From an uncultured Candidatus Saccharibacteria bacterium (GTDB lineage Bacteria > Patescibacteriota > Minisyncoccia > Phycocordibacterales > Phycocordibacteraceae): a DNA stretch of 64,000 nt. This document shows positions 1-64,000 of this stretch, piece after piece. Below the pieces are notes generated by a model. The model made no database searches and had not been told where the DNA came from. It saw only the letters and a program-made list of their open reading frames with translations. Made by a program: the position numbers and the translations under genes. Location of the stretch: contig CAZMTN010000002.1 in assembly GCA_964569655.1 (NCBI GenBank), forward strand, positions 901 through 64,900, read 5' to 3'. Within the stretch, counting starts at the first letter, position 1. The number at the start of each line of letters is the position of its first letter.

Positions 1-110
1 TACCAGAGCGAGAAATCCTTCTTTCCCTTGAGGCGCGTGCGCGCCTTCGTCTCGATGCGGGGACCGAGCTTCTTGTACGCGGCGACGATCTTCTTTCCTT
101 TTGCGTCCAT
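1..110 (-). CDS. N-terminal fragment of a gene that runs off the window start (MDAKGKKIVAAYKKLGPRIETKARTRLKGKKDFSLW..., basic protein)
   Basis: ATG at 108-110 (minus) opens a frame that stays open to position 1; shorter than 60 aa so not in the ORF track; no clear SD. Confidence 0.25.
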   Translation of the reverse strand, partial: MDAKGKKIVAAYKKLGPRIETKARTRLKGKKDFSLW

Positions 111-275
111 AGTGGAAGGAGTATACCACTCGGGTTTTCGCGGTTTTATGAAGGAAATAAAGCGCTATCCTGATTTACGGTACGTCATTGACGGCATGTC
201 CAATACGTTATAAACATGACCCGGGTAGGCTTCAGGCCTAAAATGAAATCTTTGCCAACAGAAGGGAATTATCCC

Positions 276-977
276 ATGTTCATTACGCGTCCCATCCTTG
301 TCCTTGTGCTGACCTCCTCCATGGCTTCCCTCGCCTCCGGGCAGGAGATCAGGGAGATCAAGGGTCCGAACGGGTCTTCCATGACCATCTTCTCGCTCCC
401 CGGCGGCGCCAGTTTCGTGAAGACGAAGACAGCGACCGACGCAGGCTTCTTCAACAGCGGCCTGCTCGAGCACGATTCGTTCCTGTGCTCGAAGGACGGC
501 TCCTGCGCCGATAACGGCTCGGGCAGCGTCGCCAGCCGCAGCGTATCGGGCTCCGTGGCGGATCTCGCGGGCAGCATCAGCTTCCCGCTGGGCATGCTCG
601 CGCGTCGTCCGGACAACTACCAGACGACGGTCTCCGGCGGCACGGTCTCGAACAACTCGAGCGCCTCGTCGGCAGGCGGTGCAGGCGGCCAAGGCGGGTC
701 GGTTTCGGGCAGCACCGCGACCTCGGCGTCCGGCAACGGCATGGCGACGGTGATGCAGAATTCCGGCAACACCTCGGACTCGTTCAATTCGAGCAACTCG
801 AACAACGATAGCTCGACCCGGGACAACAGCTTCCGGGACAACTCGACGTTCGTCGATGCTTCGGTCCGCGATAACAGCTACCGCGATAACTCGACGTTCG
901 TCGATTCGTCGATCGACAATTCGACGAACACCAATAATTCCACCAACACCGATAACTCGTCCACCATCATCAACTGA
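276..977 (+). CDS. secreted low-complexity repeat protein (Ser/Asn/Gly/Asp-rich, RDNS(T/Y)FVD repeats)
   Basis: internal ATG at 276 preceded by GAAGGG; signal-peptide-like N-terminus MFITRPILVLVLTSSMASLASG; tandem DNA/protein repeats 780-960; hairpin terminator follows. Confidence 0.55.
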   Translation: MFITRPILVLVLTSSMASLASGQEIREIKGPNGSSMTIFSLPGGASFVKTKTATDAGFFNSGLLEHDSFLCSKDGSCADNGSGSVASRSVSGSVADLAGSISFPLGMLARRPDNYQTTVSGGTVSNNSSASSAGGAGGQGGSVSGSTATSASGNGMATVMQNSGNTSDSFNSSNSNNDSSTRDNSFRDNSTFVDASVRDNSYRDNSTFVDSSIDNSTNTNNSTNTDNSSTIIN

Positions 978-991
978 TGGCGGCCGGATCT

Positions 992-1030
992 GGCCCCGCT
1001 TTCTCACGAGAGCGGGGCCTTTCCTTTTTC
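992..1030 (+). terminator. rho-independent terminator (GGCCCCGCT-loop-AGCGGGGCC + T-run)
   Basis: perfect 9-bp stem followed by TTTCCTTTTTC immediately after stop of 276..977. Confidence 0.6.
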
Positions 1031-1044
1031 TATATACTGTATCC

Positions 1045-3246
1045 ATGCATCCCTCGGATCTCCTCGAGACGCATTTCACCCGGCTGAAGCCGGACCAGAA
1101 GAAGGCGCTCCATCGTCTCAGCATCCGCACCATTGAGGACCTGCTCTATCACGTCCCGGCCCGCTACGAGGCCGCGGGACCGACGGGCACCATCTCCGGC
1201 GTCACCAGCGGCGCCGAGGTGACGCTGTACGGCACCATCCGGAAGCCGGATGTCCGCAAGACCTGGAAGAGCCGGCGCCCCATCGCCGAGGCATATCTTG
1301 AAGACGCGTCCGGGAAGATAAAGATGATGTGGTTCAACCAGCCGTACATCGCGAAGACGCTGCGCGACGGCATGGTGGTGAAGGCCACCGGGAAAGTGAG
1401 CGGTACCGGCTCGAAAGCATACCTCGCGAACCCGGACATAGACCGCGCGCCGGTGGACCCCGAGAGCGTGCACGACAACCTCTTCAACGAAGGCAGCATG
1501 CCCGAAGGCAGCGCGCTCTTCCCCATCTATCCCGAGAGCCGCGGCGTCTCATCGCTCTGGCTCACGCACGCGATGAAGCGCGCGTTCGACACGGGCATCC
1601 ACGAGCGCATGCCTGACCCGATCCCGAAGGAGCTCCTCGAGAAATATCATCTTCCCTCCCTTTCCACCGCGCTCGTGTGGATACACCTGCCGAAGAAGCA
1701 GGCGGACGCGGACGCGGCGAAGAAACGCTTCGCATTCGAGGAGGTGTTCGGCATCCAGCTCGGCCTCACGCGCCGGAAGATGCAGGCCATGGAAGCGCAG
1801 GCGCTTCCCGTGCTCGTGAACCGGGATGTCCTCAACGATTTCATCAAGACCTTCCCCTTCCCGCCGACGAACGCGCAGAAGAAGGCGATCGAATCCATCG
1901 TGTCCGACTTCGAGCGCTCGCACCCGATGACGCGCCTCCTCGAAGGTGACGTGGGAAGCGGCAAGACGGCGGTGGCCGCCGCGACCGCCTATCTCGTCGC
2001 GAACTCGCGACCCGCAGCTAAAGGCGCGGTCGGCGCGGCCGCCATCATCAAGCGCCGCGAAGGCGGGCACCTCCAGGTCGCGTACATGTGCCCGACCGAG
2101 ATCCTCGCGAAGCAGCATTTCAGCACCTTCATCTCGTACTTCAAGGACCACCCGATCCCGATCGGGCTCATCACGGGGAGCGAGTGCCGGAAGTTCCCCT
2201 CGAAGGTGAACCGCGAGGAATCCACGCATATCTCGAAGGCGCAGTTCAAGAAATGGGTGGCTAACGGCGAGATCCCGATCGTCATCGGGACGCACGCGCT
2301 CATCCAGAAGTCGCTCCAGTTCCAGAATCTGGCGTACGCCATCATCGACGAGCAGCACCGCTTCGGGAAGATCCACCGCCAGAGCCTGGTGCGCAAGGAC
2401 AATATCGCGCCGCACCTCCTCTCCATGACCGCGACCCCTATCCCCCGCACGCTCGCGCTCACCATCTACGGAGACCTCGACATCTCCCTCCTCGATGAGA
2501 TGCCGGCAGGAAGAAAGCCCATCCTTACGAAGGTGCTCGGCCCTGAGAAGCGCGAGGAAGGATACGAGCGCATCCGGTCCCAGATGAAGGAGGGGCATCA
2601 GGCGTACGTGATCTGTCCGCGCATCAATGAGCCCGATCCCACGAAGGAGCTCGCGCTCCAGGCGAAGTCCGTGAAAGCGGAAGCGGAGCGCTTGAAACGC
2701 GAGGTGTTCCCGGAGGCCGAGATCGGCATCCTCCACAGCAAAATGAAGCCGGCGGACAAGGAGGACGTGATGAATCGTTTCGCGAAAGGAAGCATCGATA
2801 TACTCGTCGCGACGTCGGTGGTCGAAGTCGGCGTGAACGTGCCGAACGCGACCGTCATCCTCATCGAAGGGGCGGAGCGCTTCGGGCTCTCTCAATTGCA
2901 TCAGCTCAGGGGGCGCGTCATCCGCTCCACGCACCAGGCGTACTGCTACGTGCTCCCGGAGTCGTACGGCGAAGCGACGAAGAACCGCTTGAACGCGCTC
3001 GTGTCCGCGAAAGACGGCTTCGAGCTCTCCGAATACGACCTCGCGCTGCGCGGCGCGGGAGAACTGTATGGCGCCCGCCAGTGGGGCGTCTCGGACATCG
3101 CCATGGAGGCGATCCGGAACATCAAGCTCGTGGAAGCGGCACGCAACGAGGCGCAAAAACTCATACAAAAGGATCCGGACCTGAAGAAGCACCCGCTCCT
3201 CAAGGAGCTCGCTGCCCGTGCGGAGGCCGAGATCCATCCCGAGTGA
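1045..3246 (+). CDS. recG: ATP-dependent DNA helicase RecG
   Basis: typical RecG N-terminus (MHPSDLLETHFTRLKPDQKKALHRLSIRTIEDLLYHVPARYE), Walker A GDVGSGKT, DEQHRFG, helicase C motifs; start moved to internal ATG after upstream terminator. Confidence 0.9.
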   Translation: MHPSDLLETHFTRLKPDQKKALHRLSIRTIEDLLYHVPARYEAAGPTGTISGVTSGAEVTLYGTIRKPDVRKTWKSRRPIAEAYLEDASGKIKMMWFNQPYIAKTLRDGMVVKATGKVSGTGSKAYLANPDIDRAPVDPESVHDNLFNEGSMPEGSALFPIYPESRGVSSLWLTHAMKRAFDTGIHERMPDPIPKELLEKYHLPSLSTALVWIHLPKKQADADAAKKRFAFEEVFGIQLGLTRRKMQAMEAQALPVLVNRDVLNDFIKTFPFPPTNAQKKAIESIVSDFERSHPMTRLLEGDVGSGKTAVAAATAYLVANSRPAAKGAVGAAAIIKRREGGHLQVAYMCPTEILAKQHFSTFISYFKDHPIPIGLITGSECRKFPSKVNREESTHISKAQFKKWVANGEIPIVIGTHALIQKSLQFQNLAYAIIDEQHRFGKIHRQSLVRKDNIAPHLLSMTATPIPRTLALTIYGDLDISLLDEMPAGRKPILTKVLGPEKREEGYERIRSQMKEGHQAYVICPRINEPDPTKELALQAKSVKAEAERLKREVFPEAEIGILHSKMKPADKEDVMNRFAKGSIDILVATSVVEVGVNVPNATVILIEGAERFGLSQLHQLRGRVIRSTHQAYCYVLPESYGEATKNRLNALVSAKDGFELSEYDLALRGAGELYGARQWGVSDIAMEAIRNIKLVEAARNEAQKLIQKDPDLKKHPLLKELAARAEAEIHPE

Positions 3247-3262
3247 CGCTATACTTCACCGC

Positions 3263-3877
3263 ATGAAAGGACTGCTCATATTCTGCCTTGTCGCCTTAAT
3301 CGGAATCGTCGTACTCTCTACGGCAGCTGTACGTACCGGCAGCAGCGAGGTGAGCCAGGAATTCGGCATGGATGAAGTCAGGGACGTGGTCCGGCGAAAC
3401 CGTATCAACGCGGGGACATCGGCCATCTCCCTCTGGCACCAGACAAAGGTCAGCACGCTCCTCGATTCTTTCGAGCGGAGCCTTAACGCGGATCCGGAAA
3501 CGGGAAAGCCATACGCATACACCGAAGACGCTGGCGGCTCATGGAAGCTCTGCGCCACCCTGAGCACAGGACAGCGATACTGCGGCACGCAGGAGACAGT
3601 GGAAGACATGGCCTATGAACTAGACTCGGGACTGATCGAGATTCAAGGCCTCCTAGCCTTATACCTCGTGAAGCATAAGACATATCCCGCAGCACTTACG
3701 GATCTTGATGAGGTATTCACCTTCATGGATGAAGAATTAGATGCGGCGGTCGCATTCAGCAGCTTTTCCGAGCTCCTGCGCGCGCCTCTCACGTACCAGG
3801 TCTTCGAGAACGGGTCCTGGTACGAGCTTTGCCACGCGGATTCCTATTGCGTCCACCCCACCGACCCTACAGAATAG
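3263..3877 (+). CDS. hypothetical membrane-anchored protein (N-terminal TM/signal MKGLLIFCLVALIGIVVLSTAAV)
   Basis: internal ATG 17 nt after recG stop; hydrophobic N-terminus; no recognizable family. Confidence 0.45.
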   Translation: MKGLLIFCLVALIGIVVLSTAAVRTGSSEVSQEFGMDEVRDVVRRNRINAGTSAISLWHQTKVSTLLDSFERSLNADPETGKPYAYTEDAGGSWKLCATLSTGQRYCGTQETVEDMAYELDSGLIEIQGLLALYLVKHKTYPAALTDLDEVFTFMDEELDAAVAFSSFSELLRAPLTYQVFENGSWYELCHADSYCVHPTDPTE

Positions 3878-3922
3878 CCATTCATTTGCGTCCCACCCCC
3901 CTTCCGGTATAGTCGGAAGGAA

Positions 3923-4183
3923 ATGCTCAAGCAGATTTTCGAAATCCTCGTCTACATCTTCGCCGCGATCGGCTTCCTCCTCGTCGCCGGGTACTTCGCC
4001 GTCCGCCTCGGCATCACCAACACCGAAGGTATCGTGGACCTCCAGCAGGAAAGCTTCCTCGCGGGCGCCGGGAGCGCGGGAGACGTCGCCTGGAGCCATA
4101 CCGAGGAATGGGCGGTGCTCGAAGCGGCCATCCGGAAGGACACCGCGGCCATCAACCGGGCGGCCGGAGGACGCGGACGTTGA
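3923..4183 (+). CDS. small membrane protein, possibly the N-terminal part of a frameshifted gene continuing to 4736
   Basis: N-terminal TM helix MLKQIFEILVYIFAAIGFLLVAGYFAV; ends at TGA 4181-4183 while the -1 frame continues with protein-like sequence. Confidence 0.4.
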   Translation: MLKQIFEILVYIFAAIGFLLVAGYFAVRLGITNTEGIVDLQQESFLAGAGSAGDVAWSHTEEWAVLEAAIRKDTAAINRAAGGRGR

Positions 4184-4313
4184 GCCTCGCGTCATCGTCG
4201 CGAATCTCGTCACCGAGCAGCTGCGCCTCTTCTTCACCGACCGCGAGAACTACAAGCAGTTCTTCTATCCCTTAAAGATCCTCGGTCCCCAGACCCAGTT
4301 CTCCTGGGGCGTG

Positions 4314-4736
4314 ATGGGCATGAAGGAGGACACGGCCATCCAGGTGGAGAGTCATCTCACCAATCCTTCCTCCCCGTTCTACCCGGGAGCGCAGTATGAA
4401 AATCTCCTCGATTTCCCGACAGGTACGACGGATCTGAAGACCGCGCGCTTCACCCGCATGACCGACCAGCACAACCACTACTGGAGCTACCTCTACGCCG
4501 GGCTTTTCCTTAAGGAGATCGAAGCGCAGTGGGAAAGGGCAGGCTTCCCTATCGAGGACCAGCCAGCCATCCTCTCGACGCTCTTCAATATCGGCTTCGC
4601 GCATTCTGAACCTAAGGAAAATCCCCAGGTTGGCGGCGCGGAGATCGAGATCGGCGGGAAGAAGTACAGCTTCGGCGGGCTCGCCGCGGAATTCTACAAT
4701 TCGGACCTCCTTATCGATCTCTTCCCGCGGCAATAG
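4314..4736 (+). CDS. hypothetical protein (C-terminal part; upstream in-frame region 4184-4313 is also protein-like and may be joined to 3923..4183 by a frameshift)
   Basis: first in-frame ATG (MGMKEDTAIQVESHL...); upstream 5' part of track ORF 3741.. is S/P/R low-complexity alternate-frame artefact. Confidence 0.35.
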   Translation: MGMKEDTAIQVESHLTNPSSPFYPGAQYENLLDFPTGTTDLKTARFTRMTDQHNHYWSYLYAGLFLKEIEAQWERAGFPIEDQPAILSTLFNIGFAHSEPKENPQVGGAEIEIGGKKYSFGGLAAEFYNSDLLIDLFPRQ

Positions 4737-4779
4737 CTCCGTGGTATAAGGCTCTCGGAAACCAACCAGGAGCGGAGCT

Positions 4780-5217
4780 ATGGACGACAAGCGCATCGCC
4801 GACTTCCTGTGTCGGCTATCTGAAAAGCATTTCGTACTGCATGGATCACCGACGCTCTGTACCGCTCTCGAGCCGAGGCAAGCGAGCGGATACAGCGACG
4901 AGCTGAAGCAGAACCTGTGCGCGATATACGCCACGACCATCATCGAGATCGCGCTCCTGAAGTCTATGGTCGTCGATCCCTCGGGCACCTGGGGCTGGCA
5001 GCACGATTACGGCTGGTTCTCGTGGCGGCGGACGCCGATCCTGAACGTGTACGGAGCGCGTCGGTTGAAGCCGGGATACATCTATATCCTCGACCAAGAC
5101 CTGTTCGAGCCGATCACAGAGTTCACCTATGTATCCTTCGCACCCGTAGTGCCGCTCATGGTGCTCGAAACCCGCATGAGCATGCTCGATCAGTTCGACC
5201 GGATTAGCTTCAAATGA
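4780..5217 (+). CDS. hypothetical protein
   Basis: ATG with AGGAG upstream; ends at TGA followed directly by palindromic terminator. Confidence 0.5.
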   Translation: MDDKRIADFLCRLSEKHFVLHGSPTLCTALEPRQASGYSDELKQNLCAIYATTIIEIALLKSMVVDPSGTWGWQHDYGWFSWRRTPILNVYGARRLKPGYIYILDQDLFEPITEFTYVSFAPVVPLMVLETRMSMLDQFDRISFK

Positions 5218-5218
5218 A

Positions 5219-5245
5219 GGCCTGCGCATGCGCAGGCCTTTTCAT
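5219..5245. terminator. bidirectional intrinsic terminator (GGCCTGCGCATGCGCAGGCC + T-run)
   Basis: 20-nt perfect palindrome followed by TTTTC. Confidence 0.6.
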
Positions 5246-5249
5246 TAGC

Positions 5250-5290
5250 AAAAGAAGAGGCGCAGCGGTGTGAATGTCCCGCTGCGCCCT
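5250..5290 (-). terminator. hairpin terminator downstream of the tRNA transcript (GGCGCAGCGG...CCGCTGCGCC with T-run on minus strand)
   Basis: 10-bp stem; minus-strand sense is followed by TCTTCTTTTGC. Confidence 0.45.
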
Positions 5291-5297
5291 GGCCTTC

Positions 5298-5375
5298 TTA
5301 GTCGCCGCCACGCGGCTTCGGCTGAATCCCGTCAAAGGGATCGCCGCGGATGAATTCAGGCTTCATCGAAAGCAT
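5298..5375 (-). CDS. possible 25-aa small ORF (MLSMKPEFIRGDPFDGIQPKPRGGD) downstream of tRNA
   Basis: ATG preceded by GGAGGAAAAG (strong SD, 5-nt spacing); too short for the ORF track; function unknown. Confidence 0.2.
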   Translation of the reverse strand: MLSMKPEFIRGDPFDGIQPKPRGGD

Positions 5376-5431
5376 CTTTTCCTCCTTCCACCGCCCATGT
5401 GCGGCCTACCCGGGACTATAGCACTTTCTTG

Positions 5432-5504
5432 TCCTTCCGCTTGGACTCGAACCAAGAACCGCCAAGGTATAAGCTTGGTGCTCTAACCATTGAGCTACGG
5501 AAGG
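5432..5504 (-). tRNA. tRNA with anticodon UAU (Ile-UAU-like, reads AUA); C1:G72 acceptor end; CCA not encoded
   Basis: cloverleaf read by eye: acceptor CCTTCCG/CGGAAGG, U8, D-arm GCTC-AATGGTTA-GAGC, anticodon arm CCAAG-CTTATAC-CTTGG, T-arm CTTGG-TTCGAGT-CCAAG, discriminator A. Confidence 0.65.
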
Positions 5505-5511
5505 CTTCTTT

Positions 5512-7467
5512 CTACTGGGCGGATATGTCTCCCTTCTCGCCCGGAGCAATGATAATACCTTCTTCGTCTTTCGCCTTAGGGGTGATGCCGTTCAGCACGA
5601 GGAGCTTCTCGAATTCCTCGCGTTCTATGGTCTCTACCTCGATGAGCTTCTTCGCGATGGAGTCGAGGGCTTTGCGGTGGTCCTGGAGCACGACCTTCGC
5701 GCGCTCGCGGCCCTCCTCAAGGATACGGGTGACTTCCCCGTCTATCTTGGCGGCGACTTCCTGGGAGTAGTGCGGGCCGAACTCGGAGTCTCCGGCGAAG
5801 GCGACCGGGCCGACCTTATCCGACATGCCGAAGCGGGCGACCATGTTGCGCGCGAGGTTGGTGATGACGGCGAGATCGTTAGACGGGCCCGTGGTGAGGT
5901 CGTCGAAGACCATCTCCTCCGCTACGTAGCCGCCCAAGGTAGCGGCGATGTCGTCGAGGAACTGCTTGCGGCTCTGCATCTTCTTGTCCTCGAACGGGAG
6001 CTTGAGCGTGTAGCCGGCGGCGCGCCCGCGGGAGATGATGGAAATCTTGTGGACCGGGTCCGCGAACGGGAGCACCGAGGATACGAGCGCGTGTCCCGCC
6101 TCATGGTACGCGGTGAGCTCCTTCTCTTTCTTCGAGAGGAGGTGGGACTTTCGCTCCGGACCGAGCATGACCTTCTCGATGGAGCGGATGAGGTCGTACT
6201 GGGTGAGCTCCTTGCGGTTCTCGCGCGCGGCGAGGATGGCGCCCTCGTTCATGAGGGAGGCGAGATCCGCTCCGGAGAATCCCGGCGTGCGTTCTGCGAT
6301 TACGGAAAGATTGACGTCAGGACCGAGCGGCTTCTTGCGCGAATGCACCTTCAGGATGTCCTCGCGGTCCTTCCTATCCGGAAGGTCGATGACGACGCGG
6401 CGGTCGAAGCGGCCTGGGCGCACGAGGGCTGGGTCGAGGATGTCCGGGCGGTTGGTCGCTGCCATCACCACTACCTTCTCCGCCTGCTCGAAGCCGTCCA
6501 TCTCGACGAGGATCTGGTTCAGAGTCTGCTCGCGCTCGTCGTTGCCACCACCGACGCCTGAACCGCGAACGCGGCCGATGGCGTCGATCTCATCGATGAA
6601 GATGATGGCCGGGGCGGACTTCTTCGCGAGCTGGAAGAGGTCGCGGACGCGGGAGGAGCCTACGCCGACGAACATCTCGATGAACTCGGAGCCCGAGACC
6701 GAGAAGAACGGCACGCCTGCCTCCCCCGCTACCGCGCGGGCGAGCATGGTCTTGCCGGTGCCCGCGGCTCCCATGAGGAGCACGCCCTTCGGGATGCGCG
6801 CGCCGATGTCGAGGAACTTCTTCGGGTTCTTGAGGAAGTCCACGATCTCAAGGAGCTCTTCCTTCGCTTCCTTCGCTCCCGCGACGTCCGCGAACGTGAC
6901 GCGCTGCGTGGAATCGGTCGGGTCGATCATGCGGGCTTTGGACTGCCCGAAGGTGAACGCCTGCATGCCCGCGCCGCGCACCTGGCGCGTGAGGAACCAG
7001 AAGAGGATGCCGAGGAAGATAATCGGGAGCACGAACGGCGCGACGGTGGCGAGCCAGAATTTCCAGCCGCTCTCGTTCGCGATGGTGATTTCGACCGCGG
7101 AGAGCTGCTCCGGCGTGACGCCGTAGGTCGCGAGCGTCTCCGGGATGCCGGCGGACGGGTCCTTCATGGAGGTCTTCTCCACGTCCCCGGCGTATGAGAG
7201 CGAGAGCGTGTCCCCCGCTACCTCGATCGACTCAACCTGGCCGGCCTTCACGTCCGCCGCGACCTGTGACAATGGGATCTCCTCCTTCTTCTCCGCGTTC
7301 CCCGCGATGAGCGAGTATGCGCTCATGAGGATGAGGAGGATCAATACCGTCGAGATGAGGTTGCCCATGAAGCCCGAAGTGCCCTTCGGGAGGAAGCGGC
7401 GGGGGTCGCGGCTGGAGCGCTTCCGCCCTTTCTTGTCGGGGGAAGGCTTCTGGGGGGCAGGTGCCAT
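5512..7467 (-). CDS. ftsH: ATP-dependent zinc metalloprotease FtsH
   Basis: N-terminal TM, AAA Walker [12 protein letters not shown] motif, zinc motif HEAGHAL; 651 aa. Confidence 0.95.
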
Positions 7468-7509
7468 ACTTGCTATACAACATACAATATATCGAGTAAC
7501 CTCTCAATC

Positions 7510-7956
7510 ATGGCGACGCTGATCGAATACAAGAAGGCGGGTCTCCGATTCGAACGCCTCGAGGAATTCGAGGCGGGCATGGAGCTCTACGGGCACGAAG
7601 TGAAGGCGCTCCGCGCGAAGCACGGCTCCTTGGACGGCTCTCGCATCATCGTGCGCGGCGGCGAGGCGTACCTCTCGGGCGCCACCATCCCTCCCTACCA
7701 AGCGACCAACACGCCGAAGGAATACGATCCCGCGCGTGTACGCACGCTCCTCCTTTCTAAGGCGCAGATCCGCGCGCTCGGCGACGCGGAGCAGAAGAAA
7801 GGGTTGACAATCGTCCCGATTGAGGTGTATACTAAAGGAAGGCTCATCAAAGTACGCATCGCGATCGTACGCGGAAAGCACAAGGCGGACAGGCGAGAAG
7901 ACCTGAAGCGCAAGGATGCGGACCGCGAACGGGAGCGAGCACTGAAAAACCGATAG
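7510..7956 (+). CDS. smpB: SsrA-binding protein SmpB
   Basis: conserved SmpB sequence (IEYKKAGLRFERLEEFEAGMELYGHEVKALR... KGRLIKVRIAIVRGK), basic C-terminal tail; tmRNA gene 260 nt downstream. Confidence 0.9.
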   Translation: MATLIEYKKAGLRFERLEEFEAGMELYGHEVKALRAKHGSLDGSRIIVRGGEAYLSGATIPPYQATNTPKEYDPARVRTLLLSKAQIRALGDAEQKKGLTIVPIEVYTKGRLIKVRIAIVRGKHKADRREDLKRKDADRERERALKNR

Positions 7957-7972
7957 ATCAGAGGAGTGCGTC

Positions 7973-8134
7973 ATGAACGGACCGAAGAAACGCCTTGCGG
8001 ATCAGGAAGATCAGCACGACCTGCGCGAGTTCTCCGTCGAAAGCTTCGGCGGAGGCGCCGATAAGCACCCGAACGACCGGGACGACGAGGCTCGCTCCGA
8101 TAACGCGGACAAGCACGGCAAGTACAATGACTGA
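7973..8134 (+). CDS. small hydrophilic 53-aa ORF between smpB and ssrA (MNGPKKRLADQEDQHDLREFSVESFGGGADKHPNDRDDEARSDNADKHGKYND)
   Basis: ATG with strong SD GAGGAG 6 nt upstream, 17 nt after smpB stop; not in the ORF track (<60 aa). Confidence 0.4.
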   Translation: MNGPKKRLADQEDQHDLREFSVESFGGGADKHPNDRDDEARSDNADKHGKYND

Positions 8135-8214
8135 GGACAGGGGCCGGCATCCGCCGGTCCCGCCCTCCCCTCTCGATCATTCGCTTTGAGCACGGAAGAT
8201 ATTCTGTCTTCAGA

Positions 8215-8618
8215 GGGAGTGACCGGCTTCGACGGTCTGTTCCTTGAAATCGCGCAACGCAGTGCACGCCCGGATGCCACTTGAATCCATCGGGCACCAA
8301 ACTTGCAGACAATACCTTTGCAAGCGTGAAGTCTCCTTACTTCGGTAAGAGCTTCGCGTTCGCTTACGCGTAAAAGCTTCGCGCTTTCGCCTGAGCGACG
8401 TCCTCCTTTCCCGGCTCTCATAGCGGAAAGGACGGGCGGAATATCCTATGAGATCGCGTACGGCACTTCTCCCGCCGTCCGTTAAACCCTGAGATCAGGC
8501 AGCGACGCTTTCGCCGGCGTTCTTATGTCGCTGCTGAACCCCCAACACCGGCTATGCGTTGTAGAAGCGTTTCATGTAAACGGATTCGGACGCGGGTTCG
8601 ATTCCCGCCACTTCCACC
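8215..8618 (+). ncRNA. ssrA: tmRNA (ssrA), ~400 nt
   Basis: 5' end GGGAGTGACCGGCTTCGACGG and 3' tRNA-like end GGACGCGGGTTCGATTCCCGCCACTTCCACC; acceptor stem GGGAGTG/CACTTCC with G3:U70; internal frame ending ...GKSFAFAYA-TAA (~8371) is tag-like; adjacent to smpB. Confidence 0.8.
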
Positions 8619-8625
8619 GATAAGG

Positions 8626-8650
8626 AAAACCGCCCTCACGGGCGGTTTTC
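8626..8650. terminator. bidirectional intrinsic terminator (AAAACCGCCC-TCAC-GGGCGGTTTT), member of recurrent family
   Basis: 6-bp GC stem flanked by A-run and T-run, between convergent ssrA and 8674..9015. Confidence 0.6.
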
Positions 8651-8673
8651 TCCTTTCCCGATTCCCATTCTGG

Positions 8674-9015
8674 CTACTGAACGATGTAGAACCCGCTGGT
8701 CGGGGCGCGGTCAGTCGCAAGCAGGCGCGCTGCATCTAGCGTCGCCGCCTGCACGTACGCGTTCGTCCCGTAGATCGTACGGTACTGATACGTCTGCCCG
8801 TAATTCTCTCCAGGCTCCAGGATTCCCATGTCGAGCGCGACACCGCTGTGGATGGTGTTCGGCAAGGCGTTGACGAAGTTCAGCGCCTGCGTTGCGGACG
8901 CTGCCTCAACGGTGTGCGCGGTACCTGTCACGTCGAGATAGTGATATGTCGCTGCAAGAGAGCTGAGCGGAAACCCCAATACTCCAATGAACGACAGCGC
9001 AAGAAGTTTTTTCAT
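8674..9015 (-). CDS. secreted hypothetical protein (signal peptide MKKLLALSFIGVLGFPLSSLAA)
   Basis: internal ATG chosen at signal-peptide start; no family recognized. Confidence 0.45.
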   Translation of the reverse strand: MKKLLALSFIGVLGFPLSSLAATYHYLDVTGTAHTVEAASATQALNFVNALPNTIHSGVALDMGILEPGENYGQTYQYRTIYGTNAYVQAATLDAARLLATDRAPTSGFYIVQ

Positions 9016-9101
9016 AGGCTGTAGCGTTACTGGTTTGTAATTTGTCGCGGACAAGCAACACTATTAACCCTACCCGATACCCCATGAAGCTTTGATTAGC
9101 G

Positions 9102-10070
9102 CTACGACGCGAGCCGGAATACATTCCAGACCTGGAGCGTGAAAAAGGCGACATAAAATAGGAGGAGCACGGCCCCTTCCATGCGGGAGATGGTCGATTG
9201 CGACCGGGCGAATAGCCACAGCATCCCAAGCCCTGACACGAGCAGAACGGTGGTCATCACGAATTCCGACGCTTCGACGAAGAACGGGCCGGACGCGACG
9301 GCGAGCCCGCCGAAGATGAGCGTGTTCATCGCTGCCGAGCCGAGATAATCCCCGAACGCGATATCGCTGCGACCCCGGAGTATTGATCGGAAGGCGATGA
9401 CGATCTCGGGAACATTAGTTCCTATCGAGAGCATGAGCAGGCCGATGAGCGAATTGGGCACGCTGAGCGCGGCTGCGAAATAGACCGCTTCGCCTACGAG
9501 GAAATGCGCAGCCGCGAATATGGCGGCTCCCCCTATCGCTACGCGCATGAGGTCTGCTGCCATACGCCGCGTCCTGCCGCCCTCCTCTTCCTCGAAGGGG
9601 TCGCACGCGCGTATGGGCGCGCGCCTGCGGTAGAGCGCGTACGCCACGGTCCCGTACGCGAGGATCGCGAGCAATCCCTCGGTGCGCGTGATGTTGCCGT
9701 CCATGACGAGGAGCGCCGGGAGCCCGACCGCGCCGAGCATGAGGGCAAGCGCCCTGCTCGATATCGCCTCGTTGAGGCGTATGCCCTTCCCGAAGAGGGC
9801 GAACAGCGGGGTGATGAAGAGGAGCAGGACGAACGACGCGCCGATAAGGTTCCCTGCAGACACCCCGGGGACTGCCGCGAGGCTCGAGTTCACCGCTACC
9901 GATATCTCGCTTATCGAGGTGAGGAACCCAAGGATGAAGAACGCGGTGAAGAACCCGCTCCTGCAATAGCGCCGCGAGATGCGATTCACCGCCTCTATGA
10001 GCACGTCGACGAAGAACCAGACGATGCCTATCGAGGCGAGGAAGATGAGTATGTGCACGAGCATGTCCAT
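9102..10070 (-). CDS. Ca2+/Na+ (cation) antiporter, CaCA/YrbG family
   Basis: ~10 TM helices with alpha-repeat motifs (GNLIGASFVLLL ... SIGTNVPEIVIA, GDYLGSAAMNTL) typical of sodium/calcium exchanger membrane regions. Confidence 0.65.
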   Translation of the reverse strand: MDMLVHILIFLASIGIVWFFVDVLIEAVNRISRRYCRSGFFTAFFILGFLTSISEISVAVNSSLAAVPGVSAGNLIGASFVLLLFITPLFALFGKGIRLNEAISSRALALMLGAVGLPALLVMDGNITRTEGLLAILAYGTVAYALYRRRAPIRACDPFEEEEGGRTRRMAADLMRVAIGGAAIFAAAHFLVGEAVYFAAALSVPNSLIGLLMLSIGTNVPEIVIAFRSILRGRSDIAFGDYLGSAAMNTLIFGGLAVASGPFFVEASEFVMTTVLLVSGLGMLWLFARSQSTISRMEGAVLLLFYVAFFTLQVWNVFRLAS

Positions 10071-10094
10071 ACCTGAGACAATACCATCACCGCG

Positions 10095-10544
10095 TCAGCG
10101 CTTCTTCGGGCGCTTTTTTCTTTTCTCGAACTCTCGCACGTACTCGTGATACTGCCCGTAGTCGGCCGTAAGCTCTTCGCCCTTCTTAACGGGGCGGGCA
10201 GTGATGAACCGCTCTCCCTTCTCGCGCGTGATCATATTGGGTGTCCTGGAATGGTTCAGGAAATAGGACTTGTCTAGCGCGTCGATGCCGTAATCCGGAA
10301 CGAAATACGCGCCATCCTGGAGCGCGCAGAAGTCGCGTACCAGCTGCTTGGCTTCTTCCGGCGCCGGACTCGCATCCAGTTCCTTCTCGGACACCTCAAG
10401 TACGTCGCCGAACGGGTCGCAGTTCTTGAATGGATCGATGCCTTTGGGGATGTTCCGTATGGCCACGACGCCGACGCCGTGCTTCGTAACCGCGAGCCGG
10501 CACCACACGTCGTTGAGCGATTGTAAAAACTGGCGCTTGTTCAT
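10095..10544 (-). CDS. SET-domain protein (putative protein-lysine methyltransferase), 150 aa
   Basis: C-terminal SET signatures LNHSRTPNM (NHSCxPN-like) and GEELTADYG (ELxxDY); start set to internal ATG (MNKRQFLQ...) because upstream track extension is Arg/Gly low complexity; ATG overlaps stop of upstream CYTH gene (ATGA). Confidence 0.6.
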   Translation of the reverse strand: MNKRQFLQSLNDVWCRLAVTKHGVGVVAIRNIPKGIDPFKNCDPFGDVLEVSEKELDASPAPEEAKQLVRDFCALQDGAYFVPDYGIDALDKSYFLNHSRTPNMITREKGERFITARPVKKGEELTADYGQYHEYVREFEKRKKRPKKR

Positions 10545-11095
10545 GCCCTGCGTCCCATGAGCGCGATATCGTACCGCTGTGCCGGCATATCTTCCTTCTC
10601 TATCCCGAGTGATAGCAGGAACTCCACCATCCCCTTCTGGGCAGCCTCCGCCTCTTCGAGCGCTGCCATCTGCTCTATCTCGATGAACGTGCCGAGGCCT
10701 TCGACCTCGTCCAGGCAGATCTCCCACTCCTGGTATCTGCACTTCCGGCGTGTCTTCTTCACGCGCACCGCTTCCCTGAAGCCGAGCACGGTAAGGATCT
10801 GCTGCATCGTATCGCGCGAGCTTATCTCGAGCTCGTACTCGACCGGCACTCCGGTCGGGTCGTTGGCATCGCGGCCTTCGTGGTGCTTCACCGTGAAGAT
10901 GGTCTTGCTGCTCCCCTGGACGCGGATGCGCAGGAAGGCCGAGTTCCGGACGAACTCCGCGACCGAGCCGACGTTCTTCGCATAGACGGTATCGTCCTGG
11001 GTTACAGGGTCAGAAAGCGCGCAGCCGAGCGAACCGAGCTTCGCGAGCAATGCTTCCCTATCACGCACCTGGGCCTTTATCTCGATCTCATGCAT
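10541..11095 (-). CDS. CYTH-domain protein (class IV adenylate cyclase CyaB / triphosphate tunnel metalloenzyme family)
   Basis: N-terminal EIEIKAQV, central RIRV/TVKHH, C-terminal RYQEWEICLDEVEGLGTFIEIE pattern characteristic of CYTH; start at internal ATG MHEIEIKA. Confidence 0.6.
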   Translation of the reverse strand: MHEIEIKAQVRDREALLAKLGSLGCALSDPVTQDDTVYAKNVGSVAEFVRNSAFLRIRVQGSSKTIFTVKHHEGRDANDPTGVPVEYELEISSRDTMQQILTVLGFREAVRVKKTRRKCRYQEWEICLDEVEGLGTFIEIEQMAALEEAEAAQKGMVEFLLSLGIEKEDMPAQRYDIALMGRRA

Positions 11096-11140
11096 GTCGT
11101 ACGTACAGTATAAGCCTGAGGCACGTACTATCCTCCCCTC

Positions 11141-11527
11141 ATGAACGAAGGCCCTCCGAAACCTGCGGGAGAGAACGAGACCGAACGAAGCGGAAACGAG
11201 GCAGAGGCGCTCGGCCGATGGCTCGATGTCCTGCACCTCATCGAGAGCCAGGAAGTGCTTCCCTTCCCAGGGCTTAAGCCTGAGTCATACGCGAAACTTA
11301 AGGCGGACGAGGAGAAGTATCCGGGTTTCGTCACGCCCATAGATGATCTCCTCGAGCGAATGAAGAACGAAGGCATGAAAGTGGTGCTCGGGAAGCACCC
11401 GGAAAGCAAGAATATCTTCATTCTCCCTGCAGGGAGCAGGGATGTCGAGAATGATTCGGTACTCCCGAAGGATCTCGATACCGCAGGGCTGCATAGCGCA
11501 TTGCGAGGGTTCATCGAAGCGAAGTAA
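11141..11527 (+). CDS. hypothetical acidic protein
   Basis: ORF divergent from CYTH gene; no family recognized. Confidence 0.4.
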   Translation: MNEGPPKPAGENETERSGNEAEALGRWLDVLHLIESQEVLPFPGLKPESYAKLKADEEKYPGFVTPIDDLLERMKNEGMKVVLGKHPESKNIFILPAGSRDVENDSVLPKDLDTAGLHSALRGFIEAK

Positions 11528-11576
11528 ACAGAAAACCCGCCAAGCAGTGCGGCCCAGCGGGCATCTGCTTCACGGG

Positions 11577-12080
11577 TTACGCTGCTTCTTTATCACGCAT
11601 CGGCGTCGCGGGCACATAGTCCTTCTTTGTCTCAGGGACCAAGTCGCCGCTCCAGCCATCGAGCTTCGCATGCTCTGTGCACCAGTCGCGCTCGAACACT
11701 GAACCCCAGCAATTGAATACGCACCGCTTCACCGCATGTGCGGTACAGCCTTCGCGCATGCACGGGTTCTTCGGGCTGAAGTCGAAGCAAAGCGAGTAGG
11801 TCGTGTGGTACATCCGCCCGTACACGCGGAGCGCGCGACTCTCGACGTTCCAGTCCTGGTCGATCTGGAGCTCGTTGCGCCGATGCCGGACGATGCAGTC
11901 TTCCGGCGAGCTGACGTGGTTCAGCATCTGGCTCCGATGGAACCGGACCCCGAACGCGCCGTCCTCGTTCTTATCGTCGTGATTTATCTCCACAACTTCT
12001 CCTTGCTTGCCGTTGTACTGCGAGAACCTAGAGACAATCGTGACGATGTTCCCGTGCCTCACCTTCTCTTTCTTAGCCAT
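11577..12080 (-). CDS. hypothetical protein with Cys/His-rich C-terminal half (possible metal-binding)
   Basis: ATG with GGAGAAAG SD; C-terminus CFDFSPKNPCMREGCTAHAVKRCVFNCWGSVFERDWCTEH. Confidence 0.5.
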   Translation of the reverse strand: MAKKEKVRHGNIVTIVSRFSQYNGKQGEVVEINHDDKNEDGAFGVRFHRSQMLNHVSSPEDCIVRHRRNELQIDQDWNVESRALRVYGRMYHTTYSLCFDFSPKNPCMREGCTAHAVKRCVFNCWGSVFERDWCTEHAKLDGWSGDLVPETKKDYVPATPMRDKEAA

Positions 12081-12133
12081 GAGCTTTCTCCTTCCGCGGG
12101 CACTATATGCCTCACAAGGGCCAACGTCCAGCG

Positions 12134-12160
12134 AAAAACCGCCCTCTCGGGCGGTTTTTC
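12134..12160. terminator. intrinsic terminator AAAAACCGCCC-TCTC-GGGCGGTTTTT (recurrent family)
   Basis: perfect 6-bp GC stem, tetraloop, A/T runs both sides. Confidence 0.6.
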
Positions 12161-12173
12161 CTCTTCCCTTCCT

Positions 12174-12425
12174 TTACGCCCTGCGGATCATCTTCACGAT
12201 CCACAGGAGCACCACGGCTCCGAGGATAGCTACGAGCAGGCTGTAGATGTTGAATCCGTCGACGCCCTGCGCGCCGAGCATGCTCATGATCCATCCGCCG
12301 AGCACGGCGCCCACGATACCGACGACGATATCGATGAGGAGGCCCTGCTGGTTGTTCGTATTCATGATCATCGACGCGATCCAGCCTGCGAGCGCGCCGA
12401 AGATGATCCAGATGATGAATTCCAT
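12174..12425 (-). CDS. GlsB/YeaQ/YmgE-family transglycosylase-associated small membrane protein
   Basis: 83 aa, three short hydrophobic segments with GxxxG-rich pattern (GALAGWIASMIM...GIVGAVLGGWIMSMLG) typical of PF04226. Confidence 0.65.
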   Translation of the reverse strand: MEFIIWIIFGALAGWIASMIMNTNNQQGLLIDIVVGIVGAVLGGWIMSMLGAQGVDGFNIYSLLVAILGAVVLLWIVKMIRRA

Positions 12426-12445
12426 AGTGGTGAGTTGAGGTTAGG

Positions 12446-12700
12446 CTATTCGTTAGTAGTGGTCGAGTAGTTGTTGGTGGTCGTCGCGTTGATCGTCGTA
12501 TTGAGGATCGGCGCCGGCATGGTGTCGTCCTCGTCCGTGTCTACCGGCACGTACTGCACGGTATTCGTGTCGCCGGTCGCGGCATACCCGGGCCACACGA
12601 AGAGCGCGATGAGAGCGATGACGACGATGAGCGCCGCAGCGATCACCCAGCCGGCGACGCCGTCGCTCGAGCCGTTCGGGTTATTAACGATAGTTGCCAT
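12446..12700 (-). CDS. small membrane protein, Thr/Asn-rich C-terminus
   Basis: single TM helix (WVIAAALIVVIALIALFVW); no family. Confidence 0.4.
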   Translation of the reverse strand: MATIVNNPNGSSDGVAGWVIAAALIVVIALIALFVWPGYAATGDTNTVQYVPVDTDEDDTMPAPILNTTINATTTNNYSTTTNE

Positions 12701-12855
12701 ACAGATTGGTTAGCTGGTACCTCCCTAAGTATAGGGAGACCGCGTGAATAAGCCGTTAACGAGCATGAAATCTCCTTCATGAAGCCTTCACGGCCCGAGG
12801 AGCAAGGTGTAGCGACGCCCCGCCTAGCGGAGCCTTATATCCCTAATCATTCTGT

Positions 12856-13155
12856 ATGGACACCCGCGAAAGCAATCTCGCATGGATTATTGCAGGCATT
12901 CTCTTCGTTCTTCTCATCGTCGTCGGGTATCTCTGGTACTCGAACACCCAGGACCTCGACAACGTCCTTCAGGACGGGCGCGAGGACATCGGCTACTACC
13001 GCGACCAGATCGCCGAACACTGCCGCGGCCCTGAGGCAGACGAGAAGCAGTGCGCCGAGGACATGGAGGACCTCTCCGACCTCCTCCGCGAGTTCAGCGA
13101 GGACATCGACGCTGCGGCGACGAGCACGCTTGACGCGAACGCCGAGGCCAACTAA
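12856..13155 (+). CDS. small membrane-anchored acidic protein
   Basis: N-terminal TM (LAWIIAGILFVLLIVVGYLWY) then acidic tail; followed by hairpin CCAGCCCCGC...GCGGGGCTGG. Confidence 0.45.
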   Translation: MDTRESNLAWIIAGILFVLLIVVGYLWYSNTQDLDNVLQDGREDIGYYRDQIAEHCRGPEADEKQCAEDMEDLSDLLREFSEDIDAAATSTLDANAEAN

Positions 13156-13240
13156 TACCTCCCCACCCACGCGATACCAGCCCCGCCCACGCGGGGCTGG
13201 TTCGCTAAAAGGCGCTCCGCGTGGTACAGTCCATCTACTT

Positions 13241-13804
13241 TTGGCCAACGAACCCGTCCGCATCAATCGTGAGATCCGATCGAAAGAACTACGCGTCATC
13301 GGCGCGGAGGGCGAGAACCTAGGCGTCATCAGCCTCGCCGAGGCCCTGAAGGCCGCCGAGACGGCCGGGATGGACCTCATCGAGATCAGCCCGAGCGCCA
13401 CCCCGCCGGTTGCGAAAGTGATGGATTATGGTAAATTTGAGTACGAACGGAGCAAGAAGGAGAAGGCCGTGAAGGCCAAGGCTAAAGTCTCGGAAACCAA
13501 GGAAGTCCAGATCAAAGTGGGCACCGGGGAGCACGATATGCAGCTCAAGGCCCGGAAGGCAGCCGAGTGGCTCGCCGAAGGACATCGCGTCCGCGCCGAA
13601 CTCTTCCTCAAGGGCCGTTACAAGGGCATGGAGGAGGTATTCCTCAAGGCCCGCCTCGAGAAGTTCCTCCAGCTCGTCCCGTACGCCTTCAAGATGGCCG
13701 AGCCGGTGACGAGGAGCCCGAAGGGCTTCGCCGGAGTGATCGAGCGGGACATGCAGGCGCAGGCGAAGCGGGAGAAAGGAGACAAACCAACCGAAACACC
13801 ATGA
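13241..13804 (+). CDS. infC: translation initiation factor IF-3
   Basis: clear IF-3 sequence (RINREIRSKELRVIGAEGENLGVISLAEALKAAETAGMDLIEISPSATPPVAKVMDYGKFEYE...); no in-frame ATG upstream of conserved region, so non-ATG start (TTG at 13241 suggested, uncertain); stop overlaps rpmI ATG (ATGA). Confidence 0.75.
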   Translation: MANEPVRINREIRSKELRVIGAEGENLGVISLAEALKAAETAGMDLIEISPSATPPVAKVMDYGKFEYERSKKEKAVKAKAKVSETKEVQIKVGTGEHDMQLKARKAAEWLAEGHRVRAELFLKGRYKGMEEVFLKARLEKFLQLVPYAFKMAEPVTRSPKGFAGVIERDMQAQAKREKGDKPTETP

Positions 13805-14001
13805 AAACCAACAAGTCATACTCGAAGCGGATCCGCGTCACCAAGACCGGCAAGCTCGTCGCGCGCAAGTCCGGCCAGAACCATTTCAATGCGAAGGAAC
13901 GCGGCAATACCAAGGGCACCAAGCGCCGCTCGGTAGCCTTCAACCTTTCGAACAAGTCTCGCGCGCGCTTCTTCCCGGGGACGGCGAAGAAGGCCCGTTA
14001 A
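13801..14001 (+). CDS. rpmI: 50S ribosomal protein L35
   Basis: 66 aa basic protein MKTNKSYSKRIRVTKTGKLVARKSGQNHF...; classic infC-rpmI-rplT order. Confidence 0.85.
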   Translation: MKTNKSYSKRIRVTKTGKLVARKSGQNHFNAKERGNTKGTKRRSVAFNLSNKSRARFFPGTAKKAR

Positions 14002-14019
14002 TCAGGTAATCTTTTACGT

Positions 14020-14367
14020 ATGCCACGAGTCAAAGGAGGAGTCATCGCCGCTAAGCGCCGCCGCTCAGTATTGAAGCGCGCCAAGGGCTACCGCGGTATC
14101 CGCTCGAAGAAGGAGCGCTTCGCGAAGGAGGCGCTCGTCCACGCGGGCAAGTACCAGTTCAACGACCGCCGCGAGAAGAAGAACGAGTTCCGCCAGCTCT
14201 GGATCGTCCGCGTGAACGCGGCAGTCCGCGAGAACGGCCTCAAGTCATACAGCTCGTTCATCGACAAGCTCAAGAAGGGCGGCATCGAGCTCGACCGCAA
14301 GGTCCTCGCCACCCTCGCGAAGGACCACCCTGAGGTATTCGCCCGCATCGCGAAGAAGGTAGCGTAA
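14020..14367 (+). CDS. rplT: 50S ribosomal protein L20
   Basis: MPRVKGGVIAAKRRRSVLKRAKGYRG... strongly conserved L20. Confidence 0.9.
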   Translation: MPRVKGGVIAAKRRRSVLKRAKGYRGIRSKKERFAKEALVHAGKYQFNDRREKKNEFRQLWIVRVNAAVRENGLKSYSSFIDKLKKGGIELDRKVLATLAKDHPEVFARIAKKVA

Positions 14368-14373
14368 GGAAGG

Positions 14374-14397
14374 ACCGCCCTTAGGGCGGTTTTTTCT
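14374..14397 (+). terminator. intrinsic terminator ACCGCCC-TTA-GGGCGGT + TTTTTT
   Basis: directly after rplT stop. Confidence 0.6.
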
Positions 14398-14464
14398 TTA
14401 TCTATTCGACAGCGCTCCCCTCTTTTGCTACGATAGCCGCTTAGTTCTTTATAGGGAGAGTGTA

Positions 14465-14860
14465 GTGTTACGTAGAATTACGAGAAATTCGATTCATGAT
14501 TTCTTGAACGGTGATTTCATGAAGTCTCAGAAGGGGGCGATGCAGGACGGAAGGCCTGCGGACATGAGACCGGTCAAGAGCTCGAAAATCGCTGCCGCGA
14601 TCGTCGGCGCCGGGTATCCCCCGCGCGTCGAAGCCTATGTCTTCATCAGCGGCCACGAAGCCGCGTGTGTGATCATGGATCGCGAGTTACGCGATCATAC
14701 CAAGATTCCGCTCACGCTCGAGGCTGCGCAGGAGCTGAAGAAGAACGGGTGGTTCGGGGTCTGCGAGTACGGATCCCGCGCCTTCCTCTATCTGAACGAT
14801 CGGGGACGTTGCGAGGTCGACAAGATGCTGGAACCAAGGCTCAAAGCCATAGCAGCGTAA
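14465..14860 (+). CDS. hypothetical protein
   Basis: GTG start with GGGAGAG SD; followed by hairpin terminator ~14878-14915. Confidence 0.4.
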   Translation: MLRRITRNSIHDFLNGDFMKSQKGAMQDGRPADMRPVKSSKIAAAIVGAGYPPRVEAYVFISGHEAACVIMDRELRDHTKIPLTLEAAQELKKNGWFGVCEYGSRAFLYLNDRGRCEVDKMLEPRLKAIAA

Positions 14861-14979
14861 TCGAAGGGCGAAGATACGGGCCGTCCGCATGCTGCGGGCG
14901 GCCTTTTCTTTTTGTATATGTATTGCCTAATCTTGACTTCTATGTTACCCTGCTTCCTGAAACAGAAACGAGGTGTACC

Positions 14980-15333
14980 TTGCGATTCACTCCTGAAGTA
15001 ACCAACCTGCTCAACCTGCTGGAAGGCAGATTCGGCGACATGCGGATGTCTCCAATCTCGCTTCCCATGCATGTGGACACAGGTCTCTTGCTCCAGTGCC
15101 TGTTCGAACCCCGGAAGGATCCGTCCGTCACGAGGACATTGCGCATCAACAACGATGCAGTCGGACCGGTATGCGAAATCAATCTGCACAACGGCGGCCA
15201 TGTCTACCGCTTCCGCATCCCCAATAAGGTTGCGCTGACTGCGCAGAAGCGCAAATGGCTCAAGCCGCAGCAACCGAATTCGCAACGCCGCATCTTCGTC
15301 CTTTCAAAGAAAGGGATGGCGAAGGCCGCCTGA
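14980..15333 (+). CDS. hypothetical protein (~118 aa)
   Basis: TTG start preceded by GAGGTG SD chosen over longer track ORF 14665.. whose 5' part overlaps the previous gene in another frame. Confidence 0.35.
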   Translation: MRFTPEVTNLLNLLEGRFGDMRMSPISLPMHVDTGLLLQCLFEPRKDPSVTRTLRINNDAVGPVCEINLHNGGHVYRFRIPNKVALTAQKRKWLKPQQPNSQRRIFVLSKKGMAKAA

Positions 15334-15375
15334 ACCAGGTATCGACTAAAAACCGCTCGGAGAAATCCGGGCGGT

Positions 15376-16764
15376 TTATACTTTCTTGCTTCCCTCCTTC
15401 CGTATCTCCCACGTCTCCCCCTTCACCGGCACCACGGCTTTCACGCCCAAGTAGTCATGGATGCGCTGCGCGAAGAAGCGCGCGGCAGACGGCTCGCCGA
15501 GTCCGACGAAGAACAGCTTCGCGCGCGGCAGCGACCCTTCCGCGAACGCGATGAGCCCGTCCCGGTCCGCATGCGCGGACCACGATCCGAGCGTCTCCAC
15601 TGAGGCGCGTATCGGCACGAACTTCCCGTTAATGCGCACCTTCTTCACGCCCTCCTGGAGCATGCGCCCCGGACTTCCGGGCGCCTGGTATCCCACGATG
15701 AAGAGCGTGGAATTGGGGTCCGGGAGGTACTTCTCTTCCCACCCGCCGATGCGGCCGCCATGGCTCATGCCCGCGCCCGCCATGATGAGCTTCGGGTTCG
15801 GGGTCTTCCCGATCTCGAAGGATTCCTCCCGGGTCTCGGTCTTCGTGAGGAACGGGAAGCCGAAGATATCGTGCTCGCGGGAGAGCTCGTCCTGCACTGC
15901 GTCCTTGAAGTACTTCTCCGCCCATTTCTTGTATACGTCGGTCACCTTGATGGCGAGCGGCGAATCCAGGAACACCGGGATCTTCGGGAGCTCGCCGGCA
16001 TCGAACATATTGGAAAGCTCGTAGAGGAGGAGCTGCGTGCGCTCTATGGAGAACGCGGGCATCAGTATCGCGCCTCCCTTCCGTATCGCGCGGTCCATGG
16101 CGTCTCGGAGCTCCTTGGAGCGGTTCTCGCGGTGATTATGGACCCGGTCCCCGTACACGCTCTCGATGAACACCGCGTCGGCGTCCGGGATGAATTCAGG
16201 GTCCGGCAGGAACGGCGAGGGCTTGTTGCCGATGTCTCCCGTGAAGGCCATGGTGGTGCCGTCCGCAGCCTTCACTCGCACGCTCGCGGAGCCGAGGATG
16301 TGCCCGGTCTCGCGCAGGTATATGGAAAGTCCCGGAGCTGCCTGGTGTTCGGTGCGCAGCGGCACCGTCTCGATAAGCGAGAGGAAGGTATCGACATCCT
16401 CGCGCCCGAAGATCGGCTCCTTCCCGAGCTTCTGCGCCTCCATGCGCAGGATGTTGACGCTGTCCCGGAGGATGAGCTCGGCCAGGTCCCGGGTGGGCTC
16501 GGTCATGAAGACCTTGCCGCGGAAGCCGTCGCGCACCAGCTTCGGGGAGCGGCCCACGTGGTCGAGATGCGCGTGCGTGATCACGAGCGCGTCGATGGCA
16601 GCGGGATCGAACGAGAACGCGTCGTACGTGCAGGATTCGCAGTAGTCGCGGCCCTGCTCGATGCCGCAGTCGATGAGGAGCTTCCCCTCCCCGCTCTCGA
16701 CGAGGAAGTTCGAGCCGGTGACGGTCTCCGCTCCGCCGACGAAGGTTACGCGGAGTCCTTCCAT
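15376..16764 (-). CDS. MBL-fold beta-CASP family ribonuclease (RNase J / CPSF-like)
   Basis: metallo-beta-lactamase motif HAHLDHVG near N-terminus, beta-CASP region, C-terminal RNA-specificity-like domain; 462 aa. Confidence 0.7.
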   Translation of the reverse strand: MEGLRVTFVGGAETVTGSNFLVESGEGKLLIDCGIEQGRDYCESCTYDAFSFDPAAIDALVITHAHLDHVGRSPKLVRDGFRGKVFMTEPTRDLAELILRDSVNILRMEAQKLGKEPIFGREDVDTFLSLIETVPLRTEHQAAPGLSIYLRETGHILGSASVRVKAADGTTMAFTGDIGNKPSPFLPDPEFIPDADAVFIESVYGDRVHNHRENRSKELRDAMDRAIRKGGAILMPAFSIERTQLLLYELSNMFDAGELPKIPVFLDSPLAIKVTDVYKKWAEKYFKDAVQDELSREHDIFGFPFLTKTETREESFEIGKTPNPKLIMAGAGMSHGGRIGGWEEKYLPDPNSTLFIVGYQAPGSPGRMLQEGVKKVRINGKFVPIRASVETLGSWSAHADRDGLIAFAEGSLPRAKLFFVGLGEPSAARFFAQRIHDYLGVKAVVPVKGETWEIRKEGSKKV

Positions 16765-17114
16765 GTAGTGAATCGGGCGATGACGTAGACGAGCACGGCG
16801 CCGATGGAGTCGTCGAGGATGTCGAGGGCGGTGTCCCAGACGTAGTTGTCGCCCACGACCCCGGCAACGCCCGCTACGGCCTCAAACACCTCCCAGGCGA
16901 CCGCGGCACCCGCGATGATGAGGAGATATCCTACAGGGCGGTAGGAGCCGAGGAACGCGATAGCGCAGGCTCCGATAGCCGCTCCGCCGAGCATATGCAT
17001 CGGGACGTCGGACCAGGGGTAGAGCCAGTACCAGAAGTGGTCGATCGCAAGGAGATGGAACGCCGCAAGGAGCGCGCAGAGGGCGAAGGCGATAAGGAGC
17101 CAGCGGGACGGCAT
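16746..17114 (-). CDS. small integral membrane protein (4 TM)
   Basis: start set to internal ATG (MPSRWLLIAFALCALLAAF...) because an intrinsic terminator (17136-17164) lies inside the longer track ORF. Confidence 0.4.
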   Translation of the reverse strand: MPSRWLLIAFALCALLAAFHLLAIDHFWYWLYPWSDVPMHMLGGAAIGACAIAFLGSYRPVGYLLIIAGAAVAWEVFEAVAGVAGVVGDNYVWDTALDILDDSIGAVLVYVIARFTTWKDSA

Positions 17115-17135
17115 GGATACCTGAACTTTATCATG

Positions 17136-17164
17136 CAAAAGACCCGCCGGAGCGGGTCTTTTGT
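17136..17164. terminator. intrinsic terminator GACCCGC-CGGA-GCGGGTC + TTTT
   Basis: 7-bp stem with A-run upstream and T-run downstream. Confidence 0.5.
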
Positions 17165-17344
17165 ACGGAGTCATTCCTAATTCAAGCAACTGGTATGCCA
17201 AGTGGGTATCCGCATCGGGTTTCGTCGGATTCCTTACGGATTCGCCAGAAGCCCGATATGGTGGATTCCCGTGAGTAGGCAATTGCGTTTTTAAGGAATG
17301 CCTCCGTCCCTCAGTATATCAACCCTCCATGAAGAGCCTGTGGA

Positions 17345-17953
17345 TTATTCGAGGATGCCGTCGAGGTTCACGTCGTAGAGGATGGCCTCCTGGACGCTCT
17401 TGTAGGTAGTGAGGTCTTCCGGGGCGAACCACATGGCGAGCTCCTTGTTGGCGTTCTCCACCTCGTCCGAGCAGTGGATGAGGTTACGGACCGCGCGGTC
17501 GTCCACCGAGCAGATGTCGTAGGAGTCGAGGGTGAGGTCCCCGCGGATGGTTCCGACGTCGGACGTCGCCGGCTCGGTCTCGCCGACCAGCTTCTTCACC
17601 ACGGCTACCGCCTGGTTGCCTTCGAGCGCCATCATCACTACCGGGCCTGCGGTCATGTACTTCACGAGGACGCGGATGATGTCCTTGCCGTACTCGATCG
17701 GCTCCTTGTCGATCTTGATGCCTGCCGCGGTCTTCCCTTCCACGATCTTGTTCCCCTTCTTGAGGAACCACTCGTCGTCCTTGTCGTAGTGCTTCCAGAG
17801 CTTCTCCTCCGGGAGGATGCACATCTTCATGCCCACGATCTTGAGGCCCGTGTTCTCGAAGCGGCGGGTGATCTCGCCCACGAGGCCGCGCTGCACGCCG
17901 TCCGGCTTCACGATCACGAACGTGCGTTCCTTCTTCGGGTGGTTGATTTCCAT
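17345..17953 (-). CDS. ndk: nucleoside diphosphate kinase (long form, ~202 aa)
   Basis: NDK core (FVIVKPDGVQRGLVGEI..., catalytic-His region NLIHCSD); start at internal ATG MEINH. Confidence 0.8.
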   Translation of the reverse strand: MEINHPKKERTFVIVKPDGVQRGLVGEITRRFENTGLKIVGMKMCILPEEKLWKHYDKDDEWFLKKGNKIVEGKTAAGIKIDKEPIEYGKDIIRVLVKYMTAGPVVMMALEGNQAVAVVKKLVGETEPATSDVGTIRGDLTLDSYDICSVDDRAVRNLIHCSDEVENANKELAMWFAPEDLTTYKSVQEAILYDVNLDGILE

Positions 17954-18013
17954 AAAAATAAATCGCCTAGGGCGTTGTAATGCCCGCAGTATACGGAAGA
18001 ACGGCCCTAAACG

Positions 18014-18040
18014 CAAAACGCCCCCGGAGGGGCGTTTTCG
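18014..18040. terminator. bidirectional intrinsic terminator CGCCCC-CGGA-GGGGCG flanked by AAAA/TTTT
   Basis: between convergent ndk upstream region and 18050..18262. Confidence 0.5.
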
Positions 18041-18049
18041 CTTCTCTCC

Positions 18050-18262
18050 TTATTCCGCCGGGCCCGCTTCCTGGCCCGAGCCTGCCGGGACCGTGACATT
18101 GATGTCGAGGCCTCCGGTGTCTTCTGCCGGCGCAGCGCCGTACTGCATCCAGAGGAAGATGCCGGCGATGACGATGACCAGGATGACCACCGCTACCGCC
18201 CATCCTCCGTTCCCGCTCGCGCGGTCCACTACTACGGTTTCGTTGTTGTCGCTCATATGCAA
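18050..18262 (-). CDS. small membrane protein (70 aa)
   Basis: single TM (WAVAVVILVIVIAGIFLW); weak SD. Confidence 0.3.
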   Translation of the reverse strand: MHMSDNNETVVVDRASGNGGWAVAVVILVIVIAGIFLWMQYGAAPAEDTGGLDINVTVPAGSGQEAGPAE

Positions 18263-18330
18263 AGAGTTAAGGGTAACCGCACTCCTATAGTATAGCTCTG
18301 GCTGATAAAGGGTTTTGCGTGCCTTCGTTG

Positions 18331-18359
18331 TTGACTTTTTATGTAAAGCATGTGATACT
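18331..18359 (+). promoter_or_regulatory. sigma70-like promoter TTGACT-17-GATACT
   Basis: near-consensus -35 and -10 hexamers ~30 nt upstream of the AGGAG SD of 18388..18627. Confidence 0.4.
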
Positions 18360-18387
18360 CACATCTAGCAATTCAGGAGTTCCCCTA

Positions 18388-18627
18388 ATGGAAAGTGAGT
18401 CGAGTTTCGGCAAGAGTTTCGGTAACGGCTTCAGAAAGGGCCTGGGCAAAGCTGCCCAAACCGTCATCAGCATCATTCTCTTCCTTATCCTGGTCATCGT
18501 GATATTGCAGTTCATGCCGCAGGACGGGAAGAGCGAGTTCGGCCAGTGGCTCCAGAAGCCTATCACCGAGCTCAAGATATGGCAGCTTGCTGCCCTCGTC
18601 TGGTTCGCTTCGATCCTTAGCAAATAA
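18388..18627 (+). CDS. small membrane protein (79 aa)
   Basis: ATG preceded by AGGAG; one TM helix (VISIILFLILVIVILQF). Confidence 0.45.
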   Translation: MESESSFGKSFGNGFRKGLGKAAQTVISIILFLILVIVILQFMPQDGKSEFGQWLQKPITELKIWQLAALVWFASILSK

Positions 18628-18672
18628 TCGCTCAACGGAAGTCTCTCGACTCTGTTGGGCGATTTCTGTTTA

Positions 18673-19452
18673 TTACGCCTCGCTCGGCCTCCTCGTAACC
18701 ACCGTCGTCCCGCTCTCCTCTATCAAAATGGTGTGCTCGAAGTGGGCGCTCCTACTCCCATCCTTGGTCTTGTAGGTATATCCGTCTGCGGCCATCATGA
18801 CGCCGCCCTTCCCGATGTTTGCGATAGGCTCGAGGGCGAGCACCAGGCCCGGCTCGATCTCGGGCCCCGTGCCCGGGTGGCCGTAGTTCGAGATGAACGG
18901 CTCCTCGTGGACCTTGTCCCCGACGCCGTGCCCGCCGAGCACCTTCACGATAGAGAACTTAGTGCCCGCGTACGCGGTCTCGATTGCGTGCGAGATGTCT
19001 CCGGTGCGGTTCCCTACCTTCGCAGCTGCGATGCCCGCCTCGAGCGCTGCCTTCGTGGCGTCCATGAGGGCGTATGAGGCCTCATCGGTCTGGCCGACGG
19101 CTACGGTTACCGCAGAGTCCACCACGATGCCGTTATGGATGAGGCCGAGGTCCAAGGCGACGATGTCCCCTTCCTCGAGCACGCGGGCGCTATCGGTCGA
19201 GATGCCGTGGACCACTTCGTCGTTCACGGACACGCACAGGGTGGACGGGTACGGGCGCCCGGCGCCTTCTGGCGTGTACCCCTTGAACGCCGGCACGTCT
19301 CCGTTATCGCGGATCAATTTCTCAGAGAGCGCGTCGAGGTCGTGCACGGTGATGCCCGGCTTCACCGCATCCGCGACGGCTTCAAGCACTACGCCGAGGC
19401 GCTTGCCGGCTTCGATGAGGTCAGCACGCTGTTCCGAAGTGCGTACGATCAT
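18673..19452 (-). CDS. map: methionine aminopeptidase type I
   Basis: conserved MAP metal-ligand regions (DIVALDLGLIHNG, HGVGDKVHEEP, HFEHTILIE); start overlaps adk stop. Confidence 0.9.
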   Translation of the reverse strand: MIVRTSEQRADLIEAGKRLGVVLEAVADAVKPGITVHDLDALSEKLIRDNGDVPAFKGYTPEGAGRPYPSTLCVSVNDEVVHGISTDSARVLEEGDIVALDLGLIHNGIVVDSAVTVAVGQTDEASYALMDATKAALEAGIAAAKVGNRTGDISHAIETAYAGTKFSIVKVLGGHGVGDKVHEEPFISNYGHPGTGPEIEPGLVLALEPIANIGKGGVMMAADGYTYKTKDGSRSAHFEHTILIEESGTTVVTRRPSEA

Positions 19453-20021
19453 GCGAGTACCTTCAGGATGTCCTCGTGGATGGCTTCGCGGCTCTGCTCG
19501 CCGTTCACCTCGATGAGCTTCCCGTGCTTCCTGAAGAAGTCGAGCACCGGCTCGGTCTGGGTGCGATACGTATCGAAACGAGCGCGGACCTTCGCTTCGT
19601 CATCGGAATCCGGGCGATGCTCCTCCTTAGCGCGCTCGAGCATGCGGTTCAATGCCTCCTCTTCCCCTACTGAGAGATGGAGCACCGCGTACGGCCGGTT
19701 CATCCACGAGAGGACGCTGTCCGCGAGCTCCGCCTGCGCCACCGTGCGCGGGAATCCTTCGCACACTACTCCTTCGGACTGCCCCATGCCGAGCATAGCC
19801 TCCTCAAAGAGATAGGATGGGAACCAGTCCGGGATGAGGCCGCCGGCGTCATAGGTCTCGCGGACCCGCTCCCCGATCGGGCTCACCTCCTCGCGGATCT
19901 TCCGGAACACCTCGCCCGTGGAGAAATTCTTCCAGCCCCGTTTCTCGGCGAGGAGCTTTGCCTGGGTCCCCTTCCCGGAGCCGGGGCGTCCGAAGAGGAA
20001 GATGGTCTTGGTCTCGTTCAT
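19449..20021 (-). CDS. adk: adenylate kinase
   Basis: P-loop GRPGSGKGTQA, NMP-binding and LID regions; 190 aa. Confidence 0.9.
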   Translation of the reverse strand: MNETKTIFLFGRPGSGKGTQAKLLAEKRGWKNFSTGEVFRKIREEVSPIGERVRETYDAGGLIPDWFPSYLFEEAMLGMGQSEGVVCEGFPRTVAQAELADSVLSWMNRPYAVLHLSVGEEEALNRMLERAKEEHRPDSDDEAKVRARFDTYRTQTEPVLDFFRKHGKLIEVNGEQSREAIHEDILKVLA

Positions 20022-20030
20022 GTATTAAAT

Positions 20031-20609
20031 CTATATCTTCCCTTCCCGTATGGAAAGGAGTGCGGCGGTGAGCGCCTCCTTCGCTTCCTCGAGCTTGCCC
20101 GGGAGATTCTCCACGACCACGTCGGCCTGCGGCTTGAAGGGCAGCTCGTTATCATGGCGCTCCTTGCGCTTGGCGAGCTCGTCCTCGGAAATCTCCGCGC
20201 GAGCGCGTACGCGGCGCTCGTGTTCCTCCCATGAGCCGGCGTCCACGTAGACGATCTTCACGTCCTCGCGCGGCAGCTTCGCGAGTACCTGCCGGATGCC
20301 CTGCACTTCCATCTCCTTTATGATCAGGCGCCCGGCCGCCAGGCCATCCTCGACGTCTTTCTTCGGCGTCCCGTAGGAGCCCTTCTCCAGATGCGCATAT
20401 TCGATAAGCTCCCCGCCCTCCGCCATGGCGTCGAATGCCGGCTGGTCGATGAATGCATAGTCGGCATTCTCAAGCGCGGAGCGACGCGGGCGCGTGGTGT
20501 ACGTCCGGAGGTAGGAGATGTCCGGGAATGTCGCGCGGACATGCTCCATGAGCACGCTCTTGCCGCTCCCGGTGGGACCCATCAGGAGTATGAGCTTGCC
20601 GCGAGTCAT
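20031..20609 (-). CDS. gmk: guanylate kinase
   Basis: P-loop GPTGSGKS and guanylate-kinase signature TTRPRRSALENADYAFI; lies between secY and adk, an unusual position. Confidence 0.7.
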   Translation of the reverse strand: MTRGKLILLMGPTGSGKSVLMEHVRATFPDISYLRTYTTRPRRSALENADYAFIDQPAFDAMAEGGELIEYAHLEKGSYGTPKKDVEDGLAAGRLIIKEMEVQGIRQVLAKLPREDVKIVYVDAGSWEEHERRVRARAEISEDELAKRKERHDNELPFKPQADVVVENLPGKLEEAKEALTAALLSIREGKI

Positions 20610-20636
20610 ATATGCGTGAACTCTAGCACGCGCTGA

Positions 20637-21908
20637 TTAGTATTCGCGGAGCGAGACCTGCGCGTCGATCTTGCGCACGAGGTCGAGGACTACCTGGACG
20701 GCGATGAGGAGCGCGGTACCGCCGACGAGGATTGCCGTGATGCCGGTGATGCCCTGGACGATGAACGGCACGACCGCGACGAATCCGAGGAAGAGCGCGC
20801 CCGGCAGCGTGATGCGGTTCACGACGTTGCCGATGTAGCGCTCGGTCTCAGGACCCGGGCGGACGCCGAGCACGAAGGCGCCGGACTTCTGGAGATTGTC
20901 CGCGACGCGGTGCGGCTCGAAGGTGATCTGCGTGTAGAAGTACGTAAACATGACCACGAGCAGGAAGTAGACGGCCCCGTAGGCGTAGAGGTTGGCCGTG
21001 AAGGCCACGTACCACGCCTCAGCCGGCACGGCCCACCAGAAGCCGAACGAGGAGAGCGCCGCGAGGACCATCTGCGGGAGAAGGAGGAGCGAGAGCGCGA
21101 AGATGAGCGGGATCACGCCGGTCTGGAGGAGGCGGATCGGGAGGTAGGTAGCGCCTGATGCGGCGCCTCCGCCGCGCACCTGGCGGGCGTACGCGATCGG
21201 GATGGAGCGCTCAGCCTCGGACACGACCACCACCGCGTAGATGACCGCGAGGGCAAGCGCGAAGAAGCCGAGGTATGCCGGGATATCGGCTGCGGTCGCG
21301 CTGAAGAGCATCTGCGAGATAGCGCTCGGGATGCTTGCCGCGATACCGGCGAAGATGATGAGCGAGACGCCGTTGCCGATGCCGAACTCGGTAATGAGCT
21401 CGCCGATCCACATGAGGAGGATGGAGCCCGCAGCCACGATGAGGATGCTCGTGATGAGCTCGACGGAGGTCATCGGGAGGAGCACGCCTTGGGCGCGCAG
21501 GAACGAGAGGAACGCCGCCGCCTGGATGAGCGCGATCGGGATGGTGAGCTGGCGGCCCCAGTTCACGAACTTGGCGCGGCCGGCTTCCCCGTCCTCGCTC
21601 TGCATGCGCTTAACGGCCGGGAAGATGATGGTAGAGAGCTGCATCATGATGGATGCGGTGATATACGGACCCACGCCGAGCATCACGATGGAGAGGCTCG
21701 AGAAGCCGCCGCCGGAGAAGATGTTGAGGAGGCCGAAGAACTGATTATTCAAAAAGAAGGACTCGAGCGCGAAGCGGTCGACGCCCGGGATCGGCACGGC
21801 GGCGAGGAAGCGGAATACGGCGAACGCACCCAGGATGAAGAGGATGCGGTTGCGGATAGCGGAGTCGGAGAGGGCGGTGCCGAGCTTGTGGAAGAATGAG
21901 CTAAGCAT
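20637..21908 (-). CDS. secY: preprotein translocase subunit SecY
   Basis: 10-TM SecY with conserved N-terminal and plug regions; 423 aa. Confidence 0.95.
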   Translation of the reverse strand: MLSSFFHKLGTALSDSAIRNRILFILGAFAVFRFLAAVPIPGVDRFALESFFLNNQFFGLLNIFSGGGFSSLSIVMLGVGPYITASIMMQLSTIIFPAVKRMQSEDGEAGRAKFVNWGRQLTIPIALIQAAAFLSFLRAQGVLLPMTSVELITSILIVAAGSILLMWIGELITEFGIGNGVSLIIFAGIAASIPSAISQMLFSATAADIPAYLGFFALALAVIYAVVVVSEAERSIPIAYARQVRGGGAASGATYLPIRLLQTGVIPLIFALSLLLLPQMVLAALSSFGFWWAVPAEAWYVAFTANLYAYGAVYFLLVVMFTYFYTQITFEPHRVADNLQKSGAFVLGVRPGPETERYIGNVVNRITLPGALFLGFVAVVPFIVQGITGITAILVGGTALLIAVQVVLDLVRKIDAQVSLREY

Positions 21909-22347
21909 AGAGGACCGAGCCGCCGGCCTTCTCGATAGCGGCCTTGGCGGATGCGGAAACGACGCAGTCTGAGACGGCGAGTGACTTGGTGAGCTCCCCG
22001 GTGCCGAGGATCTTCGCCTTTACCGAGCGGCCGCGGATGAGGCCCTTCCTGGCGAGAGTGACCGTGTTCACGGTGTCCCCGGAAACGAAGGATGCCTCGA
22101 GCGCGGTGAGGTTCACCGGCATGTAGGAGATGCGGCTGGTGCGCACCGTGCGTGCGCGGTTCTTGCCGTGTCCGCGGCGCTTCGGGAGCTTCTTGATGCG
22201 GTCGCGGATCTCCGGGCGGATCTTGTGTCCCGCGCGGGCGGTCTGGCCCTTGCCGCCGCGTCCGGAAGTCTTGCCGCGCTTGCCGCCGCGTCCGACGCGC
22301 ATGCTGGTGACGCGCTTGGATTTTGCCTTGAGAGTGTTGAGCTGCAT
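21901..22347 (-). CDS. rplO: 50S ribosomal protein L15
   Basis: Gly/Arg-rich N-terminus (RVGRGGKRGKTSGRGGKGQ) and conserved C-terminal domain. Confidence 0.9.
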   Translation of the reverse strand: MQLNTLKAKSKRVTSMRVGRGGKRGKTSGRGGKGQTARAGHKIRPEIRDRIKKLPKRRGHGKNRARTVRTSRISYMPVNLTALEASFVSGDTVNTVTLARKGLIRGRSVKAKILGTGELTKSLAVSDCVVSASAKAAIEKAGGSVLYA

Positions 22348-22357
22348 ACGAAAATGA

Positions 22358-22948
22358 TTAGCCGCGCTTGTTGAGGGACTTCAGCGCTTCGACCGTAGCG
22401 CGGGCGATGGTGAGCTTGTTCTTGGTGCGGGTATGGATCTTGGTGACCACGTCGGTGACGCCCGCGAGCTCGAGCACGGTGCGGACCGAGGAGCCGGCCA
22501 CGAGGCCGCGGCCGCGGGACGGCATGATCTCCACCTCCGAAGACGCGTACTTCATGCGCACGTCGTGCGGGATGGAGTTGGTGTCGGTGCGGAGCACGGT
22601 GATCATGTGCTTCTTCGCGTCGCGAGTAGCCTTGTCGATAGCAAGCGCGGTATCAGCCGCCTTGCCGAGGCCGACGCCCACGCGCCCCTTCTTGTCGCCG
22701 ATGATGATCGCGACAGAGAAGTTGAAGCGGCGTCCGCCGGCCATCACGCGGGCCACGCGGCGCACGGCGATGTTCACCGAGTCGAACTCCGAGCGCTCGC
22801 GCGGAGAGCGCTCGCGTCCTCGTCCGCGGTTCCCTCCCGGGCGTCCGCTATCGCGGCGGCCGCCGCGCGGCGGGCGGGTGTCGGTAGCCGGAGCCGCAGG
22901 GGTTGCGGTTGCTGGGACGTTCGCGAGGATGAGTGAGTCAGAGGCCAT
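22358..22948 (-). CDS. rpsE: 30S ribosomal protein S5 (with ~55-aa Arg/Gly/Pro-rich N-terminal extension)
   Basis: S5 core VNIAVRRVARVMAGGRRFNFSVAIIIGDKKGRVGVGLGKA...; only a 10-nt gap to rplO, so no rpmD (L30) gene. Confidence 0.9.
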   Translation of the reverse strand: MASDSLILANVPATATPAAPATDTRPPRGGRRDSGRPGGNRGRGRERSPRERSEFDSVNIAVRRVARVMAGGRRFNFSVAIIIGDKKGRVGVGLGKAADTALAIDKATRDAKKHMITVLRTDTNSIPHDVRMKYASSEVEIMPSRGRGLVAGSSVRTVLELAGVTDVVTKIHTRTKNKLTIARATVEALKSLNKRG

Positions 22949-22954
22949 AATGTA

Positions 22955-23305
22955 TTAGAAAGTGAGTCCGCCCTCGCGCGCCGCGTCGGCGAGCGCCTTG
23001 ATCTGCGCGCCGTAGAGGTAGCCGCCGCGATCAAAGACGACCGCCGTGACGCCCTTCTCCTTCGCGCGCTTCGCTACTGCTGCGCCGACAGCCACCGCCT
23101 GGGTGCCAAGCGACCCCTTGAACTCGCGGCCGTGTGCAGACGCGAGGGTGGTGCCCTTGGTGTCGTCGATCACCTGCACCGAGATGAACTTGTTGGACTT
23201 GAAGACGGCGAGGCGCGGGCGGGCTTCGGTGCCGCTGATGCGCGCGCGAACACGCGCGTGGCGGCGCTCGCGAGCTGACTTGGTTCCGGTGGATGCGTTT
23301 TTCAT
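22955..23305 (-). CDS. rplR: 50S ribosomal protein L18
   Basis: conserved L18 sequence ([20 protein letters not shown]...). Confidence 0.9.
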
Positions 23306-23310
23306 AGATG

Positions 23311-23844
23311 TTATACGGCCTTCTTACCCTGCTTGCGGAGGATGGTCTCGTCCGAGTAGCGGATGCCCTTGCCGAGGTACGGCTCAGGCTCCTTCACGGA
23401 ACGGACGTTGGCGGCGAACTGCCCGACCATCGCCTTGTCCGGACCCTCGATGGTGATGACGTTCTTCTCGACGGTGGCGGTGAGGCCTTCAGGCACCTGG
23501 AGCTTCACCTGGTGCGAGAAGCCGACGGTGAAGACGAGCTCCTTGCCCTTGAGCTCCACGCGGTAGCCGACGCCTTCGAGGATGAGCCCCTTCTTGAACG
23601 GAGTCTCGACGCCCTTCACCATGGAGCGGATGTGGGATGCGTAGGTGCCGGTGAGGGCCTTCGCGAGCTTCGAGGAGTTCTTCGGGGTGATGACCACGCC
23701 CTCCGGGGTGACCTCGATCTGGACGTAGTGGTGGACCGGCTTCGAGAGGGTCGCCTTCGCGCCCTTCACGGATACGGAGTCAGCCGTCGCGGTCACTTCG
23801 ACCTTAGCGGGGATGATGATGGGCTTCTTAGCAAGGCGGCTCAT
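23311..23844 (-). CDS. rplF: 50S ribosomal protein L6
   Basis: two L6 alpha/beta repeats; [17 protein letters not shown]... Confidence 0.9.
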
Positions 23845-23859
23845 ACGTACAAAAATGAT

Positions 23860-24252
23860 TTACCAGACCTCGAAGAGGTTCTCGCCGCCGGCGCGGACCT
23901 TGCGAGCCTCGCGATCGGAGAGGATGCCCTTCGGGGTAGAGATGATGCGGGCGCCGACGCCGTTCTTCACGCCGTGCGCTTCGCGGGCGTTCACGTAGAG
24001 GCGGCGGCCGGGCTTCGACACGCGCTTCACACCCTTGATGCGATGAGCCCCGTTCGCGTCGTACGCGAGGGTGACCTCGAGCATCTTCTTGTCTCCGGAC
24101 TTGGTGGCGACGTCAGCGACGTAGCCGAGCTCGCGGAGCTTCTTCGCGATAGCCTCGAGGTATGCGGAGTGCGGGAGGGATACTACTTCCTTCCCCACCG
24201 CTCCGGCGTTCTGAAGGCGGATGATGAAATCTCCGACGCGGTCGTTTACCAT
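23860..24252 (-). CDS. rpsH: 30S ribosomal protein S8
   Basis: [16 protein letters not shown]... conserved S8. Confidence 0.9.
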
Positions 24253-24515
24253 GATGCTTTCTTAACGCCCGGGATCTTGCCCTCGCGGGCGAGGTTGCGG
24301 AACTCGATGCGGGACAGGCCGAACGGGCGCATGTATCCGCGCGGGCGGCCGGAGATCGCGCAGCGATTCTTGAGGCGGACCGGGCTCGAGTTGCGAGGGA
24401 GCTTCTGGAGGCCTTCCCAGTCTCCGGCAGCCTTAAGAGCCGCACGCTTTACAGCGTACTTCTCGACGAGCTTTGCCTTCTTGGCATTGCGGGCGATCTG
24501 TGAGGTTTTGGCCAT
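24246..24515 (-). CDS. rpsN: 30S ribosomal protein S14 (long, non-zinc form)
   Basis: start at internal [16 protein letters not shown]...; conserved C-terminus [39 protein letters not shown]. Confidence 0.85.
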
Positions 24516-24638
24516 ACAAAAAAAGCTCCGGGGAGCGTCAACCCAATGTATCATCTGGGTTCTAGGGCGTCAAACGGGGCTAAGATGAAGGGCGCAGCCG
24601 GGGGTGTACCCTGCTGCGCCCTGTGCTGTTTTGGCCCC

Positions 24639-25058
24639 CTATAAGAGGGCGAACGAGATGGCGGTGTCCTCCTCGTAGGGAGGCTCGGCCTCCTGGACCC
24701 GGATAGTCCGCTCGTTCTGCTCGCTCCACTGCACCGTGATGTCGAGCACGGAAAGCTTGTGCCATTTCAGCAGTTTCCTCACCTGGTCGAGGAGGTGCTG
24801 CTGCCCCTCGACGCTCAGATATCCGAAACGGCGGGAGATCTCAGCGGCCTTGAACTGGATATAGTTCACGTTCTCGTTCCTCGTAGAGAACGTGACCGAG
24901 CGATCCTGCCTGTTCGCCGGCCGCTTGCCGAGGAATGCTTCCACGGCCTCCTTGCGCAGCTCCGGCTTCGCAGCGAACAGGTCATTCAAGTGGCATTCGC
25001 CGATCCGTTCCCGGATCCTGAACGCAGGCGAGTTTAGTCCGTCTACTAACGTGTCCAT
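24639..25058 (-). CDS. uncharacterized protein, paralog A of a tandem pair inserted between rplE and rpsN (139 aa)
   Basis: ATG with AAGGAG SD; shares motifs with paralog B (GECHLNDLF vs TECHLHDII; LDITVQWSEQNERTIRVQEAE vs LDVEVEWGPESKRRIRAQEAG). Confidence 0.55.
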   Translation of the reverse strand: MDTLVDGLNSPAFRIRERIGECHLNDLFAAKPELRKEAVEAFLGKRPANRQDRSVTFSTRNENVNYIQFKAAEISRRFGYLSVEGQQHLLDQVRKLLKWHKLSVLDITVQWSEQNERTIRVQEAEPPYEEDTAISFALL

Positions 25059-25199
25059 GCTTACTCCTTACCCTGGGATGCTGCGACGCGGACGCACATA
25101 CGTCATGATCCTGGGTGTTTAAGCGTCCGGAGGCACCATAACAGAGCGTATTAGCAAAGTAAAAGGCGCGGCAGGATTTCTCCGCCGCGCCCATTGTTC

Positions 25200-25586
25200 T
25201 CAGATAAGAAAGAACCGCAGATCCCCTTCCCCGTGCTGCAGATTGGTCCTGTTGCCCGCTTCTTGCGCTCGGATGCGGCGCTTCGACTCCGGACCCCATT
25301 CCACCTCAACATCCAGCGTCTGGGATCGCTGGTCCTTCATGGCCGTCCGGACTCTGTACAAGAAGGCCTGCTGCGCGTCGATCGGCATCTTGAGATAGCG
25401 AAGCAGCAGCTTGGCATCCTTGAAATAGATATGCACTACTCCTCGGGTCTCGCTCCACCAAGGGTCAGCGACGCAGAAGAGGTCCTCTGAACGTTCGCCT
25501 TTGAAGGCCGCCTCGATATTCCGGCGGTTTTCCCCATCTCCGATGATGTCGTGGAGATGGCATTCAGTCACTGAAAGCGTCTTCAT
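25200..25586 (-). CDS. uncharacterized protein, paralog B of tandem pair (128 aa from internal ATG)
   Basis: internal ATG (MKTLSVTECHLHDII...) with GGAGAA SD; upstream track extension is low-complexity; same-strand as the r-protein operon. Confidence 0.55.
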   Translation of the reverse strand: MKTLSVTECHLHDIIGDGENRRNIEAAFKGERSEDLFCVADPWWSETRGVVHIYFKDAKLLLRYLKMPIDAQQAFLYRVRTAMKDQRSQTLDVEVEWGPESKRRIRAQEAGNRTNLQHGEGDLRFFLI

Positions 25587-25712
25587 TGCAGTTCTCCGGC
25601 TACGGGCTCTACACATGGACGCACATTGTGCATACCCGAGCGATAACGCGTCCGCCCGCACCATAGCAAAACGCCCCGGCGTTAGCCAGGGCGCTCTGTC
25701 TTCTTGTGAAAT

Positions 25713-26246
25713 CTACTTGCGGAACGGCACGCCGAGGTGCTTGAAGAACGCCATAGCATCCTTCTTGCTCTTCGCGCTCGTGACGATGGTCACGGCGAGG
25801 CCGAAGACGTCCTTCACCTCCTCATCTGAGGTCTCCGGGAAGATGGTGTTCTCCTTGATGCCGATGGTGAGGTTGCCCATCTCGTCTACCGCCGACGCAT
25901 TGATGCCGCGGAAGTCGCGGGTACGCGGGAGGGCGACGTGGATGAGGCGGTCGAGGAAGTCATACATGCGGGCGCCGCGAAGCGTGGTCTGGAAGCCGAC
26001 GGTGTCTCCCTCGCGGACCTTGAAGGACGCGATCGAGATGCGGGCGGCGCGGCGAGCGGCCTTCTGGCCGGTGATGCGCGCGAGCTTGCCCTCGATGAGC
26101 TCGAGGACCTTCTTGTCGCGCTTCTTGCCCACGCCGGTCGAGACGATGACCTTCTCGATGCGGGGAGCCGCCATGCGGTTCTTGTAGCCGGACTCCTCCT
26201 TGAGGATGTCGTAGGCGGCCTGAGTACGTTCTTTGGTAAGCATCAT
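25713..26246 (-). CDS. rplE: 50S ribosomal protein L5
   Basis: conserved L5 (YKNRMAAPRIEKVIVSTGVG... GNLTIGIKENTIFPE). Confidence 0.9.
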   Translation of the reverse strand: MMLTKERTQAAYDILKEESGYKNRMAAPRIEKVIVSTGVGKKRDKKVLELIEGKLARITGQKAARRAARISIASFKVREGDTVGFQTTLRGARMYDFLDRLIHVALPRTRDFRGINASAVDEMGNLTIGIKENTIFPETSDEEVKDVFGLAVTIVTSAKSKKDAMAFFKHLGVPFRK

Positions 26247-26253
26247 ACGCGTA

Positions 26254-26559
26254 TTAGTTAAGGGTGGTGCCGCTCTTCGTGACGCGGACGCGCTTGCCGT
26301 CCTTCATGACGCGCTTCACGCGGGTCGGCTTGTCCCCTTTCGGGTCCATGACCATCACGTTAGAAGCGTGGATCGGCATCGCGCGGTCGACGATGGTGCC
26401 GGACTGGCCGCGCAGGCGGGAGCGGGTGTGGCGCTTGTGCATGGACACGCCGTCCACGATGACCTTGTTGGTCATCGGGAAGGCCTGGAGGACGGTTCCC
26501 GTCTTCCCCTTGTCCTTGCCGGTCATGACCTTGACCGTGTCTCCCTTCTTGACCTTCAT
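26254..26559 (-). CDS. rplX: 50S ribosomal protein L24
   Basis: KOW-motif protein MKVKKGDTVKVMTGKDKGKTG...; start placed at internal ATG with GAGGT SD (alternative upstream start at 26631 would add a 24-aa basic extension). Confidence 0.8.
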   Translation of the reverse strand: MKVKKGDTVKVMTGKDKGKTGTVLQAFPMTNKVIVDGVSMHKRHTRSRLRGQSGTIVDRAMPIHASNVMVMDPKGDKPTRVKRVMKDGKRVRVTKSGTTLN

Positions 26560-26638
26560 CTTGAAGACCTCGACCTTGCGGGCGACCGGGAACTTCTTGT
26601 GGCGGATGTTGAGCTGAGTGTACTTTTTCATATATAGG

Positions 26639-27016
26639 TTATACGACCTCAGCGGCTACGCCGGCAATGCTGCCCCAGCCCTTCTCGGTGAGCTCGCGAG
26701 GCACCGGGCCGAAGACGCGGTTACCCTTCGGGCCCATCTCCTTTCCCTGCTTCTCGATGATGACGATCGCATTGTCGTCGAAGGAGACGTAGGATCCGTC
26801 CTTGCGGCGGAACGGCTTCTTGGTGCGCACCACGACGGCCTTGTAGATGTCCTTCTTCTTCACGAGCTTGCGCGGCTCTGCGGTCTGGACGGAGATGACG
26901 ACCACGTCGCCGATGGAGGCGTAGCGGCGCTTCGAGCCTCCGAGCACCTTGAAGATGCGCGCGACCTTCGCGCCTGAGTTGTCGGTTACCGTGACGATGG
27001 TTTGTGCCTGCAACAT
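26639..27016 (-). CDS. rplN: 50S ribosomal protein L14
   Basis: MLQAQTIVTVTDNSGAK... conserved L14. Confidence 0.9.
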   Translation of the reverse strand: MLQAQTIVTVTDNSGAKVARIFKVLGGSKRRYASIGDVVVISVQTAEPRKLVKKKDIYKAVVVRTKKPFRRKDGSYVSFDDNAIVIIEKQGKEMGPKGNRVFGPVPRELTEKGWGSIAGVAAEVV

Positions 27017-27020
27017 AAGA

Positions 27021-27296
27021 TTATTCGGCGTCTGCCGCGATTGCGGCCTTATCGATGGACTTGAGCGCGAAGCGCTTCAGCTTGGACATCGGGCGGCAGG
27101 ACACGATGGTGACCTGGTCGCCGACCTTCGCCGTGTTCCCTGCGTCGTGGACGAGGTACTTCTTGGTGCGGGTCTGGAACTTCTTGTACTTCGCGTGCTT
27201 CACGTAGCGGTCCACGGCCACGGTCATCGTGTCCTTCATGGCCGTCTTCACGACGGTGCCGGTGAACGTCTGGGGCTTTGGGGTGGTTGTTTCCAT
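27021..27296 (-). CDS. rpsQ: 30S ribosomal protein S17
   Basis: conserved S17 core (FTGTVVKTAMKDTMTVAVDRYVKHAKYKK...). Confidence 0.9.
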   Translation of the reverse strand: METTTPKPQTFTGTVVKTAMKDTMTVAVDRYVKHAKYKKFQTRTKKYLVHDAGNTAKVGDQVTIVSCRPMSKLKRFALKSIDKAAIAADAE

Positions 27297-27301
27297 AAAA
27301 G

Positions 27302-27487
27302 TTATGCGTTCTTCGCGAGGGCGGTGTTGATACGGGCGATGTCCTTGCGGAGCTTCGAGATCGCGGACGGATCCTTGGCGCGGGCGCCAGCGGCGTTGAA
27401 GCGCAGCGTGCGCATCTCGTCGCGGATCTCGGCGAGCTTCTTCTTAAGCTCGGCCGGGGCCATGGTGCTGATAGGGTTGGTTTTCAT
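27302..27487 (-). CDS. rpmC: 50S ribosomal protein L29
   Basis: 61-aa alpha-helical protein in canonical position between rplP and rpsQ. Confidence 0.85.
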   Translation of the reverse strand: MKTNPISTMAPAELKKKLAEIRDEMRTLRFNAAGARAKDPSAISKLRKDIARINTALAKNA

Positions 27488-27489
27488 AG

Positions 27490-27912
27490 TTATGCGCGGG
27501 CGATGACGGTGGTGTTCATCGGGAGCTTCATGCCGGCCTGGCGGAGTGACGCGCGAGCGGCTGCCTCCTCGACGCCGTCGAGCTCAAACAGCACGCGGCC
27601 CGGCTGGACCTCGAAGACGAAGCCCTTCGGGTCTCCTTTACCGGAACCCATGCCCACTTCGGCCGGCTTCGCGGTGACCGGTCGATCCGGGAAGACGCGG
27701 ATCCAGAGCTTGCCTCCCTTTCCGGTCGCGCGGGTGAGCACCTTGCGGGCTGCCTCGATCTGGTTAGACGTGAGGCGGGAGCCCGAGGTTGCCTTCAATG
27801 CGAAGGAGCCGAACGCGACGGTGGTGCCGCGGGTGTCAGGGCGCTCGCGGCGGGCCGGAGACTTTCGTCCGGTCTGCCACTTTCGATGTTTAACTTTCTT
27901 AGGGAAAAGCAT
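27490..27912 (-). CDS. rplP: 50S ribosomal protein L16
   Basis: MLFPKKVKHRKWQTGR... conserved L16. Confidence 0.9.
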   Translation of the reverse strand: MLFPKKVKHRKWQTGRKSPARRERPDTRGTTVAFGSFALKATSGSRLTSNQIEAARKVLTRATGKGGKLWIRVFPDRPVTAKPAEVGMGSGKGDPKGFVFEVQPGRVLFELDGVEEAAARASLRQAGMKLPMNTTVIARA

Positions 27913-27920
27913 ACGTAAAT

Positions 27921-28604
27921 TTATGCGCGCGGCTGGGCCTGCTTATCTGCCTCAAAGGTCTCGCCCTGGTAGATCCAGACCTTGATGCCGATGACGCCGT
28001 ACGGGAGGTTGGCGCGCTCCTGCGCGTAGTCGATGTTCGCGCGGAAGGTCTGGAGCGGGATGCGGCCCTTCTTGATCTGCTCGATGCGGCTCATGTCCGC
28101 TCCCCCGAGGCGGCCGGAGATGACGATGCGGGCGCCGCGGACTTCGCGGACGGCCATCACTTTCTCCACGGTGGACTTGAGGACACGGCGGAACGGCATG
28201 CGCTTCTCGAGGCCCTCGGCGACCATCTGGCCGACGACGGATGCATTGAGCTCCGGCTGGCGGATCTCGACGATGTCGATCTTCACGGTCTGGCTGTGGT
28301 TTGCGGCTGCCTTCTTGATGGCTGCGGCGAGCTCGTTCTTGAGCTTGGTCGCGTTCTCTCCCGAGCGGCCGATGACGAGACCCGGGCGGGCGGTGTGGAT
28401 GATGACGCGCAGCTCGTTAGCCGAGCGCTCGATCTCGACGTCAGCGACGTACATGCCCTTCAGGCGCTTGAAGAGGAAGGCGCGGATAGCGGCATCCACC
28501 TTCAGGTTCTCGCGGAAGGTCTTCTTGTCGCCAGCGAACCAGCGGCTCTTCCAGTCGCGGATGATGCCGAGGCGGTGTGCGTAAGGATGTACGGTGTGGG
28601 TCAT
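27921..28604 (-). CDS. rpsC: 30S ribosomal protein S3
   Basis: KH domain and conserved S3 C-terminal domain; MTHTVHPYAHRLGIIRDWKSRWFA. Confidence 0.9.
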   Translation of the reverse strand: MTHTVHPYAHRLGIIRDWKSRWFAGDKKTFRENLKVDAAIRAFLFKRLKGMYVADVEIERSANELRVIIHTARPGLVIGRSGENATKLKNELAAAIKKAAANHSQTVKIDIVEIRQPELNASVVGQMVAEGLEKRMPFRRVLKSTVEKVMAVREVRGARIVISGRLGGADMSRIEQIKKGRIPLQTFRANIDYAQERANLPYGVIGIKVWIYQGETFEADKQAQPRA

Positions 28605-28611
28605 ATCAAAA

Positions 28612-28929
28612 TTATGCGAGCGTCACGTTGATGCGGCTCTTCTTCTTGCGGATCGGCGTAGCACGGCCCATGGCGCGGGGCATGTAGCGCACCGTCATGC
28701 CGTCGGAGTCGACGGTGATGTTCTTCACCTTGAGGTCCTCGAGCTTCTCGCCCTTGGCCTTCGCGTTCGCGATAGCGCTCTCAAGGAGCTTCTTGATGGG
28801 AGCCGCAGCGCGCTTCGGGAGGAAGGCGAGGGCCTTGAGGGCCTCCCCTACCGGCTTCCCCTTAACGAGGTCAGTCACAAGGCGAACCTTGCGAGGGGGC
28901 TGGTTGTAGTTGCGGAGTTCAGCCTTCAT
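28612..28929 (-). CDS. rplV: 50S ribosomal protein L22
   Basis: conserved L22 (RKVRLVTDLVKGKPVGEALKAL...). Confidence 0.9.
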   Translation of the reverse strand: MKAELRNYNQPPRKVRLVTDLVKGKPVGEALKALAFLPKRAAAPIKKLLESAIANAKAKGEKLEDLKVKNITVDSDGMTVRYMPRAMGRATPIRKKKSRINVTLA

Positions 28930-28932
28930 ACC

Positions 28933-29268
28933 TTATTTCTTAGCGGCCGGAGACGCAGCCTTAGCGGCCGCGATCTCGGACTCGGTCTTCTTCTGCTCGA
29001 TCTCCTTCTGCATCTTTCCGCCGTGGCGGATGAACTTCTTGGTCGGGGAGAATTCGCCGAGGTAGTGGCCGACCATCTCCTCGGAGACGAGGACGTCTAC
29101 GTGGGTCTTGCCGTTATGCACGGCAAAGGTGAAACCGACCATCTCAGGCGCGATCTGGGAGCGGCGGGACCAGGTCTTGATTGCCGAAGACGCAGACGGC
29201 TTCTTGCCGCTGATCTTCTTCAAAAGTTTCTGGTCCACGTATGGGCCTTTCTTGACTGATCGTGACAT
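28933..29268 (-). CDS. rpsS: 30S ribosomal protein S19 (with Lys/Ala-rich C-terminal tail)
   Basis: [19 protein letters not shown]... [13 protein letters not shown] conserved S19; its usual upstream neighbour rplB is displaced 11 kb away. Confidence 0.9.
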
Positions 29269-29303
29269 GGTAATTAAAAGCCCGCCGAAGGCGAGATATA
29301 GCC

Positions 29304-29332
29304 AAGATACAGGATGGCGGGAGGGACGTCAA
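29304..29332 (-). promoter_or_regulatory. candidate sigma70-like promoter TTGACG-17-TATCTT for the rpsS-led half of the split S10 operon
   Basis: hexamers with 17-nt spacer ~35 nt upstream of rpsS ATG on minus strand, just inside the island boundary. Confidence 0.35.
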
Positions 29333-29423
29333 ATCGGGCCTCCCTCCTGGCCCGGAGGAGGTGGACGGGATACGGGTTCATGGTATAATCACGGGCAGAA
29401 GTTGCAATTTGGAGAGTACATAC

Positions 29424-29801
29424 ATGGGCTCGAAGAGCACAGATATCGCGCAGCTGATCATCGACTGCCTGAGGATGAAGCCGTCCTTCACCCCCTGGGA
29501 AACCTTGAAGGAGGACATCGAGGACAAGATCCTCGAACGCCACGGGCTGACCGTACGGATCACCGTGGTCCGCTTCGACAACCAGGTCCGCATCGTCACC
29601 ATCGTGCACGATCGGAAGTCCGGGACCATCCGCCTCGAGAAGGAGAAGGACGGGTGGAAACGCAAGCTCCGCATGGGGCTCTATGCGAATCCTTTCGAAC
29701 CGGATCCCCTCCTGCTTGGCGGGAGTCTGGGAACCGCCGAGGACCCGGGAGCGGACAAGCCCATCCCTTGGCCGAGCATCAAGAAACGATCCGCAGCGTA
29801 A
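29424..29801 (+). CDS. hypothetical protein (125 aa)
   Basis: internal ATG with GGAGAG SD; followed by terminator GGGTCGGAAC-GAAA-GTTCCGACCC + TTTTTC (29810-29845). Confidence 0.45.
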   Translation: MGSKSTDIAQLIIDCLRMKPSFTPWETLKEDIEDKILERHGLTVRITVVRFDNQVRIVTIVHDRKSGTIRLEKEKDGWKRKLRMGLYANPFEPDPLLLGGSLGTAEDPGADKPIPWPSIKKRSAA

Positions 29802-29809
29802 TCTGCGGA

Positions 29810-29845
29810 TAAGAGGGTCGGAACGAAAGTTCCGACCCTTTTTCT
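29810..29845 (+). terminator. intrinsic terminator GGGTCGGAAC-GAAA-GTTCCGACCC + T-run
   Basis: 10-bp perfect stem with GAAA tetraloop. Confidence 0.6.
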
Positions 29846-29865
29846 TTGCGGTACACTAGGAGCAT

Positions 29866-30666
29866 ATGACCTTCAACCGCGACGCCTTCATCGGACTCTT
29901 CGTTCTCGGGCTGGTGCTCCTCGGGCTCTTCTGGTACGTAGCGACCCACCCCGCCCCCACCCCAGGGACGGGATTCCTCCCGCAGGGGCAGAACAACGTA
30001 GTGGACCGGGGTCCCCAGCAGATTACCGAGACCGCCGACTGGTACGCCATAGACGCCAAGTACCCGGGCACTACGCCCCTCTCCGTGACCGCAGGAGCCG
30101 AAGCTGAGGCTAATGCCGTCCTCCTCATGAAGACCTTCGAGGAGGGGCAGATAGAGCGCTTCAAGGGGGATCTAGCTGGCTATGACGCGGAATATCGGCA
30201 GTTCCTCGCTGCAGAGGGCCGCAAAGCGAGCCTTTCCATCGATTACGTGGGCTTCGCTTCCCCGAAGACCCTCTCCTACGTCTACGGCATGGTCGAGGAC
30301 ACTCTTGGCGCGCACCCGAATAGCTATTACCGCACCTTCACCTTTGATCTCGCTACCGGCGAAGTCCTCCACCTCGGGGACCTCTTCGAGGACCCCAACT
30401 ACCTCCAGACGCTGAGTACCCTCTCCCGCGAGCGCCTTCCGGCAGACCTGGCTAGCCGTGCGCAGATAACCGTGGACCAGGTGGATATGGATATGCTCAA
30501 CGCCGGCACCGCGCCCTACGAGGACAATTTCATCAACTTCTACATAGACGGCGAGGAGTTCGTGCTCCTCTTCCCGCCGTATCAGATCGCTGCGTACGTG
30601 TACGGGTCTTCCGAGCTCCGGTTCCCTAAGGCGGAGCTCCCGGGATTCAGCGCCGAGTACCGATAG
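29866..30666 (+). CDS. membrane-anchored DUF3298/DUF4163-like protein (RsiV/PdaC-N-terminal-like fold)
   Basis: N-terminal TM (FIGLFVLGLVLLGLFWYV) and C-terminal region NFINFYIDGEEFVLLFPPYQIAAY typical of DUF3298. Confidence 0.5.
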   Translation: MTFNRDAFIGLFVLGLVLLGLFWYVATHPAPTPGTGFLPQGQNNVVDRGPQQITETADWYAIDAKYPGTTPLSVTAGAEAEANAVLLMKTFEEGQIERFKGDLAGYDAEYRQFLAAEGRKASLSIDYVGFASPKTLSYVYGMVEDTLGAHPNSYYRTFTFDLATGEVLHLGDLFEDPNYLQTLSTLSRERLPADLASRAQITVDQVDMDMLNAGTAPYEDNFINFYIDGEEFVLLFPPYQIAAYVYGSSELRFPKAELPGFSAEYR

Positions 30667-30741
30667 AGAAAGCCGCGCGCGGGGCTTTCTTATTTAAAGG
30701 CCGGGTGTAGTATCACGGATGAAACAACGAAGGAGGATTCC

Positions 30742-30996
30742 TTGTTACGATCTTTACCGGCCTATGACACCTTAGGCATGCACGCCTCGTACGAAACGCT
30801 CTGCGAGACACTCGCCTCCCGGGAACCAGGCGAGGAGCAGATGAACCGGGACTTCGTCCGGAACTCGATACTCCGGGCGCGCGAAGAGCGTCAGCAACGG
30901 TTCGAGGGCGCGATCATCACGGCGCGACACCACGCCCCCTCTTCCGAAACTACCGGCTTCTGGAAGCGAGTTTGGAACCACATCATCCATACATGA
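30742..30996 (+). CDS. hypothetical small protein
   Basis: ORF only; no SD or family evidence. Confidence 0.25.
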   Translation: MLRSLPAYDTLGMHASYETLCETLASREPGEEQMNRDFVRNSILRAREERQQRFEGAIITARHHAPSSETTGFWKRVWNHIIHT

Positions 30997-31034
30997 GAAA
31001 AAGGCCCGCGAGTAAGCACTCGCGGGCCTTTCAT

Positions 31035-31577
31035 CTAGCTGATATCGAACGTCAGGCGCTTCGGGAACCGTAGCTCGTGCTTGTCGCCGAGCATCTGGAT
31101 CTCCTTCTTGTGCAGCCCGCGTGCGGACACGGACATGCATCTACGATCGCCGCCCAGAGGCTTAGGGGAATACCCGGGGGAGATCCACCGCTTCCCCGCG
31201 GAGAAACCGCGTCCGTCGAGCAGTATGCGGATCCGGTGCCCCGAGATGGAGACGTCGAGGATCTTCAGTCCTTGCTCGGCCCAGAGGCTTTCCGTGCTCC
31301 TCTGGTAGAAGATCTTCGACCATTCGTTCTTCTCGATCTCCTGGCCGTAGTGATACACGCTGCAGGTGAACTGGACGACGAAATAGGTCTCGGCGAACGT
31401 CCCTTCCCACTCCCAGCGACCCCCCTTCCAGGAAGCTGTCTGGTCCAGCCTGGTTTTCGGGATCAGGGCTGCGCGGACCGCGACCATGACGCCGTTCTCA
31501 AGCGCCTCCTTATGTGAGGCTGAAACCAAAGGCCCGCCTTCGAAGCGACTCTTCGCGAAGATACTGCTATGCTGCAT
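31035..31577 (-). CDS. hypothetical protein (180 aa)
   Basis: ORF upstream and co-directional with the oxygenase/YgjP/hsd block. Confidence 0.4.
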   Translation of the reverse strand: MQHSSIFAKSRFEGGPLVSASHKEALENGVMVAVRAALIPKTRLDQTASWKGGRWEWEGTFAETYFVVQFTCSVYHYGQEIEKNEWSKIFYQRSTESLWAEQGLKILDVSISGHRIRILLDGRGFSAGKRWISPGYSPKPLGGDRRCMSVSARGLHKKEIQMLGDKHELRFPKRLTFDIS

Positions 31578-31650
31578 AGGCTTCCCCTTTCAAGAAAAGC
31601 GTCTTTCCGCTCACTGTATACGCCTCATCCGGGAGTACCGCAACCGGCGC

Positions 31651-32484
31651 CTAATCCACGAACATCTTGTCGAACTCCTCGAAAGGCATGTCGTAGAAGG
31701 AACCGGGCGGCCACTTCTGCTGCGCGCCGAACTTGGTCTTATCGAAATAGCGGGCATTCCTGAAGTTGAAGAAGCAGACCGCGGAGAAGCGTCCGTTCTT
31801 CGCGGTATCCTCGTTCGCGACCACGCGGTGCGAGAGCGCCCGGAGCTGGCAACGTGAGCGATTTTGGAGACCGTTCCCCGCGATGATGACGGTCTGGTCA
31901 TGCGAGAGCGGCATGCTCACCCATTCGCGCGTCTTGAAGTCGAGGCGCTCTACGCCCGAGTCGCTCTCGTAGAGGTGGAGGGTGAATCCTCCCTTGTCGT
32001 TATGCGGGGTGGCTATCTCCTCCCCTGGCGCGCGGGTGCCGAAGTAATGGAGGAAGCGGATGAGCCAGTCCGGCTGCTTGGCGAGGACATCGTCCGCGAA
32101 GTCGGGGATGTCATAAGTCTTCTCGATGGATTCGGCGAAGCTCCTGATCGTCGGGACCATGAGCTCGTTCAACGCGAGCGCCTTCTCGACGAAAGCTGGT
32201 GCTATCACTGGGTCAACCTTCCGCGCATGCTCCATAAGCCGCTCTCGCGCCTCTGTACGCAGATGCATGTTCTCCTTGAGGTCGAAGGTATTCCCTTCCT
32301 TGAGCTCGTACCCGTTTCCGCTGGTCTTCGTGTCTGGGTCATACGGGAAGTTGAGTTTCTGCTCTCGAGGGAGCTCGCAGAATGCTTTCCAAGCAGCTAC
32401 CGCTTCCTCGACGCCCTTACGGAGATCTTCGGGATAGGAGACGTAGAGGCGGCCGAGGGTTTGGAGGTCGTCAAAGTTTTGCAT
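31651..32484 (-). CDS. 2OG-Fe(II) oxygenase superfamily protein (isopenicillin-N-synthase-like non-haem dioxygenase)
   Basis: HxD...H iron-binding pattern (PHNDKGGFTLHL ... LSHRVV) and N-terminal DIOX_N-like region; start at internal ATG MQNFDDLQ (alternative upstream start at 32562). Confidence 0.55.
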   Translation of the reverse strand: MQNFDDLQTLGRLYVSYPEDLRKGVEEAVAAWKAFCELPREQKLNFPYDPDTKTSGNGYELKEGNTFDLKENMHLRTEARERLMEHARKVDPVIAPAFVEKALALNELMVPTIRSFAESIEKTYDIPDFADDVLAKQPDWLIRFLHYFGTRAPGEEIATPHNDKGGFTLHLYESDSGVERLDFKTREWVSMPLSHDQTVIIAGNGLQNRSRCQLRALSHRVVANEDTAKNGRFSAVCFFNFRNARYFDKTKFGAQQKWPPGSFYDMPFEEFDKMFVD

Positions 32485-32638
32485 GACAATAGTATATATG
32501 GTTCGAACTTGATCATCAGGCGGAACCGATCTCCCCTCGTTTGAACCACTGTTTGCAATCATCGACCCTAAAATTGAGAAACTCCGGGCGATGCATAAGA
32601 CCAGTCCGAGGAGATTTGAGCTAGATGTATTTGGACCG

Positions 32639-33310
32639 TTAGATATTTAACACTCCTTCGTTCGCACGAAGCCATGTTTTTGCTTTTTCAAAGGATGGAT
32701 ACATGATCTTTACTCTCGACCAAAAAGAGTCGGAATGATTCTTGTGTTCTAAGTGAGCAAGCTCGTGGACGACCACATAGTCAATGACCCAAAGAGGAGC
32801 CATGATGAGCCGCCAACTAAAGTTAAGGTTGCTGGTAGTGCTGCATGAACCCCAACGCCTGTTAGCGGTCGTTATCTTTATTGAGGAGTAGGAAAGGCCA
32901 GAACGACGAGCGTACAACTCCACACGCTCAGTAATCTGCTTCTTGGCCTCTGTCTTGTACCAAGAAATGAGAACAGCCCGAGCGTTCTTCTTTTCCCTTG
33001 AGCTGAGAATGAAAGCACTCTTGAAGTCGAGCTTCTTCGTTGTCTTCTTATCGAAACGAAGTTTGTAGGTCTTACCGAGGTAGAGGAAGCTCTCTCCTTC
33101 CACGTATTCATGTGCAACGGCTCGTGGTTGTGAGCTTATCTTCGCTGCGGCCTGCCGTATCCAGTTCAGCTTCGACTCTATGAGCCGTTCGATGTAGGAG
33201 ACCGGCGTATTCATCGGTGCGCGAACAATAAGAGACGCATCAGCAGTTATGGCCAATGCGATGGTACGCCGCTTGGAACGTATGAGCTTGTACTTCTTAG
33301 AAGTTGCCAT
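32639..33310 (-). CDS. YgjP/DUF45 (M48-like) zinc metallohydrolase, commonly linked to type I R-M loci
   Basis: C-terminal HELAHLEHKNHS (HExxH) zinc motif; 14-nt overlap with hsdR stop. Confidence 0.7.
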   Translation of the reverse strand: MATSKKYKLIRSKRRTIALAITADASLIVRAPMNTPVSYIERLIESKLNWIRQAAAKISSQPRAVAHEYVEGESFLYLGKTYKLRFDKKTTKKLDFKSAFILSSREKKNARAVLISWYKTEAKKQITERVELYARRSGLSYSSIKITTANRRWGSCSTTSNLNFSWRLIMAPLWVIDYVVVHELAHLEHKNHSDSFWSRVKIMYPSFEKAKTWLRANEGVLNI

Positions 33311-36300
33311 AGATGTGATACGCCAGCTCAGTTATCTTCTGACTGAGAATAAGGCGCTTGCTGAACATTGTCTCATTGCTCTTGAACTCAGTTAAGAGGT
33401 GTGAAGCGATAAAGCCCTTGAGACGGCGCTGTGCAGGAACATTGTTCCAGAAATCGACCATCTCCGTCTCTGTCTTGATGCGCTCCAAGATGTCCTTTGT
33501 AATGCGCACCAGGTTCTCTTTTTGGTCAGCACTTAGGTCTGCCAGGTCAGCAACGCCGTAGACTTCTTTCTTAAGAAGACCGAGGAATGGAAGTTCTTTC
33601 CGACGGTCCAGGCCATAGCTCTCTTCTCCTTCACGGCCCTGTCGCATTTCAATGCGCAGCATCTCAAGCTCACGGGCAAGCTGCTCCCAGTTCTGGTGAT
33701 ACTGCTGGAGCACTTTCTCAAGCTTCTCACTGAACCGAGCATAGAGTTCCGGGTCTTCGTCCGCATGCTTCTCAATGTAGTCGCCTATGGCGTGCTTCAG
33801 CTCGTCAGAGCGAGCCTTCGGTGGCTTTACCTTGGCTTTGAGCTCGAACTTCTCATCGAAGATAGGGGTCGGAGGAATCTTCGGGTCAACGCCCTTGGAT
33901 ACCAGGTACTCGTCGAGGATGTCGCGCACCTTCTTACTTACATCACGAAGGTTAAGCTTCTCGTCGCGGTAGCGATTCCGGGCGACTTGGGCGATAAATC
34001 CGAACTGTTTAAGGTCGCGGCTGTACTTGAGTGCCTCCGGTTTCGGCAGCGCTTTATCCATAGCGTTCGAGAACTTCCTAAAGAGCGTAAGGAAGTCATT
34101 GCGCGTCTCGTCGTCAGCAAGCAGGTCAACGCATACATCTATATCGTCGAGGTCATGCACTTCGTACTTACGGAAGAACTCGGTAATTTCCGCCCGAGCG
34201 TGTTCCAGCTCGTCCATGTCCCGACCTTCATCCTTAAGGACTTCGAGCGCCTCATCAATATCCTCATCGTTGAAATTAGAGAGGGCTTTGCGCAGATGAT
34301 TGACCACACCCACGTAATCGACGATAAAGCCTGCGTTCTTATTCTTCTCGATACGATTCACGCGAGCGATAGTTTGCAAAAGGTTATGCTCCTTTATCAC
34401 GTTATCGAGGTACATCACCTGCTCTATAGGCGCATCAAAGCCGGTAAGGAGCATGCCTTGCACCACAAGAATACCGACATCACCTTCAAGCCCGTCCTCG
34501 TTCTTCTTTCCGTATGGAAGCTTGAATCGAGCGATAGCATCCTCATGCTTCCTGCCGTCTGTATACGGTCGCATTGAAGGGTCGTCATTGTTGCTTCCTG
34601 AAATAACAACTTCCACTTTCATACGAGAGAACTGTTCTGGGTCTACTGAAATCTCAGACTTCGACTTAAGCGAAGTGATAAGGCCTTGAATCCACGCATC
34701 GTTCTGCAAGAGCGTATCGAAAGCTTGCTTGTACTTGATGGCTGCATGACGAGAGGTGGCGACTACCTGAGCTTTGAATCCGTTCGGATAAATCTGGCTC
34801 GCGTAATGCGTGAGCATATCCTCTGCTTTCTCTCGTATGGTTTCATCGGCCTCAAGATACGCCTTCCAAGTGTAGCGGCCCTGGATAAGCGCCTTAGTAT
34901 CCTCGTCCGCTCCTTCAAATACGTCCTCGAAACGCTTGTTCATCGCATCCGTATCGCTGACTTCCGCTTTGTGCGTACGTCCTTCGTAGATGATTTCAAC
35001 CGTAACCCCGTCCTCGACCGCTTCGCGTATCGTGTACTTGTCGATGTAGCTACCGAACGTCTCTTCCACCTTATCTATAGGCGTGCCGGTGAAGGCGATC
35101 TTTACTGAGTTCGGAAGGGACCGGTGCAGGTTTGCTCCAAGCAGCGAAAACTGACTGCGGTGCGCTTCGTCAATAAGAACGAGTACCTGCTCACTCTCGT
35201 TAAGGACCGGGAACTCCTGCATGAGGTCATGCTCTTGGAACTTATGAATCATGCCCATGATGAGGTCAGGGGTCGTTGTAGAAAGGCAGTCCTTAAGCTG
35301 GCTGATGCTTCTCGCTACTTTAAGCGTATAACCAACTCCTTTGGCTGTTTCGCCGAGCTGCTTCTCAAGGTCTGTACGGTCCGTGATGAATACGGTTTTG
35401 AAACCGGTTAGCACTGGGTCGTGGTACATCTTGCGCACCACCATCATCATCGTGAGCGACTTACCTGAACCCTGGGTGTGCCACACGATACCGCCCTTCT
35501 TCGCAGGCGATTCACCCGAGCGCAAACGTTCGATGATTTTATGAACCGTACGGAACTGCTGATAGCGTGGAGCAACCTTAATGACGCGACCCTTGCTGCC
35601 ATCTTGGAACACCATGAAGGACTGAATGATGTCGAGCAGGTTCTTTCGGTCGAGAACGCCCCGTACAAAAATATGCTGGCTCGTGATGGATTCGCTTCCT
35701 TCTGTATCGATTTCAGCAATGGTGGCCGGGTACGGGTCCTTCCACTCGATGAAGTGCTCGTACTCTCCGGTTATGGAAGCATAGCGGCATATCTGTTTGC
35801 TTGTTGCGACTAGAAGCTGGTTGTACCAGAACAGCTTGGCGTTTCCTTCGGGCTCTTCGCCGCGACGGTTCTGATACCGCATGAGTTGCTCGACCGCTTC
35901 GCCCATAGGGTCGGGGAGGTATGCAGACTTACATTCGATAACAACGAGCGGAAGACCGTTCACGAAGAGCACGATGTCAGGGATGATGTGTTTCTCGGTG
36001 CCAGGGATATTTACCTTGAGCTGAGAAATCGCCAGAAACTCGTTGTCCTCAGACTTACTGAAATCAATGAACCTCACGGCTTCAGTTTTGCCAGTGCTCC
36101 TATTCTCGGCAGAAGAACACTGAAGGAGCTTCTCGAAGATATAGCGGTTGTTCTCAACAAGGCCACCAACGATGCCTAGCGTAGTGATTTCTCGTACGAG
36201 AGACGGAAGCTGGTCCTGCTCAAGCCATGGGTTAAGGCGCATGAGGGCAGCCTCAAGCTTCTGTGTAAGGACCACATCCGAAAAGGCCTCACGGAAGGTT

Positions 36301-36464
36301 ATGGTAGGGTCGCCCTTTCCTGCTTCGCCAGCACGCAGAATAGACCAGCCAAGGCCTTCGAGCTGCCGAAGCAGGGGCTCCTCGACGTATTGTATTTCGT
36401 TCAGGATGAGGCGTTTCTTGTCCATGTTAATTTTTACGTCCGCCCATAGGATGGACAGTACCAA
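33297..36464 (-). CDS. hsdR: Type I restriction enzyme R subunit (HsdR)
   Basis: 1055 aa; N-terminal nuclease region, SF2 helicase motifs (TQGSGKS Walker A, DEAH box VLIDEAHRSQ, motif VI QTIARVNR); downstream of hsdM-hsdS. Confidence 0.85.
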   Translation of the reverse strand: MVLSILWADVKINMDKKRLILNEIQYVEEPLLRQLEGLGWSILRAGEAGKGDPTITFREAFSDVVLTQKLEAALMRLNPWLEQDQLPSLVREITTLGIVGGLVENNRYIFEKLLQCSSAENRSTGKTEAVRFIDFSKSEDNEFLAISQLKVNIPGTEKHIIPDIVLFVNGLPLVVIECKSAYLPDPMGEAVEQLMRYQNRRGEEPEGNAKLFWYNQLLVATSKQICRYASITGEYEHFIEWKDPYPATIAEIDTEGSESITSQHIFVRGVLDRKNLLDIIQSFMVFQDGSKGRVIKVAPRYQQFRTVHKIIERLRSGESPAKKGGIVWHTQGSGKSLTMMMVVRKMYHDPVLTGFKTVFITDRTDLEKQLGETAKGVGYTLKVARSISQLKDCLSTTTPDLIMGMIHKFQEHDLMQEFPVLNESEQVLVLIDEAHRSQFSLLGANLHRSLPNSVKIAFTGTPIDKVEETFGSYIDKYTIREAVEDGVTVEIIYEGRTHKAEVSDTDAMNKRFEDVFEGADEDTKALIQGRYTWKAYLEADETIREKAEDMLTHYASQIYPNGFKAQVVATSRHAAIKYKQAFDTLLQNDAWIQGLITSLKSKSEISVDPEQFSRMKVEVVISGSNNDDPSMRPYTDGRKHEDAIARFKLPYGKKNEDGLEGDVGILVVQGMLLTGFDAPIEQVMYLDNVIKEHNLLQTIARVNRIEKNKNAGFIVDYVGVVNHLRKALSNFNDEDIDEALEVLKDEGRDMDELEHARAEITEFFRKYEVHDLDDIDVCVDLLADDETRNDFLTLFRKFSNAMDKALPKPEALKYSRDLKQFGFIAQVARNRYRDEKLNLRDVSKKVRDILDEYLVSKGVDPKIPPTPIFDEKFELKAKVKPPKARSDELKHAIGDYIEKHADEDPELYARFSEKLEKVLQQYHQNWEQLARELEMLRIEMRQGREGEESYGLDRRKELPFLGLLKKEVYGVADLADLSADQKENLVRITKDILERIKTETEMVDFWNNVPAQRRLKGFIASHLLTEFKSNETMFSKRLILSQKITELAYHIYGNF

Positions 36465-37725
36465 CGAGAAGTGCCTTTATCAAACCAAGTCTTATTCGCT
36501 GGAATTTGTTTAAAACTAACAGGCTTGAACTTATATCTTCTGCGGCAGTTCTAAATGTAGTTAGTATTCTCTTTTGTTCTGCCAAGTCTGGGACAGCAAG
36601 AGGCAAAGCATTCAATGCTTGTTGATTTATACTGCTTTGATTTGATGAGTTAATTTGTGCAACGATTTTTTTCCTTACCGCATATGATTTCAAGCAACGA
36701 AAAAGTACCTCAGGAAACATTAACGAGGTATCTACAGAGAGTTTCAGCATATTTGATTCGTATACTGCCTCTTCTGGTAAGTCGCTTATTAAAACAGGCC
36801 TACCTACACCTTCCACGGTTGCAAAGACTCTAGAAACCAGAATATCGCCCTCTTTGAGGGAAAAGGTCTCGAGCTCGTTCTTTGAAAGATTTGCTCTACG
36901 CGCTAGCGAATAGTCTAGCGTTCCATGCCTGGTAAAGCTTGTTTGTCCTACCAACAATGTTCCTGTTCCTATCTCACTAGCGGGCTTGTAGATACCGTTT
37001 CGAGGGTTGGCGATAAGCAATTCGCGAAGAGGTCTAACCTTCCATTCCGAAGGAACTCTCCCTAATGGTGAAGCCTTAAACTTATGTGTTTTCTCGTTGC
37101 GAATTACCCCGTTTTCATCCACACCATATTCAAACAACTCTCGTAGCACGCCGTCCAAAATTCTCTCCTTCTTTTCTACTCTGTTCTCAAGACTGGTAAT
37201 TGTTCTTTTAACGTCCTCGAGAATGGCTACGATTTGACTCTGTTGTTCAACAGACGGTACGCGGACAAGAAGTTTACGGATATGTCTTCCGTAAAGATGA
37301 ACAATGGTTGAGCCTTGCGCAAACCGTGCCAGATTTCTTTTCTCTTCGTGAGTTAGTAGATACGCGATGAAACGTGAGTCAATTTCGCTTCCTGATTTTT
37401 TACGAAGAATGTTTATATCTCCACCAAGAAAGACACGACTCTGCTCGATTGCTGCTGCAGTTGCAACATCAAGAGCTGATGTAGTTGTTGATGCCGGAAT
37501 AAGAACATCTCCCACAACAGAAGGAATTCCTTCGTGCGCGTCAGTGTAGCTCAGAGCTTCCTTTATGACTTCGGAATACGTTGTGTAGAGCTCTCCATAG
37601 AGAAGGCAGGGGTTCTTACCATCTCGGTCTAACTTTTCTTTCGATAAACCTTGACCTTTTTTGAAGTCAAAAACTTCCTCTAGCGCTATTTCTTTCCATC
37701 CATCTACCATGGTCGTCTTGCTCAT
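36427..37725 (-). CDS. hsdS: Type I restriction-modification specificity subunit (HsdS), two target-recognition domains
   Basis: 432 aa with duplicated TRD architecture and conserved central/distal coiled-coil spacers; overlaps hsdM (4 nt) and hsdR (38 nt). Confidence 0.75.
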
Positions 37726-40142
37726 AGGTATCCTAACTGGCTAAGAGTTTTGTCGAGTTCTCGAGCACTTTTCTCTGCGGTTTTCTTAAGCACGTCGAGT
37801 GAAAGGTGATATTTGTCCCATAATCCTTCGAGCGCCGTTCTTACTTCCTGCTCTTCAGAGGACAGGTAGCGCATGAGTTGGGAGAGAATTCCGTCATGGA
37901 ATTTCTGCAGGATAAGCGTTCGAGCTTCGGCTTCAGTAAAGGAACCCTTCTTCGCCTCTACCTTACGCTCAAGGTCTTCGCCTCTATCTTTCAGAATGCG
38001 CTTTGCATCCTTGAGCTTAGACTCCTTATCCTTAATATCCGCAAGCGCTGTTTCTAGGTTCTTCAATTCCTTTTCAGAAACCTTTGCATCTAGGTAAGCG
38101 AGGTTCGCTATTTGGGTATTGAGGTAGTCCTTTACCGATTTCAACGTCTTGTCTTCTTCGTCGGTATCAACCTCATCAACTAACGTCAGAAGCGCTGCTT
38201 GAATGTTATCTATACTGATTTCTATACTCTCTATCTCGATTAGCTCCTTCTCAAAGAAAGCTTTGCGAATGTATTCGTCTGGAATAAGGCTGGGACTCCA
38301 GCCTACGGTTACGATGGCCTTAAGGTCGTAGCGAACGTCCTCCCACCAGTTCACGAAAACACCAGCCTTCTGGAAGTCATCGAGCGTCTTGATGCCTGAT
38401 AGCGCCTCCTTGAAAGATACAATTTCTTCGCGTCGGAAATCAGCGACATGGTTATTCTTAGGGAACTTCACAACCTTCTTTTGTGCTTCGCTCCACCACT
38501 CATCAAGGGCTTTCTTTGCTTGTCGCTTAACAGTAAGTACCCCTTCAAGCGTTGCCACTAGGTCGCGTATGTCTTTCCTCTCGGTAATATCCGTCTTGAA
38601 CTGAGCGTATTGCTCATCGACATCATTAAAAAAGTCCGAGGCCTTCGCCTTATATTTCTTGAATTGAGGTTCGTGCAGTACTATTTCTCGCTTAGGGATA
38701 CCGCCTTCAAGATGCGCTCTGACATCCTGTATTTCAGGCTCAGGTGAGTTATCGACATAACGGCGTATGTTGAGATTGTATTCATTCTCTTGTATTTCAG
38801 GCAGGTCAACGAGGCGTGAGTAGTTAGGGACCTGAAGCTTGTGTGCGAATACGTGGTCGATTTTTTCTATATCTTCAGGACGGAGGAAGTTCTGGTTCCT
38901 GCTCTCGCCATACTCCGCGTCAGCATTGATGAAAAAGATTTTTCCCTTAGTGTCCTTTGATTTCTGCTTATTGATAACGATGATGCAAGCAGGGATACCG
39001 GTCCCGTAAAAAAGATGCTGCGGTAGAGAGATTATGGCCTCGATGAGGTCGTCGTTCACGATACCTTCGCGAATAGCTTTCTCTACACCACCACGGAAGA
39101 GCACGCCGTGCGGCATGACAGTCGCCATCATTCCATCATCCTTCAAGGAGGCAATCATATGCTGTACGAACATAAGGTCTGCCTTCTTGCCGGTTTCAGG
39201 CGCAAAGCCGTAGCGGAATCGCTGCGGATACTCGAGCGCTGCGCGTGAGTAATTTTGTGAGAATGGTGGGTTCGCTATCACGCGGTCGAACTTCTTTATG
39301 TAGCCACGCTCAACGAATTTCGGAGTCTGGAGGGTGTCTTCGTACTCAACATGAGCAACGTTGATGTTGTGCAGGAACATATTCATCTTGCAGATGGCCC
39401 AGACCGTACCGTTATTGTCCTGACCGTAGAGCGCTATGTTCTTTGAGTTCTGTCCGGTCTCGTCGAGATACTGCTTCGATTGAATGAGCATGCCGCCTGA
39501 ACCGCATGTTGGGTCGTACACGAACATGCCTGACTGCGGCTTCAAGAGACGCACCAAAAGGCGCACAACATGAGCTGGAGTATAGAACTCGCCGCCCTTC
39601 TTTCCTGCGCTGTCCGCGAATTCCTTGATGAGGTATTCGTATGCGGCTCCCAGGAGGTCCGGGAACTCGAAGTCGTCGTTCGTAAGTGGGAGTGTATCGA
39701 AATGATGGATGAGATCGATGAGTTGCGGGTCTTTCACCTTGCGCTTAGTACCGATTTGAGCGAGAAAGTCGATGTGATTCAACACCCCGCTCAGCTCACT
39801 GTTGTGCTTCTCAAGTTCACCAAGAGCCTTGTTCAGTTTGTTTCCAACATCGTCATGCAAGACGCGAATCTTCTCCCATCGCGCACCAGGAGGAATAAAA
39901 AATGTGTCACCGTACTGCGTAGAGTCATCGAGAAGTTCATCGATTTGCGATTCCGATAGCCCTTGCTTGGTCCACTTTCTTCGTATCTCTTCTCGCTCGA
40001 CGTCGAACTGGTCAGAGACACGCTTAAGGAAGAGCATCCCGAAGATATACTCTTTGAATTCCGACGCATCCATCTTGCCGCGCAAAATATCTGCGGCAGC
40101 GAGAAGATGACGTTCTAGATGTTGGAGAGTAATTTTTTGCAT
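37722..40142 (-). CDS. hsdM: Type I R-M N6-adenine DNA methyltransferase subunit (HsdM) with ~300-aa C-terminal coiled-coil extension
   Basis: N-terminal HsdM-N domain, SAM-binding ([11 protein letters not shown]) and catalytic NPPF motif (IANPPFS); 806 aa, well above typical ~500-550 aa. Confidence 0.85.
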
Positions 40143-40228
40143 TTATTTAAAAGTGCATTTCTTGGTTCAAACTTGGAAATCGTCTGGTGAAAATAGGGTT
40201 CGAACCTCTCCAGCCTACTTCATTTAAA

Positions 40229-40258
40229 CGAAGAAAGCACCCATCTGGGTGCTTTCTC
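40229..40258 (-). terminator. hairpin terminator immediately downstream of rplB (AGCACCCA-TCT-GGGTGCT + T-rich on minus strand)
   Basis: 8-bp stem right after rplB stop, where rpsS would normally follow. Confidence 0.45.
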
Positions 40259-40259
40259 T

Positions 40260-41108
40260 CTATCCCTTCTTCCTCTTCCCGACCTTTCGGCGGGACACGA
40301 TGAAGACGTTGGAGTACTTCTTCGGCGTGCGGGTCTTCTGGCCCTTGCCGGTCGGCTTGCCCCACATGGACTTGGCGCGCTTGAGGCCTCGTCCCTGGCG
40401 TCCCTCGCCGCCTCCGTGCGGATGGTCTACCGGGTTCATCGCGGTACCGCGGACGGTAGGGCGGATGCCGAGCCAGCGGCTCCTACCTGCCTTGCCGAGG
40501 TGCACGAGGTTGTATTCCTCGTTGCCTACGGAACCGATGGATGCCCAGCAGAGGTCCGATACGCGGCGGATCTCGGTCGAAGGAAGCTTCACCTGCGCAT
40601 AGCCTGCGTCATGGGCGACGACCTCGGCGTAGTTGCCGGCGGAGCGAGCCAAAATCGCACCTGCTCCTGGCTTGAGCTCGATGCCGTAGATGAAGGTACC
40701 TACCGGGATCTTGCCGAGCGGCATGCGGTTGCCGAGCTTGATCGGCGCGTCCTCAGCCACCATGAACGTGTCGCCTACCTTCATGCCCTTAGGCGCGATG
40801 ACGTAGCGGCGGGCGCCGTCCGCGTAGAGGGTGCGGGCGATGAACGCCGAGCGGAACGGATCGTACTCGATGGTCTCCACCTTAGCCGGGATGCCCTTCT
40901 TGTTGTATGCGAAATCGATATCGCGGAGCTTCTGCTTGTGCCCGCCGCCCTGGTGGCGGGTGGTGATGCGGCCGAAGCCGTTGCGGCCCGCCTGGACCTT
41001 CTTGCCCTTCATGAGCTGCTTCATCGGGCGGTCGCCGGAAAGAAGCTCACGGTACGGGAGCGTGGTCATGTTGCGGCGGCTTGGCGATGTTGGGCGGTAG
41101 GATTTCAT
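40260..41108 (-). CDS. rplB: 50S ribosomal protein L2
   Basis: conserved L2 (SGDRPMKQLMKGKK...HGGGEGRQ...); 282 aa. Confidence 0.95.
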   Translation of the reverse strand: MKSYRPTSPSRRNMTTLPYRELLSGDRPMKQLMKGKKVQAGRNGFGRITTRHQGGGHKQKLRDIDFAYNKKGIPAKVETIEYDPFRSAFIARTLYADGARRYVIAPKGMKVGDTFMVAEDAPIKLGNRMPLGKIPVGTFIYGIELKPGAGAILARSAGNYAEVVAHDAGYAQVKLPSTEIRRVSDLCWASIGSVGNEEYNLVHLGKAGRSRWLGIRPTVRGTAMNPVDHPHGGGEGRQGRGLKRAKSMWGKPTGKGQKTRTPKKYSNVFIVSRRKVGKRKKG

Positions 41109-41115
41109 ATGTAGT

Positions 41116-41475
41116 TTATGCGAACTGGATGGTGTCCCCCTTCTTGAGGGTGACGTACGCCTTGCGGCGGCCCGACTTCATGCCGAACCCGCGGCGGGTG
41201 CGGAGGTTCACCTTCTTTCCCGGGAGGTTCACCATGCGGACCTGCTTCGGGGAGACCTTGTAGAACTTCTCCACGGCGAGCGCGACGTCGTGCTTGGTGA
41301 CCTCAGGCCCCACCTCGAAGGTGTATACGCCCTTCTCGGTAGCGATGAGCGCCTTCTCGGAGAGCCATGGGCCCTTGAGGATGGTAGAGAGCTTGCCGCT
41401 CGCGTCAGCGATCTTAGCCTTGGGAGCGAATCCCTTGGTGCGCGTCTTCTGCTTCTTGGTTCGGAAGATAGACAT
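41116..41475 (-). CDS. rplW: 50S ribosomal protein L23 (with basic N-terminal extension)
   Basis: conserved L23 core (ILKGPWLSEKALIATEKGVYTFEV...) between rplD and rplB. Confidence 0.85.
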   Translation of the reverse strand: MSIFRTKKQKTRTKGFAPKAKIADASGKLSTILKGPWLSEKALIATEKGVYTFEVGPEVTKHDVALAVEKFYKVSPKQVRMVNLPGKKVNLRTRRGFGMKSGRRKAYVTLKKGDTIQFA

Positions 41476-41481
41476 AGAGGT

Positions 41482-42243
41482 TTAGCCGAGGCGGGTGGTG
41501 AGGAGCTCGATAGCCTTCGCCGGGTTCTCGATGACGAGGTAGCGGCTGGTCATCACGTCGACCGGGTTGATGTTGCGGATCTCCTCGATCGCGAGGTTCC
41601 CGATGTTGCGGAAGCTCTTCTTCATAGCCTCCGTAGGCTCGGCGAATACCACGAGGCCGGCGTTGCGGGCCTTGGTGATGAGGGAGCCGGCTCCCGCAGC
41701 CTTCGAGACGGCGCGGAGCATGGTCACCGCGTCCTTGGTCTTCGGTGCCGAGTACCCGAGCTTCTCGATGAAGATGATCTCGCCGTCCTTCGCCTTCTTG
41801 GAAAGCACGGCAACGAGGGCTGCCTTGCGCATCTTCTTGTTGAGCTTCACGGTGTAGTCGCGTTCTGCGCGCGGACCATGGGTCACGCCGCCGCCCTTCC
41901 AGATCGGAGAACGGGAAGAACCATGGCGAGCGCGGCCGGTACCCTTCTGCTTCCACGGCTTCTTACCGCCACCGCGTACTTCGCCGCGATGCTTGGTGTT
42001 CGCCGTTACCGGGCGGGCGTTAGCCTGCATGCCGGTAACGACCTGGTGCACGAGGTCCGCGTTCCAGCGAGCGGCGAAGATCGCATCCGGGAGCGCGATG
42101 ACGCCAGCCGAGGTGCCGTCCGCCTTGTACACCGGCAGCTCTCCCACCTTGCCGGTGAGGACCTTCTGCTGCGCCTTAGGCGTGGTAGCGGCCTTGGGAG
42201 CGCGCTTGTTGCCGGTAGCCTTCTTAGTCTTGGTAGTAGCCAT
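41482..42243 (-). CDS. rplD: 50S ribosomal protein L4
   Basis: conserved L4; 253 aa. Confidence 0.9.
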   Translation of the reverse strand: MATTKTKKATGNKRAPKAATTPKAQQKVLTGKVGELPVYKADGTSAGVIALPDAIFAARWNADLVHQVVTGMQANARPVTANTKHRGEVRGGGKKPWKQKGTGRARHGSSRSPIWKGGGVTHGPRAERDYTVKLNKKMRKAALVAVLSKKAKDGEIIFIEKLGYSAPKTKDAVTMLRAVSKAAGAGSLITKARNAGLVVFAEPTEAMKKSFRNIGNLAIEEIRNINPVDVMTSRYLVIENPAKAIELLTTRLG

Positions 42244-42253
42244 ACGAAAATGA

Positions 42254-42862
42254 TTATGCGGAGACGATCTCGACCAGCGAGCCGCGGGCTCCCGGGATAG
42301 CCCCGGAAACGATGATCTGATCCCCGTCGACGGCGAGGATGCGGAGGTTCTTCACGGTGACGCGGTCCGAGCCCATGCGCCCGCCCATGCGCATGCCCTT
42401 GGCCACGCGTCCGCCGGCGCGTCCGCCGGAGCCGCCGATGGAGCCCGGCTCGCGCTCCGAGTGCTTCTGGCCGTGCGAGCGCGGGCCTCCCTTGAAGTTG
42501 TAGCGCTTCACGACGCCCGCGAAGCCCTTGCCCTTCGAGGTGCCGGATACGGCGACCTCATCGCCTACCGCGAAGATGTCCGCCTTGATCTCTCCCCCTA
42601 CGGTGAAGTCTCCCGCGGTGCGGAACTCCTTGATGGCCTTGTATGCCTTGCCCTTCCCGTGGCCGAGGACGGCCTTCGAGACGGTAGACGCGCGGCGGGT
42701 GCCCTCGGCCACCTGGACAGCCTCGTAGCCATCCTTGGTGTCCTTGGTCTTCACCTGGGTGACGACCACAGGCGCAGCCTTAAGGAGGGTGCCGGCGATA
42801 GCCACACCGTCCTCGGTGAATACCTGGGTCATGCGCTCTTTGCGAGCAAGGATGAATTTCAT
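42254..42862 (-). CDS. rplC: 50S ribosomal protein L3
   Basis: start at internal ATG MKFILARKERMTQVFTEDG...; conserved L3 C-terminal half; rpsJ is not adjacent. Confidence 0.9.
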   Translation of the reverse strand: MKFILARKERMTQVFTEDGVAIAGTLLKAAPVVVTQVKTKDTKDGYEAVQVAEGTRRASTVSKAVLGHGKGKAYKAIKEFRTAGDFTVGGEIKADIFAVGDEVAVSGTSKGKGFAGVVKRYNFKGGPRSHGQKHSEREPGSIGGSGGRAGGRVAKGMRMGGRMGSDRVTVKNLRILAVDGDQIIVSGAIPGARGSLVEIVSA

Positions 42863-42946
42863 GAAAAAAATTAGCGCCACGAGGGGCGCGAGGGCCGAAG
42901 CCCCTTGCACCTTGGTCCGGCCGTCAGCCGTACTTGTGACCTAGGG

Positions 42947-42975
42947 ACTATACAGGGGTCTCCCTGAAGATGCAA
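42947..42975 (-). promoter_or_regulatory. sigma70-like promoter TTGCAT-17-TATAGT upstream of rplC, followed by ~85-nt GC-rich structured leader
   Basis: strong hexamers with 17-nt spacer on minus strand; leader contains short hairpins (GGGGCTTCGGCCC, GCGCC...GGCGC) before rplC ATG; preceded by terminator hairpin GCCCGGC...GCCGGGC (42990-43025). Confidence 0.45.
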
Positions 42976-43026
42976 GAAAAGGTAACGCCCGGCCTCCAAG
43001 AAGGAAGCCGGGCGCAGTTTGCAGTT

Positions 43027-43860
43027 TTAGCGACGCCTCTTTGCCGGTTTCGCCTCAGTGACGAAGCCGTACACAGGCCAGCTGGCGACGATCACGGTGA
43101 GCACCACCGGGAGAGCCGGGCTGACATCCCAGATCTGCCCCAGGCCGAGCGAAACCCGCAAGAGGTTGAGCTGGGCGAGGAAGACCGCGCCGGCGATCAG
43201 TGACGAGAGGATGCGGACCAGGTTCCCCCGGACACGCTCCGCCACGCGGCTGAGCAGGAAATTCGAGGCCAGGAAGGAAATCCCGGCATCGATCCCAACG
43301 ACAACGCAGACCAACGCCGCGAGCTGCGGGTCCTGCAGGAGGGCTGACGCGTAGTCATCCCCCATGAAGGAGGCCAGCACGATGTGCAGCATGCCCGCGA
43401 TGAGCACGAGGAACATCGCTCGCCGTGCCAAAAGGCTCGAGGGCTGATACCCGGCAGGAGGCTTGATGGCCTCGAACACGAGCATGCCCACGCCCACCGC
43501 GAAGACCATGGAGATCACCTGAGTGACCATATAGCCCGCGACGAAGTCGAAGGGCATGGGCGTCTTCTTGTTGACCAGGAAGACCACCACGCCTTTCACC
43601 AGAAGTTCGGTGAGGCCGGCGACCCCGCTGGCGACGCCAGCGCGCGCCCACACGGGCCCCTTGTAAAGGCTGCCAATGAGGTAGCCGTTACTGCAGACGA
43701 ACCAGGCGCCGAGGAAGAGAGGGGCGAGCAGCATCGGCTGCCTCCCCACCGTTCCCACAGAGACCGGGTCGAGAAACATCACCAGGATGCAGAACAGCGT
43801 GGTCATGATGACGCCCGCGACCAGCGACCGTAAGATGTAATCGGTTTTCTCGTTGCCCAT
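43027..43860 (-). CDS. polytopic integral membrane protein (~8 TM), function unknown
   Basis: hydrophobic helices throughout; no transporter signature recognized. Confidence 0.5.
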   Translation of the reverse strand: MGNEKTDYILRSLVAGVIMTTLFCILVMFLDPVSVGTVGRQPMLLAPLFLGAWFVCSNGYLIGSLYKGPVWARAGVASGVAGLTELLVKGVVVFLVNKKTPMPFDFVAGYMVTQVISMVFAVGVGMLVFEAIKPPAGYQPSSLLARRAMFLVLIAGMLHIVLASFMGDDYASALLQDPQLAALVCVVVGIDAGISFLASNFLLSRVAERVRGNLVRILSSLIAGAVFLAQLNLLRVSLGLGQIWDVSPALPVVLTVIVASWPVYGFVTEAKPAKRRR

Positions 43861-43973
43861 CAGTTTTCTCCCTTCGATGGAATGTAATTGGAACTAACCG
43901 TGTACTATTTTAGCACATGAATCTGGTATGTCAAATATGCAAAGAGCCGCCCTCGTAGAGCGGCTCTTCCCTT

Positions 43974-44192
43974 CTATCTTCGCCTTCTAGGATACCCGGT
44001 ATCCGGAGGATCGAGGTGGGCGCAGGTATCGCATGCGATAGCGCCTCCGAGGAGTTCCACCAGATCCCTCTTCTCGTAGATGTAGCAGCCCTTGATGCTG
44101 CACACCGCGATCGGCGACGGCAGTGCCGGCGGCGCGAACGTCGGATCCCGATCCATCTGGCGAAGCACGTCCTCTCTCTTGAATCCGCCCAT
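43974..44192 (-). CDS. small Cys-containing protein (72 aa; CxxxxxC...CxxC, possible zinc ribbon)
   Basis: internal ATG with AAAGGAG SD; MGGFKREDVLRQMDRDPTFAPPALPSPIAVCSIKGCYIYEKRDLVELLGGAIACDTCAHLD. Confidence 0.4.
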   Translation of the reverse strand: MGGFKREDVLRQMDRDPTFAPPALPSPIAVCSIKGCYIYEKRDLVELLGGAIACDTCAHLDPPDTGYPRRRR

Positions 44193-44284
44193 GGGAACTC
44201 CTTTCTGCCGAGACGATAGCACGGGACGCATGGTATGCACGTGAAAAGCCGCGAGCAAGGGATGCCCGCGGCTTTCTTCGATGC

Positions 44285-44653
44285 TCACGAGAGGGTTGGG
44301 GTGATATCCATGCCCAGGAGCTCCTGTCGGAACGTCCTCCGCAGGTGACCATACTCCCGCATGAGAGCGCGTCCATTCCACGCCTGGGCTTGTGCCTCGG
44401 TAAGCTGGAGCGACCTTTTGCATTTCGTCTTCAAGCGCAATGCCCTCAGCTTCAGCGACTCGTAGTACCAGATGCGCCGCCGGATAGAGCGATCGATTGC
44501 ATCGTATTCGCTCCTATTCACCAATTGGCTCTCCAGGTCCTGGACATGCTTGTCCACCTTATCCAGGATCTCGTTCGCGATCGCGAGCTTGTAGCGGCGC
44601 GAGTCGGTCAGCCGTGCGTTGATGGCGTCACGCCACCGTTTGAGGAATGACAT
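44285..44653 (-). CDS. hypothetical basic protein (122 aa)
   Basis: ATG with AGGAG SD; no family. Confidence 0.4.
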   Translation of the reverse strand: MSFLKRWRDAINARLTDSRRYKLAIANEILDKVDKHVQDLESQLVNRSEYDAIDRSIRRRIWYYESLKLRALRLKTKCKRSLQLTEAQAQAWNGRALMREYGHLRRTFRQELLGMDITPTLS

Positions 44654-44735
44654 GCTGTTCTCCTGTACTTGCCTGGCGGGGACTATAGCACAAAAGCCGC
44701 GGAGTATTTCATCCGCGGCCTTCTACGTAGTTCGC

Positions 44736-44927
44736 CTAGTGCGTGAGCAAGAAAAGATTATGTCTGGCCTCGGCCTCGACGCTGTTGTTGTGTTCGCACA
44801 TCTCGACGTTGAGGTTCGGGTTCGCCCGGTCTCGCTCGACCTCTTTGAGAAGACCTTCCTCGATGGAGATCAGGTCCTTCATCGTCTTGCGCGCAGGGGC
44901 ACTGAATAGTCCGCTGAAAATACTCAT
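44736..44927 (-). CDS. hypothetical small protein (63 aa)
   Basis: internal ATG with strong SD GAGGAGG; no family. Confidence 0.35.
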   Translation of the reverse strand: MSIFSGLFSAPARKTMKDLISIEEGLLKEVERDRANPNLNVEMCEHNNSVEAEARHNLFLLTH

Positions 44928-45006
44928 GGGCACCTCCTCTGCGCAGGATGGTATCACGGAAAAAGGGCCGGCAATCGCTTGCCGGCCCTGGTCTGTGTCT
45001 AACCTG

Positions 45007-45510
45007 CTAAAGATCGAGCGCCCAGAGAATCTCCGCGAACGGATTCGGGAATAGCCGCAGCAGCTTAGTCACCTGCTGGCGGTTGAGGTCGCCCATCGAG
45101 AGCAGGAACGCGTACGCGAAGATCTCGTCCGCCTGCTCGGGAAGCCCGGAGAGCGACACGATGAGCTTATCGCCCCGGACCGCGCCTCCGTACTTCTCGT
45201 TGCCGTTCTCGACGTCCCGGCTCTGCCAGCTGAGCGAATGCTCCGGATGGGCGATCAAGCGTTCCACTTTCTCGCGGCAGAACTCCGCCTGCTTCATCGC
45301 CTTCTCCGGATTCGGCGTGCCGACCGGATAGGTATGAGGCCCGGTGAGATCATTAGCGATCGCGAGGCAGAAATAGCCGCCGGTGCGGGCCTTCTTGGCG
45401 CAATCATCCGCGAGGAGCGGGTGCTGCACCATCCCGGAGAAAATCATCCCGGCTAGTTTGATGAGTGACGCTGAACCCGACAAATCTCCTCTTCTCGAAC
45501 ATGCAGGCAT
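45007..45510 (-). CDS. hypothetical protein (167 aa)
   Basis: ORF co-directional with rpsJ; no family recognized. Confidence 0.4.
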   Translation of the reverse strand: MPACSRRGDLSGSASLIKLAGMIFSGMVQHPLLADDCAKKARTGGYFCLAIANDLTGPHTYPVGTPNPEKAMKQAEFCREKVERLIAHPEHSLSWQSRDVENGNEKYGGAVRGDKLIVSLSGLPEQADEIFAYAFLLSMGDLNRQQVTKLLRLFPNPFAEILWALDL

Positions 45511-45570
45511 CTGTGTATCCCTTGTACTGGTTTCCTGCGCGGATTACAGCACGGGCGGGCATATAACGCA

Positions 45571-45603
45571 AAAAGCCGCCCTCTCGGGCGGCTTTTGCTT
45601 TTC
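45571..45603. terminator. intrinsic terminator AAAAAGCCGCCC-TCTC-GGGCGGCTTTTGCTTTTCG (recurrent family)
   Basis: just downstream of rpsJ stop on minus strand. Confidence 0.6.
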
Positions 45604-45613
45604 GTGAGTCTGG

Positions 45614-45982
45614 TTAGACCATCTTCACGTCGATCGTGACTCCGGACGGGAGGTTGAGGTTCGTGAGAGCCTCGATCACCTTCGCGTTCGGGGACATGAT
45701 GTCGATCACGCGCTTGTGGATGCGCATCTCGAACTGCTCGCGGGCATCCTTGTGGACGAACGTCGAGCGGTTCACGGTCCAGCGCTTGATCTCCGTCGGG
45801 AGCGGGATCGGGCCTACCACCTTCGCGTCGAAGCGAGCGGCGGTGTCCATGATCTGCTTCACCGACATGTCGAGAATCTTGTGCTCGTACGCACGGACGC
45901 GGATGCGAAGCTTGGGGTCAACGGCAGGACCGGCCGCAGTGGCCTTCTTTGAGGTCTTCTTGGTCTTGGTTGCCGTTGTCAT
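45614..45982 (-). CDS. rpsJ: 30S ribosomal protein S10 (with ~20-aa Lys/Thr-rich N-terminal extension)
   Basis: conserved S10 (RIRVRAYEHKILDMSVKQIMDTAARFDAKVVGPIPLPTEIKRWTVNRSTFVHKDAREQFEMRIHKRVIDI). Confidence 0.85.
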   Translation of the reverse strand: MTTATKTKKTSKKATAAGPAVDPKLRIRVRAYEHKILDMSVKQIMDTAARFDAKVVGPIPLPTEIKRWTVNRSTFVHKDAREQFEMRIHKRVIDIMSPNAKVIEALTNLNLPSGVTIDVKMV

Positions 45983-46070
45983 AGAACGTACCCAGGAGTA
46001 TGCACTAAAGCCTTGAGGAATGCAATATCCGCGCTATAGTCTCGATGGATCAGCAACGAGGAGGGACCCG

Positions 46071-46496
46071 ATGATTCCGTACCTGATCGGCGCTCTCATC
46101 CTGGGGGCGCTATGTATCGCATGGAGGTTCTTGAAGCCGTCCATAGCCGTAGAGATGCTCGACAATCTGCCGCGCAAGTGGCTCACGCTTACTGACCTGT
46201 ACGACATGGGGTACTCCTATTTCGATTGCGGGCCGAGCCTCATGGCACTCTATGAGTCAAAGCTGCTCCAGGTAGCGGTCCTGCCACCCGGGAAGATCGA
46301 TGTGAAGGATTCATTCTTCGATACGGTGGAAGCGGCGGAGGCCTTCGCGATAGAGGAAGGATTCTGCTACGGGACTATCCGTTTCCACGAATTCCGCATC
46401 CTCGACGACGACTGGACGATCCGGCGCCGGCGGAAGAAAAAGAAGATCGAGTTCAAGCCGATCCTCTTCCCCGGTCTCGTACCGGTGCGCGCATAA
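46071..46496 (+). CDS. hypothetical membrane-anchored protein
   Basis: internal ATG with GAGGAGG SD; N-terminal TM (IPYLIGALILGALCIAW); followed by bidirectional terminator GGCCCCTCAC-G-GTGAGGGGCC (46497-46528). Confidence 0.4.
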   Translation: MIPYLIGALILGALCIAWRFLKPSIAVEMLDNLPRKWLTLTDLYDMGYSYFDCGPSLMALYESKLLQVAVLPPGKIDVKDSFFDTVEAAEAFAIEEGFCYGTIRFHEFRILDDDWTIRRRRKKKKIEFKPILFPGLVPVRA

Positions 46497-46533
46497 AGAA
46501 AAGGCCCCTCACGGTGAGGGGCCTTTTAAATAA

Positions 46534-47121
46534 CTAACCTTTCCTTGGGAGCTCGAATGCCCATAGCTGGTCAGGATCACAGGACGTGTTCAGCATTCCC
46601 CTAGATGGAAGGATGTCGACCGTACTATTGAGCTTTCCAATCAACAGGATCTCGCCGTTGATAGGCTCCATAGCGAAGTAGGTGGCCCTGTCCTCGAGCT
46701 CCTTGAGCTTCAATATGAATGTCCACACCGCGGCGTCGGCGTTGCGAAAGATGTGCAGGCCAAGCTCTTCTGCCCGCACGTAAACGTGCCGCAGCTTGAC
46801 TACATCGTCAAACCCCAGCTGTCGCGCCGTAAGCAGAACGACGTCGTAGGTATGCGGTTCGCGCGCGGCATAGTTCTTGAGCACCTCCCGCGTTTCAGGG
46901 TAGAGACCGAACCTCTTCTCGATTTCGCCGAGAACGTCGGGATGTTCCTGCGTTTCGAGCCGGAACGTAGGCTTGAATTTCATGAACGGGAGCGCGAAGG
47001 GATTCTGGCGGCGCAACGTGCGCCGCAGTATTTCTGCCCATTCGTCTCCGTTCTTTCCGGAGAGATTGGACAGGAGATTGGAAAGCAGTCCGCTGACGTC
47101 GCAGAGAGCGATCTTCGACAT
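46534..47121 (-). CDS. hypothetical protein (196 aa)
   Basis: internal ATG (MSKIALCDVSG...) with AAGGA-like SD; sits between tuf and rpsJ. Confidence 0.4.
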   Translation of the reverse strand: MSKIALCDVSGLLSNLLSNLSGKNGDEWAEILRRTLRRQNPFALPFMKFKPTFRLETQEHPDVLGEIEKRFGLYPETREVLKNYAAREPHTYDVVLLTARQLGFDDVVKLRHVYVRAEELGLHIFRNADAAVWTFILKLKELEDRATYFAMEPINGEILLIGKLNSTVDILPSRGMLNTSCDPDQLWAFELPRKG

Positions 47122-47265
47122 GACAAGGTTCCTTTTCTTCCTTGCGCTAGAGGGCCGCCCCAATGGCAGTCATAGCTGAAAGCGATTATATATCGAAAAT
47201 CGAATATGTCAAAAGAGCAAAGCCCCGATTACTCGGGGCTTTGCTGCTTTCGAAACGGCTTTGGC

Positions 47266-48468
47266 TTATGCGACGATCTTCGTCACCACGCCTGCGCCGA
47301 CGGTCTTGCCTCCCTCGCGGATCGCGAAGCGGGTGTTGTCCTCGAGCGCTACCGGAGCGACGAGCTTCACCTTGAAGGTGACGGTGTCTCCCGGCATGAC
47401 CATCTCCTTGCCCTCGGCGAGCGTAACCTCTCCGGTCACGTCCGTCGTGCGGACATAGAACTGCGGCTTGTAGCCTGAGAAGAACGGCGTGTGGCGTCCA
47501 CCCTCGTCCTTCGAGAGGATGTAGACCTCAGCCTCGAAGTCGGTGCGCGGAGAAACCGAGCCTGACTTCGCGAGGACCTGTCCGCGATGGACGTCCTCCT
47601 TCTTCGTTCCGCGCAGAAGGATACCTGCGTTATCGCCGGCCATACCTTCCGAGAGCTGCTTGTTGAACATCTCGATGCCGGTGATGGTGGTCTTGGTCGT
47701 CGGCTTGATGCCCACGATCTCAACTTCCTCTCCGACCTTCACCACGCCGCGCTCGATGCGGCCCGTGACCACGGTTCCGCGGCCTTCGATCGAGAAGATG
47801 TCCTCGATAGGCATGAGGAACGGCTTGTCGGTCTGGCGCTCCGGCACCTCGAAGTATGAGTCCATGGTGTCGGCGAGCTCCTTGACCTTGAGCGCCCACT
47901 CGTTGTTCGCGTCCGTCGCCTCAAGCGCCTTGAGGCCCGAGCCGCGGATGATCGGCGTGTTTGCGCCGTCGAAGCCCTGCTTCGTGAGGAGCTCGCGGAT
48001 CTCCTCCTCGACGAGGTCGATGAGGTCAGCCTCCTCGACCATATCTACCTTGTTGAGGAAGACGATGAGCTTCTTGAGTCCCACCTGCTTAGCAAGGAGG
48101 ATGTGCTCGCGCGTCTGCGGCATCACGCCGTCGGTCGCGGCTACCACGAGTACCGCGCCGTCCATCTGGGCGGCACCGGTGATCATGTTCTTGATGTAGT
48201 CGGCGTGGCCCGGAGCGTCGATGTGCGCGTAGTGGCGGTTCGGGGTCTCGTACTCCGAGTGGTGGAGCGCGATGGTAATGCCGCGCGCCTTCTCTTCCGG
48301 CGCGTTGTCGATGTTCTCGACCTTCTCCATGCGGGCCTTGTAGCCTGCTGCTGAGTTGAGTCCGAGGACGTTAAGGATACCCGCGGTGAGCGTAGTCTTA
48401 CCATGGTCGACGTGACCGATGGTACCCACGTTCATATGCGGCTTGCTTCGGTCGAATGCGTCTGCCAT
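47266..48468 (-). CDS. tuf: elongation factor Tu
   Basis: G1-G4 motifs [18 protein letters not shown]; 400 aa. Confidence 0.95.
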
Positions 48469-48684
48469 ATGATTGTAAAGTTACGTAAACGGTTTACTGC
48501 CCGCGCCTGCCTGTTAGGACAGGCGACCAAGGCGACGGAGCAACCTGGATAATTGCCGCGGTTCGGCTCCTTGCCGTTATAGCAAAAAGCCGCAGAACTG
48601 CGTTACTTCGAGAATACACGCATGCGGAGAGTCGGTCAAGAAAAAGGCGAAGGATTAGGCGCCACCGGAGTGGCGCCTAATTGT

Positions 48685-49092
48685 TCAGTGGAACGTCTCC
48701 TGGCTGATGAGCATGCTGATCTCCCAGGATATCTCCCCTATCGTGCAGAAGGCTGGGCCGAGGACGATCTCGGCCGCCTCGAGAGTCTCAGGCATGATCC
48801 CGAGCGGGAGCCGCCAGATGACGCTGAAGCCGAGGTCGCTCGGCTTGAACTCGAGCTCGGCGCGCGGCAGCCGGGGCGAGAGCTCGAACAGGCGCCAGCG
48901 GCTGTAGGTACCGATGTCCCCGAGCAGGAAGGAGAGCTCCCCTTCATAGCGGTCGGGGAACCGGATCACGCCCCGCACCTCGTCGCAGGAAGCCGTGCAC
49001 GGGAGCAAGAACGCGACGCACGGAGGCACGTAGGCGTATACGCCGGCATCCTTCTTCCGAAGGAACGAAAGCAACGCGGTATTGACCGTCAT
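48685..49092 (-). CDS. hypothetical protein (135 aa)
   Basis: internal ATG (MTVNTALLSFLRKKD...) with AAGGA SD; upstream part of the track ORF is low-complexity. Confidence 0.4.
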   Translation of the reverse strand: MTVNTALLSFLRKKDAGVYAYVPPCVAFLLPCTASCDEVRGVIRFPDRYEGELSFLLGDIGTYSRWRLFELSPRLPRAELEFKPSDLGFSVIWRLPLGIMPETLEAAEIVLGPAFCTIGEISWEISMLISQETFH

Positions 49093-49191
49093 GGCAGTTC
49101 CTTTCTGTGAAAGACCTCTTCGCTGTCCATGGTACACCCGCGCACAAGAGTGTGGTAATCTCGTCAGGTGCTTAACAGAGGGGGATAAAGC

Positions 49192-49410
49192 ATGAAACGT
49201 CCGAGTCTCGGATTTCTTACGTTCGGAGCGGCCATCATCATTTTTTTGGGATGGGTCCCGCTCAGCGTCGAAGGCAGCAAACCTGGGTCCACCATCCCGG
49301 GGATGCTCATCGACGCGATGATGGTGATCTGGATCGTCCTGCTGATCCATGCCGTCGTCTGGTTCGCGGTCACGGCCCGCAGGAAGCCGAAAGAAGAAGC
49401 AGCTCTTTAA
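49192..49410 (+). CDS. small membrane protein (72 aa, 2 TM)
   Basis: ATG with GAGGGGGA SD; followed by hairpin GGCTCC...GGAGCC + TTTCTTTAT. Confidence 0.45.
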   Translation: MKRPSLGFLTFGAAIIIFLGWVPLSVEGSKPGSTIPGMLIDAMMVIWIVLLIHAVVWFAVTARRKPKEEAAL

Positions 49411-49515
49411 AGGGCGCAGGGGTATACAAGGAAGATAAGGCTCCGCCACGCGTGGAGCCTTTCTTTATGCGAAAACCGCCCTTTCGGGCGGCTTTCGGGA
49501 GAATCTCACTCGAGA

Positions 49516-50025
49516 CTACATCCGCCCCTGGAGATCGCTCATGAGCTTCAAGGCGCGCTCGATGCGAGCCTTGTTCTCCGCTTCAGTCTGCTCAGTTCCT
49601 GGACTCACGATCACTTCCGCGACCTGGCCGCTCCTCCCCGCAAGATCCTCGTACTGCCGCTCGAGCGCGTCCGCCTGACGCGCGAGCGCCTCGGACCCTG
49701 TCTCGCCGGTCGCGTCGATGACCGTCGGCTGGCGCAGGTCGGTGTCTCCCCGAGGAGCCATGGTGACGACCGCCTGGTCGCCATTAAGCTCGACCGCGGC
49801 CCCGTTGCCCATCTGCATCGGCGCACCCATCTCCTCGGCGGTTATCTCCTGTATGAGGACCGGCCTCTCCTTCGCCTTCGGCATGGAATCTTTGATGACC
49901 TCTCCAGTCGCGCCTCCGGCTAAGGCGCCGCCAACGAGTACCGTTGCGCCGACGACCCCAGCTCCCTTATTGATATCCTCCTCGGATGCTGCCTTCTTCT
50001 TGAACGGGTTCTCGAAAAATCCCAT
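49516..50025 (-). CDS. hypothetical Gly/Ala-rich protein (169 aa)
   Basis: ORF downstream of fusA on same strand; no family. Confidence 0.4.
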   Translation of the reverse strand: MGFFENPFKKKAASEEDINKGAGVVGATVLVGGALAGGATGEVIKDSMPKAKERPVLIQEITAEEMGAPMQMGNGAAVELNGDQAVVTMAPRGDTDLRQPTVIDATGETGSEALARQADALERQYEDLAGRSGQVAEVIVSPGTEQTEAENKARIERALKLMSDLQGRM

Positions 50026-50110
50026 GGATGGTGATGTAAGTGGTACCGCCTAAGGATAGCAAGACAGGCGCCACGAGGGCGCCTGTCTGTGCATAACGTC
50101 GTTCGCGAAA

Positions 50111-52258
50111 TTATTTGCGAGCCGCGATGATCTCCTGCGCGACGTTCCCCGGCACCACCTCGTACTTCTCGAACTCCATGGTCATGGAGCCGCGTCCTTC
50201 CGTCATGGAGCGGAGCGTGGTGGTGTAGCCGAACATCTCGGAGAGCGGCACATGAGCGTGGATGGCCTTGTTCATGCCGCGGTCCTCCATGCCTTCGATA
50301 GCGCCGCGCTTACCCGAGAGGGAGCCGGTGATGTCGCCCATGAACTTCTCCGGCACGACCACCTCGACGCGCATGATCGGCTCGAGGATGACCGGCTTCG
50401 CCTTCTCGGCCGCTTCCTTGAACGCCATGGATGCGGCGATCTTGAAGGCGATCTCCGAGGAGTCCACATCGTGGTACGAGCCGTCGTAGAGCTCGATCGA
50501 GAGATCCACCACCGGGAAGCCGGCGAGGATACCGCGGGCCATAGACTCGCGGAGACCCTTCTCCACCGGCGCGATGAACTCGGCCGGGACCACGCCTCCC
50601 TTGATGTTGTTGATGAACTCGAAGTGGTCCTCGCGGGTGACGTTCTTCGGGATCTTCGCGCCCTCCTCAAGCGGCTCGAGGTGCTTCATCTTGATCTTCA
50701 CGTGGCCGTACTGACCCTTACCGCCGGTCTGCTTGATGTACTTACCTTCGGCATCTGAGGCACCCATGATGGTCTCGCGGTACGCCACCTGCGGCTTGCC
50801 CACGTTCGCGGTCACGTTGAACTCGCGCTTCAGGCGGTCCACGAGGATCTCGAGGTGGAGCTCGCCCATGCCCGAGATGATGGTCTCGTTGGTCTCGTCA
50901 TCCGAGGTGACGCGGAAGGTCGGGTCCTCGTCGGAGAGCTTCTTCAATGCCATGCCCATCTTCTCCTGGTCGGCCTTGGTGGCCGGCTCGATGCGGAGCG
51001 ACACCACCGGCTCCGGGAACTTGATGGACTCGAGGATGATCGGATGGTTCTCGTCGCAGAGGGTGTGGGAGGTCTTCGTGTCCTTGAGGCCCACCGCTGC
51101 GGCGATCTCTCCGGCGAACACCTTCTTCACCTCTTCGCGCTTGTCTGCCTGGAGGCGCACGATGCGTCCCACGCGCTCCTTGGTGCCCGTAGCGGAGTTG
51201 TATACGTACGAGCCGGCCTCGATGCTTCCTGAGTACACGCGGAAGAACGTGAGGGCTCCGACGAACGGGTCGGTCTGGAGCTTGAACGCGAGCGCGGTGA
51301 ACGGCTCCTCGTCTGACGCCTTGCGCACGAGCTCCGCTCCGGTCTTCGGATCGGTGCCGGTGACGGGCGGCATGTCGAGCGGGGACGGGAGGTACTCCAC
51401 GACGGCGTCCAGCACCAGCTGCACGCCCTTGTTCTTGAGCGCTGAACCCGTGAATACCGGGAAGATCTTGTTCGCGATCACCGCCTTGCGGAGGATCTTC
51501 TTGAGCTCCTCGACCGAAGGCTCCTTGCCCTCGAGGTACGCGCTCATGGCGGCGTCATCGTGCTCCACGATGCGCTCGACGAGCTCCGCGCGGTACTTCT
51601 TCGCCTCCTCGACGAGCTCCGCCGGGATCTCTCCCTCCACCACTTCCTCGCCCATGTTCCCGACGAAGGAGTACGCCTTCATCTTGAGGAGGTCTACGAC
51701 GCCCTCGTGGTTGCCCTCTTCCCCGATCGGGATCTGCATGCGAACGGCCTTCTTAGAAAGGCGGTCGAGGATGGATGCGTAGGAGCGCTCGAAGGATGCT
51801 CCGGTGCGGTCCAATTTATTGATGAAACAGAGGCGCGGGACGTTAGCCTCGTCCGCGTAGCGCCAGTTGGTCTCCGACTGCGGCTCCACTCCGGCGACGC
51901 CGTCGAACACGACGACCGCGCCGTCGAGCACGCGCATGGAGCGCTTCACCTCCACGGTGAAGTCGATGTGGCCCGGGGTGTCGATCACGTTGAAACGGGT
52001 CTTCTTGGACGGATCCTTCTTGTCCGCCTCGGTCGACTGCGTCCAGAAGCAGGTGATGGCCGCTGCAGTGATGGTGATGCCGCGCTCGCGCTCCTGCTCC
52101 ATCCAGTCGGTGGTGGTCTCTCCTTCGTGCACCTCGCCGATCTTGTGCTGGGAGCCCGTGTAGAAGAGCACGCGCTCGGACGTGGTGGTCTTGCCCGCAT
52201 CGATGTGGGCGATGATACCGAAGTTGCGCACTCGATCCAATGGATAATCGCGGTTCAT
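50111..52258 (-). CDS. fusA: elongation factor G
   Basis: GTPase motifs [21 protein letters not shown]; 715 aa. Confidence 0.95.
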
Positions 52259-52357
52259 AGAGAGAATATAAAAATAAAGGCGCCGAGGCGTTATCCGTAG
52301 AATAGCGGAAAGGAGGAGAAAAGTAAAAGGGCGGCTTTTGAGGGGCCGCCCTTCTAT

Positions 52358-52777
52358 CTATGGACTCTCCCTGCGATAGACCGGGAACTCGCGCCAGTGG
52401 CTCGCCACGACCTGCCTGCGCTCGAACGCCTCCTTGAAGCGCTTGCTGAGGCGGCCGAAAAGCTCGTCCGACTCAGTCCAGACATACGCTTCATAGGGGT
52501 CTCCGAATTCGCCCCCTACCGCGGTCGTGGCGATGACCTTCCCGTCCTGGACGAACTCGACGAGACGTCCTTTAGGGTTGCCCCGGGTAGTGACCGGATT
52601 GCGGGGCGACGAGATCTCTTCGGCGAGCATTTCGAGATCTTCCCGGAAGCAGCGGTTGTACGGGCCGGCGCCGTACCAGGGATCTTCAGGAACCTGCGCT
52701 GGTCTCGGCAACCTTGGGCGTAACATCCTGCCTAGCAATGCGAACATGCGTATCTCCAAATCTTGATCCGAGGGCAC
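52358..52777 (-). CDS. hypothetical protein (139 aa)
   Basis: followed on minus strand by hairpin GGGCGGC...GCCGCCC + T-run before fusA. Confidence 0.35.
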   Translation of the reverse strand: MPSDQDLEIRMFALLGRMLRPRLPRPAQVPEDPWYGAGPYNRCFREDLEMLAEEISSPRNPVTTRGNPKGRLVEFVQDGKVIATTAVGGEFGDPYEAYVWTESDELFGRLSKRFKEAFERRQVVASHWREFPVYRRESP

Positions 52778-52838
52778 TATAGGCCGCTTATATATAAAAG
52801 CAAAGAGGCCCCCTTTCGGAGACCCCCTCGTAGTGCTT

Positions 52839-53270
52839 TTAGTATTTTACCTGTCCTAACGGCGGGATGCGTTCGAAGCGGCGCTCGTCCATGGGGTCAT
52901 CGAAGACCTTCTCGGCCTTCGGGCAACCGGCGTCCGTGATGGGAACGACACATACGTGCTTCCAGCCCGGAACGAAGAAGTGCCAGACCCCGTCGAACCA
53001 GGTGATTCGGGGACTGTAGGGATCATCGGCGATCACATACCCGCAGAAAAGACCGAAGGCAATCACCGATGCGATCACTATCCGGCGTACCCAGACCCAG
53101 ACCCGGCACAGGAAGGACCAGAGCCTACGCAATGCCGCTTCTGACTGATACGTGAGCGCTGGTCCGCGGGTATCAACCTCGAACGCGCGCCCTCCGTAAA
53201 GAACATCTACATCTACTGATGACACGGGAACCTCTACTTCGATAATCAGTTTCAGGCAACATAATGACAC
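52839..53270 (-). CDS. hypothetical membrane protein
   Basis: central TM (RRIVIASVIAFGLFCGYVI); no family. Confidence 0.3.
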   Translation of the reverse strand: MSLCCLKLIIEVEVPVSSVDVDVLYGGRAFEVDTRGPALTYQSEAALRRLWSFLCRVWVWVRRIVIASVIAFGLFCGYVIADDPYSPRITWFDGVWHFFVPGWKHVCVVPITDAGCPKAEKVFDDPMDERRFERIPPLGQVKY

Positions 53271-53316
53271 GGTAATTCAAATAAGGCAAGTTCCTGTCCT
53301 TCCTGCCCTGCAAACG

Positions 53317-55269
53317 ATGTATAGTGCGCATATGGATTACATCCCGACCCGCGTCCAGGATCTCCTGACCTCGCTCAGCGCCTGGTGGGTGCTGGTGCTC
53401 ATCGGGGCGTTCCTCATCTCGGTCTCCTTGGGCTTCTCCATCCCGCTCGCCTACCCCGTCGCGATAGCGCTCTCCTTCTTCGGGGGCCCGGCGTACGCCA
53501 TCGTCATGTTCGTGCTCTCTCTGAGCTACGGCATCTGGTCCGGCTGGTCCGTGACCGCGCTCCTCCTCGTACCGGCGGCACAGGCCGTTTCCGTCGCCGG
53601 CGCCGCGTACGCCCTCCGGAGGCTCCAGGTAGACCCGCTCTTCCGAAAGCGCCATGACACGCTCTATACCATCGGCGTCCTTGCTGCAGCGACGCTCCTC
53701 GTCTCTGCCGCCCGCTCGTTCGCCTTCGCCATGCCGTGGCTCACTCTCTACAGCGCCATCTTCATGGCCTCGATCGCCATCGTGCCGTTCGGCATGCGCT
53801 GGGTCGGCAAGCCGCACTTCAGCCGCTCGTGGATCGAGATCATGGAGATCGTGGCCGTCTTCTTCATACTCACCGCCTCCGTGTGGAGCATCGCGACGTA
53901 CGGGTTCGATATCGCGGGCGCGGCGGCGATTCTGCTCGCTCTCTCGTGGATCGCGCTCGAGCTGCGCCCGCGCTTCACCACGCTCGCGGTGCTCATCCTC
54001 GCGTTCGCTGTATCGGTCGCACGTCCCCATGACCCCATCGCGGACTTTTTCGTCTCCGCGCTCGGCTGTCTCTTCCTCCTGTTCTCCTCGCTCGAGGAGC
54101 AGCGCCGCGTGAGCGTGAACCTGGCCAAGAGCCAGATGGGTGCCTTGGAGAACGCCATGGCGCGCATGTCGTCCGAGGCCCAGGGCAAGAATGATTTCAT
54201 CGCCATGCTCGCGCATGAGCTCAGGAATCCGCTCGCGCCCATCGCTTCGAGCATCGAGCTCATGCAGCTCAAGGAGCGCGACGAGGAGGAGAAAGGCATG
54301 CTCTCCATGATGAACGACCGCGTGCAGACCATCCGCCGGCTGCTTGAGGACCTACTCGACACCTCGCGCATCAGCGAAGGCAAGTTCGCCATCCGGAAGG
54401 AGGTGGTGGAGCTGCGTGCGGTCATCGAGCGCGCGATCGCCTCCACCGAGCACTACTTCAAAGAGAGCCATCAGACCCTCCGTACGGACCTCCCGGGCGA
54501 CGCGGTCTACGTGCGCGGGGACGCCGTCCGCCTCGAGCAGGTGGTGGGCAATCTCCTCGCGAACGCGTCCAAGTATTCAAATAGCGGCGGCACTGTCTCG
54601 ATCGCGCTCAAGAAGAAAGAAGACGACGCCGAGATCTCCGTGCGGGATAACGGCGTCGGCATCCCGGCAGACGCCCTCGAGGACATCTTCATTCCGTTCC
54701 ACCAGGCCGGGCACGAATCGCGCACGAAGAAGGGCCTCGGCATCGGACTCGCGCTCGTCCGCGGCTTCGTCACCATGCACGGCGGGTCCATACGCGTGGA
54801 GAGCGAGGGCGAGGGCAAAGGCAGCACGTTCACCGTGCGATTCCCCCGCATCGAGCCGCTCACGTCGGCGAGCGAAGAGGAGGCATCGGACGCGCCGGCG
54901 ACGTTCGCGCCCGGCTTCCGCGTGCTCGTGGTGGACGACAACGACGCCGCAGCGGGCGTGCTCGGGAAGCTCCTCATACTCCGCGGCGCGGAAGTGGACT
55001 ACGCCTACGACGGCAAGCAGGGCATCGACCGCGCCAAGCGCTTCTTCAAGCCGGACCTCATCCTCCTCGACATCGGCCTCCCGGACATGGAGGGATACGA
55101 GGCGGCCAAGCGCATCCGCAAGAACGGATACGAGGGCCGTCTCATCGCGCTTACGGGCTACGACTCCGAGGAATCACGCCAGAAAAGTAAGGACGCCGGC
55201 TTCGACGCCCACCTCGTGAAGCCCATCGGTCTCGCCGAGCTCCAGGCCGCGGTGCCGGAGCTCCGCTAG
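53317..55269 (+). CDS. hybrid sensor histidine kinase / response regulator (polytopic membrane sensor + HisKA + HATPase_c + REC)
   Basis: ~8 N-terminal TM helices; H-box MLAHELRNPLAPI; N/G boxes (NASKYSNSGG, DNGVGI, GLGIGLALV); C-terminal receiver VLVVDDNDAA...LDIGLPDMEGYE...KPI. Confidence 0.85.
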   Translation: MYSAHMDYIPTRVQDLLTSLSAWWVLVLIGAFLISVSLGFSIPLAYPVAIALSFFGGPAYAIVMFVLSLSYGIWSGWSVTALLLVPAAQAVSVAGAAYALRRLQVDPLFRKRHDTLYTIGVLAAATLLVSAARSFAFAMPWLTLYSAIFMASIAIVPFGMRWVGKPHFSRSWIEIMEIVAVFFILTASVWSIATYGFDIAGAAAILLALSWIALELRPRFTTLAVLILAFAVSVARPHDPIADFFVSALGCLFLLFSSLEEQRRVSVNLAKSQMGALENAMARMSSEAQGKNDFIAMLAHELRNPLAPIASSIELMQLKERDEEEKGMLSMMNDRVQTIRRLLEDLLDTSRISEGKFAIRKEVVELRAVIERAIASTEHYFKESHQTLRTDLPGDAVYVRGDAVRLEQVVGNLLANASKYSNSGGTVSIALKKKEDDAEISVRDNGVGIPADALEDIFIPFHQAGHESRTKKGLGIGLALVRGFVTMHGGSIRVESEGEGKGSTFTVRFPRIEPLTSASEEEASDAPATFAPGFRVLVVDDNDAAAGVLGKLLILRGAEVDYAYDGKQGIDRAKRFFKPDLILLDIGLPDMEGYEAAKRIRKNGYEGRLIALTGYDSEESRQKSKDAGFDAHLVKPIGLAELQAAVPELR

Positions 55270-55335
55270 ACGCCCCCCTCTTTTAGTGGTACATCGATAC
55301 AGAAGGGCGCGTGTTCTTAACGCAAAGGATCGACC

Positions 55336-55992
55336 ATGAACCTGTTACCGGAACAGGTCGCTGGCCTGTTCCTCAAACGTAATGTCACCATAGAGCAGTT
55401 CAACGAGGAGAGCGACAAGCCGTTCTCGTCGCTTCAGAAGGAGCACGATACCGGCGAAGCCCGCATCTTTCGCCAACGGAACGGCCGTTTCCTCCGCTTC
55501 TCGCATGCTGCCCGCATCTTCACTGCGGACAAGCGCTTCGAATACCGCGAAGTGGGCCATCGCCGGCTCCGCTCCGCTAACGCGAAGACGCGATACGAGA
55601 CGAAGCCGCACGTGATCAGCGAGACCATCCATTGGTGGTCACCGGTGCACGAGCGGGAACGGAAGGCTGCGATCTTCGGCATCCAGGAAGAGCTCGGCAC
55701 GTTCGTGAGCGAGAAGGCCCTGGTCTTCCTCGGTTGCGACCTCAGGTGGCCGGCTCCTCATGTATCGAGCGCGTACTTCGAGTTCGACAGCTCGACGAAG
55801 GGGTACAACTTCTTCGTCCCGCCTGAACTGCTCGGACTGCATGAGCGCGACTGGGAGAACAACCGCACGTTCACGAGCGAATACATCGCAGACGGGACGA
55901 TGAAGGAGTCGATAAGCATCATCGAGCGGTTCCCGATCACCGACACCGGAAGGAAACTTCTGGAGAGAGTGAAGCAGCTCCGCGCCGCATGA
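55336..55992 (+). CDS. hypothetical protein (218 aa)
   Basis: downstream of the hybrid kinase; followed by terminator GCCCCGCGCC-loop-CGCGGGGC + TTTTTT (56005-56037). Confidence 0.4.
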   Translation: MNLLPEQVAGLFLKRNVTIEQFNEESDKPFSSLQKEHDTGEARIFRQRNGRFLRFSHAARIFTADKRFEYREVGHRRLRSANAKTRYETKPHVISETIHWWSPVHERERKAAIFGIQEELGTFVSEKALVFLGCDLRWPAPHVSSAYFEFDSSTKGYNFFVPPELLGLHERDWENNRTFTSEYIADGTMKESISIIERFPITDTGRKLLERVKQLRAA

Positions 55993-56175
55993 ATGCACAC
56001 TGAACGCCCCGCGCCTAAAAACGCGGGGCCTTTTTTATAGGATGTTGAAGAGGTAGAGGAGGATGATAAGCGAGAGCGGCACGCCGAGGATCCAGAGTAC
56101 GAGTCCTTTCATACGGATGAATTATGCGGATATGCAGGTATGTATAGCCCCTCCCCTATGAAGGGAGCGTGATAT

Positions 56176-56209
56176 GAAAAACCGCCCTCTCGGGCGGCTT
56201 TCCTTTTCG
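56176..56209. terminator. intrinsic terminator AAAAACCGCCC-TCTC-GGGCGGCTTTCCTTTTCG (recurrent family) immediately after rpsG
   Basis: 3 nt downstream of rpsG stop on minus strand. Confidence 0.6.
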
Positions 56210-56211
56210 TA

Positions 56212-56676
56212 TTACCAGGCGAAGTGGGCGAAGGCCTTGTTGGAGTCCGCCATGCGGTGCATGTCGTCCTTCTTCTTGATGGCGTTGCCTTCGTTCTTGG
56301 CCGCGAGGATGAGCTCGTTGGCGAGCTTGTCCGCCATAGGCTTGCCCTTGGTGGCGCGGGCGCCGCCGATGATCCAGCGGAACGAGAGCGCGAGGCGGCG
56401 TGCCTGCGGGACCTCGCGCGGAACCTGGTAGTTCGCGCCTCCGACGCGGCGGGAGCGGACTTCCATGAGCGGAGAGACATTGCGGATCGCGGTCTCGAAA
56501 GTCTCGAGGGGATCCTGGCCGTCCGCCTTGATCTTCTCGAGGGCGTCGTACACGATGGTGCGCGCCGTATCCTTCTTGCCGTCCCACATCACCGCGTTGA
56601 TGAAGCGGGTGAGCATCTCGGACTTGTATTTGAGGTCTGGGCGCCAGGTGCGCTGCTTCTTGAGTGGACGTCGCAT
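56212..56676 (-). CDS. rpsG: 30S ribosomal protein S7
   Basis: conserved S7; 154 aa. Confidence 0.9.
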   Translation of the reverse strand: MRRPLKKQRTWRPDLKYKSEMLTRFINAVMWDGKKDTARTIVYDALEKIKADGQDPLETFETAIRNVSPLMEVRSRRVGGANYQVPREVPQARRLALSFRWIIGGARATKGKPMADKLANELILAAKNEGNAIKKKDDMHRMADSNKAFAHFAW

Positions 56677-56681
56677 AATAA

Positions 56682-57089
56682 TTATTTAGGCTTCTTGCCG
56701 CCGTAACGGGAGCGGGAGACGCGGCGCTTCTCGAGGCCGGCGGTGTCGAGCTTGCCGCGGACGACGGTGTACTGGACGCCGATGTCCTTCACGCGGCCGC
56801 CGCGCACGAGGACGACGGAGTGCTCCTGGAGGTTGTGGCCCTCTCCCGGGATGTACGCGGTGATCTCCATGCCGTTGGTGAGGCGGACGCGGGCGATCTT
56901 ACGGATAGCGGAGTTAGGCTTGCGCGGGGTCTTGGTGGTCACCTTGGTGCAGACGCCACGCTTGAACGGAGACGGGTAGAACGTCGGGTGGTTCTCAAGC
57001 GTGTTGAAGCCGCGGCCAAGAGCCAAGACCTTCGTCTTGCGAGGCTTGTCCTTGCGGCGCTTCTTCGTGAGCTGGTTGATGGTTGCCAT
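56682..57089 (-). CDS. rpsL: 30S ribosomal protein S12
   Basis: highly conserved S12 ([45 protein letters not shown]). Confidence 0.95.
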
Positions 57090-57212
57090 GCAATAAATAA
57101 GACCCGCGCTGGGTCAGAAGCACTATATATAAATGCGGGAGGAAATGCAAATAGAGTAAGGGCGGCCGGGACATGTAAGTCCGGTCGCCCTTTGGTTTCC
57201 CCGGCCCTGAGG

Positions 57213-57395
57213 TCAGGGGGTGGTGCTTGTGGTGGTCGGGACCAGGACGGCTGTGGGCTCATGCGGCATGACCAGGGGTCCGAGCCCGGCAACCACGAGG
57301 GCGACGACGGCGATGACGATGACAACCGGAAAGCCGGCGGCCTGAATCGGGGAATCGCTCTGCACGGGGTCTCCTCCCCAAGATGTACTACGCAT
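57213..57395 (-). CDS. possible small membrane protein (60 aa)
   Basis: hydrophobic core PVVIVIAVVALVVAGLG; weak evidence. Confidence 0.2.
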   Translation of the reverse strand: MRSTSWGGDPVQSDSPIQAAGFPVVIVIAVVALVVAGLGPLVMPHEPTAVLVPTTTSTTP

Positions 57396-57489
57396 GCTTC
57401 TCTCCCTTTTTATCTCGGCATCCGGAAAGGTGCCGATCGAGCAAGACTACGCCCGCGCGGACGCGCCGGCAAGCGAGTTATGCACTCCC

Positions 57490-58005
57490 CTACCGTCCGC
57501 GGTATCCGATGAGGAACTTGCGGGGATCGTCGCACATGTCGGTGAACGCGTGCGCGGCTTCCTTGAGCTTCGCGGACGAGGACTTCCCGAAGGAGATGAC
57601 CTCCACCTGGGTGCCCTGCATCTCTAGGTATTCGATGAGCGGCACGAAGTCGCCGTCCCCGGACGCGATGATGACGGTGTCGAGCTTCGGAGCGAGCTTC
57701 ACGGCGTCGATGGCGAGGCCGACGTCCCAGTCCGCCTTCTTGGCGCCATCTGAGAAGACCTGGAGGCCCTTCACCTTGGTCTCGATACCGATCTTAGTGA
57801 GCGCCTCGAAGAAGTTCGATTCTTCGCCGCCCTCGGTCGAGATGACGTAGGCGATGGCGCGGACGAGGGTACGGGTCCCGAGGGCTTCCTCGAGTACTTT
57901 CGCGAAGTTCACGCGGGTCTTATATAGGTGTTTGGCGCTGTGGTAGAGGTTCTGCGTATCGATGAACACGCCTACGCGCTGCGCCGGATGCTTGATGACT
58001 GGCAT
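57490..58005 (-). CDS. NYN-domain (LabA/YacP-like PIN-fold) protein
   Basis: VGVFIDTQNLYHSA ... WDVGLAIDAVKLA ... IIASGDGDFVPLIEYL pattern characteristic of NYN/LabA nucleases. Confidence 0.65.
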   Translation of the reverse strand: MPVIKHPAQRVGVFIDTQNLYHSAKHLYKTRVNFAKVLEEALGTRTLVRAIAYVISTEGGEESNFFEALTKIGIETKVKGLQVFSDGAKKADWDVGLAIDAVKLAPKLDTVIIASGDGDFVPLIEYLEMQGTQVEVISFGKSSSAKLKEAAHAFTDMCDDPRKFLIGYRGR

Positions 58006-58090
58006 AAAAAAGAAATAGAGAGACGAACGTTATTAAAACCGTAGCGAGACGCTACGCGTACATGATACCACTAGGAAAGCGGGAGAAAAG

Positions 58091-58357
58091 CTACTTCTTG
58101 AGCCCGAGCTTCTTGATGAGCGCGTTGTAGCGGCGCTTGTTGCTGTTCTCGAGGTAGCGGAGGTGGGAGCGGCGGTCCGCGACCATCTGGAGAAGCCCGC
58201 GGCGCGAGTGGATATCCTTGGCGTTCTTCTTAAGATGGCGCGTAAGGTCCTCGATGCGACGGGTAAGGATGGCGACCTGGACGTCGGCTGAACCGTTGTC
58301 CGTCTCATGGCGCGCAGCAGTCTTGATGACAGCCGCCTTTTTCTTCGTGGTAAGCAT
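58091..58357 (-). CDS. rpsO: 30S ribosomal protein S15
   Basis: internal ATG (MLTTKKKAAVIKTAARHETDNGSADVQVAILTRRIEDLTRHLKKNAKDIHSRRGL...); upstream part of the track ORF is an artefact. Confidence 0.85.
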   Translation of the reverse strand: MLTTKKKAAVIKTAARHETDNGSADVQVAILTRRIEDLTRHLKKNAKDIHSRRGLLQMVADRRSHLRYLENSNKRRYNALIKKLGLKK

Positions 58358-58441
58358 GTACATGCACTGTACCACGCCTTGATTATTTCCGCAAGGGTTG
58401 CCTAGTGAGAACGTTGTGCGACGGCACGCTATACTTTGGGC

Positions 58442-59359
58442 ATGAATGCGGAGTCCCTTAAGCGCGAATTCCTCGAATATATAGAAATCGAACGCGGCCG
58501 CGCAGTGAAAACCATCGAGAACTACGACCGCTACCTCACCCGCTACTTCACGCAGATGAAGATCAAGGATGTCTCGGACATCACGGAGCCCTCCATCCGC
58601 GAATTCCGCATGTGGCTCAACCGCCAGCCGGGCACCGGGAAGGATTCCATGAAGCGACGCACGCAGAACTACTACCTCATCGCGATGCGCGCCTTCCTGA
58701 AATTCCTCCGGAAGCGCGATATCGAATGCATCTCTCCGGAACGCATCGAGCTCGCGAAGCTCCCGGAGCGCCATCTCGATCTCATCACGACAGCCGAGCT
58801 TAATCGCCTCATGGAAGCCCCAGAACTGAAGGATGAGCGCGGGCTCCGCGATAAGGCCATCCTCGAGCTCCTCTTCTCCACGGGACTCCGCGTCTCCGAG
58901 CTCTGCGGACTCGATTCCGACCTCGATCTCACCCGGGACGAGTTCTCCGTACGCGGCAAGGGGGAGAAGGTGCGCGTGGTATTCCTCTCCCCTTCTGCGA
59001 AGGACGCCGTGAAGGCGTATCTCAAAGCCCGCAAGGACATGAGCGATGCGCTATTTGTTACGACGAGCACTATCGGGACGAAGAAGGGAGAGAAAGTGCG
59101 CGAAGCGACAAGGCTCACGCCGCGCTCTGTAGAAAGGATGATCAAGACCTACGCGGCTAAGGCCGGCATCACGAAGAAGGTGACGCCGCACGTGCTCCGC
59201 CACTCCTTCGCTACGGATCTTCTGAACAACGGCGCGGACATCCGCTCGGTGCAGCAGCTCCTCGGCCACGCCTCCATCATGACCACGCAGATCTATACGC
59301 ACGTGACCGACTCCCACCTCCGAGACGTACATAAGAAGTTCCATTCCAAGGGGCGCTAG
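58442..59359 (+). CDS. tyrosine site-specific recombinase, XerC/XerD family
   Basis: N-terminal SAM-like core-binding domain; catalytic residues in ...LRVSELCGLD..., HVLRHSFATDLL, LGHASIMTTQIYTHV (R-H-R-Y). Confidence 0.8.
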   Translation: MNAESLKREFLEYIEIERGRAVKTIENYDRYLTRYFTQMKIKDVSDITEPSIREFRMWLNRQPGTGKDSMKRRTQNYYLIAMRAFLKFLRKRDIECISPERIELAKLPERHLDLITTAELNRLMEAPELKDERGLRDKAILELLFSTGLRVSELCGLDSDLDLTRDEFSVRGKGEKVRVVFLSPSAKDAVKAYLKARKDMSDALFVTTSTIGTKKGEKVREATRLTPRSVERMIKTYAAKAGITKKVTPHVLRHSFATDLLNNGADIRSVQQLLGHASIMTTQIYTHVTDSHLRDVHKKFHSKGR

Positions 59360-59973
59360 GAGTTCGCGGTGAGGAAGATTTCAGCCTCAGATCGTACCTC
59401 TTTCTTCGCAGAGAGCAGCTTCTTCAGTGTCGCGGCTACTCCCTCTGAATCTCTGGTTTCGATCTGTTTGGTCTTGTAGTTATAGAGGCCGTTAACGATC
59501 TTTCCCTTCACCAAGTAGCCGTTAGGTACCGACACGACGATCTTCCCTTTCGTGACCCGCTTCGCCTCGGAGACAGCCCGCTTAAGATCAACGCCGGAAG
59601 ACTGGATAGAGCGGCAGCTGAGATACGCATCGAATGCAGCATCCTTGAACGGGAGGTCATCCATGCTCGCGTGGACTCGTGAGACCTCAGGAGGGAGCTT
59701 CATGAGGGCCTTCAGCGATATATCTACTGCCACGAAGCGTGCGGCAGGATACCTCTTACGGAGCAACCTGATCTCATGCCCGGAATTACTCCCGCACACG
59801 AGGACGCACTTCCCTGCCAGGTTTCCCATAGCAGCAAGGAGCGTCCGCTCGAATGTGGCGTCCTTCGCGCGGGAATCCTTGGAGTAATCGTAATCACCGT
59901 ACTTAATATCGTACGTCTTTGTAAGCTCTGTGAAGTTGTTTGTTTTCTTTGGTTTAGTTTCGTACCAGTTCAT
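59356..59973 (-). CDS. class I SAM-dependent methyltransferase
   Basis: motif I VLVCGSNSGHE and post-I acidic loop FVAVDIS; 205 aa. Confidence 0.55.
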   Translation of the reverse strand: MNWYETKPKKTNNFTELTKTYDIKYGDYDYSKDSRAKDATFERTLLAAMGNLAGKCVLVCGSNSGHEIRLLRKRYPAARFVAVDISLKALMKLPPEVSRVHASMDDLPFKDAAFDAYLSCRSIQSSGVDLKRAVSEAKRVTKGKIVVSVPNGYLVKGKIVNGLYNYKTKQIETRDSEGVAATLKKLLSAKKEVRSEAEIFLTANS

Positions 59974-60080
59974 GCTCGATGAATCTTCGATCAGTCCGAG
60001 GACTCAATAGAGCGGAGGAATCTTGTGGATTCCTCCGGTGATAGTTGCTTCTGGCGGGATATCAGCCCACCCCCGACTGC

Positions 60081-60479
60081 TCATCGGTGCCGCGTAGCTT
60101 GCCGCAGGCTCCTGTCGACAGCTTTGATATCCTCCCCGGCAAGTATGCGCTCAAGGTAAGGAACCAAAGGGACTGGGACTTCTGTCCTCGCCTCACTCCG
60201 GAGCGCTTCCCTCAGGAAAGGGAGCACTTCAGGGGTCAGCGGATGCCTTTCGACAAAGCCGGTCTGACTGAAGAGGCTGCCGATGCAGTGCTTGTCGTCG
60301 CAGGGCCAGAAGGTGCTAGTGAATTCGTTGTAATCGAGGGTGCCAGCCTGGTGATGAAGCGAGGAACTCATCCAGACCCCATATTTCATATGCACCTTCG
60401 AATCCAGGCACAAGCAGAACGAATCGGAATCGTAATACTTGTTCGAAGCGTGGCTCGAATAGATAAGGTAAGCCTTCAT
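60081..60479 (-). CDS. hypothetical protein (132 aa)
   Basis: ORF only. Confidence 0.3.
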   Translation of the reverse strand: MKAYLIYSSHASNKYYDSDSFCLCLDSKVHMKYGVWMSSSLHHQAGTLDYNEFTSTFWPCDDKHCIGSLFSQTGFVERHPLTPEVLPFLREALRSEARTEVPVPLVPYLERILAGEDIKAVDRSLRQATRHR

Positions 60480-60539
60480 GACTTTCTCCTGCCCCAGAGC
60501 CCCGAGGTGCGGGTGCGCGGAATCGCGCGTTCAAAGGTC

Positions 60540-60643
60540 TTTACTTCTGCTATAAATATAGCTTAATAATACTATGTTGTCAAATAGTCTGTATGATATT
60601 AAATTGACGTTGCTTATATATAAATCAATGATATTATCTATAT
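60540..60643 (+). promoter_or_regulatory. AT-rich intergenic region with TATATAT direct repeats upstream of the TrmB-family regulator gene
   Basis: sharp drop in GC vs flanks; TTGACG followed by repeated TATATA(T/A) tracts; candidate promoter/operator. Confidence 0.3.
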
Positions 60644-61411
60644 ATGTCAAAAAAGACTGATGAAACTATTGATGCATCATTGCTGAAGAAGCTTGAAAGT
60701 CTTGGTCTCACGGATAAGGAGTCCCGGGTGTATTTGGCGCTCCTTCCCCGCAGGGACACGGGAACATCCAAGCTCATCAGGGCTACGGGGCTCCACGGGC
60801 AGTTTGTCTATGACGCCCTGGAGCGTCTTGAAGAGCTCGGGCTCGCCAAGCACGTCACCCAGAACGGGAGGAAGAAGTTCAGCGCCAATACGCCGAACCG
60901 CCTCGTCGCCCTTATCGACGAGAAGAAGCTAGCTGCGCATTCCATCGCTCGGGACCTCCAGAGCCGGTTCCAGGGCGCGCACGAGCAGGACTTCGAGGTA
61001 TACCAGGGCCATGACGCCTTCATTGCGCACGAGTTCCAGCTCATGGAGGAAATGCCGGAAGGGTGCACGATAGACATCCTCGGTGGAGGCGGGAGCAGCT
61101 ATATAGGAATCCTCGGAGAGCAGATGCAGGAGCTCGAGAACATCCGCAACCGGCGCGGCATCAAGATCCGCTACATCAGCGCCGCGGAACAGGGCGATTC
61201 GCTCCGGACCATGGCCGCTACGCGTAAGAACTTCGAGTACCGGGTGTTCCCCCACCTCGAGAATGGCTTGGTGGACACCGACATCTGGCCGGACAAGGTG
61301 ATTCTCGACTTCTTCGGGGATCCGGTTCTCTCTTTCACCATCACGAGCAAGGAAATCTCGAACAGCTACCGCCAATTCTTCGAGGCGCTCTGGAAGGCAT
61401 CCACGAAATAG
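60644..61411 (+). CDS. TrmB-family transcriptional regulator
   Basis: N-terminal winged-HTH (LKKLESLGLTDKESRVYLALL...TGTSKLIRATGL) and C-terminal TrmB-type sensing domain. Confidence 0.55.
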   Translation: MSKKTDETIDASLLKKLESLGLTDKESRVYLALLPRRDTGTSKLIRATGLHGQFVYDALERLEELGLAKHVTQNGRKKFSANTPNRLVALIDEKKLAAHSIARDLQSRFQGAHEQDFEVYQGHDAFIAHEFQLMEEMPEGCTIDILGGGGSSYIGILGEQMQELENIRNRRGIKIRYISAAEQGDSLRTMAATRKNFEYRVFPHLENGLVDTDIWPDKVILDFFGDPVLSFTITSKEISNSYRQFFEALWKASTK

Positions 61412-61564
61412 ACGCCGCTTGTGCTATATTGCCTCCCTCGGATCTTTACAGGAGGAAGCAATGTAGAAGCGCCAGTGCGCGGAACCGCCGGACCATATCA
61501 CCGACGTGGATGACCGGCACCGCAGAGCACGCATCAAGCTGCGGCGATGTACGCAGTGCCGCTA

Positions 61565-61592
61565 AGAAAAGGCGCCCATCGGGCGCCTTTTT
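61565..61592 (+). terminator. intrinsic terminator GGCGCCC-ATCG-GGCGCC + TTTTT
   Basis: perfect stem plus T-run; lies in leader of xthA / after TrmB-regulator gene. Confidence 0.5.
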
Positions 61593-61606
61593 GCTACCAT
61601 AGGGTT

Positions 61607-62401
61607 ATGCGCATCATGTCTTGGAACGTGAACGGGATCCGTGCGGTGCACAACAAGGGCGTATTCGCTCCGTTCATGAAGGAATTCAAGCCGGACGTCC
61701 TCTGCCTCCAGGAGACTAAGGCGGAGCAGAGCCAGTCCCCCGTAGACCTGGAGGGATACGAGGAGTTCTGGAGCTCCGCGAAGAAGAAGGGGTACAGCGG
61801 TACGGCCATCTTCACGAAACGTACCCCGGAGAACGTGCTCTACGGCATCCCGGACGACATCGTGGAAGAGTATGGGCTCTCCGAAGACAGCTACGGCAAC
61901 CCGAACGAGGAGGGACGCGTCATCGCGGCGGATATCGGGAAGTTCTACGTCGTGAGCGTGTATACCCCGAACGCCAAAGGGGACCTTTCCCGCCTCCCGC
62001 TCCGCCATAAGCAGTGGGACCCGGCGTTCCTGAGCTACATGCAGCGCCTCGAGAAGAAGAAGCCGGTCATCTTCTGCGGAGACTTGAACGTCGCCCACCA
62101 GCCGATAGACCTCGAGCACCCGAAGGCGAACGAAGGAGAGCACGGGTACACCCTCGAGGAGCGCGAAGGGATCGATCAGATCATCAAGGCCGGGTATATC
62201 GATACGTTCAGGAAGTTCAATCAGGAGCCGAAGCAGTACACCTGGTGGAGCCACTGGAGGAATGCCCGGGCACGGAACGTCGGCTGGCGCATCGACTACA
62301 TCTTCGCGAGCAAAAAGCTCGAGAAGCACCTCGAAAACGCGGAGATACATCCTCAGGTGATGGGGTCGGACCACTGCCCTGTTTCGCTTACGCTCTCATA
62401 A
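61607..62401 (+). CDS. xthA: exodeoxyribonuclease III / AP endonuclease (Xth family)
   Basis: MRIMSWNVNGIRA..., catalytic motifs LCLQETK, CGDLNVAH, SDHCPV; internal ATG start. Confidence 0.85.
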   Translation: MRIMSWNVNGIRAVHNKGVFAPFMKEFKPDVLCLQETKAEQSQSPVDLEGYEEFWSSAKKKGYSGTAIFTKRTPENVLYGIPDDIVEEYGLSEDSYGNPNEEGRVIAADIGKFYVVSVYTPNAKGDLSRLPLRHKQWDPAFLSYMQRLEKKKPVIFCGDLNVAHQPIDLEHPKANEGEHGYTLEEREGIDQIIKAGYIDTFRKFNQEPKQYTWWSHWRNARARNVGWRIDYIFASKKLEKHLENAEIHPQVMGSDHCPVSLTLS

Positions 62402-62816
62402 AGGACATTATCCCCACCCGATGTCCTTTACGTTGTCCTTAAAGGACATATACTCAATCCTAGGAGGACAGTTCTTTGCGAGCACCTTTCATCAATCAAG
62501 CGCAAGAGACGTGAAGGCAAAGCTACGATACGGAGCGTATCTCCGATAAAACAACAGGCTTTCGCCCGCCCACAATGCAGTCGGTACCAGAGAGCACCTA
62601 ATAGGTCAGGAACTATTGGATCTTCCCTGGTGCCGGCTGAACGCGCCAAACATTAAGAAAGCCGCCCAACAGCGACGCTACCGGCCAAAAAGGCCGGACT
62701 ATTGAGGATCCATCCAAATCGCCCCTGCTCCTTTTAGGATCCTCGCCAGCGTCATCGGGCGGCTTTTCTATTTCCATACTCCCCTCCCCTTTCACGTGGA
62801 ACGTTACACGTGAAAG

Positions 62817-64000
62817 CTAGCAGACATGGTGCCTATCCATGATCCGCTTCACCTCAGCCTCCTCCTCTAGCTCCCGGCGCTTCTTACCGGACTCCCCTAG
62901 TGCCCGTAGCTCATCGTCTGAGAGCCGCAGGAGCTCCTCTGTGCGCTTATCCAGGTACTCCCGGGAGTTGTTCTTAGAGTCCTCAAGGACTTCCTCCAGG
63001 AGGGCGTTCAGGGTCCAGCCGATGCGGGGGCCGGCTTTCACGTGGAACACCTCCATGAGGCGGGTACCGTCCGTCTTGAGCATGGTTACGGAGATAGGGT
63101 CCCGGAGAGCCTGCTCCACCATGGCCTTGTACTTACGGAACCTGAAGGGCTGCTCCTTGGGGCGGCCGGTGCCGATGCGGTCGCAGATGCGGAGGTTCAG
63201 GAGGTCCCATATATGCTCCTCCCCTACGTTCACGATCATGCGGCGTACGGCGGACAGGGTTATCTGGTCCGGGTCTGAGAAGAACATGTGCCAGCGGACC
63301 AGCTTTACCACCTTATCTATGGTTTCACGTGAAAATTTGAGGTCCTCCAGGGCCTTCTTCGTTACACGTGAACCCACTACCTCGTGCCCGTGGAAGGTCC
63401 AGTCCTTCTTGTCGTCTGACCAGCGACGCGTTTCAGGCTTAGAGATGTCGTGGAACAAGGCCGCGAGGCGCACGTCGAACGGCCAGTCCTTATCTGCCGC
63501 GTGCTGCATGCTGCGCATAAGGTGCCCGAAGACATCGTAGCTATGGGCCTGGTTCTGTTCCACATTGATGCCGCGCACCAGATCAGGGGCTATGTACTGG
63601 AGGATTCCCAGTTGCTGGGCTAGGACCAGGGCCATCATAGGCTGGGAGGAGTTGAGGATGCGCACCAGCTCTTCCCTCACCCGTTCGCGTGAAATATGGC
63701 CTAGATTATAGGCTTTCCCGTGGATTGCTGAAGCAGTGTCCGAATCAAGGGCGAACCCCAGCTCCGCGACCAGGCGGATAGCGCGCATGAGGCGAAGGCC
63801 GTCCTCCTCGAATCGGACATTCGGGTCCCCTACTGCCTTCAATACCCTAGCTTCTATGTCCTTTTGTCCTTTATACGGGTCTACCAGATGTCCTTTAGAC
63901 TCATCCAGGGCTATGGCGTTACACGTGAAATCCCTCCGGGCAAGGTCGTCCTCGAGAGAATCGCCGAACTGGACCTGATCCGGGCGGCGCTTGTCGGAGT
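62817..64000 (-). CDS. cca: CCA tRNA nucleotidyltransferase (polymerase head + HD domain), 5'-truncated by window end
   Basis: frame stays open upstream of the track start to position 64000 and encodes RRDFTCNAIA and EDGLRLMRAIRL head-domain motifs; C-terminal HD domain (HDISK...H). Confidence 0.8.
   Translation of the reverse strand, partial: SDKRRPDQVQFGDSLEDDLARRDFTCNAIALDESKGHLVDPYKGQKDIEARVLKAVGDPNVRFEEDGLRLMRAIRLVAELGFALDSDTASAIHGKAYNLGHISRERVREELVRILNSSQPMMALVLAQQLGILQYIAPDLVRGINVEQNQAHSYDVFGHLMRSMQHAADKDWPFDVRLAALFHDISKPETRRWSDDKKDWTFHGHEVVGSRVTKKALEDLKFSRETIDKVVKLVRWHMFFSDPDQITLSAVRRMIVNVGEEHIWDLLNLRICDRIGTGRPKEQPFRFRKYKAMVEQALRDPISVTMLKTDGTRLMEVFHVKAGPRIGWTLNALLEEVLEDSKNNSREYLDKRTEELLRLSDDELRALGESGKKRRELEEEAEVKRIMDRHHVC

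Follow-up and report, generated by a model that had tools for sequence, protein, structure and literature searches.

In bacteria outside the clade studied here, the genes of the str-S10-spc ribosomal-protein supercluster are closely packed: the gap between rplB and rpsS has a median of 8 bp and a maximum of 119 bp over 64 outgroup loci, which bears out the statement in the initial annotation that junctions of this type are normally contiguous. Absence of rpmD is given as a known trait of the CPR in PMC9297842. The DNA analysed here (the window, a stretch of 64 kb) is, judging from its sequence, part of the chromosome of a Kaiserbacteria-like member of the Paceibacteria (CPR/Patescibacteria), a tiny-genome bacterium; the nearest homologues of its L2 protein belong to Paceibacterota/Kaiserbacteria MAGs and are up to 97% identical. 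Pfam searches of the 64-kb window placed 27 of 27 translation and secretion genes in canonical order, all on the minus strand: rpsL-rpsG; fusA; tuf; rpsJ; rplC-D-W-B; rpsS-rplV-rpsC-rplP-rpmC-rpsQ-rplN-rplX-rplE; rpsN-rpsH-rplF-rplR-rpsE-rplO-secY; gmk; adk-map, where each semicolon stands for non-ribosomal genes. Seven junctions are interrupted (rpsG/fusA, fusA/tuf, tuf/rpsJ, rpsJ/rplC, rplB/rpsS, rplE/rpsN and secY/adk), in line with the at least six announced previously. The reported absence of rpmD also stands, since rpsE and rplO are just 10 nt apart. The units and inserts are as follows.

56212-57089, minus strand: rpsL-rpsG transcription unit (Pfam), with promoter-like TTGCAT-17-TATAGT at about 57150-57122 and terminator hairpin 56203-56176
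52358-55992, both strands: Insert A, rpsG/fusA (Pfam, frame analysis, terminators)
50111-52258, minus strand: fusA, monocistronic, with a hairpin at 50088-50062 past the stop codon
48685-50025, both strands: Insert B, fusA/tuf (frame analysis, sequence reading)
47266-48468, minus strand: tuf, with terminator 47245-47216
46020-47212, both strands: Insert C, tuf/rpsJ (frame analysis)
45614-46025, minus strand: rpsJ (Pfam) with promoter-like TTGCAT-17-CATACT (46025-45997) and terminator 45596-45571
43027-45510, minus strand: Insert D, rpsJ/rplC (Pfam search, frame analysis, terminators)
42863-42975, minus strand: predicted rplC promoter and 85-nt structured leader, conserved in relatives
40260-42862, minus strand: rplC-rplD-rplW-rplB unit (Pfam), with terminator 40258-40231
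32639-40142, minus strand: type I R-M cassette hsdM-hsdS-hsdR-YgjP (Pfam, PADLOC, composition)
29361-32562, both strands: resident part of Insert E, rplB/rpsS (Pfam, frame analysis, GC3)
25713-29332, minus strand: rpsS-rplV-rpsC-rplP-rpmC-rpsQ-rplN-rplX-rplE unit, with predicted promoter 29332-29304, leader hairpin 29295-29281 and terminator 25698-25667
24639-25586, minus strand: Insert F, rplE/rpsN, tandem paralogues p2 (25200-25586) and p1 (24639-25058)
18673-24573, minus strand: rpsN-rpsH-rplF-rplR-rpsE-rplO-secY-gmk-adk-map unit, without rpmD, with predicted promoter TTGACG-17-TACATT (24573-24545)

At the breaks, 19 of 21 minus-strand genes end in a perfect 11-15-bp GC-rich hairpin whose 3′ arm or tail is U-rich and which begins 1-22 nt past the stop codon, and the claim that the breaks are marked by intrinsic terminators is upheld at the level of prediction; the two ends without such a hairpin are those of the YgjP and 2OG genes. 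Predicted terminators also follow rpsJ, rplB and fusA in relatives (after rpsJ in L081-L090, L005, L008 and L011). Both promoter-like sequences named in the initial annotation were located, TTGCAT-17-TATAGT before rplC at 42975-42947 and TTGACG-17-TATCTT before rpsS at 29332-29304. Taken together, promoter-like matches are no commoner here than in shuffled sequence (6 vs 6.2 and 8 vs 5.0), and support for the predicted promoters comes from their conservation in relatives rather than from match frequency. Indeed, the distance between boxes and start codon at rplC, rpsS, rpsN and rpsL is unchanged in relatives with a different insert or none; TTGACN-17-TAnAnT lies upstream of rpsN in L089 and L090 although the rplE-rpsN spacer is only ~65 nt there, and the rpsJ promoter-like element is common to L083 and L090.

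Clade and outgroup loci were compared junction by junction, with 300 bp as the smallest gap counted as open. This was the case for rplB/rpsS in 14/16 clade loci versus 0/64 in the outgroup, for rpsG/fusA in 5/6 versus 0/16, for fusA/tuf in 9/10 versus 1/16, for rpsJ/rplC in 9/17 versus 3/44 and for rplE/rpsN in 4/13 versus 0/41, while the other 15 gene-to-gene junctions, all within units, showed no such gap in the clade. With a threshold of at least 250 bp, rplB/rpsS was open in 22 of 24 clade loci and in none of ~97 outgroup loci. In an independent metagenome sample, each of the 8 loci whose L2 was 60% identical or more had a gap of 253-3097 bp here, and every locus at 55% or less had one of -19 to 78 bp. 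In relatives tuf and rpsJ lie 18-134 nt apart, or 786 nt in the case of the distant L012. Blocks of nucleotide homology shared with L081, L082 and L090 open at the -35 box or leader and end at the stop codon or terminator: over rplC-rplB, homology to L081 (92%) runs from the -35 box to the rplB stop codon, and the fusA block shared with L082 opens 72 nt before the ATG and closes exactly at the stop codon. The DNA between these blocks is hypervariable. Since the rplC, rpsS and rpsN promoters hold the same positions in relatives with different or no cargo, the partition is ancestral, and the breakpoints are, on this comparative evidence, a long-fixed lineage feature common to the whole clade. 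The view that the operon was re-partitioned into independently transcribed pieces holds insofar as the cluster is split into separately terminated and (by prediction) separately promoted pieces. The promoters are not fresh, the rplC and rpsS boxes being at a conserved distance in relatives whatever the cargo, and synteny removes the novelty of the breakpoints, if not of the inserts, which are not identical among relatives.

We consider it likely that the cluster of this clade is a chain of self-contained units, the fixed spacers between them being slots for fast-changing accessory genes. The proposal is built on observed gene order, junction positions, terminators, promoter and leader conservation, cargo variability and, for the R-M cassette, on its relatives and foreign composition. 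Gene order has been kept, but the cluster would form neither one nor three long operons: rpsL-rpsG, fusA, tuf, rpsJ, rplC-rplB, rpsS-rplE and rpsN-secY-adk-map would each have their own predicted sigma70-type promoter, short structured leader and intrinsic terminator, signals whose use we infer from sequence. The terminator-to-promoter spacers may be the sole sites at which foreign DNA could enter without breaking the link between co-translated ribosomal genes, and would therefore have turned into fixed slots in which accessory genes accumulate and are exchanged. The majority of inserted genes look like monocistronic promoter-gene-terminator modules, several of them antisense, and cargo (toxin-antitoxin pairs, R-M and other nuclease modules, transposase or reverse-transcriptase genes) turns over much faster than its flanks. 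Entry may take place by homologous recombination by way of the ribosomal genes on either side, which are highly conserved, or by illegitimate insertion into the spacer, two routes favoured because integrase and target duplication are absent. The newest arrival is the intact hsdM-hsdS-hsdR-YgjP block just past the rplB terminator, beside older residents (2OG oxygenase and antisense DUF3298).

Cargo in relatives comprises MazEF, RelB-YafQ, ParE, reverse transcriptase, IS200-like transposase, EcoRI-like methylase with GmrSD-HNH, and ordinary accessory genes, and is unlike even where the flanking r-protein DNA of two genomes is 90-95% identical. At rplB/rpsS, L081 (L2 protein 97% identical) carries an EcoRI-like methylase, GmrSD_N-HNH and an HD protein, L086 a SAM methyltransferase, L090 two 2OG oxygenases and L001 MazEF. 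The 118 cargo ORFs contain 45 Pfam families, and many of the proteins are ordinary ones of metabolism or of the membrane. The label 'defence island' was discarded as overstated, defence and addiction genes not being dominant among these 118 ORFs.

The 7.5-kb R-M cassette lies directly 3′ of rplB and consists of overlapping hsdM (37722-40142), hsdS (36427-37725), hsdR (33297-36464) and a YgjP-like metallopeptidase gene (32639-33310), a full type I set with full-length MTase_I, Specificity_I and REase_I (PADLOC). Its GC is low (0.43-0.51, GC3 0.36-0.62), against a GC3 of 0.71-0.89 for all other inserted genes. The cassette was seen in none of the compared relatives and, its GC being un-ameliorated, is clearly a recent acquisition, the sole clearly recent insert and the clearest window-specific event. 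The residents have host-like GC3: a 2OG-Fe(II) oxygenase gene (minus strand, 31651-32562), also in L090 and L083; a 180-aa gene (minus, 31035-31577); an 84-aa ORF (plus, 30742-30996); a DUF3298 gene (plus, 29866-30666), found antisense beside rpsS in every close relative examined; and a plus-strand gene (29361-29801).

The recent arrival of this foreign cassette, the two tuf/rpsJ genes found in no relative and the promoters before rplC and rpsS would fit the reading of the initial annotation, in which an intact operon was broken up recently in this genome and new promoters evolved. This is improbable and largely refuted by the junctions open across the clade, by the terminators after rpsJ and rplB throughout it, and by rplC, rpsS and rpsN promoters and leaders that keep their spacing even in relatives with no insert there. 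Misassembly is unlikely too. The source is a metagenome-assembled genome and the R-M block is foreign in GC, as expected if ribosomal segments and inserts from different molecules or organisms had been stitched at conserved genes. However, a Logan assembly of SRR15237806 contains an 11,054-nt contig 100% identical to window positions 29273-40326, which reproduces the whole island from the rplB 3′ end and terminator through hsdM to YgjP, 2OG and DUF3298 to the rpsS leader, and which, as it may share reads with the source assembly, represents an independent assembler but not an independent sample. In favour of a chimera, this contig stops exactly at the rplB 3′ end and the rpsS start, which suggests branching of the assembly graph there. 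More than 20 independently assembled relatives are interrupted at the same junctions, DUF3298, 2OG, kinase and small genes have orthologues at the same junctions in relatives, and identity to one and the same set of relatives is consistent across all segments, whose GC3 is 0.74-0.93, so that a chimera is hardly credible.

That the inserted genes are lineage-specific ribosome-associated or translation factors kept for co-regulation is likewise very unlikely. Small basic or unknown proteins do lie within the cluster, DUF3298 is kept at one junction throughout the close clade, and gmk (20031-20609), between secY and adk, adjoins adk without a terminator. But conservation of cargo among relatives is lacking, almost all cargo genes are followed by a terminator of their own, many are preceded by their own promoter, several are antisense, the DUF3298 protein is anchored in the membrane by its N-terminus and carries a domain of extracytoplasmic type, and the cargo that can be recognised consists of R-M, toxin-antitoxin, kinase, oxygenase or membrane-protein genes. 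We also think it unlikely that the junctions serve site-specific mobile elements (integrases, transposons) as attachment sites instead of being permissive spacers. The nearest relatives of the cassette (81-85% aa and ~80% nt identity) ride in elements that carry a large serine recombinase and Prim-Pol, beside ddl in other Patescibacteria, slots of relatives hold an IS200-like Y1 transposase in L005 and a reverse transcriptase in L012, and the rplB/hsdM spacer contains a tRNA T-arm-like string. Yet this string gave no tRNA match, the cassette is flanked by neither direct nor inverted repeats nor an integrase, recombinases, transposases and such repeats are absent at or in every insert of the window, and most cargo units are single genes of host-like composition.

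Insert A contains a 218-aa gene (plus, 55336-55992), a hybrid histidine kinase gene (plus, 53317-55269; HisKA, HATPase_c and Response_reg in Pfam) and two small genes (minus, 52839-53270 and 52358-52777), each with its own terminator; L082 has the kinase at the same place and orientation (67% aa identity). Insert B, whose genes have no match in Pfam or PHROGs, comprises a 169-aa gene (minus, 49516-50025), a 72-aa two-TM gene (plus, 49192-49410) and a 136-aa gene (minus, 48685-49095). In Insert C, absent from every compared relative, a bidirectional terminator (46527-46499) separates a 209-aa gene (minus, 46534-47163), downstream of a perfect TTGACA-16-TATAAT (47212-47185), from a plus-strand gene (46071-46496). 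Insert D holds five co-directional small genes (45007-45510, 44736-44957, 44285-44653, ~43974-44230 and the multi-TM gene 43027-43860), each with a terminator 3′ of it, and TTGACA-16-TAAAAT at 43934-43907; three have counterparts in L081, one in L082 and one in L086 (33-70% aa identity). The pair in Insert F, reported earlier as tandem paralogues, are true paralogues (31% identity, E = 1e-15); their 5′ leaders are similar, and each is followed by a separate terminator; fold comparison gave no match, and the family is rare (36 representatives among 1.84 billion proteins). At secY/adk, gmk is present in some relatives (L002, L008, L089) and missing there in others.

Frame/GC3 analysis and homology, with several small ORF calls based on frame composition alone, assigned the genes at 53317-55269, 55336-55992, 49192-49410, 46071-46496, 29866-30666, 29361-29801 and 30742-30996 to the plus strand, making them antisense to the cluster, and rejected two minus-strand ORFs, 29378-29674 and 30772-31140, as genes. 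The same analysis set the rplC start at ATG 42862 (202 aa) rather than GTG 42910; rpsN probably starts at 24515, giving 89 aa. The conserved leader of rplC shows covariation, includes a terminator and matches no Rfam family. Its P1 helix is GUACGGCU..GGCCGGAC followed by ACC(A/U)NUGG, P2 comes next, and P3, GCGCC..GGCGC followed by UAAUUUUUUU, lies immediately 5′ of the ATG.

A Pfam search of every sizeable ORF recovered the minus-strand gene order that the initial annotation had read from this DNA, with other genes lying between the blocks:

rpsL-rpsG, fusA, tuf, rpsJ, rplC-rplD-rplW-rplB
rpsS-rplV-rpsC-rplP-rpmC-rpsQ-rplN-rplX-rplE
rpsN-rpsH-rplF-rplR-rpsE-rplO-secY, gmk, adk-map

Content and order are those of the canonical rpsL...secY-adk-map supercluster, and rpmD alone was absent from the Pfam results. 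Since rpsE and rplO lie 10 nt apart, this gene is indeed missing, as had been proposed; loss of its product, uL30, has been described as a CPR trait (PMC9297842). Contiguity, on the other hand, is lost. Short gaps in a few long operons are replaced at seven junctions (rpsG/fusA, fusA/tuf, tuf/rpsJ, rpsJ/rplC, rplB/rpsS, rplE/rpsN and secY/adk) by 0.6-11 kb of non-ribosomal, terminator-bearing genes, and the breaks described at several junctions are hence real. The gmk gene between secY and adk has no terminator; some relatives have gmk there and others do not.

The genome has a GC content of ~60% and its confirmed genes a GC3 of 0.74-0.93, so that a three-phase GC plot separates real frames from spurious ORFs. 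While the gene order stood, strands and calls of several inserted genes had to be corrected with this plot, and two starts were placed by homology:

53317-55269, plus strand: hybrid histidine kinase (three-phase GC plot)
adjoining the histidine kinase gene, plus strand: 218-aa gene (three-phase GC plot)
49192-49410, plus strand: 72-aa membrane gene (three-phase GC plot)
46071-46496, plus strand: gene (three-phase GC plot)
29866-30666, plus strand: DUF3298 gene (three-phase GC plot)
29361-29801 and 30742-30996, plus strand: genes (three-phase GC plot)
ATG 42862, minus strand: rplC start (homology)
~24515, minus strand: rpsN start (homology)

The same plot ruled out the minus-strand ORFs 29378-29674 and 30772-31140 as genes. 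For L2, the rplB product, our map of the window gives 282 aa and gene callers, using a later start, 269 aa. The tandem pair at rplE/rpsN (24639-25586; p1, 24639-25058, and p2, 25200-25586) consists of true paralogues, as had been claimed (31% identity, E = 1e-15), whose leaders are duplicated too; they belong to a rare protein family, and a medium-confidence model of their fold resembled no solved structure.

The best L2 matches were MAGs of Paceibacterota, Pacebacteria and Kaiserbacteria, within the Candidate Phyla Radiation (CPR), at 80-97% identity; L2 identity was 71% in a set of species-representative genomes and reached 97% in a large protein collection. The closest homologues of the conserved proteins and the lack of uL30 both place the window in CPR/Patescibacteria, class Paceibacteria (Kaiserbacteria-like). 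The window proteins were placed by tblastn in three sets of loci: 80 from genomes, with rplB at the centre; 10 surrounding the closest L2 proteins; and 80 from metagenomes, found through L23 (L numbers of three digits denote individual loci or contigs).

Gaps of at least 300 bp between neighbouring genes
rplB/rpsS: clade 14/16; outgroup 0/64 (median 8, maximum 119)
rpsG/fusA: clade 5/6; outgroup 0/16
fusA/tuf: clade 9/10; outgroup 1/16
rpsJ/rplC: clade 9/17; outgroup 3/44
rplE/rpsN: clade 4/13; outgroup 0/41
other 15 within-unit gene-to-gene junctions: clade 0; outgroup at most a few (rpsE/rplO and rplP/rpsQ spanning rpmD and rpmC)

Outgroup gaps stayed below ~120 bp at rplB/rpsS and below 50 bp at rplE/rpsN. 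Among the metagenome loci, the rplB-rpsS gap measured 253-3097 bp in 8/8 with an L2 identity of ≥ 60%, and -19 to 78 bp in all those with ≤ 55%; a Yanofskybacteria locus (L072) was closed. Together, these data show that the openings are discrete, recurrent and limited to one part of the CPR. The tuf-rpsJ spacing is only ~20 nt in several relatives.

The initial annotation had taken the breaks, with their terminator hairpins and fresh promoters before rplC and rpsS, as a re-partitioning of the cluster. Terminator hairpins are found at 19/21 minus-strand gene ends at breaks, including those of rpsG, fusA, tuf, rpsJ, rplB and rplE. They are perfect, GC-rich, 11-15 bp long, U-rich in the 3' arm or tail, and begin 1-22 nt past the stop codon; similar ones lie 3' of rpsJ, rplB and fusA in relatives. 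As a class, promoter-like matches were no commoner than in shuffled sequence, and we credit the predicted promoters because they are conserved in relatives, not because of box frequency. TTGCAT-17-TATAGT before rplC is kept in six genomes and TTGACG-17-TATCTT before rpsS in five, with sequence and spacing from the start codon both conserved. TTGACN-17-TAnAnT precedes rpsN in four genomes, two of which have an rplE-rpsN spacing of only ~65 nt and no insert. A conserved promoter-like box, TTGCAT/TTGCTT-17-TATAGT, precedes rpsL, and TTGCAT-17-CATACT is present before rpsJ in the three genomes with a terminator after tuf. Furthermore, nucleotide homology to three relatives (L081, whose L2 is 97% identical, L082 and L090) runs from the -35 box or leader to the stop codon or terminator (for example rplC-rplB from 42975 to 40258, and rpsS from 29334 onward), and the DNA between blocks does not align. 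Because the boxes are conserved and homology ends at unit borders, the promoters are read as ancestral and not as fresh. The cluster has been re-partitioned, but the predicted transcription units are old, and the inserts occupy what appear to be pre-existing terminator-promoter spacers. The architecture is lineage-typical, with one recent restriction-modification (R-M) insertion.

Five terminators, where none is expected by chance, share the design CCGCCC-GNRA-GGGCGG flanked by A and U runs:

8627-8648: terminator of this design
12136-12157: terminator of this design
45573-45594: terminator of this design
49473-49494: terminator of this design
56179-56200: terminator of this design

We rejected a mobile repeat as their origin: the tmRNA gene and various unrelated genes end in such hairpins too, and recurrence of the design in relatives points to an ordinary terminator typical of the lineage. 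Behind many terminators (spacers 44963-45006, 44692-44735, 25667-25712 and similar), an extended -10 element resembling TGCTATAGT but lacking a clear -35 box comes after only a few bases, a layout that suggests very compact terminator-promoter junctions between cargo genes.

Synteny with close relatives revealed the same slots filled with differing genes; equal flanks thus enclose unequal content among related genomes, which defines a variable hot spot. At rplB/rpsS, an antisense gene for a membrane-anchored DUF3298 protein adjoins rpsS in all close relatives, and the remaining content changes: two 2OG oxygenases in L090 (one 61% identical to that of the window), a SAM methyltransferase in L086, and an EcoRI-like methylase, a GmrSD_N-HNH nuclease and an HD protein in L081, whose ribosomal DNA is 90-95% identical to that of the window. 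The rpsJ/rplC slot of L081 holds three of the window's five small genes plus others, including one for an NYN protein, and that of L089 a ParE toxin pair. More distant loci carry MazE-MazF at rplB/rpsS and RelB-YafQ at rplE/rpsN (L001), a reverse transcriptase at rplE/rpsN (L012), or an IS200-like transposase and a 1007-aa secreted protein at rplB/rpsS (L005).

A census of 118 cargo ORFs found 45 mixed Pfam families. Defence-type cargo is present (R-M, GmrSD-HNH, toxin-antitoxin, reverse transcriptase) alongside Mur ligase, diacylglycerol kinase, CNNM, MFS, FIST, ABC binding protein and glycosyltransferase families, and the label 'defence island' was dropped after this census. The slots are variable regions of a general kind, where selfish and defence modules stand out but do not dominate. 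The small inserted proteins of the window had no match in Pfam, PADLOC or PHROGs. Most cargo genes of the window have their own terminator, and two near-consensus promoters were found among them (TTGACA-16-TATAAT at 47212-47185 and TTGACA-16-TAAAAT at 43934-43907).

Apart from the R-M cassette, the cargo of the window has a host-like GC3 of 0.71-0.89. This cassette follows rplB immediately and is the one insert with the composition of a mobile island (GC 0.43-0.51 against 0.60; GC3 0.36-0.62):

32639-40142, minus strand: hsdM, hsdS, hsdR and YgjP-like metallopeptidase genes, overlapping, all full length

Pfam identified the HsdM methyltransferase, two target-recognition domains in HsdS, and nuclease, SF2 helicase and C-terminal domains in HsdR; PADLOC returned MTase_I over the whole model (1e-303) and full-length Specificity_I and REase_I. 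As in known type I R-M systems, three full-length subunits with the expected domains are thus encoded in one overlapping operon, and the same four-gene set, YgjP included, occurs in other Patescibacteria. In the closest of these cassettes HsdM is 81-85% identical and the DNA ~80% identical over hsdM and hsdR-YgjP. They have the same composition as ours and sit in elements with a large serine recombinase and a Prim-Pol, adjoining ddl. The window differs in holding the four genes between rplB and rpsS, alone between the rplB terminator and the 2OG gene and parted from this serine recombinase/Prim-Pol backbone. No recombinase or integrase was found in any insert of the window, the cassette borders yielded no repeats beyond short chance-level matches, and a tRNA search and an Rfam scan found no tRNA target.

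The ddl-adjacent element, found in at least 24 contigs, seems to be an integrative element widespread among CPR bacteria; in L092-L095 it encodes a 543-aa serine recombinase and a 739-755-aa Prim-Pol, and in L092-L094 also an Mrr_N-GmrSD_N nuclease. A tRNA remnant in the rplB/hsdM spacer, suspected from the string GGTTCGAACCC, was rejected after ARAGORN and an Rfam E-value scan were negative. On the minus strand of this spacer, at about 40200-40220, GGAGAGGTTCGAACCCTATTTTCACCA resembles a tRNA T-arm plus acceptor end, and this T-arm-like string could be the remnant of an attachment site, although ARAGORN and Rfam gave no match.

Inserts of this kind might be chimeras created during assembly, but such an artefact is an unlikely explanation. 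Identity to the same relatives is coherent over all ribosomal segments, and orthologues of the older cargo occupy the same junctions in other genomes. Moreover, a contig of a second assembly source, Logan (SRR15237806_96888, 11,054 nt), equals window positions 29273-40326 with zero mismatches, and so joins the last 67 nt of rplB, the terminator, the whole R-M cassette, the resident genes for 2OG and DUF3298, and the leader of rpsS. Records of HsdM and of the p1 protein exist from a 200,990-bp NCBI contig and from a Logan assembly. The 11,054-nt contig ends at the rplB 3' end (40326) and 5 nt before the rpsS ATG (29273), as would be expected if the assembly graph branched where strains share ribosomal genes but differ between them. 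The coincidence of both ends with the ribosomal genes suggests that strains with differing cargo inside identical ribosomal flanks co-exist in SRR15237806.

Gammaproteobacteria and Bacilli are known to carry a few inserted genes between the str, S10, spc and alpha operons (Brandis et al. 2019, PMC6735719; Brandis 2021, PMC8046335). Those cases share with ours a small number of unrelated genes at operon-operon boundaries and a preserved gene order. In contrast, the rpsJ/rplC, rplB/rpsS and rplE/rpsN breaks fall inside the S10 and spc operons of E. coli and B. subtilis, are common to a whole CPR clade, have sharp borders set by promoter and stop codon or terminator, and enclose content that turns over quickly, differing even between near-identical flanks. 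Integration hot spots and defence islands flanked by core genes are known in bacterial pangenomes, and they too are fixed slots with variable, horizontally exchanged cargo such as R-M and toxin-antitoxin modules. The present slots, however, lie inside the ribosomal-protein supercluster, are bounded by stop codon or terminator and the next promoter, hold mixed and not mainly defence cargo, and have no integrase or tRNA target. In archaea, S10 comes after EF-Tu/EF-1alpha, with a separate start for the L3-L4-L23-L2-S19 cluster, an arrangement that matches the rpsJ/rplC break with rpsJ on the tuf side; but genes and promoters are bacterial here and the rplB/rpsS and rplE/rpsN breaks are additional, and the likeness does not imply a common origin. 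A full-text literature search returned no description of such an organisation in CPR bacteria, which is weak evidence of absence; this clean feature of a major uncultured group is apparently undescribed.

The rplC unit is preceded by a structured leader, and shorter elements precede three other units:

42863-42975, minus strand: rplC leader with promoter; 85 nt between promoter and ATG, three hairpins
29281-29295, minus strand: short hairpin element, rpsS
about 24520-24535, minus strand: short hairpin element, rpsN
57101-57115, minus strand: short hairpin element, rpsL

In the rplC leader, the first hairpin (P1) has G-C and U-A as closing pairs and ACC(A/U)NUGG after it, P2 is a second hairpin, and P3 is the GC-rich hairpin, ending in a U run, that adjoins the start codon. 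Thirteen relatives, with L2 identities as low as 64%, have this layout before rplC; P3 with its U run is present in 13/14 genomes, L010 having the hairpin but an A-rich tail. MAFFT set the hairpins of distant sequences out of register, and for this reason a covariance model was abandoned and P1 pairs were counted on hand-anchored stems; RNAalifold predicted nothing on that alignment. In P1, 34/36 cells were canonical against 21.9 ± 2.5 in shuffles, a control that ignores relatedness, with GC and CG exchanged at two positions; P2 shows compensatory changes. Rfam found no leader family in the region at either gathering or E-value thresholds. With a covarying 5' UTR structure and a terminator-like hairpin, this element looks like an attenuator of the uL4-encoding unit and is a candidate new ribosomal-protein leader. 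The S10-operon leader of E. coli is an attenuator under the control of ribosomal protein L4 (PMC3616713), and both are promoter-proximal structured leaders that end in a terminator hairpin before a uL4-encoding operon. The E. coli leader, however, precedes rpsJ and not rplC, shares no sequence or Rfam similarity with ours, which is confined to Paceibacteria relatives, and the function is likened by analogy. The elements directly 5' of the rpsS, rpsN and rpsL starts are short GC hairpins with a U-rich run, kept with stem changes in relatives, and have no obvious Shine-Dalgarno sequence between hairpin and ATG.

A broader scheme, which we put forward tentatively and hold to be rather doubtful as a whole, is that the Paceibacteria supercluster was rebuilt into a row of promoter-leader-genes-terminator modules whose spacers would act as cassette-exchange sites. 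The near-invariant ribosomal genes on both sides would serve as homology arms with which strains, and even different species, of these probably competent and recombination-dependent hosts could swap entire accessory cassettes (R-M, toxin-antitoxin, nucleases, membrane proteins), and essential neighbours would shield the cargo from deletion. The uL3-uL4-uL23-uL2 unit would have acquired, in the course of this rebuilding, an autoregulatory leader-attenuator RNA of its own that has not been described before.

The standard marker for CPR genome placement and MAG quality is the 16-gene syntenic ribosomal block. Here, fixed points within that block, at which assembly graphs seem to break, hold as much as 11 kb of strain-variable DNA, with consequences for binning, completeness estimates and the risk of chimeras in the clade. 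Throughout a bacterial class, short promoter-leader-terminator units appear to have taken the place of the long S10 and spc operons. This leads to the question of what controls ribosomal-protein stoichiometry, and makes the rplC leader a concrete candidate. The cluster also provides unusually well-bounded natural hot spots for gene flux, R-M and toxin-antitoxin modules included, in organisms whose genomes are well under 1 Mb and which cannot yet be grown alone.

Neither rpoBC nor the alpha operon flanks the cluster; in many bacteria rpoBC occupies the position upstream of rpsL. Just upstream of rpsL lie a gene for a Xer-type tyrosine recombinase (58436-59359, plus strand) and an NYN-domain gene (57490-58005, minus strand), and an NYN gene is also found inside the rpsJ/rplC slot of L081. 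Elsewhere, the window encodes a tRNA-Ile with anticodon TAT (5431-5504) and a tmRNA (8215-8619, 103.6 bits).

What the first reader, a model, noticed from the sequence alone, without database searches (positions are those of the whole stretch)
24555..25712. Tandem pair of paralogous unknown proteins inserted between rplE and rpsN
Two same-strand genes (24639-25058, 139 aa; 25200-25586, 128 aa) each have a strong SD and share motifs: GECHLNDLF / TECHLHDII near the N-terminus and LDITVQWSEQNERTIRVQEAE / LDVEVEWGPESKRRIRAQEAG near the C-terminus. I cannot place them in any family I know. The L5-S14 junction is normally tight, so these genes are probably co-transcribed with r-proteins, which suggests a ribosome- or translation-linked role. 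The possibilities (a hibernation or silencing factor, or a small toxin-immunity or nucleic-acid-binding pair) are pure speculation. The conserved Cys-His dyad (ECH) could be a metal or catalytic site.
Basis: seen in the sequence. Interest (0 to 1): 0.7.

Follow-up and report, generated by a model that had tools for sequence, protein, structure and literature searches.

The report
Orphan gene pair in ribosomal hotspot
Two real, related small genes of an undescribed protein family lie between the ribosomal genes rplE and rpsN of a candidate-phyla-radiation bacterium, but they look like self-contained cassettes sitting in a recurrent insertion site, not parts of the ribosomal operon.

Summary
Genes A (25200-25586) and B (24639-25058), both on the minus strand, are paralogs (31% identity, E 1e-15) under purifying selection.

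The interpretation mostly fails.
- Each gene has a terminator-like hairpin upstream, an extended -10 box, a ~70-nt structured leader, a strong SD and its own terminator-like hairpin.
- rpsN has its own promoter-like motif, found in 72 of 81 related loci. The insert lies upstream of it, so co-transcription with r-proteins is unlikely.
- The junction is an insertion hotspot. 23 of 77 related genomes carry about 500 to 2750 nt of extra sequence there, including a MazE-Doc module, a transposase, a DNA methylase and a Cas2-like protein.
- This window's r-protein cluster is also broken at four other junctions, one by a type I R-M system.

A and B belong to a rare family of about 125 aa (42 profile hits). 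It has no Pfam, NCBIfam, PHROG or PADLOC match. A confident model (pLDDT 84) has no PDB or viral fold match. The Cys-His dyad is not conserved.

Other members sit at rplE|rpsN in four more lineages. Others lie next to a serine recombinase plus Pycsar, near HicAB, and overlapping a DUF4258 toxin gene. A family-specific leader RNA with covariation was found.

Best reading: accessory cassettes, possibly orphan antitoxin-like. A ribosome-linked role is not excluded.

The parts
25713..26246 (-). rplE (uL5), the upstream flank of the insertion
   Evidence: ORF. It is 69-84% identical to L5 of 80 Paceibacteria/Kaiserbacteria-type genomes.
25667..25698 (-). Terminator-like hairpin after rplE: 14-bp stem, UAAC loop, then UUUUG
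   Evidence: strand folding gives -29.4 kcal/mol, z -4.35. Relatives with the compact 57-nt spacer lack it.
25660..25668 (-). Extended -10-like box TGCTATGGT of gene A, 6 nt upstream of the leader's first G
   Evidence: Read from the sequence. It aligns with the equivalent box of B, L001 and L085. The transcription start is inferred, not measured.
25587..25653 (-). Structured 5' leader of A. The 5' GGACGC pairs with GCGTCC 25 nt downstream. The loop is complementary to the stretch that ends at the SD.
   Evidence: Covariation count. Model R1 scores 41.2 bits, E 6e-9. Loop/SD-proximal duplex z -2.0.
25200..25586 (-). Gene A, 128 aa, member of the new family
   Evidence: dN/dS 0.09 against L001.
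25164..25192 (-). Terminator-like hairpin after A, followed by UUUUACUUUG
   Evidence: Found by the terminator scan. Strand folding gives -23.6 kcal/mol, z -4.4. A similar hairpin follows the family gene in L085.
25135..25143 (-). Extended -10-like box TGTTATGGT of gene B, with TTTACT 17 nt upstream
   Evidence: Read from the sequence. Inferred, not measured.
25059..25129 (-). Structured 5' leader of B. CGGACGC pairs with GCGTCCG, loop 27 nt. The loop is complementary to the SD-proximal stretch.
   Evidence: Covariation count. Model R1 scores 39.1 bits, E 2e-8. Duplex z -2.2.
24639..25058 (-). Gene B, 139 aa, paralog of A and the faster-evolving copy
   Evidence: dN/dS 0.33. AlphaFold2 model with pLDDT 83.8.
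24589..24622 (-). Stable hairpin after B with a weak U-tract
   Evidence: Inverted repeat I8. Strand folding gives -34.8 kcal/mol, z -4.9.
24545..24573 (-). rpsN promoter-like motif: TTGACG, 17 nt, TG-n-TACATT
   Evidence: Found by the promoter scan. The same motif sits at the same distance from rpsN in 72 of 81 loci.
24525..24536 (-). Conserved rpsN leader hairpin GCTCCCCGGAGC, which contains the SD and is followed by a T-run and the ATG
   Evidence: Present in 63 of 81 loci.
24246..24515 (-). rpsN (uS14, long 89-aa form), the downstream flank
   Evidence: Pfam Ribosomal_S14 on the identical gene in L003.

Best explanation
A and B are tandem duplicates of a small (about 125 aa) alpha/beta protein from a rare, undescribed family. 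That family has so far turned up only in uncultivated bacteria of the Patescibacteria (CPR) type.

Each gene is its own monocistronic cassette. In order, each has the terminator-like hairpin of the preceding gene, an extended -10 promoter, and a ~70-nt structured leader that starts at the transcript's 5' end. The 3' strand of that leader covers the SD. Then come the ORF and its own terminator-like hairpin.

The pair sits in the one permissive spot of the rplE|rpsN junction, between the end of rplE and a clade-wide rpsN promoter. The downstream ribosomal genes therefore keep their own transcription. In this clade the spot is a recurrent landing site for accessory and mobile genes.

The position therefore reflects where insertions are tolerated, and probably where they are exchanged through recombination in the conserved flanks. 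It does not indicate a ribosomal function.

The most likely role of the proteins is accessory and conflict-related. My specific guess, at about 0.3, is an orphan antitoxin or immunity-type protein that neutralises a partner by binding it, with translation gated by the leader.

Shown: paralogy, purifying selection, family membership, cassette anatomy at sequence level, the hotspot, leader covariation.
Inferred: transcription starts and stops, SD gating, the accessory role, the antitoxin-like role.
For: Paralogy and coding status.

Family:
- A profile search of 1.84 billion representatives gave 42 hits at E<=1e-3. Apart from one 613-aa repeat protein that was set aside, they are 89-172 aa.
- No member matches Pfam meaningfully.
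- There is no match in plasmid or phage records.

Separate transcription units:
- Hairpins after rplE, A and B have z -4.4 to -4.9.
- The upstream regions of A, B and L085 share homologous -10 boxes.
- The rpsN promoter-like motif is present in 72 of 81 loci, and every insertion lies upstream of it.

Hotspot:
- The median spacer is 57 nt, but 23 of 77 relatives have about 500-2750 nt there.
- The cargo includes MazE+Fic/Doc, DUF5678+Asp protease, a HicB-like protein, an rve transposase, an Eco57I-like methylase and a Cas2-like protein.
- None of these gaps holds a family member.
- The sister lineage L001 has an additional opposite-strand 476-aa gene between B and rpsN.
- The same window has four more interruptions of the r-protein cluster, including a low-GC type I R-M system between rplB and rpsS.

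Contexts of other members:
- Large serine recombinase plus Pycsar (L093).
- HicAB about 1 kb away (L091).
- An ATGA overlap with a DUF4258 gene in L097. DUF4258 is listed as a RelE/ParE-superfamily type II toxin family, and DUF4258-MqsA fusions are reported (PMC11980606).

Leader:
- Hairpin 1 is 95.8% paired, 4 of its 8 pairs show compensatory changes, and 0 of 500 shuffles reach the score.
- RNAalifold recovers it on an unfitted alignment.
- Model R1 hits only the family leaders. The next hits in the window lie inside coding sequences, and nothing scores below E 0.8 in 634 kb of relatives.
- The second helix has z -2.0 to -3.6 in 8 lineages, Fisher p 1.6e-8. This includes L098, which was not used to define it.
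Against: - Five lineages carry a family member exactly at rplE|rpsN: the window, L001, the P0004 contig, L085 and L095. Host L5 identity among them falls to 60%. A sixth member lies at the end of the rplJL operon. That is more r-protein adjacency than chance placement would give.
- No partner toxin gene lies in the window or next to most members.
- The DUF4258 link rests on one 704-nt contig.
- No promoter or terminator has been measured.
- Whole-leader MFE z-scores are weak, -0.2 to -2.4.
- The insert's GC (57-59%) is close to the window's average (about 60%). Composition therefore does not prove foreign origin.
Confidence: 0.6

Rival explanations
1. The family consists of RNA-binding, ribosome- or translation-linked accessory proteins. 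They autoregulate by binding their own structured leader, as many r-proteins do. Their position in r-protein operons reflects their function.
For: - Members sit at rplE|rpsN in five lineages and next to rplL in a sixth.
- A leader that travels with this one gene family in different contexts, and is seen in front of no other gene, is the pattern expected for autoregulation.
- Conserved Arg, Gln and Trp residues could contact RNA.
Against: - The family is absent from all 77 related genomes that retain both flanking genes.
- Each gene has its own promoter-like and terminator-like signals.
- The family is on average neutral, median pI 7.1 and net charge 0.
- Other members lie in defence or mobile islands or upstream of a gap-rpiB-tkt operon.
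- The same junction takes unrelated cargo.
Confidence: 0.2
2. The leader is a small-molecule riboswitch or an RNA thermometer, and the proteins act in a pathway tied to that signal.
For: Two covarying helices in pseudoknot or switch topology lie next to the SD, and no Rfam family matches.
Against: - Only one gene family is controlled.
- Few nucleotides outside the stems are conserved.
- The sample is small, 8 lineages.
Confidence: 0.08
3. A and B together form a toxin-antitoxin or toxin-immunity pair.
For: Two adjacent small genes lie in a hotspot that carries TA modules in relatives.
Against: - They are paralogs of one fold.
- They are 141 nt apart, with a terminator-like hairpin and a second promoter-like box between them.
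- Relatives carry a single copy.
Confidence: 0.03
4. The proteins are enzymes or metal-binding proteins that use the Cys-His (ECH) dyad.
For: ECH is present in A, B and their orthologs.
Against: Across the family the equivalent positions are Gly/Thr/Ser and Leu/Ile/Met. Neither Cys nor His is conserved. No enzyme fold matches.
Confidence: 0.03
5. The ORFs are spurious and sit in non-coding spacer.
For: None beyond the lack of annotation.
Against: dN/dS is 0.09 and 0.33. The paralogs match at E 1e-15. There are 42 profile hits. The structure model is confident.
Confidence: 0.01

Closest known systems
Orphan antitoxin or immunity genes of type II TA and polymorphic-toxin systems (for example, antitoxins downstream of DUF4258/RelE-ParE-superfamily toxins)
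   Same: - Small, fast-evolving and patchily distributed.
- Occur as tandem paralogs.
- Found in hotspots and defence islands.
- One member (P0043) overlaps the stop codon of a DUF4258 toxin gene, in the position where MqsA-type antitoxins occur.
   Different: - No sequence or fold similarity to MqsA, HigA, RHH, AbrB, Phd or SUKH proteins.
- No toxin gene in this window.
- Regulation looks post-transcriptional, through an RNA leader, rather than through a promoter operator.
Gene insertions between operons of the conserved r-protein supercluster (Brandis 2021, PMC8046335), and core-gene-flanked integration hotspots (general knowledge)
   Same: Non-ribosomal genes are inserted at a transcription-unit boundary inside the str-S10-spc-alpha cluster, and the flanking genes stay intact.
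   Different: The boundary here lies inside what is a single spc operon in E. coli and Bacillus, between rplE and rpsN. It is created by a clade-wide internal promoter. It is used repeatedly by different cargo: 23 of 77 genomes.
Autoregulatory mRNA leaders of r-protein operons (S15 and S4 pseudoknots, the S8 site; background in PMC3616713)
   Same: A structured leader next to the SD has a hairpin-plus-downstream-helix topology and is tied to one protein family.
   Different: No Rfam match. No evidence that the protein binds it. The proteins are not basic.
Ribosome hibernation and silencing factors (HPF/RaiA, RMF, RsfS)
   Same: Small size, and location among translation genes.
   Different: No Pfam or NCBIfam match and no fold match. 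Not conserved in relatives.

Membership tests
spc-operon member (co-transcribed r-protein-operon gene) | No terminator or promoter between it and the flanking r-protein genes | tested here: not met
   Stable hairpins follow rplE, A and B, with U-runs after the first two only. A, B and rpsN each have a promoter-like box. This is sequence-level evidence only; no transcript data exist.
spc-operon member (co-transcribed r-protein-operon gene) | Conserved at this position across related genomes | tested here: not met
   0 of 77 related genomes that retain both flanking genes has a family member at the junction. Five metagenomic lineages do.
Ribosome hibernation/silencing factors (HPF/RaiA PF02482, RsfS PF02410, RMF) | Sequence match to the family profile | tested here: not met
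   Pfam and NCBIfam at E<=10 give nothing relevant for A or B. Nothing relevant appears for the 43 family members either.
Ribosome hibernation/silencing factors (HPF/RaiA PF02482, RsfS PF02410, RMF) | Fold match to solved structures | tested here: not met
Ribosome hibernation/silencing factors (HPF/RaiA PF02482, RsfS PF02410, RMF) | Binding to ribosomes | not testable with these tools
   Needs biochemistry.
Type II toxin-antitoxin pair formed by A and B | Two different proteins, toxin and antitoxin, in one bicistronic operon | tested here: not met
   A and B are paralogs. They are separated by 141 nt that contain a terminator-like hairpin and a second -10 box.
Antitoxin/immunity-type protein (orphan) | Adjacent, translationally coupled toxin gene in at least some members | tested here: inconclusive
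   Met in one distant member: L097, where a DUF4258 gene at E 1e-19 overlaps the family gene by ATGA.
Antitoxin/immunity-type protein (orphan) | Neutralises a toxin by direct binding | not testable with these tools
   Needs co-expression or binding assays.
Cys-His enzyme or metal site | Catalytic or ligand residues conserved across homologs | tested here: not met
   Cys22 and His23 are restricted to the A/B lineages. The family invariants are R77 and Q86, with F69 and W111 nearly invariant.
New small-protein family (this report; consensus ...ELLxRF...Q..FL..xR...V.WS....R.I.I) | Significant profile match over the whole domain | tested here: met
   A and B seeded the profile. It returned 42 hits at E<=1e-3 in 1.84e9 representatives. 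The alignment-based model has pLDDT 83.8.
New small-protein family (this report; consensus ...ELLxRF...Q..FL..xR...V.WS....R.I.I) | RIPAADTG loop motif of most members | tested here: not met
   A, B and the other junction members lack it.
New small-protein family (this report; consensus ...ELLxRF...Q..FL..xR...V.WS....R.I.I) | Family-specific 5' leader (GGAYRC hairpin plus an SD-proximal helix) | tested here: met
   Both A and B carry it, at 41 and 39 bits.
Known RNA families (Rfam 15) for the leader | Covariance-model match | tested here: not met
   Nothing at E<=1 over the leaders, apart from an sX6 hit at 17.8 bits against a gathering score of 40. Nothing at gathering score in the window other than the tmRNA and one tRNA.

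The most novel reading that the evidence does not exclude
The family is a new class of small RNA-binding proteins. They recognise their own pseudoknotted leader and ride the transcription-unit boundaries of r-protein operons because they act on ribosomes or rRNA. Alternatively, the leader is a new ligand-sensing RNA class. Either reading would pair an undescribed fold with an undescribed cis-regulatory RNA in CPR bacteria.
Probability: 0.15. Interest if true: 0.8.

Novelty: new variant of a known kind. Interest (0 to 1): 0.5.

Why it matters
The finding corrects an attractive inference. In these CPR genomes, a gene wedged between r-protein genes need not serve the ribosome.

In this clade the spc operon appears to be split by a conserved internal promoter in front of rpsN. 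The resulting gap collects TA modules, R-M genes, an IS element and orphan genes. This bears on how genes get annotated by neighbourhood in uncultivated bacteria. It also bears on how tiny genomes tolerate and exchange accessory genes.

The work also yields two concrete objects for follow-up:
- A rare protein family with a confident predicted fold and no solved relative.
- A family-specific structured leader RNA, supported by covariation, that probably gates translation.

Tried and rejected
- **Family libraries.** Pfam, NCBIfam, PHROGs and PADLOC on A and B gave nothing. Pfam on all 43 family members gave only scattered sub-threshold hits: DnaJ_C, SUKH-4 and KTSC, each in 1-2 members.
- **PDB.** A sequence-profile search gave nothing below E 0.1.
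- **Word-indexed homolog searches.** These found only the sister lineage, and the third search, with the profile, added nothing.
- **Mobile-element collections.** Viral contigs, plasmids and phages gave no relatives.
- **Metagenome scan.** It needed a narrower alignment after two refusals, and then gave only 3 loci.
- **HUH/IS200-type transposase idea.** Prompted by HLH in A and the flanking hairpins. Rejected because the motif is not conserved and no fold matches.
- **Foreign composition.** Weak evidence. The insert has 57-59% GC, against 62-68% for the neighbouring r-protein genes but about 60% for the window as a whole.
- **Flanking repeats.** No convincing direct or inverted repeats bound the insert.
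- **First leader fold.** My first fold_alignment of the leaders cut off the 5' arm and was uninformative.
- **Whole-leader MFE.** The z-scores are weak. The second helix therefore rests on the consistent topology and on the duplex shuffles.
- **DNA operator reading of the leader's inverted repeat.** Less likely, because G-U pairs occur and the two helices are interleaved.
Full report
**1. Observation**

The window's r-protein genes lie on the minus strand. rplE is 25713-26246 and rpsN is 24246-24515. Between them lie gene A (25200-25586, 128 aa) and gene B (24639-25058, 139 aa). Both have good SD sequences: GGAG 7 nt before the ATG of A, and AAGGAG 5 nt before the ATG of B.

A and B align over 106 residues at 31% identity, E 1e-15. 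The tandem-paralog claim is therefore correct.

A sister lineage was recovered from metagenomes (L001/L002). Its L5 and S14 are 98% identical to the window's. It has the same two genes at the same place, A at 91% and B at 73% amino-acid identity. Nei-Gojobori estimates give dN/dS of 0.09 for A and 0.33 for B. The partial rplE, rpsN and the partial rpsH give 0.06-0.28. Both are real protein-coding genes, and B evolves faster.

**2. Organism and normal state of the junction**

The window's L5 is 69-84% identical to L5 of 80 genomes named Paceibacteria, Kaiserbacteria, Minisyncoccia or Patescibacteria. No rpmD lies between rpsE and rplO, a known trait of the candidate phyla radiation (from memory).

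In 77 of these genomes that have both genes on the contig, the median L5-S14 spacer is 57 nt. It is at most 100 nt in 48 genomes, 101-300 nt in 6, 301-1000 nt in 16, and above 1000 nt in 7.

The spacer is not empty. 72 of 81 loci have TTGAC, about 17 nt, then (TG)ATAnnnT at a fixed distance from rpsN. 63 of 81 then have the leader hairpin GCTCYTCGGRGC, a T-run and the ATG. The window has exactly this at 24573-24516. rpsN therefore appears to start a transcription unit throughout this clade. All insertions, including A/B, lie between the rplE stop and this promoter-like motif.

**3. The junction is a hotspot**

The 23 relatives with about 500-2750 nt at this junction hold unrelated genes:
- MazE-type antitoxin plus Fic/Doc (L033).
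- DUF5678 plus a retropepsin-like protease (L059).
- A UPF0150/HicB-like protein (L065).
- An rve-type transposase (L053).
- An Eco57I-like N6 methylase (L034).
- PaaX_M/Cas2-like proteins (L017 scanned; similar ORFs in L062 and L067 judged by eye).

None of these gaps contains a relative of A or B (family HMM).

The sister lineage L001 has one further gene between B and rpsN, a 476-aa membrane protein on the opposite strand.

The window itself shows the same habit elsewhere in the r-protein cluster:
- Two ORFs lie between tuf and rpsJ.
- Three orphan ORFs lie between rpsJ and rplC.
- About 11 kb lies between rplB and rpsS. It includes a complete type I R-M system (hsdM, hsdS, hsdR, a YgjP-like peptidase) at 45-51% GC.
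- gmk lies between secY and adk.

Position among r-protein genes is therefore poor evidence of function in this genome.

**4. Anatomy of the insert**

rplE is followed by a 14-bp hairpin plus UUUUG (-29.4 kcal/mol, z -4.35). A is followed by an 11-12-bp hairpin plus UUUUACUUUG (z -4.4). B is followed by a 10+3-bp hairpin with a weak U-tract (z -4.9).

The regions upstream of A and B are homologous to each other and to the region upstream of the family gene in L085. Each has the preceding hairpin, then TGnTATGGT (TTGTATTTT in L085), 6 nt, and then a leader.

I infer two monocistronic units. No transcript data were available, so starts and stops are inferred.

**5. A family-specific leader RNA**

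A 5' arm GGAYRC(C) pairs with GGYRTCC 22-29 nt downstream. This occurs upstream of family genes in the window (A and B), L001 (A and B), L085, L095, L094, L086-89/L092 and L090.

On alignment A7, 95.8% of cells are paired, and 4 of the 8 pairs show compensatory changes (C-G to U-A, G-C to A-U). None of 500 shuffles reaches the covariation score, and slid controls collapse. RNAalifold finds the same helix on an unfitted MAFFT alignment. G-U pairs argue for RNA rather than a DNA operator.

A covariance model of this hairpin scores 41 and 39 bits on the two window leaders. The next window hits, 18.8 and 18.0 bits, lie inside the rpsJ and a methyltransferase coding sequence. Nothing scores better than E 0.8 in 634 kb from 83 loci, nearly all of them related genomes that lack the family.

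The loop of this hairpin is also complementary to the stretch between the hairpin and the start codon, which usually includes the SD. Against dinucleotide shuffles, z is -2.0 to -3.6 in each of 8 lineages, Fisher p 1.6e-8. L098 was not used to define the pattern. It has the same architecture with different arm sequences (GGCACC/GGTGCC; loop CCAGATA with TATCTGG next to the SD).

Nested MFE folds give a long hairpin. Its apical loop contains the 3' arm, its 3' strand covers the SD, and the 5' arm is left free. The two helices therefore either form a pseudoknot or alternate as a switch.

Two caveats apply. Whole-leader MFE z-scores are weak, -0.2 to -2.4. I also found the hairpins by looking for inverted repeats. 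No Rfam family matches.

**6. The protein family**

A profile of A, B and their orthologs was searched against 1.84 billion representatives. It gave 42 hits at E<=1e-3. Apart from one 613-aa repeat protein that I left out, they are 89-172 aa.

In the 43-sequence alignment, R77 and Q86 (B numbering) are invariant, and F69 and W111 are nearly so. The Cys-His dyad is confined to the A/B lineages. Most members have a loop motif RIPAADTG that A, B and the other junction members lack.

No member has a meaningful Pfam hit. The PDB profile search gave nothing.

AlphaFold2 with this alignment gives pLDDT 83.8 and pTM 0.77. The order of elements is strand, two helices, a long loop, strand, two helices, three strands. 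A 4-sequence alignment had given only pLDDT 65.

**7. Where other members live**

At rplE|rpsN:
- P0004, which is 45% identical to A (contig without DNA, directly upstream of S14).
- P0005 in L085 (host L5 77% identical).
- P0035 in L095 (host L5 60% identical). Its true start is probably an upstream GTG.

At the end of rplJL, convergent: P0032 in L094.

Elsewhere:
- P0008 near murJ and DUF genes.
- P0006 next to an ABC transporter.
- P0036 near trmB and hup.
- P0033 upstream of gap-rpiB-rpe-tkt.
- L093 between a large serine recombinase and a Pycsar system.
- L091 about 1 kb from HicAB.
- P0043 in L097. Its ATG overlaps the stop codon of a DUF4258 gene (Pfam E 1e-19).

DUF4258 is listed among BECR-fold RelE/ParE-superfamily toxins of type II TA modules, and DUF4258-MqsA fusions are reported (PMC11980606). 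No DUF4258 relative is in the window.

**8. Interpretation**

The best-supported account is that A and B are autonomous accessory cassettes in a tolerated and repeatedly used gap of the r-protein cluster. They are not operon members.

For function I commit to an accessory, conflict-related role. Orphan antitoxin or immunity-type is the specific guess, at about 0.3. The grounds are:
- A patchy distribution.
- Fast divergence: 25-45% identity among junction members whose hosts' L5 and S14 proteins are about 60-80% identical.
- Tandem duplication.
- The company these genes keep.
- The single DUF4258 pairing.

The main rival, at about 0.2, is an RNA-binding, translation-linked protein that autoregulates through its leader. 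Recurrence next to r-protein genes in six lineages and the one-family leader keep this rival alive. Recombination in the highly conserved flanks could equally explain the recurrence. That explanation is my inference and is untested.

**9. Comparison and novelty**

Insertions between operons of the r-protein supercluster are known in Gammaproteobacteria and Bacilli (PMC8046335). Three things are different here:
- An apparent internal boundary between rplE and rpsN.
- Its repeated use by varied cargo.
- The protein family and its leader RNA, neither of which matched any library available here.

I found no description of either among the papers returned by the literature searches. That is weak evidence of absence.

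Noticed in passing
window 29269-40259, with the core at 32639-40142: About 11 kb lies between rplB (40260-41108) and rpsS (28933-29268). It holds a complete type I restriction-modification system: hsdM 37722-40142, hsdS 36427-37725, hsdR 33297-36464 and a YgjP-like peptidase 32639-33310, at 45-51% GC against about 60% elsewhere. It also holds a 2OG-Fe(II) oxygenase (31651-32562) and a DUF3298 protein (29866-30666, plus strand). A defence system has split the S10 operon.
   Followed up: partly
window 43027-45510 and 46020-47163: Three orphan ORFs (167, 149 and 277 aa, no Pfam match) lie between rpsJ (45614-45982) and rplC (42254-42910). Two more (209 aa minus strand, 158 aa plus strand) lie between tuf (47266-48468) and rpsJ.
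   Followed up: partly
window 24516-24573, and the equivalent position in L001-L085: A clade-wide promoter-like motif (TTGAC, 17 nt, TGATAnnnT) and a conserved rpsN leader hairpin GCTCYTCGGRGC that contains the SD. They occur in 72 and 63 of 81 loci respectively. The hairpin may be an uncharacterised regulatory leader for rpsN and the distal spc genes. About nine loci (for example L020, L028, L040, L044, L053, L069, L073) have a different conserved leader instead (CCCAGCGAGCGAGG...GAGCGAGCGCAGG).
   Followed up: partly
window 20031-20609: A guanylate kinase gene (Pfam E 6e-21) lies between secY and adk, inside the usual secY-adk-map run.
   Followed up: no
window 5431-5504 and 8215-8619: tRNA-Ile with anticodon TAT, which is uncommon in bacteria, and a tmRNA gene (Rfam, 103.6 bits).
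   Followed up: no
L001 1554-2984 (minus strand): In the sister lineage, a 476-aa protein with apparent transmembrane segments and no Pfam hit lies on the opposite strand between B and rpsN. It is followed by the same rpsN promoter motif.
   Followed up: no
L097 2-684: A DUF4258 (RelE/ParE-superfamily toxin) gene has its stop codon overlapping (ATGA) the start of family member P0043. This is a possible new toxin-antitoxin pairing. It rests on a single 704-nt contig.
   Followed up: partly
L093 2223-9244: A large serine recombinase, then a family member with two overlapping small ORFs (90 and 86 aa), then a Pycsar-like system: a cyclase, a PycTM effector and a second cyclase. This looks like a mobile defence island.
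   Followed up: partly
L098 4900-5003 (also L099 and L100): Family member P0033, seen on 22 contigs, sits upstream of a gap-rpiB-rpe-tkt operon. Its leader has the same two-helix architecture but different arm sequences (GGCACC/GGTGCC), so covariance model R1 missed it.
   Followed up: partly
L086 about 7800-7900: A run of N in the ENA scaffold is flanked on both sides by the same leader sequence, probably an assembly gap or duplication artefact just upstream of the family gene.
   Followed up: no

Follow-up and report, generated by a model that had tools for sequence, protein, structure and literature searches.

The window, by which we mean the whole 64,000-nucleotide stretch that was analyzed, carries an intact hsdM-hsdS-hsdR-YgjP cassette between the ribosomal-protein genes rplB and rpsS, which lie 10,991 bp apart. 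We consider it likely that this is an ordinary Type I R-M island, acquired horizontally, sitting in a gap that is permissive for accessory genes in this lineage. The nearest matches to rplB came from Kaiserbacteria, Paceibacterota and Patescibacteria MAGs (62 to 71% identity in genomes and up to 80 to 82% in metagenomes), and the host, judging by sequence, belongs to the Paceibacteria/Kaiserbacteria group of Patescibacteria (CPR).

Composition of the rplB-rpsS gap

32600..40230, no strand: compositionally foreign block, ~7.6 kb (ends approximate, sharp on the rplB side and gradual near 32,400-32,640)

The block was compared with 82 control windows and fell far outside them in GC content (0.484, against 0.606 ± 0.013), in dinucleotide delta* (89, against 26 ± 7 with a maximum of 44) and in tetranucleotide distance (0.037, against 0.0096 ± 0.0018). 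GC3 was 0.36 to 0.62 in its genes versus 0.79 to 0.89 in those of the host. There was a sharp GC step at the rplB end, and the foreign composition began within ~90 nt of hsdM and stopped within ~80 nt of ygjP. The block of R-M and YgjP genes is compositionally foreign and therefore horizontally acquired, as the first-pass annotation had proposed from its low GC.

That annotation had described an AT-richer island of ~11 kb. Foreign GC and codon usage were confined to 32600-40230, whereas the ~3.3 kb next to rpsS (29269-32560) proved host-like in GC (0.591), GC3 (0.75 to 0.83) and oligonucleotide usage. The ~7.6-kb block is the actual horizontally acquired island.

The Type I R-M cassette

37722..40142, minus strand: hsdM, Type I N6-adenine methyltransferase, 806 aa (HsdM_N and N6_Mtase, Pfam)
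36427..37725, minus strand: hsdS, specificity subunit, 432 aa (Methylase_S in two stretches, Pfam; PADLOC Specificity_I)
33297..36425, minus strand: hsdR, restriction/translocase subunit (HSDR_N, SWI2_SNF2/ResIII, T1R_D3-like and T1RH-like_C, Pfam)
32639..33310, minus strand: YgjP-like (DUF45/M48-type) metallopeptidase gene (PF01863, 204 bits)

All four genes are full length, and Pfam, NCBIfam and PADLOC bore out the earlier claim of a complete Type I R-M system between rplB and rpsS. HsdM scored 263 bits against TIGR00497 (NCBIfam; cut-off, 243) and 1,007 bits against PADLOC model PDLC03031 (MTase_I), which spans residues 3 to 805 of 806; it has the motifs DPTCGSGG and NPPF and a helical C-terminal extension of ~330 aa that is usual for its subfamily, and its gene has a GC3 of 0.56. 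HsdS has two target-recognition domains; its gene has the lowest GC3 (0.36) and has diverged from the hsdS genes of homologous cassettes. HsdR exceeded the cut-off of TIGR00348 (482 bits, NCBIfam), matched PADLOC REase_I over its full length and carries the motifs PD...ECK, GSGKS and DEAH. The hsdR ORF as first read ran to 36464, but the most likely start is the ATG at 36425, 1 nt past the hsdS stop, which gives a protein of 1,042 aa; homologues measure 1,041 to 1,042 aa. The overlapping stop and start codons that had been reported throughout the cassette therefore hold for hsdM and hsdS (4 nt) and for hsdR and the YgjP-like gene (14 nt) but probably not for hsdS and hsdR. The YgjP-like gene also lies directly 3' of hsdR in L162-166, L168/169 and L174 and is the fourth conserved member of the cassette.

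Family membership and the intact motifs suggest that the cassette is a working classical Type I R-M system. By analogy with the families, M2S1 would methylate a bipartite target set by HsdS, HsdR would translocate on and cut unmethylated DNA, and the YgjP-like peptidase would be an accessory partner. Neither a convincing promoter nor a Shine-Dalgarno sequence was found in the region upstream of hsdM, and the cassette is probably expressed through read-through of the rplB terminator or from an unrecognized promoter. A tRNA-like stretch in the same region, GGTTCGAACCC, found no support as a tRNA. PADLOC defence models matched the three R-M subunits only, so the gap is not a defence island in the multi-system sense.

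The nearest homologues of HsdM were 72 to 85% identical, and those that were named belonged to Patescibacteria. The same M-S-R-YgjP cassette was found in L162-167 in elements with a large serine recombinase and Prim-Pol at tRNA-Ala, in L168/169 with serine and tyrosine recombinases and HTH_17, and in L174 with a Toprim primase and HTH_17; the hosts of these element-borne cassettes had a GC content of 0.45 to 0.51. Nucleotide identity reached 78 to 81% over hsdM and over hsdR and ygjP, with hsdS and the flanks falling outside the similarity.

We infer that the cassette arrived either by illegitimate or flank-homology recombination after being shed from an integrative element, or through the degradation of such an element where it had integrated. 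The latter route, in which a full element with recombinase and primase (as in L162, L168 and L174) integrated and its mobility genes were later deleted in a streamlined genome, seems rather unlikely but deserves some weight: all other cassette contexts examined were such elements, and the loss of dispensable mobility genes is plausible in small CPR genomes. However, a search of the insertion found no recombinase, transposase, primase remnant, att repeat, target duplication or tRNA target, and the known elements integrate at tRNA-Ala or elsewhere, not at the rplB|rpsS junction. Since the foreign composition hugs both ends of the cassette, any decay would need to have been very clean.

The rplB|rpsS junction in the window and its relatives

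40260..41108, minus strand: rplB (uL2; Ribosomal_L2_N and Ribosomal_L2_C, Pfam; GC3, 0.84)
40231..40258, minus strand: terminator-like hairpin directly 3' of the rplB stop, 12-bp stem, tail UUCGUUUAAAU
29304..29332, minus strand: promoter-like site of rpsS, TTGACG-17-TATCTT, sigma-70 match 9/12
29269..29295, minus strand: rpsS leader, short hairpin (29281-29295), then a U-rich tract to the AUG
28933..29268, minus strand: rpsS (uS19; Ribosomal_S19, Pfam)

Terminators were predicted from energies and promoters from consensus matches. The hairpin terminator that had been noted after rplB was upheld (dG, -20.1 kcal/mol; z, -5.3), with equal stability in 0 of 200 shuffles; its U-tract is interrupted, and given this imperfection the terminator may be leaky. 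Strong hairpins follow rplB in eight relatives as well, L081 and L083 among them. The promoter proposed for rpsS likewise stood up, with a counterpart (TTGACT-17-TATCTT) in both L081 and L083 and TTGAC-N16/17-TAnnAT before rpsS in most relatives. The leader hairpin begins 8 nt past the -10 hexamer, and the leader is without a Shine-Dalgarno sequence. Alone, the hairpin is not significant (dG, -7.8; z, only -0.5), but the architecture recurs with differing stem sequences in nine relatives. By stricter criteria it was present at 7 of 21 rpsS starts (six relatives and the window), at none of ~250 internal r-protein gene starts and at none of the 111 rpsS starts of other bacteria. We conclude that the upstream ribosomal-protein transcription unit ends with rplB and that the downstream one opens with rpsS.

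In L081, the closest relative with a near-empty junction (80% rplB identity), rplB and rpsS are separated by 204 bp consisting of a terminator hairpin and a promoter and leader homologous to those of the window. The cluster was thus already split at this point, and the idea that the island interrupts a working core ribosomal operon does not hold.

Our comparison set comprised 27 loci from MAGs and metagenome contigs, picked by rplB similarity. Its nearest genomes had uL2 identities of only 76 to 82%; a strain-level relative was not found, and hence no empty site of the same species was seen. In the 21 Paceibacteria-like loci the rplB|rpsS junction had a median of 691 bp and a maximum of 4,048 bp and was longer than 300 bp in 15; it was so in 0 of 129 loci from other bacteria (maximum, 140). 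The location, first described as rare, is so by the standard of other bacteria but not within its own clade. Two further junctions, rplE|rpsN (7/13) and rpsJ|rplC (4/14), also exceeded 300 bp in Paceibacteria-like loci and show the same behavior; tuf|rpsJ did so once (1/14), and the other 17 ribosomal junctions never did. L049, the sole apparent outlier, turned out to be a missed match.

The cargo at rplB|rpsS varies from locus to locus among the relatives. It includes toxin-antitoxin genes (MazE/PemK, MazE-like/ParE-like and Phd), an N6_Mtase fragment, a PKD/CARDB protein with an IS200 Y1_Tnp, DUF5674 and DAGK. At rplE|rpsN and rpsJ|rplC we found YafQ/RelB, ParE-like, RVT_1 and GIY-YIG. Junction cargo occurs on both strands, with strong terminators beside most of it. 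In this lineage, then, rplB|rpsS is an open, separately transcribed and often cargo-bearing gap, and the case is therefore less odd than it first appears.

Host-composition genes next to rpsS

31651..32562, minus strand: 2OG-Fe(II) oxygenase-like gene (PF03171, E 4e-7; GC3, 0.75)
31035..31577, minus strand: orf180, host composition (GC3, 0.81)
31000..31031, no strand: perfect 14-bp hairpin between convergent genes, bidirectional terminator (repeat I6)
30742..30996, plus strand: possible small ORF, uncertain, up to 84 aa (GC3, 0.73)
29866..30666, plus strand: membrane-anchored DUF3298 protein gene (PF11738; GC3, 0.80)
29811..29842, plus strand: intrinsic terminator 3' of orf125 (dG, -29.1; z, -7.3), tail UUUUUCUUU
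29424..29801, plus strand: orf125, host composition (GC3, 0.83), GGAGAG ribosome-binding site upstream
29362..29389, plus strand: promoter-like site of orf125, TGGACG-16-TATAAT with TG extension, 10/12 match

The YgjP/M48, 2OG-Fe(II) oxygenase and DUF3298 genes named in the first-pass annotation were all matched in Pfam. An alternative start of the oxygenase gene at 32484 gives 277 aa, the length also called in L161. Among the several ORFs of unknown function that had been mentioned, orf180 and orf125 were retained; two others, 30772-31140 and 29274-29609 (both minus strand), had a GC3 of about 0.52 to 0.55 and are probably shadow ORFs. No family match was found for orf180 in Pfam, NCBIfam or PADLOC, or for orf125 and the small ORF in NCBIfam or PADLOC. 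The hairpin at 31000-31031 is stable on both the minus strand (dG, -29.5; z, -6.7; tail UUUUUCUC) and the plus strand (dG, -28.2; z, -8.1) and probably marks the 3' limit of the minus-strand unit starting at hsdM. Transcription of orf125 and rpsS is divergent. The DUF3298 gene lies on the strand opposite to the ribosomal genes, and its homologues in the closest relatives, L082 and L083 (the latter at 38% identity, E 1e-31), occupy a matching place and orientation beside rpsS; this synteny points to the DUF3298 gene as an ancestral resident of the junction.

Origin and retention of the island

In the explanation that we prefer, the S10-spc cluster of this lineage would be divided into transcription units at rpsJ|rplC, rplB|rpsS and rplE|rpsN, with a tendency at each cut for the upstream gene to be followed by a terminator and the downstream gene to be preceded by a promoter. 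Such junctions would tolerate accessory genes because insertion there exerts no polarity on essential genes, and their cargo would turn over between relatives. The rplB|rpsS gap would first have held the native-composition DUF3298, orf125, orf180 and 2OG oxygenase genes; hsdM-hsdS-hsdR-YgjP would have come later, by horizontal transfer from lower-GC Patescibacteria, and settled beside the rplB terminator.

Whether the location is itself adaptive, with the cargo borrowing strong ribosomal transcription or being shielded from deletion by essential neighbors, bears on the same junctions. The recurrence of "selfish" or defence-type genes (toxin-antitoxin, R-M, reverse transcriptase and transposase) at the three open junctions would suit such a coupling, as would leakage through the interrupted U-tract. 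We nevertheless judge it improbable: the cargo also includes plain housekeeping and function-unassigned genes (DAGK, DUF5674, DUF3298 and the PKD/CARDB surface protein), lies on both strands and is mostly flanked by strong terminators. No support was found for the suggestion that the essential flanks enforce maintenance of the island; only three junctions, all resembling transcription-unit boundaries, are repeatedly open, which a permissive site explains better.

The reading originally put forward, that the entire 11 kb is one acquired defence island in an intact ribosomal operon, retained by its essential flanks, is very unlikely. The R-M part is clearly foreign, and since no more than 140 bp separates rplB from rpsS in any of 129 non-CPR loci, the location looks exceptional at first. 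However, 29269-32560 matches the host in GC, GC3 and oligonucleotide usage, DUF3298 is in a matching place in L082 and L083, the terminator and promoter already exist in L081, 15 of 21 relatives have an open junction, and defence models match the R-M genes only. Composition and conserved synteny have already largely refuted it.

That a low-GC R-M block of another organism was joined here by mistake in assembly or binning is extremely improbable: the sharp GC step where rplB ends, the homologues living in lower-GC Patescibacteria and the ends of an independent Logan contig near both gap borders, where the assembly graph must therefore branch, would fit such a chimera, but that contig (SRR15237806; 11,054 bp) is 100% identical to window positions 40326-29273, running from inside rplB via hsdM to ygjP and through the host-composition genes up to the rpsS leader, so that it covers both joins of the foreign block, and a chimera would require two false joins repeated by two assemblers.

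Comparison with known systems

Among classical Type I R-M systems, the closest relatives of solved structure are the methyltransferases of 7vru/7vs4 and EcoR124I/II HsdM and HsdR. Like these, the window has three subunits in one gene string, an HsdM with HsdM_N, N6_Mtase and NPPF, an HsdS with two recognition domains and an HsdR with a PD-(D/E)xK nuclease, SF2 motor motifs and a HindI-like C-terminal domain. It differs in its added YgjP-like peptidase gene and in its HsdM, which belongs to a long (about 810 aa) subfamily with thousands of members, already modelled in PADLOC (PDLC03031); matches to solved structures end near residue 480 and leave the ~330-aa extension uncovered.

The Paceibacteria MAG nzgw456 has been reported to carry a complete Type I R-M system on a genomic island, in a study in which transfers were mostly among Patescibacteria and ribosomal-protein genes were over-represented in predicted islands (PMC12455944). 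The window resembles it in that a Paceibacteria genome has acquired hsdR, hsdM and hsdS horizontally, but the accessory gene of that island encodes an ATP-dependent endonuclease rather than YgjP, and the paper describes neither a ribosomal-gene location nor a recurrent junction (PMC12455944). The Patescibacteria integrative elements (L162-167, L168/169 and L172-174) share the same four genes, order and overlaps with the window but carry recombinases (large serine/tyrosine), Prim-Pol/Toprim primases and HTH_17, none of which is in the window copy; tRNA-Ala is the site of at least two of them, and one has a GmrSD-type enzyme, whereas the window copy lies in a ribosomal gap.

Integration hotspots and defence islands between conserved core genes are known from E. 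coli and other pan-genomes. The present hotspots resemble these in their conserved flanks, variable cargo across relatives and richness in toxin-antitoxin and restriction genes. They differ in that no integrase or att site accompanies them in the window, and in that they coincide with lineage-specific operon breaks inside the S10-spc cluster, whereas in the 129 other bacterial loci sampled that cluster is unbroken. This broader hotspot pattern is of more interest than the R-M island by itself.

A 7.6-kb foreign block between rplB and rpsS

The minus strand of the window carries a str-S10-spc string in the order rpsL, rpsG, fusA, tuf, rpsJ, rplC, rplD, rplW and rplB, then rpsS, rplV, rpsC, rplP and onward to secY. 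Between the end of rplB (40260) and the start of rpsS (29268) lie 10,991 bp with the following content.

37722-40142, minus strand, hsdM, Type I methyltransferase subunit
36427-37725, minus strand, hsdS, specificity subunit
33297-36425/36464, minus strand, hsdR, restriction/translocase subunit
32639-33310, minus strand, YgjP-like peptidase, the fourth cassette gene
31651-32562, minus strand, 2OG-Fe(II) oxygenase-like gene
31035-31577, minus strand, orf180
30742-30996, plus strand, possible small ORF
29866-30666, plus strand, DUF3298 membrane protein
29424-29801, plus strand, orf125

Two further minus-strand ORFs (30772-31140 and 29274-29609) were ruled out as genes by codon-position GC.

The first-pass annotation had treated the entire gap as an AT-richer, horizontally acquired island of ~11 kb. 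We compared the block with 82 control windows of equal length by GC content, dinucleotide delta* and tetranucleotide distance. The drop in GC from ~0.60 to 0.45-0.52 is confined to ~32.5-40.23 kb, and the segment 32600-40230 proved to be an extreme outlier on all three measures (GC, 0.484 versus 0.606±0.013 in the controls; delta*, 89 versus 26±7, maximum 44; tetranucleotide distance, 0.037 versus 0.0096±0.0018, maximum 0.014). GC3 is 0.36-0.62 in the four cassette genes, compared with 0.79-0.89 in the ribosomal genes, and takes values of 0.75-0.83 in the 2OG gene, orf180, the DUF3298 gene and orf125. Since the segment 29269-32560 lies inside the host range on GC, delta* and tetranucleotide distance, and composition deviates only across 32600-40230, the foreign island measures ~7.6 kb and not 11 kb: acquisition is upheld, by GC and codon usage, for the cassette and falls away for the remainder.

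The join is unlikely to be an assembly artifact. A Logan contig of 11,054 bp from SRR15237806 is 100% identical to window positions 40326-29273; it includes the final 67 nt of rplB and stops 5 nt short of the rpsS start codon. Both joins of the block lie inside it, which argues against a chimera. That the contig ends at the gap borders implies a branching of the assembly graph within the conserved ribosomal genes. Co-occurring related strains that share those genes would fit this branching, although it does not prove an empty-site variant. Searches for exact protein matches to uL2 and uS19, the rplB and rpsS products, came back empty, those for the DUF3298 protein and orf180 returned the same Logan contig only, and no same-species genome was found.

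The cassette encodes a complete Type I restriction-modification system

The prediction of a complete Type I restriction-modification (R-M) system was borne out: the three subunits align to PADLOC Type I models over their full lengths, retain their motifs and pass the curated thresholds TIGR00497 and TIGR00348. HsdM, an N6-adenine methyltransferase, matches PF02384 (359 bits) and PF12161, scores above the TIGR00497 cutoff and keeps its AdoMet-binding and catalytic motifs (DPTCGSGG and NPPF). HsdS has two stretches matching PF01420, and many PADLOC Specificity_I models span both halves, as in a subunit with two TRDs. HsdR combines HSDR_N, SWI2_SNF2/ResIII and T1R_D3-like regions (TIGR00348, 482 bits), with the motifs PD...ECK, GSGKS and DEAH of the PD-(D/E)xK nuclease and the ATP-dependent SF2 translocase intact. 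Its start is most likely the ATG at 36425, one base past the hsdS stop codon, which gives a protein of 1042 amino acids that matches the length of its homologues. Going by its homologues, the cassette is expected to methylate a bipartite target set by HsdS and to cut incoming DNA that is unmodified. Patescibacteria mostly lack CRISPR.

The cassette genes lie on the same strand, joined by a 4-nt overlap, a 1-nt gap and a 14-nt overlap, and a search for an internal terminator within the R-M gene string found none; we infer that hsdM, hsdS and hsdR share one transcription unit. YgjP-like (COG1451) proteins are associated with Type I systems, and a literature search on this pairing gave nothing useful. 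The YgjP-like peptidase belongs to the cassette unit, because it is kept in four independent contexts. The C-terminal third of HsdM (37722-38700) is a helical extension of ~330 amino acids without a Pfam domain; it has no solved structural relative, structure matches ending near residue 480, and it is conserved among thousands of homologues of ~810 amino acids.

We found no basis for calling the gap a defence island with two or more distinct systems. PADLOC recognized only HsdM, HsdS and HsdR and gave no match for YgjP, the 2OG gene, orf180, DUF3298 or orf125, so that the gap holds a single R-M system.

The rplB-rpsS junction was a transcription-unit boundary before the cassette arrived

The comparison covered 22 proteins of the ribosomal cluster and 160 fetched loci, 27 of them Paceibacteria-like, across 21 junctions. 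The nearest uL2 relatives were Kaiserbacteria, Paceibacterota and Patescibacteria MAGs among genomes (62-71% identity) and metagenome contigs at 76-82%. The rplB-rpsS junction exceeded 300 bp in 15 of 21 Paceibacteria-like loci (median, 691; maximum, 4048), whereas it was at most 140 bp in the 129 other bacteria. The only non-CPR locus that appeared to lack rpsS (L049) has the gene directly after rplB; the match had been missed, and the locus contains 367 N. Three other junctions exceeded 300 bp in Paceibacteria-like loci (rplE-rpsN, 7/13; rpsJ-rplC, 4/14; tuf-rpsJ, 1/14), and none of the remaining 17 did so. The window is open at the same four points (tuf-rpsJ, 1283 bp; rpsJ-rplC, 2703 bp; rplB-rpsS, 10,991 bp; rplE-rpsN, 1158 bp) and is otherwise tight in the compared cluster.

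The ribosomal supercluster of the window is also interrupted at fusA-tuf and rpsG-fusA. The intervals outside rplB-rpsS are as follows.

43027-45510, rpsJ-rplC
46020-46496, tuf-rpsJ
24639-25664, rplE-rpsN
49516-50025, fusA-tuf
52358-55992, rpsG-fusA

The genes in these interruptions have host composition, and a Pfam scan of ten of their ORFs, which left out two plus-strand rpsG-fusA genes, gave no match.

Transcription signals point to an old boundary. The hairpin after rplB (40231-40258; dG -20.1, z -5.3) has counterparts of equal or greater strength after rplB in many relatives, and a good sigma-70-type promoter precedes rpsS in most of them. In the close relative L081 (80% uL2 identity), the whole junction is 204 bp, made up of a long terminator hairpin followed by TTGACT-17-TATCTT and a leader, a promoter and leader clearly homologous to the TTGACG-17-TATCTT...GCGGGCTTTTAATTACC-ATG arrangement of the window. 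The gap was thus already a transcription-unit boundary and the R-M cassette broke no operon; a lineage-specific break, often holding variable cargo, explains why an island is found "in" the core ribosomal operon.

That cargo is unrelated from locus to locus, in a junction ranging from 26 to 4048 bp in relatives. Homologues of the DUF3298 gene adjoin rpsS on the opposite strand in two of the closest relatives, L083 (38% identity over 218 amino acids, E = 1e-31) and L082 (truncated), which makes DUF3298 an ancestral resident of the gap in this subclade. Other loci have the following at rplB-rpsS, together with several uncharacterized genes.

L001, MazE and PemK/MazF
L013, MazE-like and ParE-like
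L101, Phd/YefM antitoxin
L088, 9481-10704, minus strand, N6-adenine methyltransferase fragment (NPPY motif) and two adjacent ORFs
L005, PKD/CARDB protein and IS200-type transposase
L008, DUF5674
L009, diacylglycerol kinase

The L088 gap is 2.1 kb and very AT-rich, and its content may represent the decayed remains of a Type II/IIG R-M system, at the junction that holds the island in the window. The other two repeatedly open junctions, rplE-rpsN and rpsJ-rplC, carry YafQ/RelB pairs (L001 and L086), a ParE-like toxin (L089), a GIY-YIG gene (L086) and a reverse transcriptase. The last, in a Zambryskiibacteria-labelled MAG (L012, rplE-rpsN, 16455-17432, plus strand; 325 amino acids, RVT_1 E = 1e-22), may be a retron or defence-type enzyme or a group II intron remnant.

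The cassette is related to cassettes in integrative elements

Consistent with acquisition of the cassette, R-M genes were present at rplB-rpsS in none of the 27 related loci (58-82% uL2 identity). The nearest HsdM relatives are 72-85% identical, and those that are named are Patescibacteria. In every other context that we examined, the hsdM-hsdS-hsdR-ygjP string sits in an integrative element.

L162-166, cassette adjoining tRNA-Ala, together with a 543-amino-acid serine recombinase and a Prim-Pol, then a GmrSD-type gene
L167 and L172/173, members of an element related to that of L162-166
L168/169, cassette with serine and tyrosine recombinases and HTH_17 genes, 971-kb Patescibacteria contig
L174, cassette with Toprim primase and HTH_17

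In L168 (26-998 and 5405-17512; GCA_028688515.1, 971-kb contig), the R-M-carrying integrative element lies only ~4.4 kb from rpsL/rpsG, placing mobile DNA near ribosomal genes in that genome as well.

The hosts of these elements have a GC content of 0.45-0.51 and their cassettes one of 0.40-0.49; the GC of the window cassette (0.48) matches these values and not that of its own host (0.60). Nucleotide similarity to L162 is 78-81% over hsdM and over hsdR plus ygjP, with none over hsdS or the flanks, the pattern to be expected if the specificity gene is shuffled and the unit has the size of the cassette.

Two routes of entry can be considered. The cassette may have recombined on its own, possibly with help from the conserved ribosomal flanks, or a full integrative element may have decayed cleanly. 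Within the window, we found no recombinase, integrase, transposase or primase and no att repeat, tRNA or tRNA fragment at the cassette borders, and direct and inverted repeats across 28.8-40.5 kb were short, chance-level matches with no att-like pair at the block borders. Between the rplB terminator and hsdM lies a tRNA-like stretch, GGTTCGAACCC...ACCA, which we examined as a possible relic of a tRNA att site and rejected: it has no Rfam tRNA match even in permissive mode, no copy at the other border and none in the related elements. The tRNA-Ala beside the recombinase in L162 and L167 likewise has no repeated fragment inside the fetched loci.

Among the RNA genes of the window are a tmRNA (8215-8619) and a tRNA-Ile with a TAT anticodon (5431-5504, minus strand). 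Such a tRNA is uncommon in bacteria, in which AUA is usually read by a lysidine-modified CAT tRNA.

A possible shared leader design where transcription units restart

From the terminators and promoters, transcription of rplC-rplB would stop at 40231-40258, perhaps incompletely. The next minus-strand unit would comprise hsdM-hsdS-hsdR-ygjP, possibly with the 2OG gene and orf180, and would end at a perfect 14-bp bidirectional hairpin (31000-31031; dG -29.5). Upstream of hsdM, we found no acceptable sigma-70 promoter and no Shine-Dalgarno sequence. On the opposite strand, a promoter at 29362-29389 would drive orf125, DUF3298 and perhaps the small ORF, with 29811-29842 as a terminator, and rpsS and its downstream genes would initiate from a promoter at 29332-29304.

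The leader of rpsS belongs to a motif consisting of a short GC hairpin, a U-rich tract and a start codon within 2-20 nt, without a Shine-Dalgarno sequence. No more than six gene starts in the window (64 kb) show it. Four of these belong to genes that open ribosomal transcription units (rpsL, rplC, rpsS and rpsN), and a fifth to an ndk-like gene.

57089-57115, minus strand, leader motif
42862-42889, minus strand, leader motif
29268-29295, minus strand, leader motif
24515-24536, minus strand, leader motif
17953-17974, leader motif

Among Paceibacteria-like loci, the window included, we found it at rpsS (7/21), rpsL (5/7), rplC (4/19) and rpsN (1/4), and at none of ~250 internal ribosomal gene starts; the counts in other bacteria were 0/111 for rpsS, 1/96 for rplC and 0/21 for rpsL. 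The rpsS and rpsN hairpins begin 5-8 nt past the -10 hexamer, and a role as a 5' stabilizer, attenuator or translation element is possible. By itself, the rpsS hairpin is no more stable than shuffled sequences, and a MAFFT alignment of ten rpsS leaders left the stems out of register; what support there is for hairpin conservation comes from stems that vary in sequence and still pair in each locus. In L001, L086 and L089, the place of the hairpin leader is taken by short tandem repeats immediately upstream of the rpsS start (e.g., CCTAG-, ACTAACT- and ATTCGGA-type units).

The rplC leaders of the window (42863-42990, minus strand) and of L001, L002, L008 and L089 have GGACCAATGG in common. It complements CCATTG in the 5' arm or loop of the terminal hairpin upstream of the U-tract and AUG, which suggests alternative antiterminator and terminator pairings, as in a ribosomal-protein leader attenuator. 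No Rfam family matched the rplC leaders at gathering score.

Discussion

On balance, we lean slightly toward regarding rplB-rpsS, rplE-rpsN and rpsJ-rplC as lineage-wide hotspots of gene gain and loss in Paceibacteria, with a cargo that notably includes TA pairs, R-M genes, a reverse transcriptase and transposases. Units restarting there and at rpsL would often share one leader design (promoter, short hairpin, U-tract and start codon without a Shine-Dalgarno sequence) that was not observed at internal ribosomal genes, nor at the corresponding genes of other bacteria in the sample. The highly conserved ribosomal genes might act as homology arms when diverged CPR genomes exchange cargo. In a limited literature search, we came across no account of junctions in the CPR ribosomal cluster that are repeatedly open, the rplB-rpsS hotspot included.

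In one large CPR lineage, the "universal" S10-spc string has breaks at particular positions, where mobile and defence-type genes collect. As a consequence, CPR phylogeny and binning use a ribosomal-marker block that is not always contiguous. Island predictors can be misled by such sites and assemblies can break at them, and the sites may explain why predicted islands in Patescibacteria, which exchange genes mainly with each other, contain ribosomal-protein genes (PMC12455944). Should a full survey confirm both the hotspot and the shared leader motif, these would offer a simple handle on the uptake and expression of accessory genes in very small genomes. This pattern is worth following up and is worth more than the cassette.

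As an R-M system, the cassette is routine. For a Paceibacteria MAG, a genomic island that carries a full Type I system has already been published (PMC12455944), and the cassette described here is one more case of Patescibacteria trading Type I R-M cassettes among themselves. Its long HsdM falls in a large known subfamily, and the cassette as a whole is an ordinary, horizontally acquired addition to a known family.
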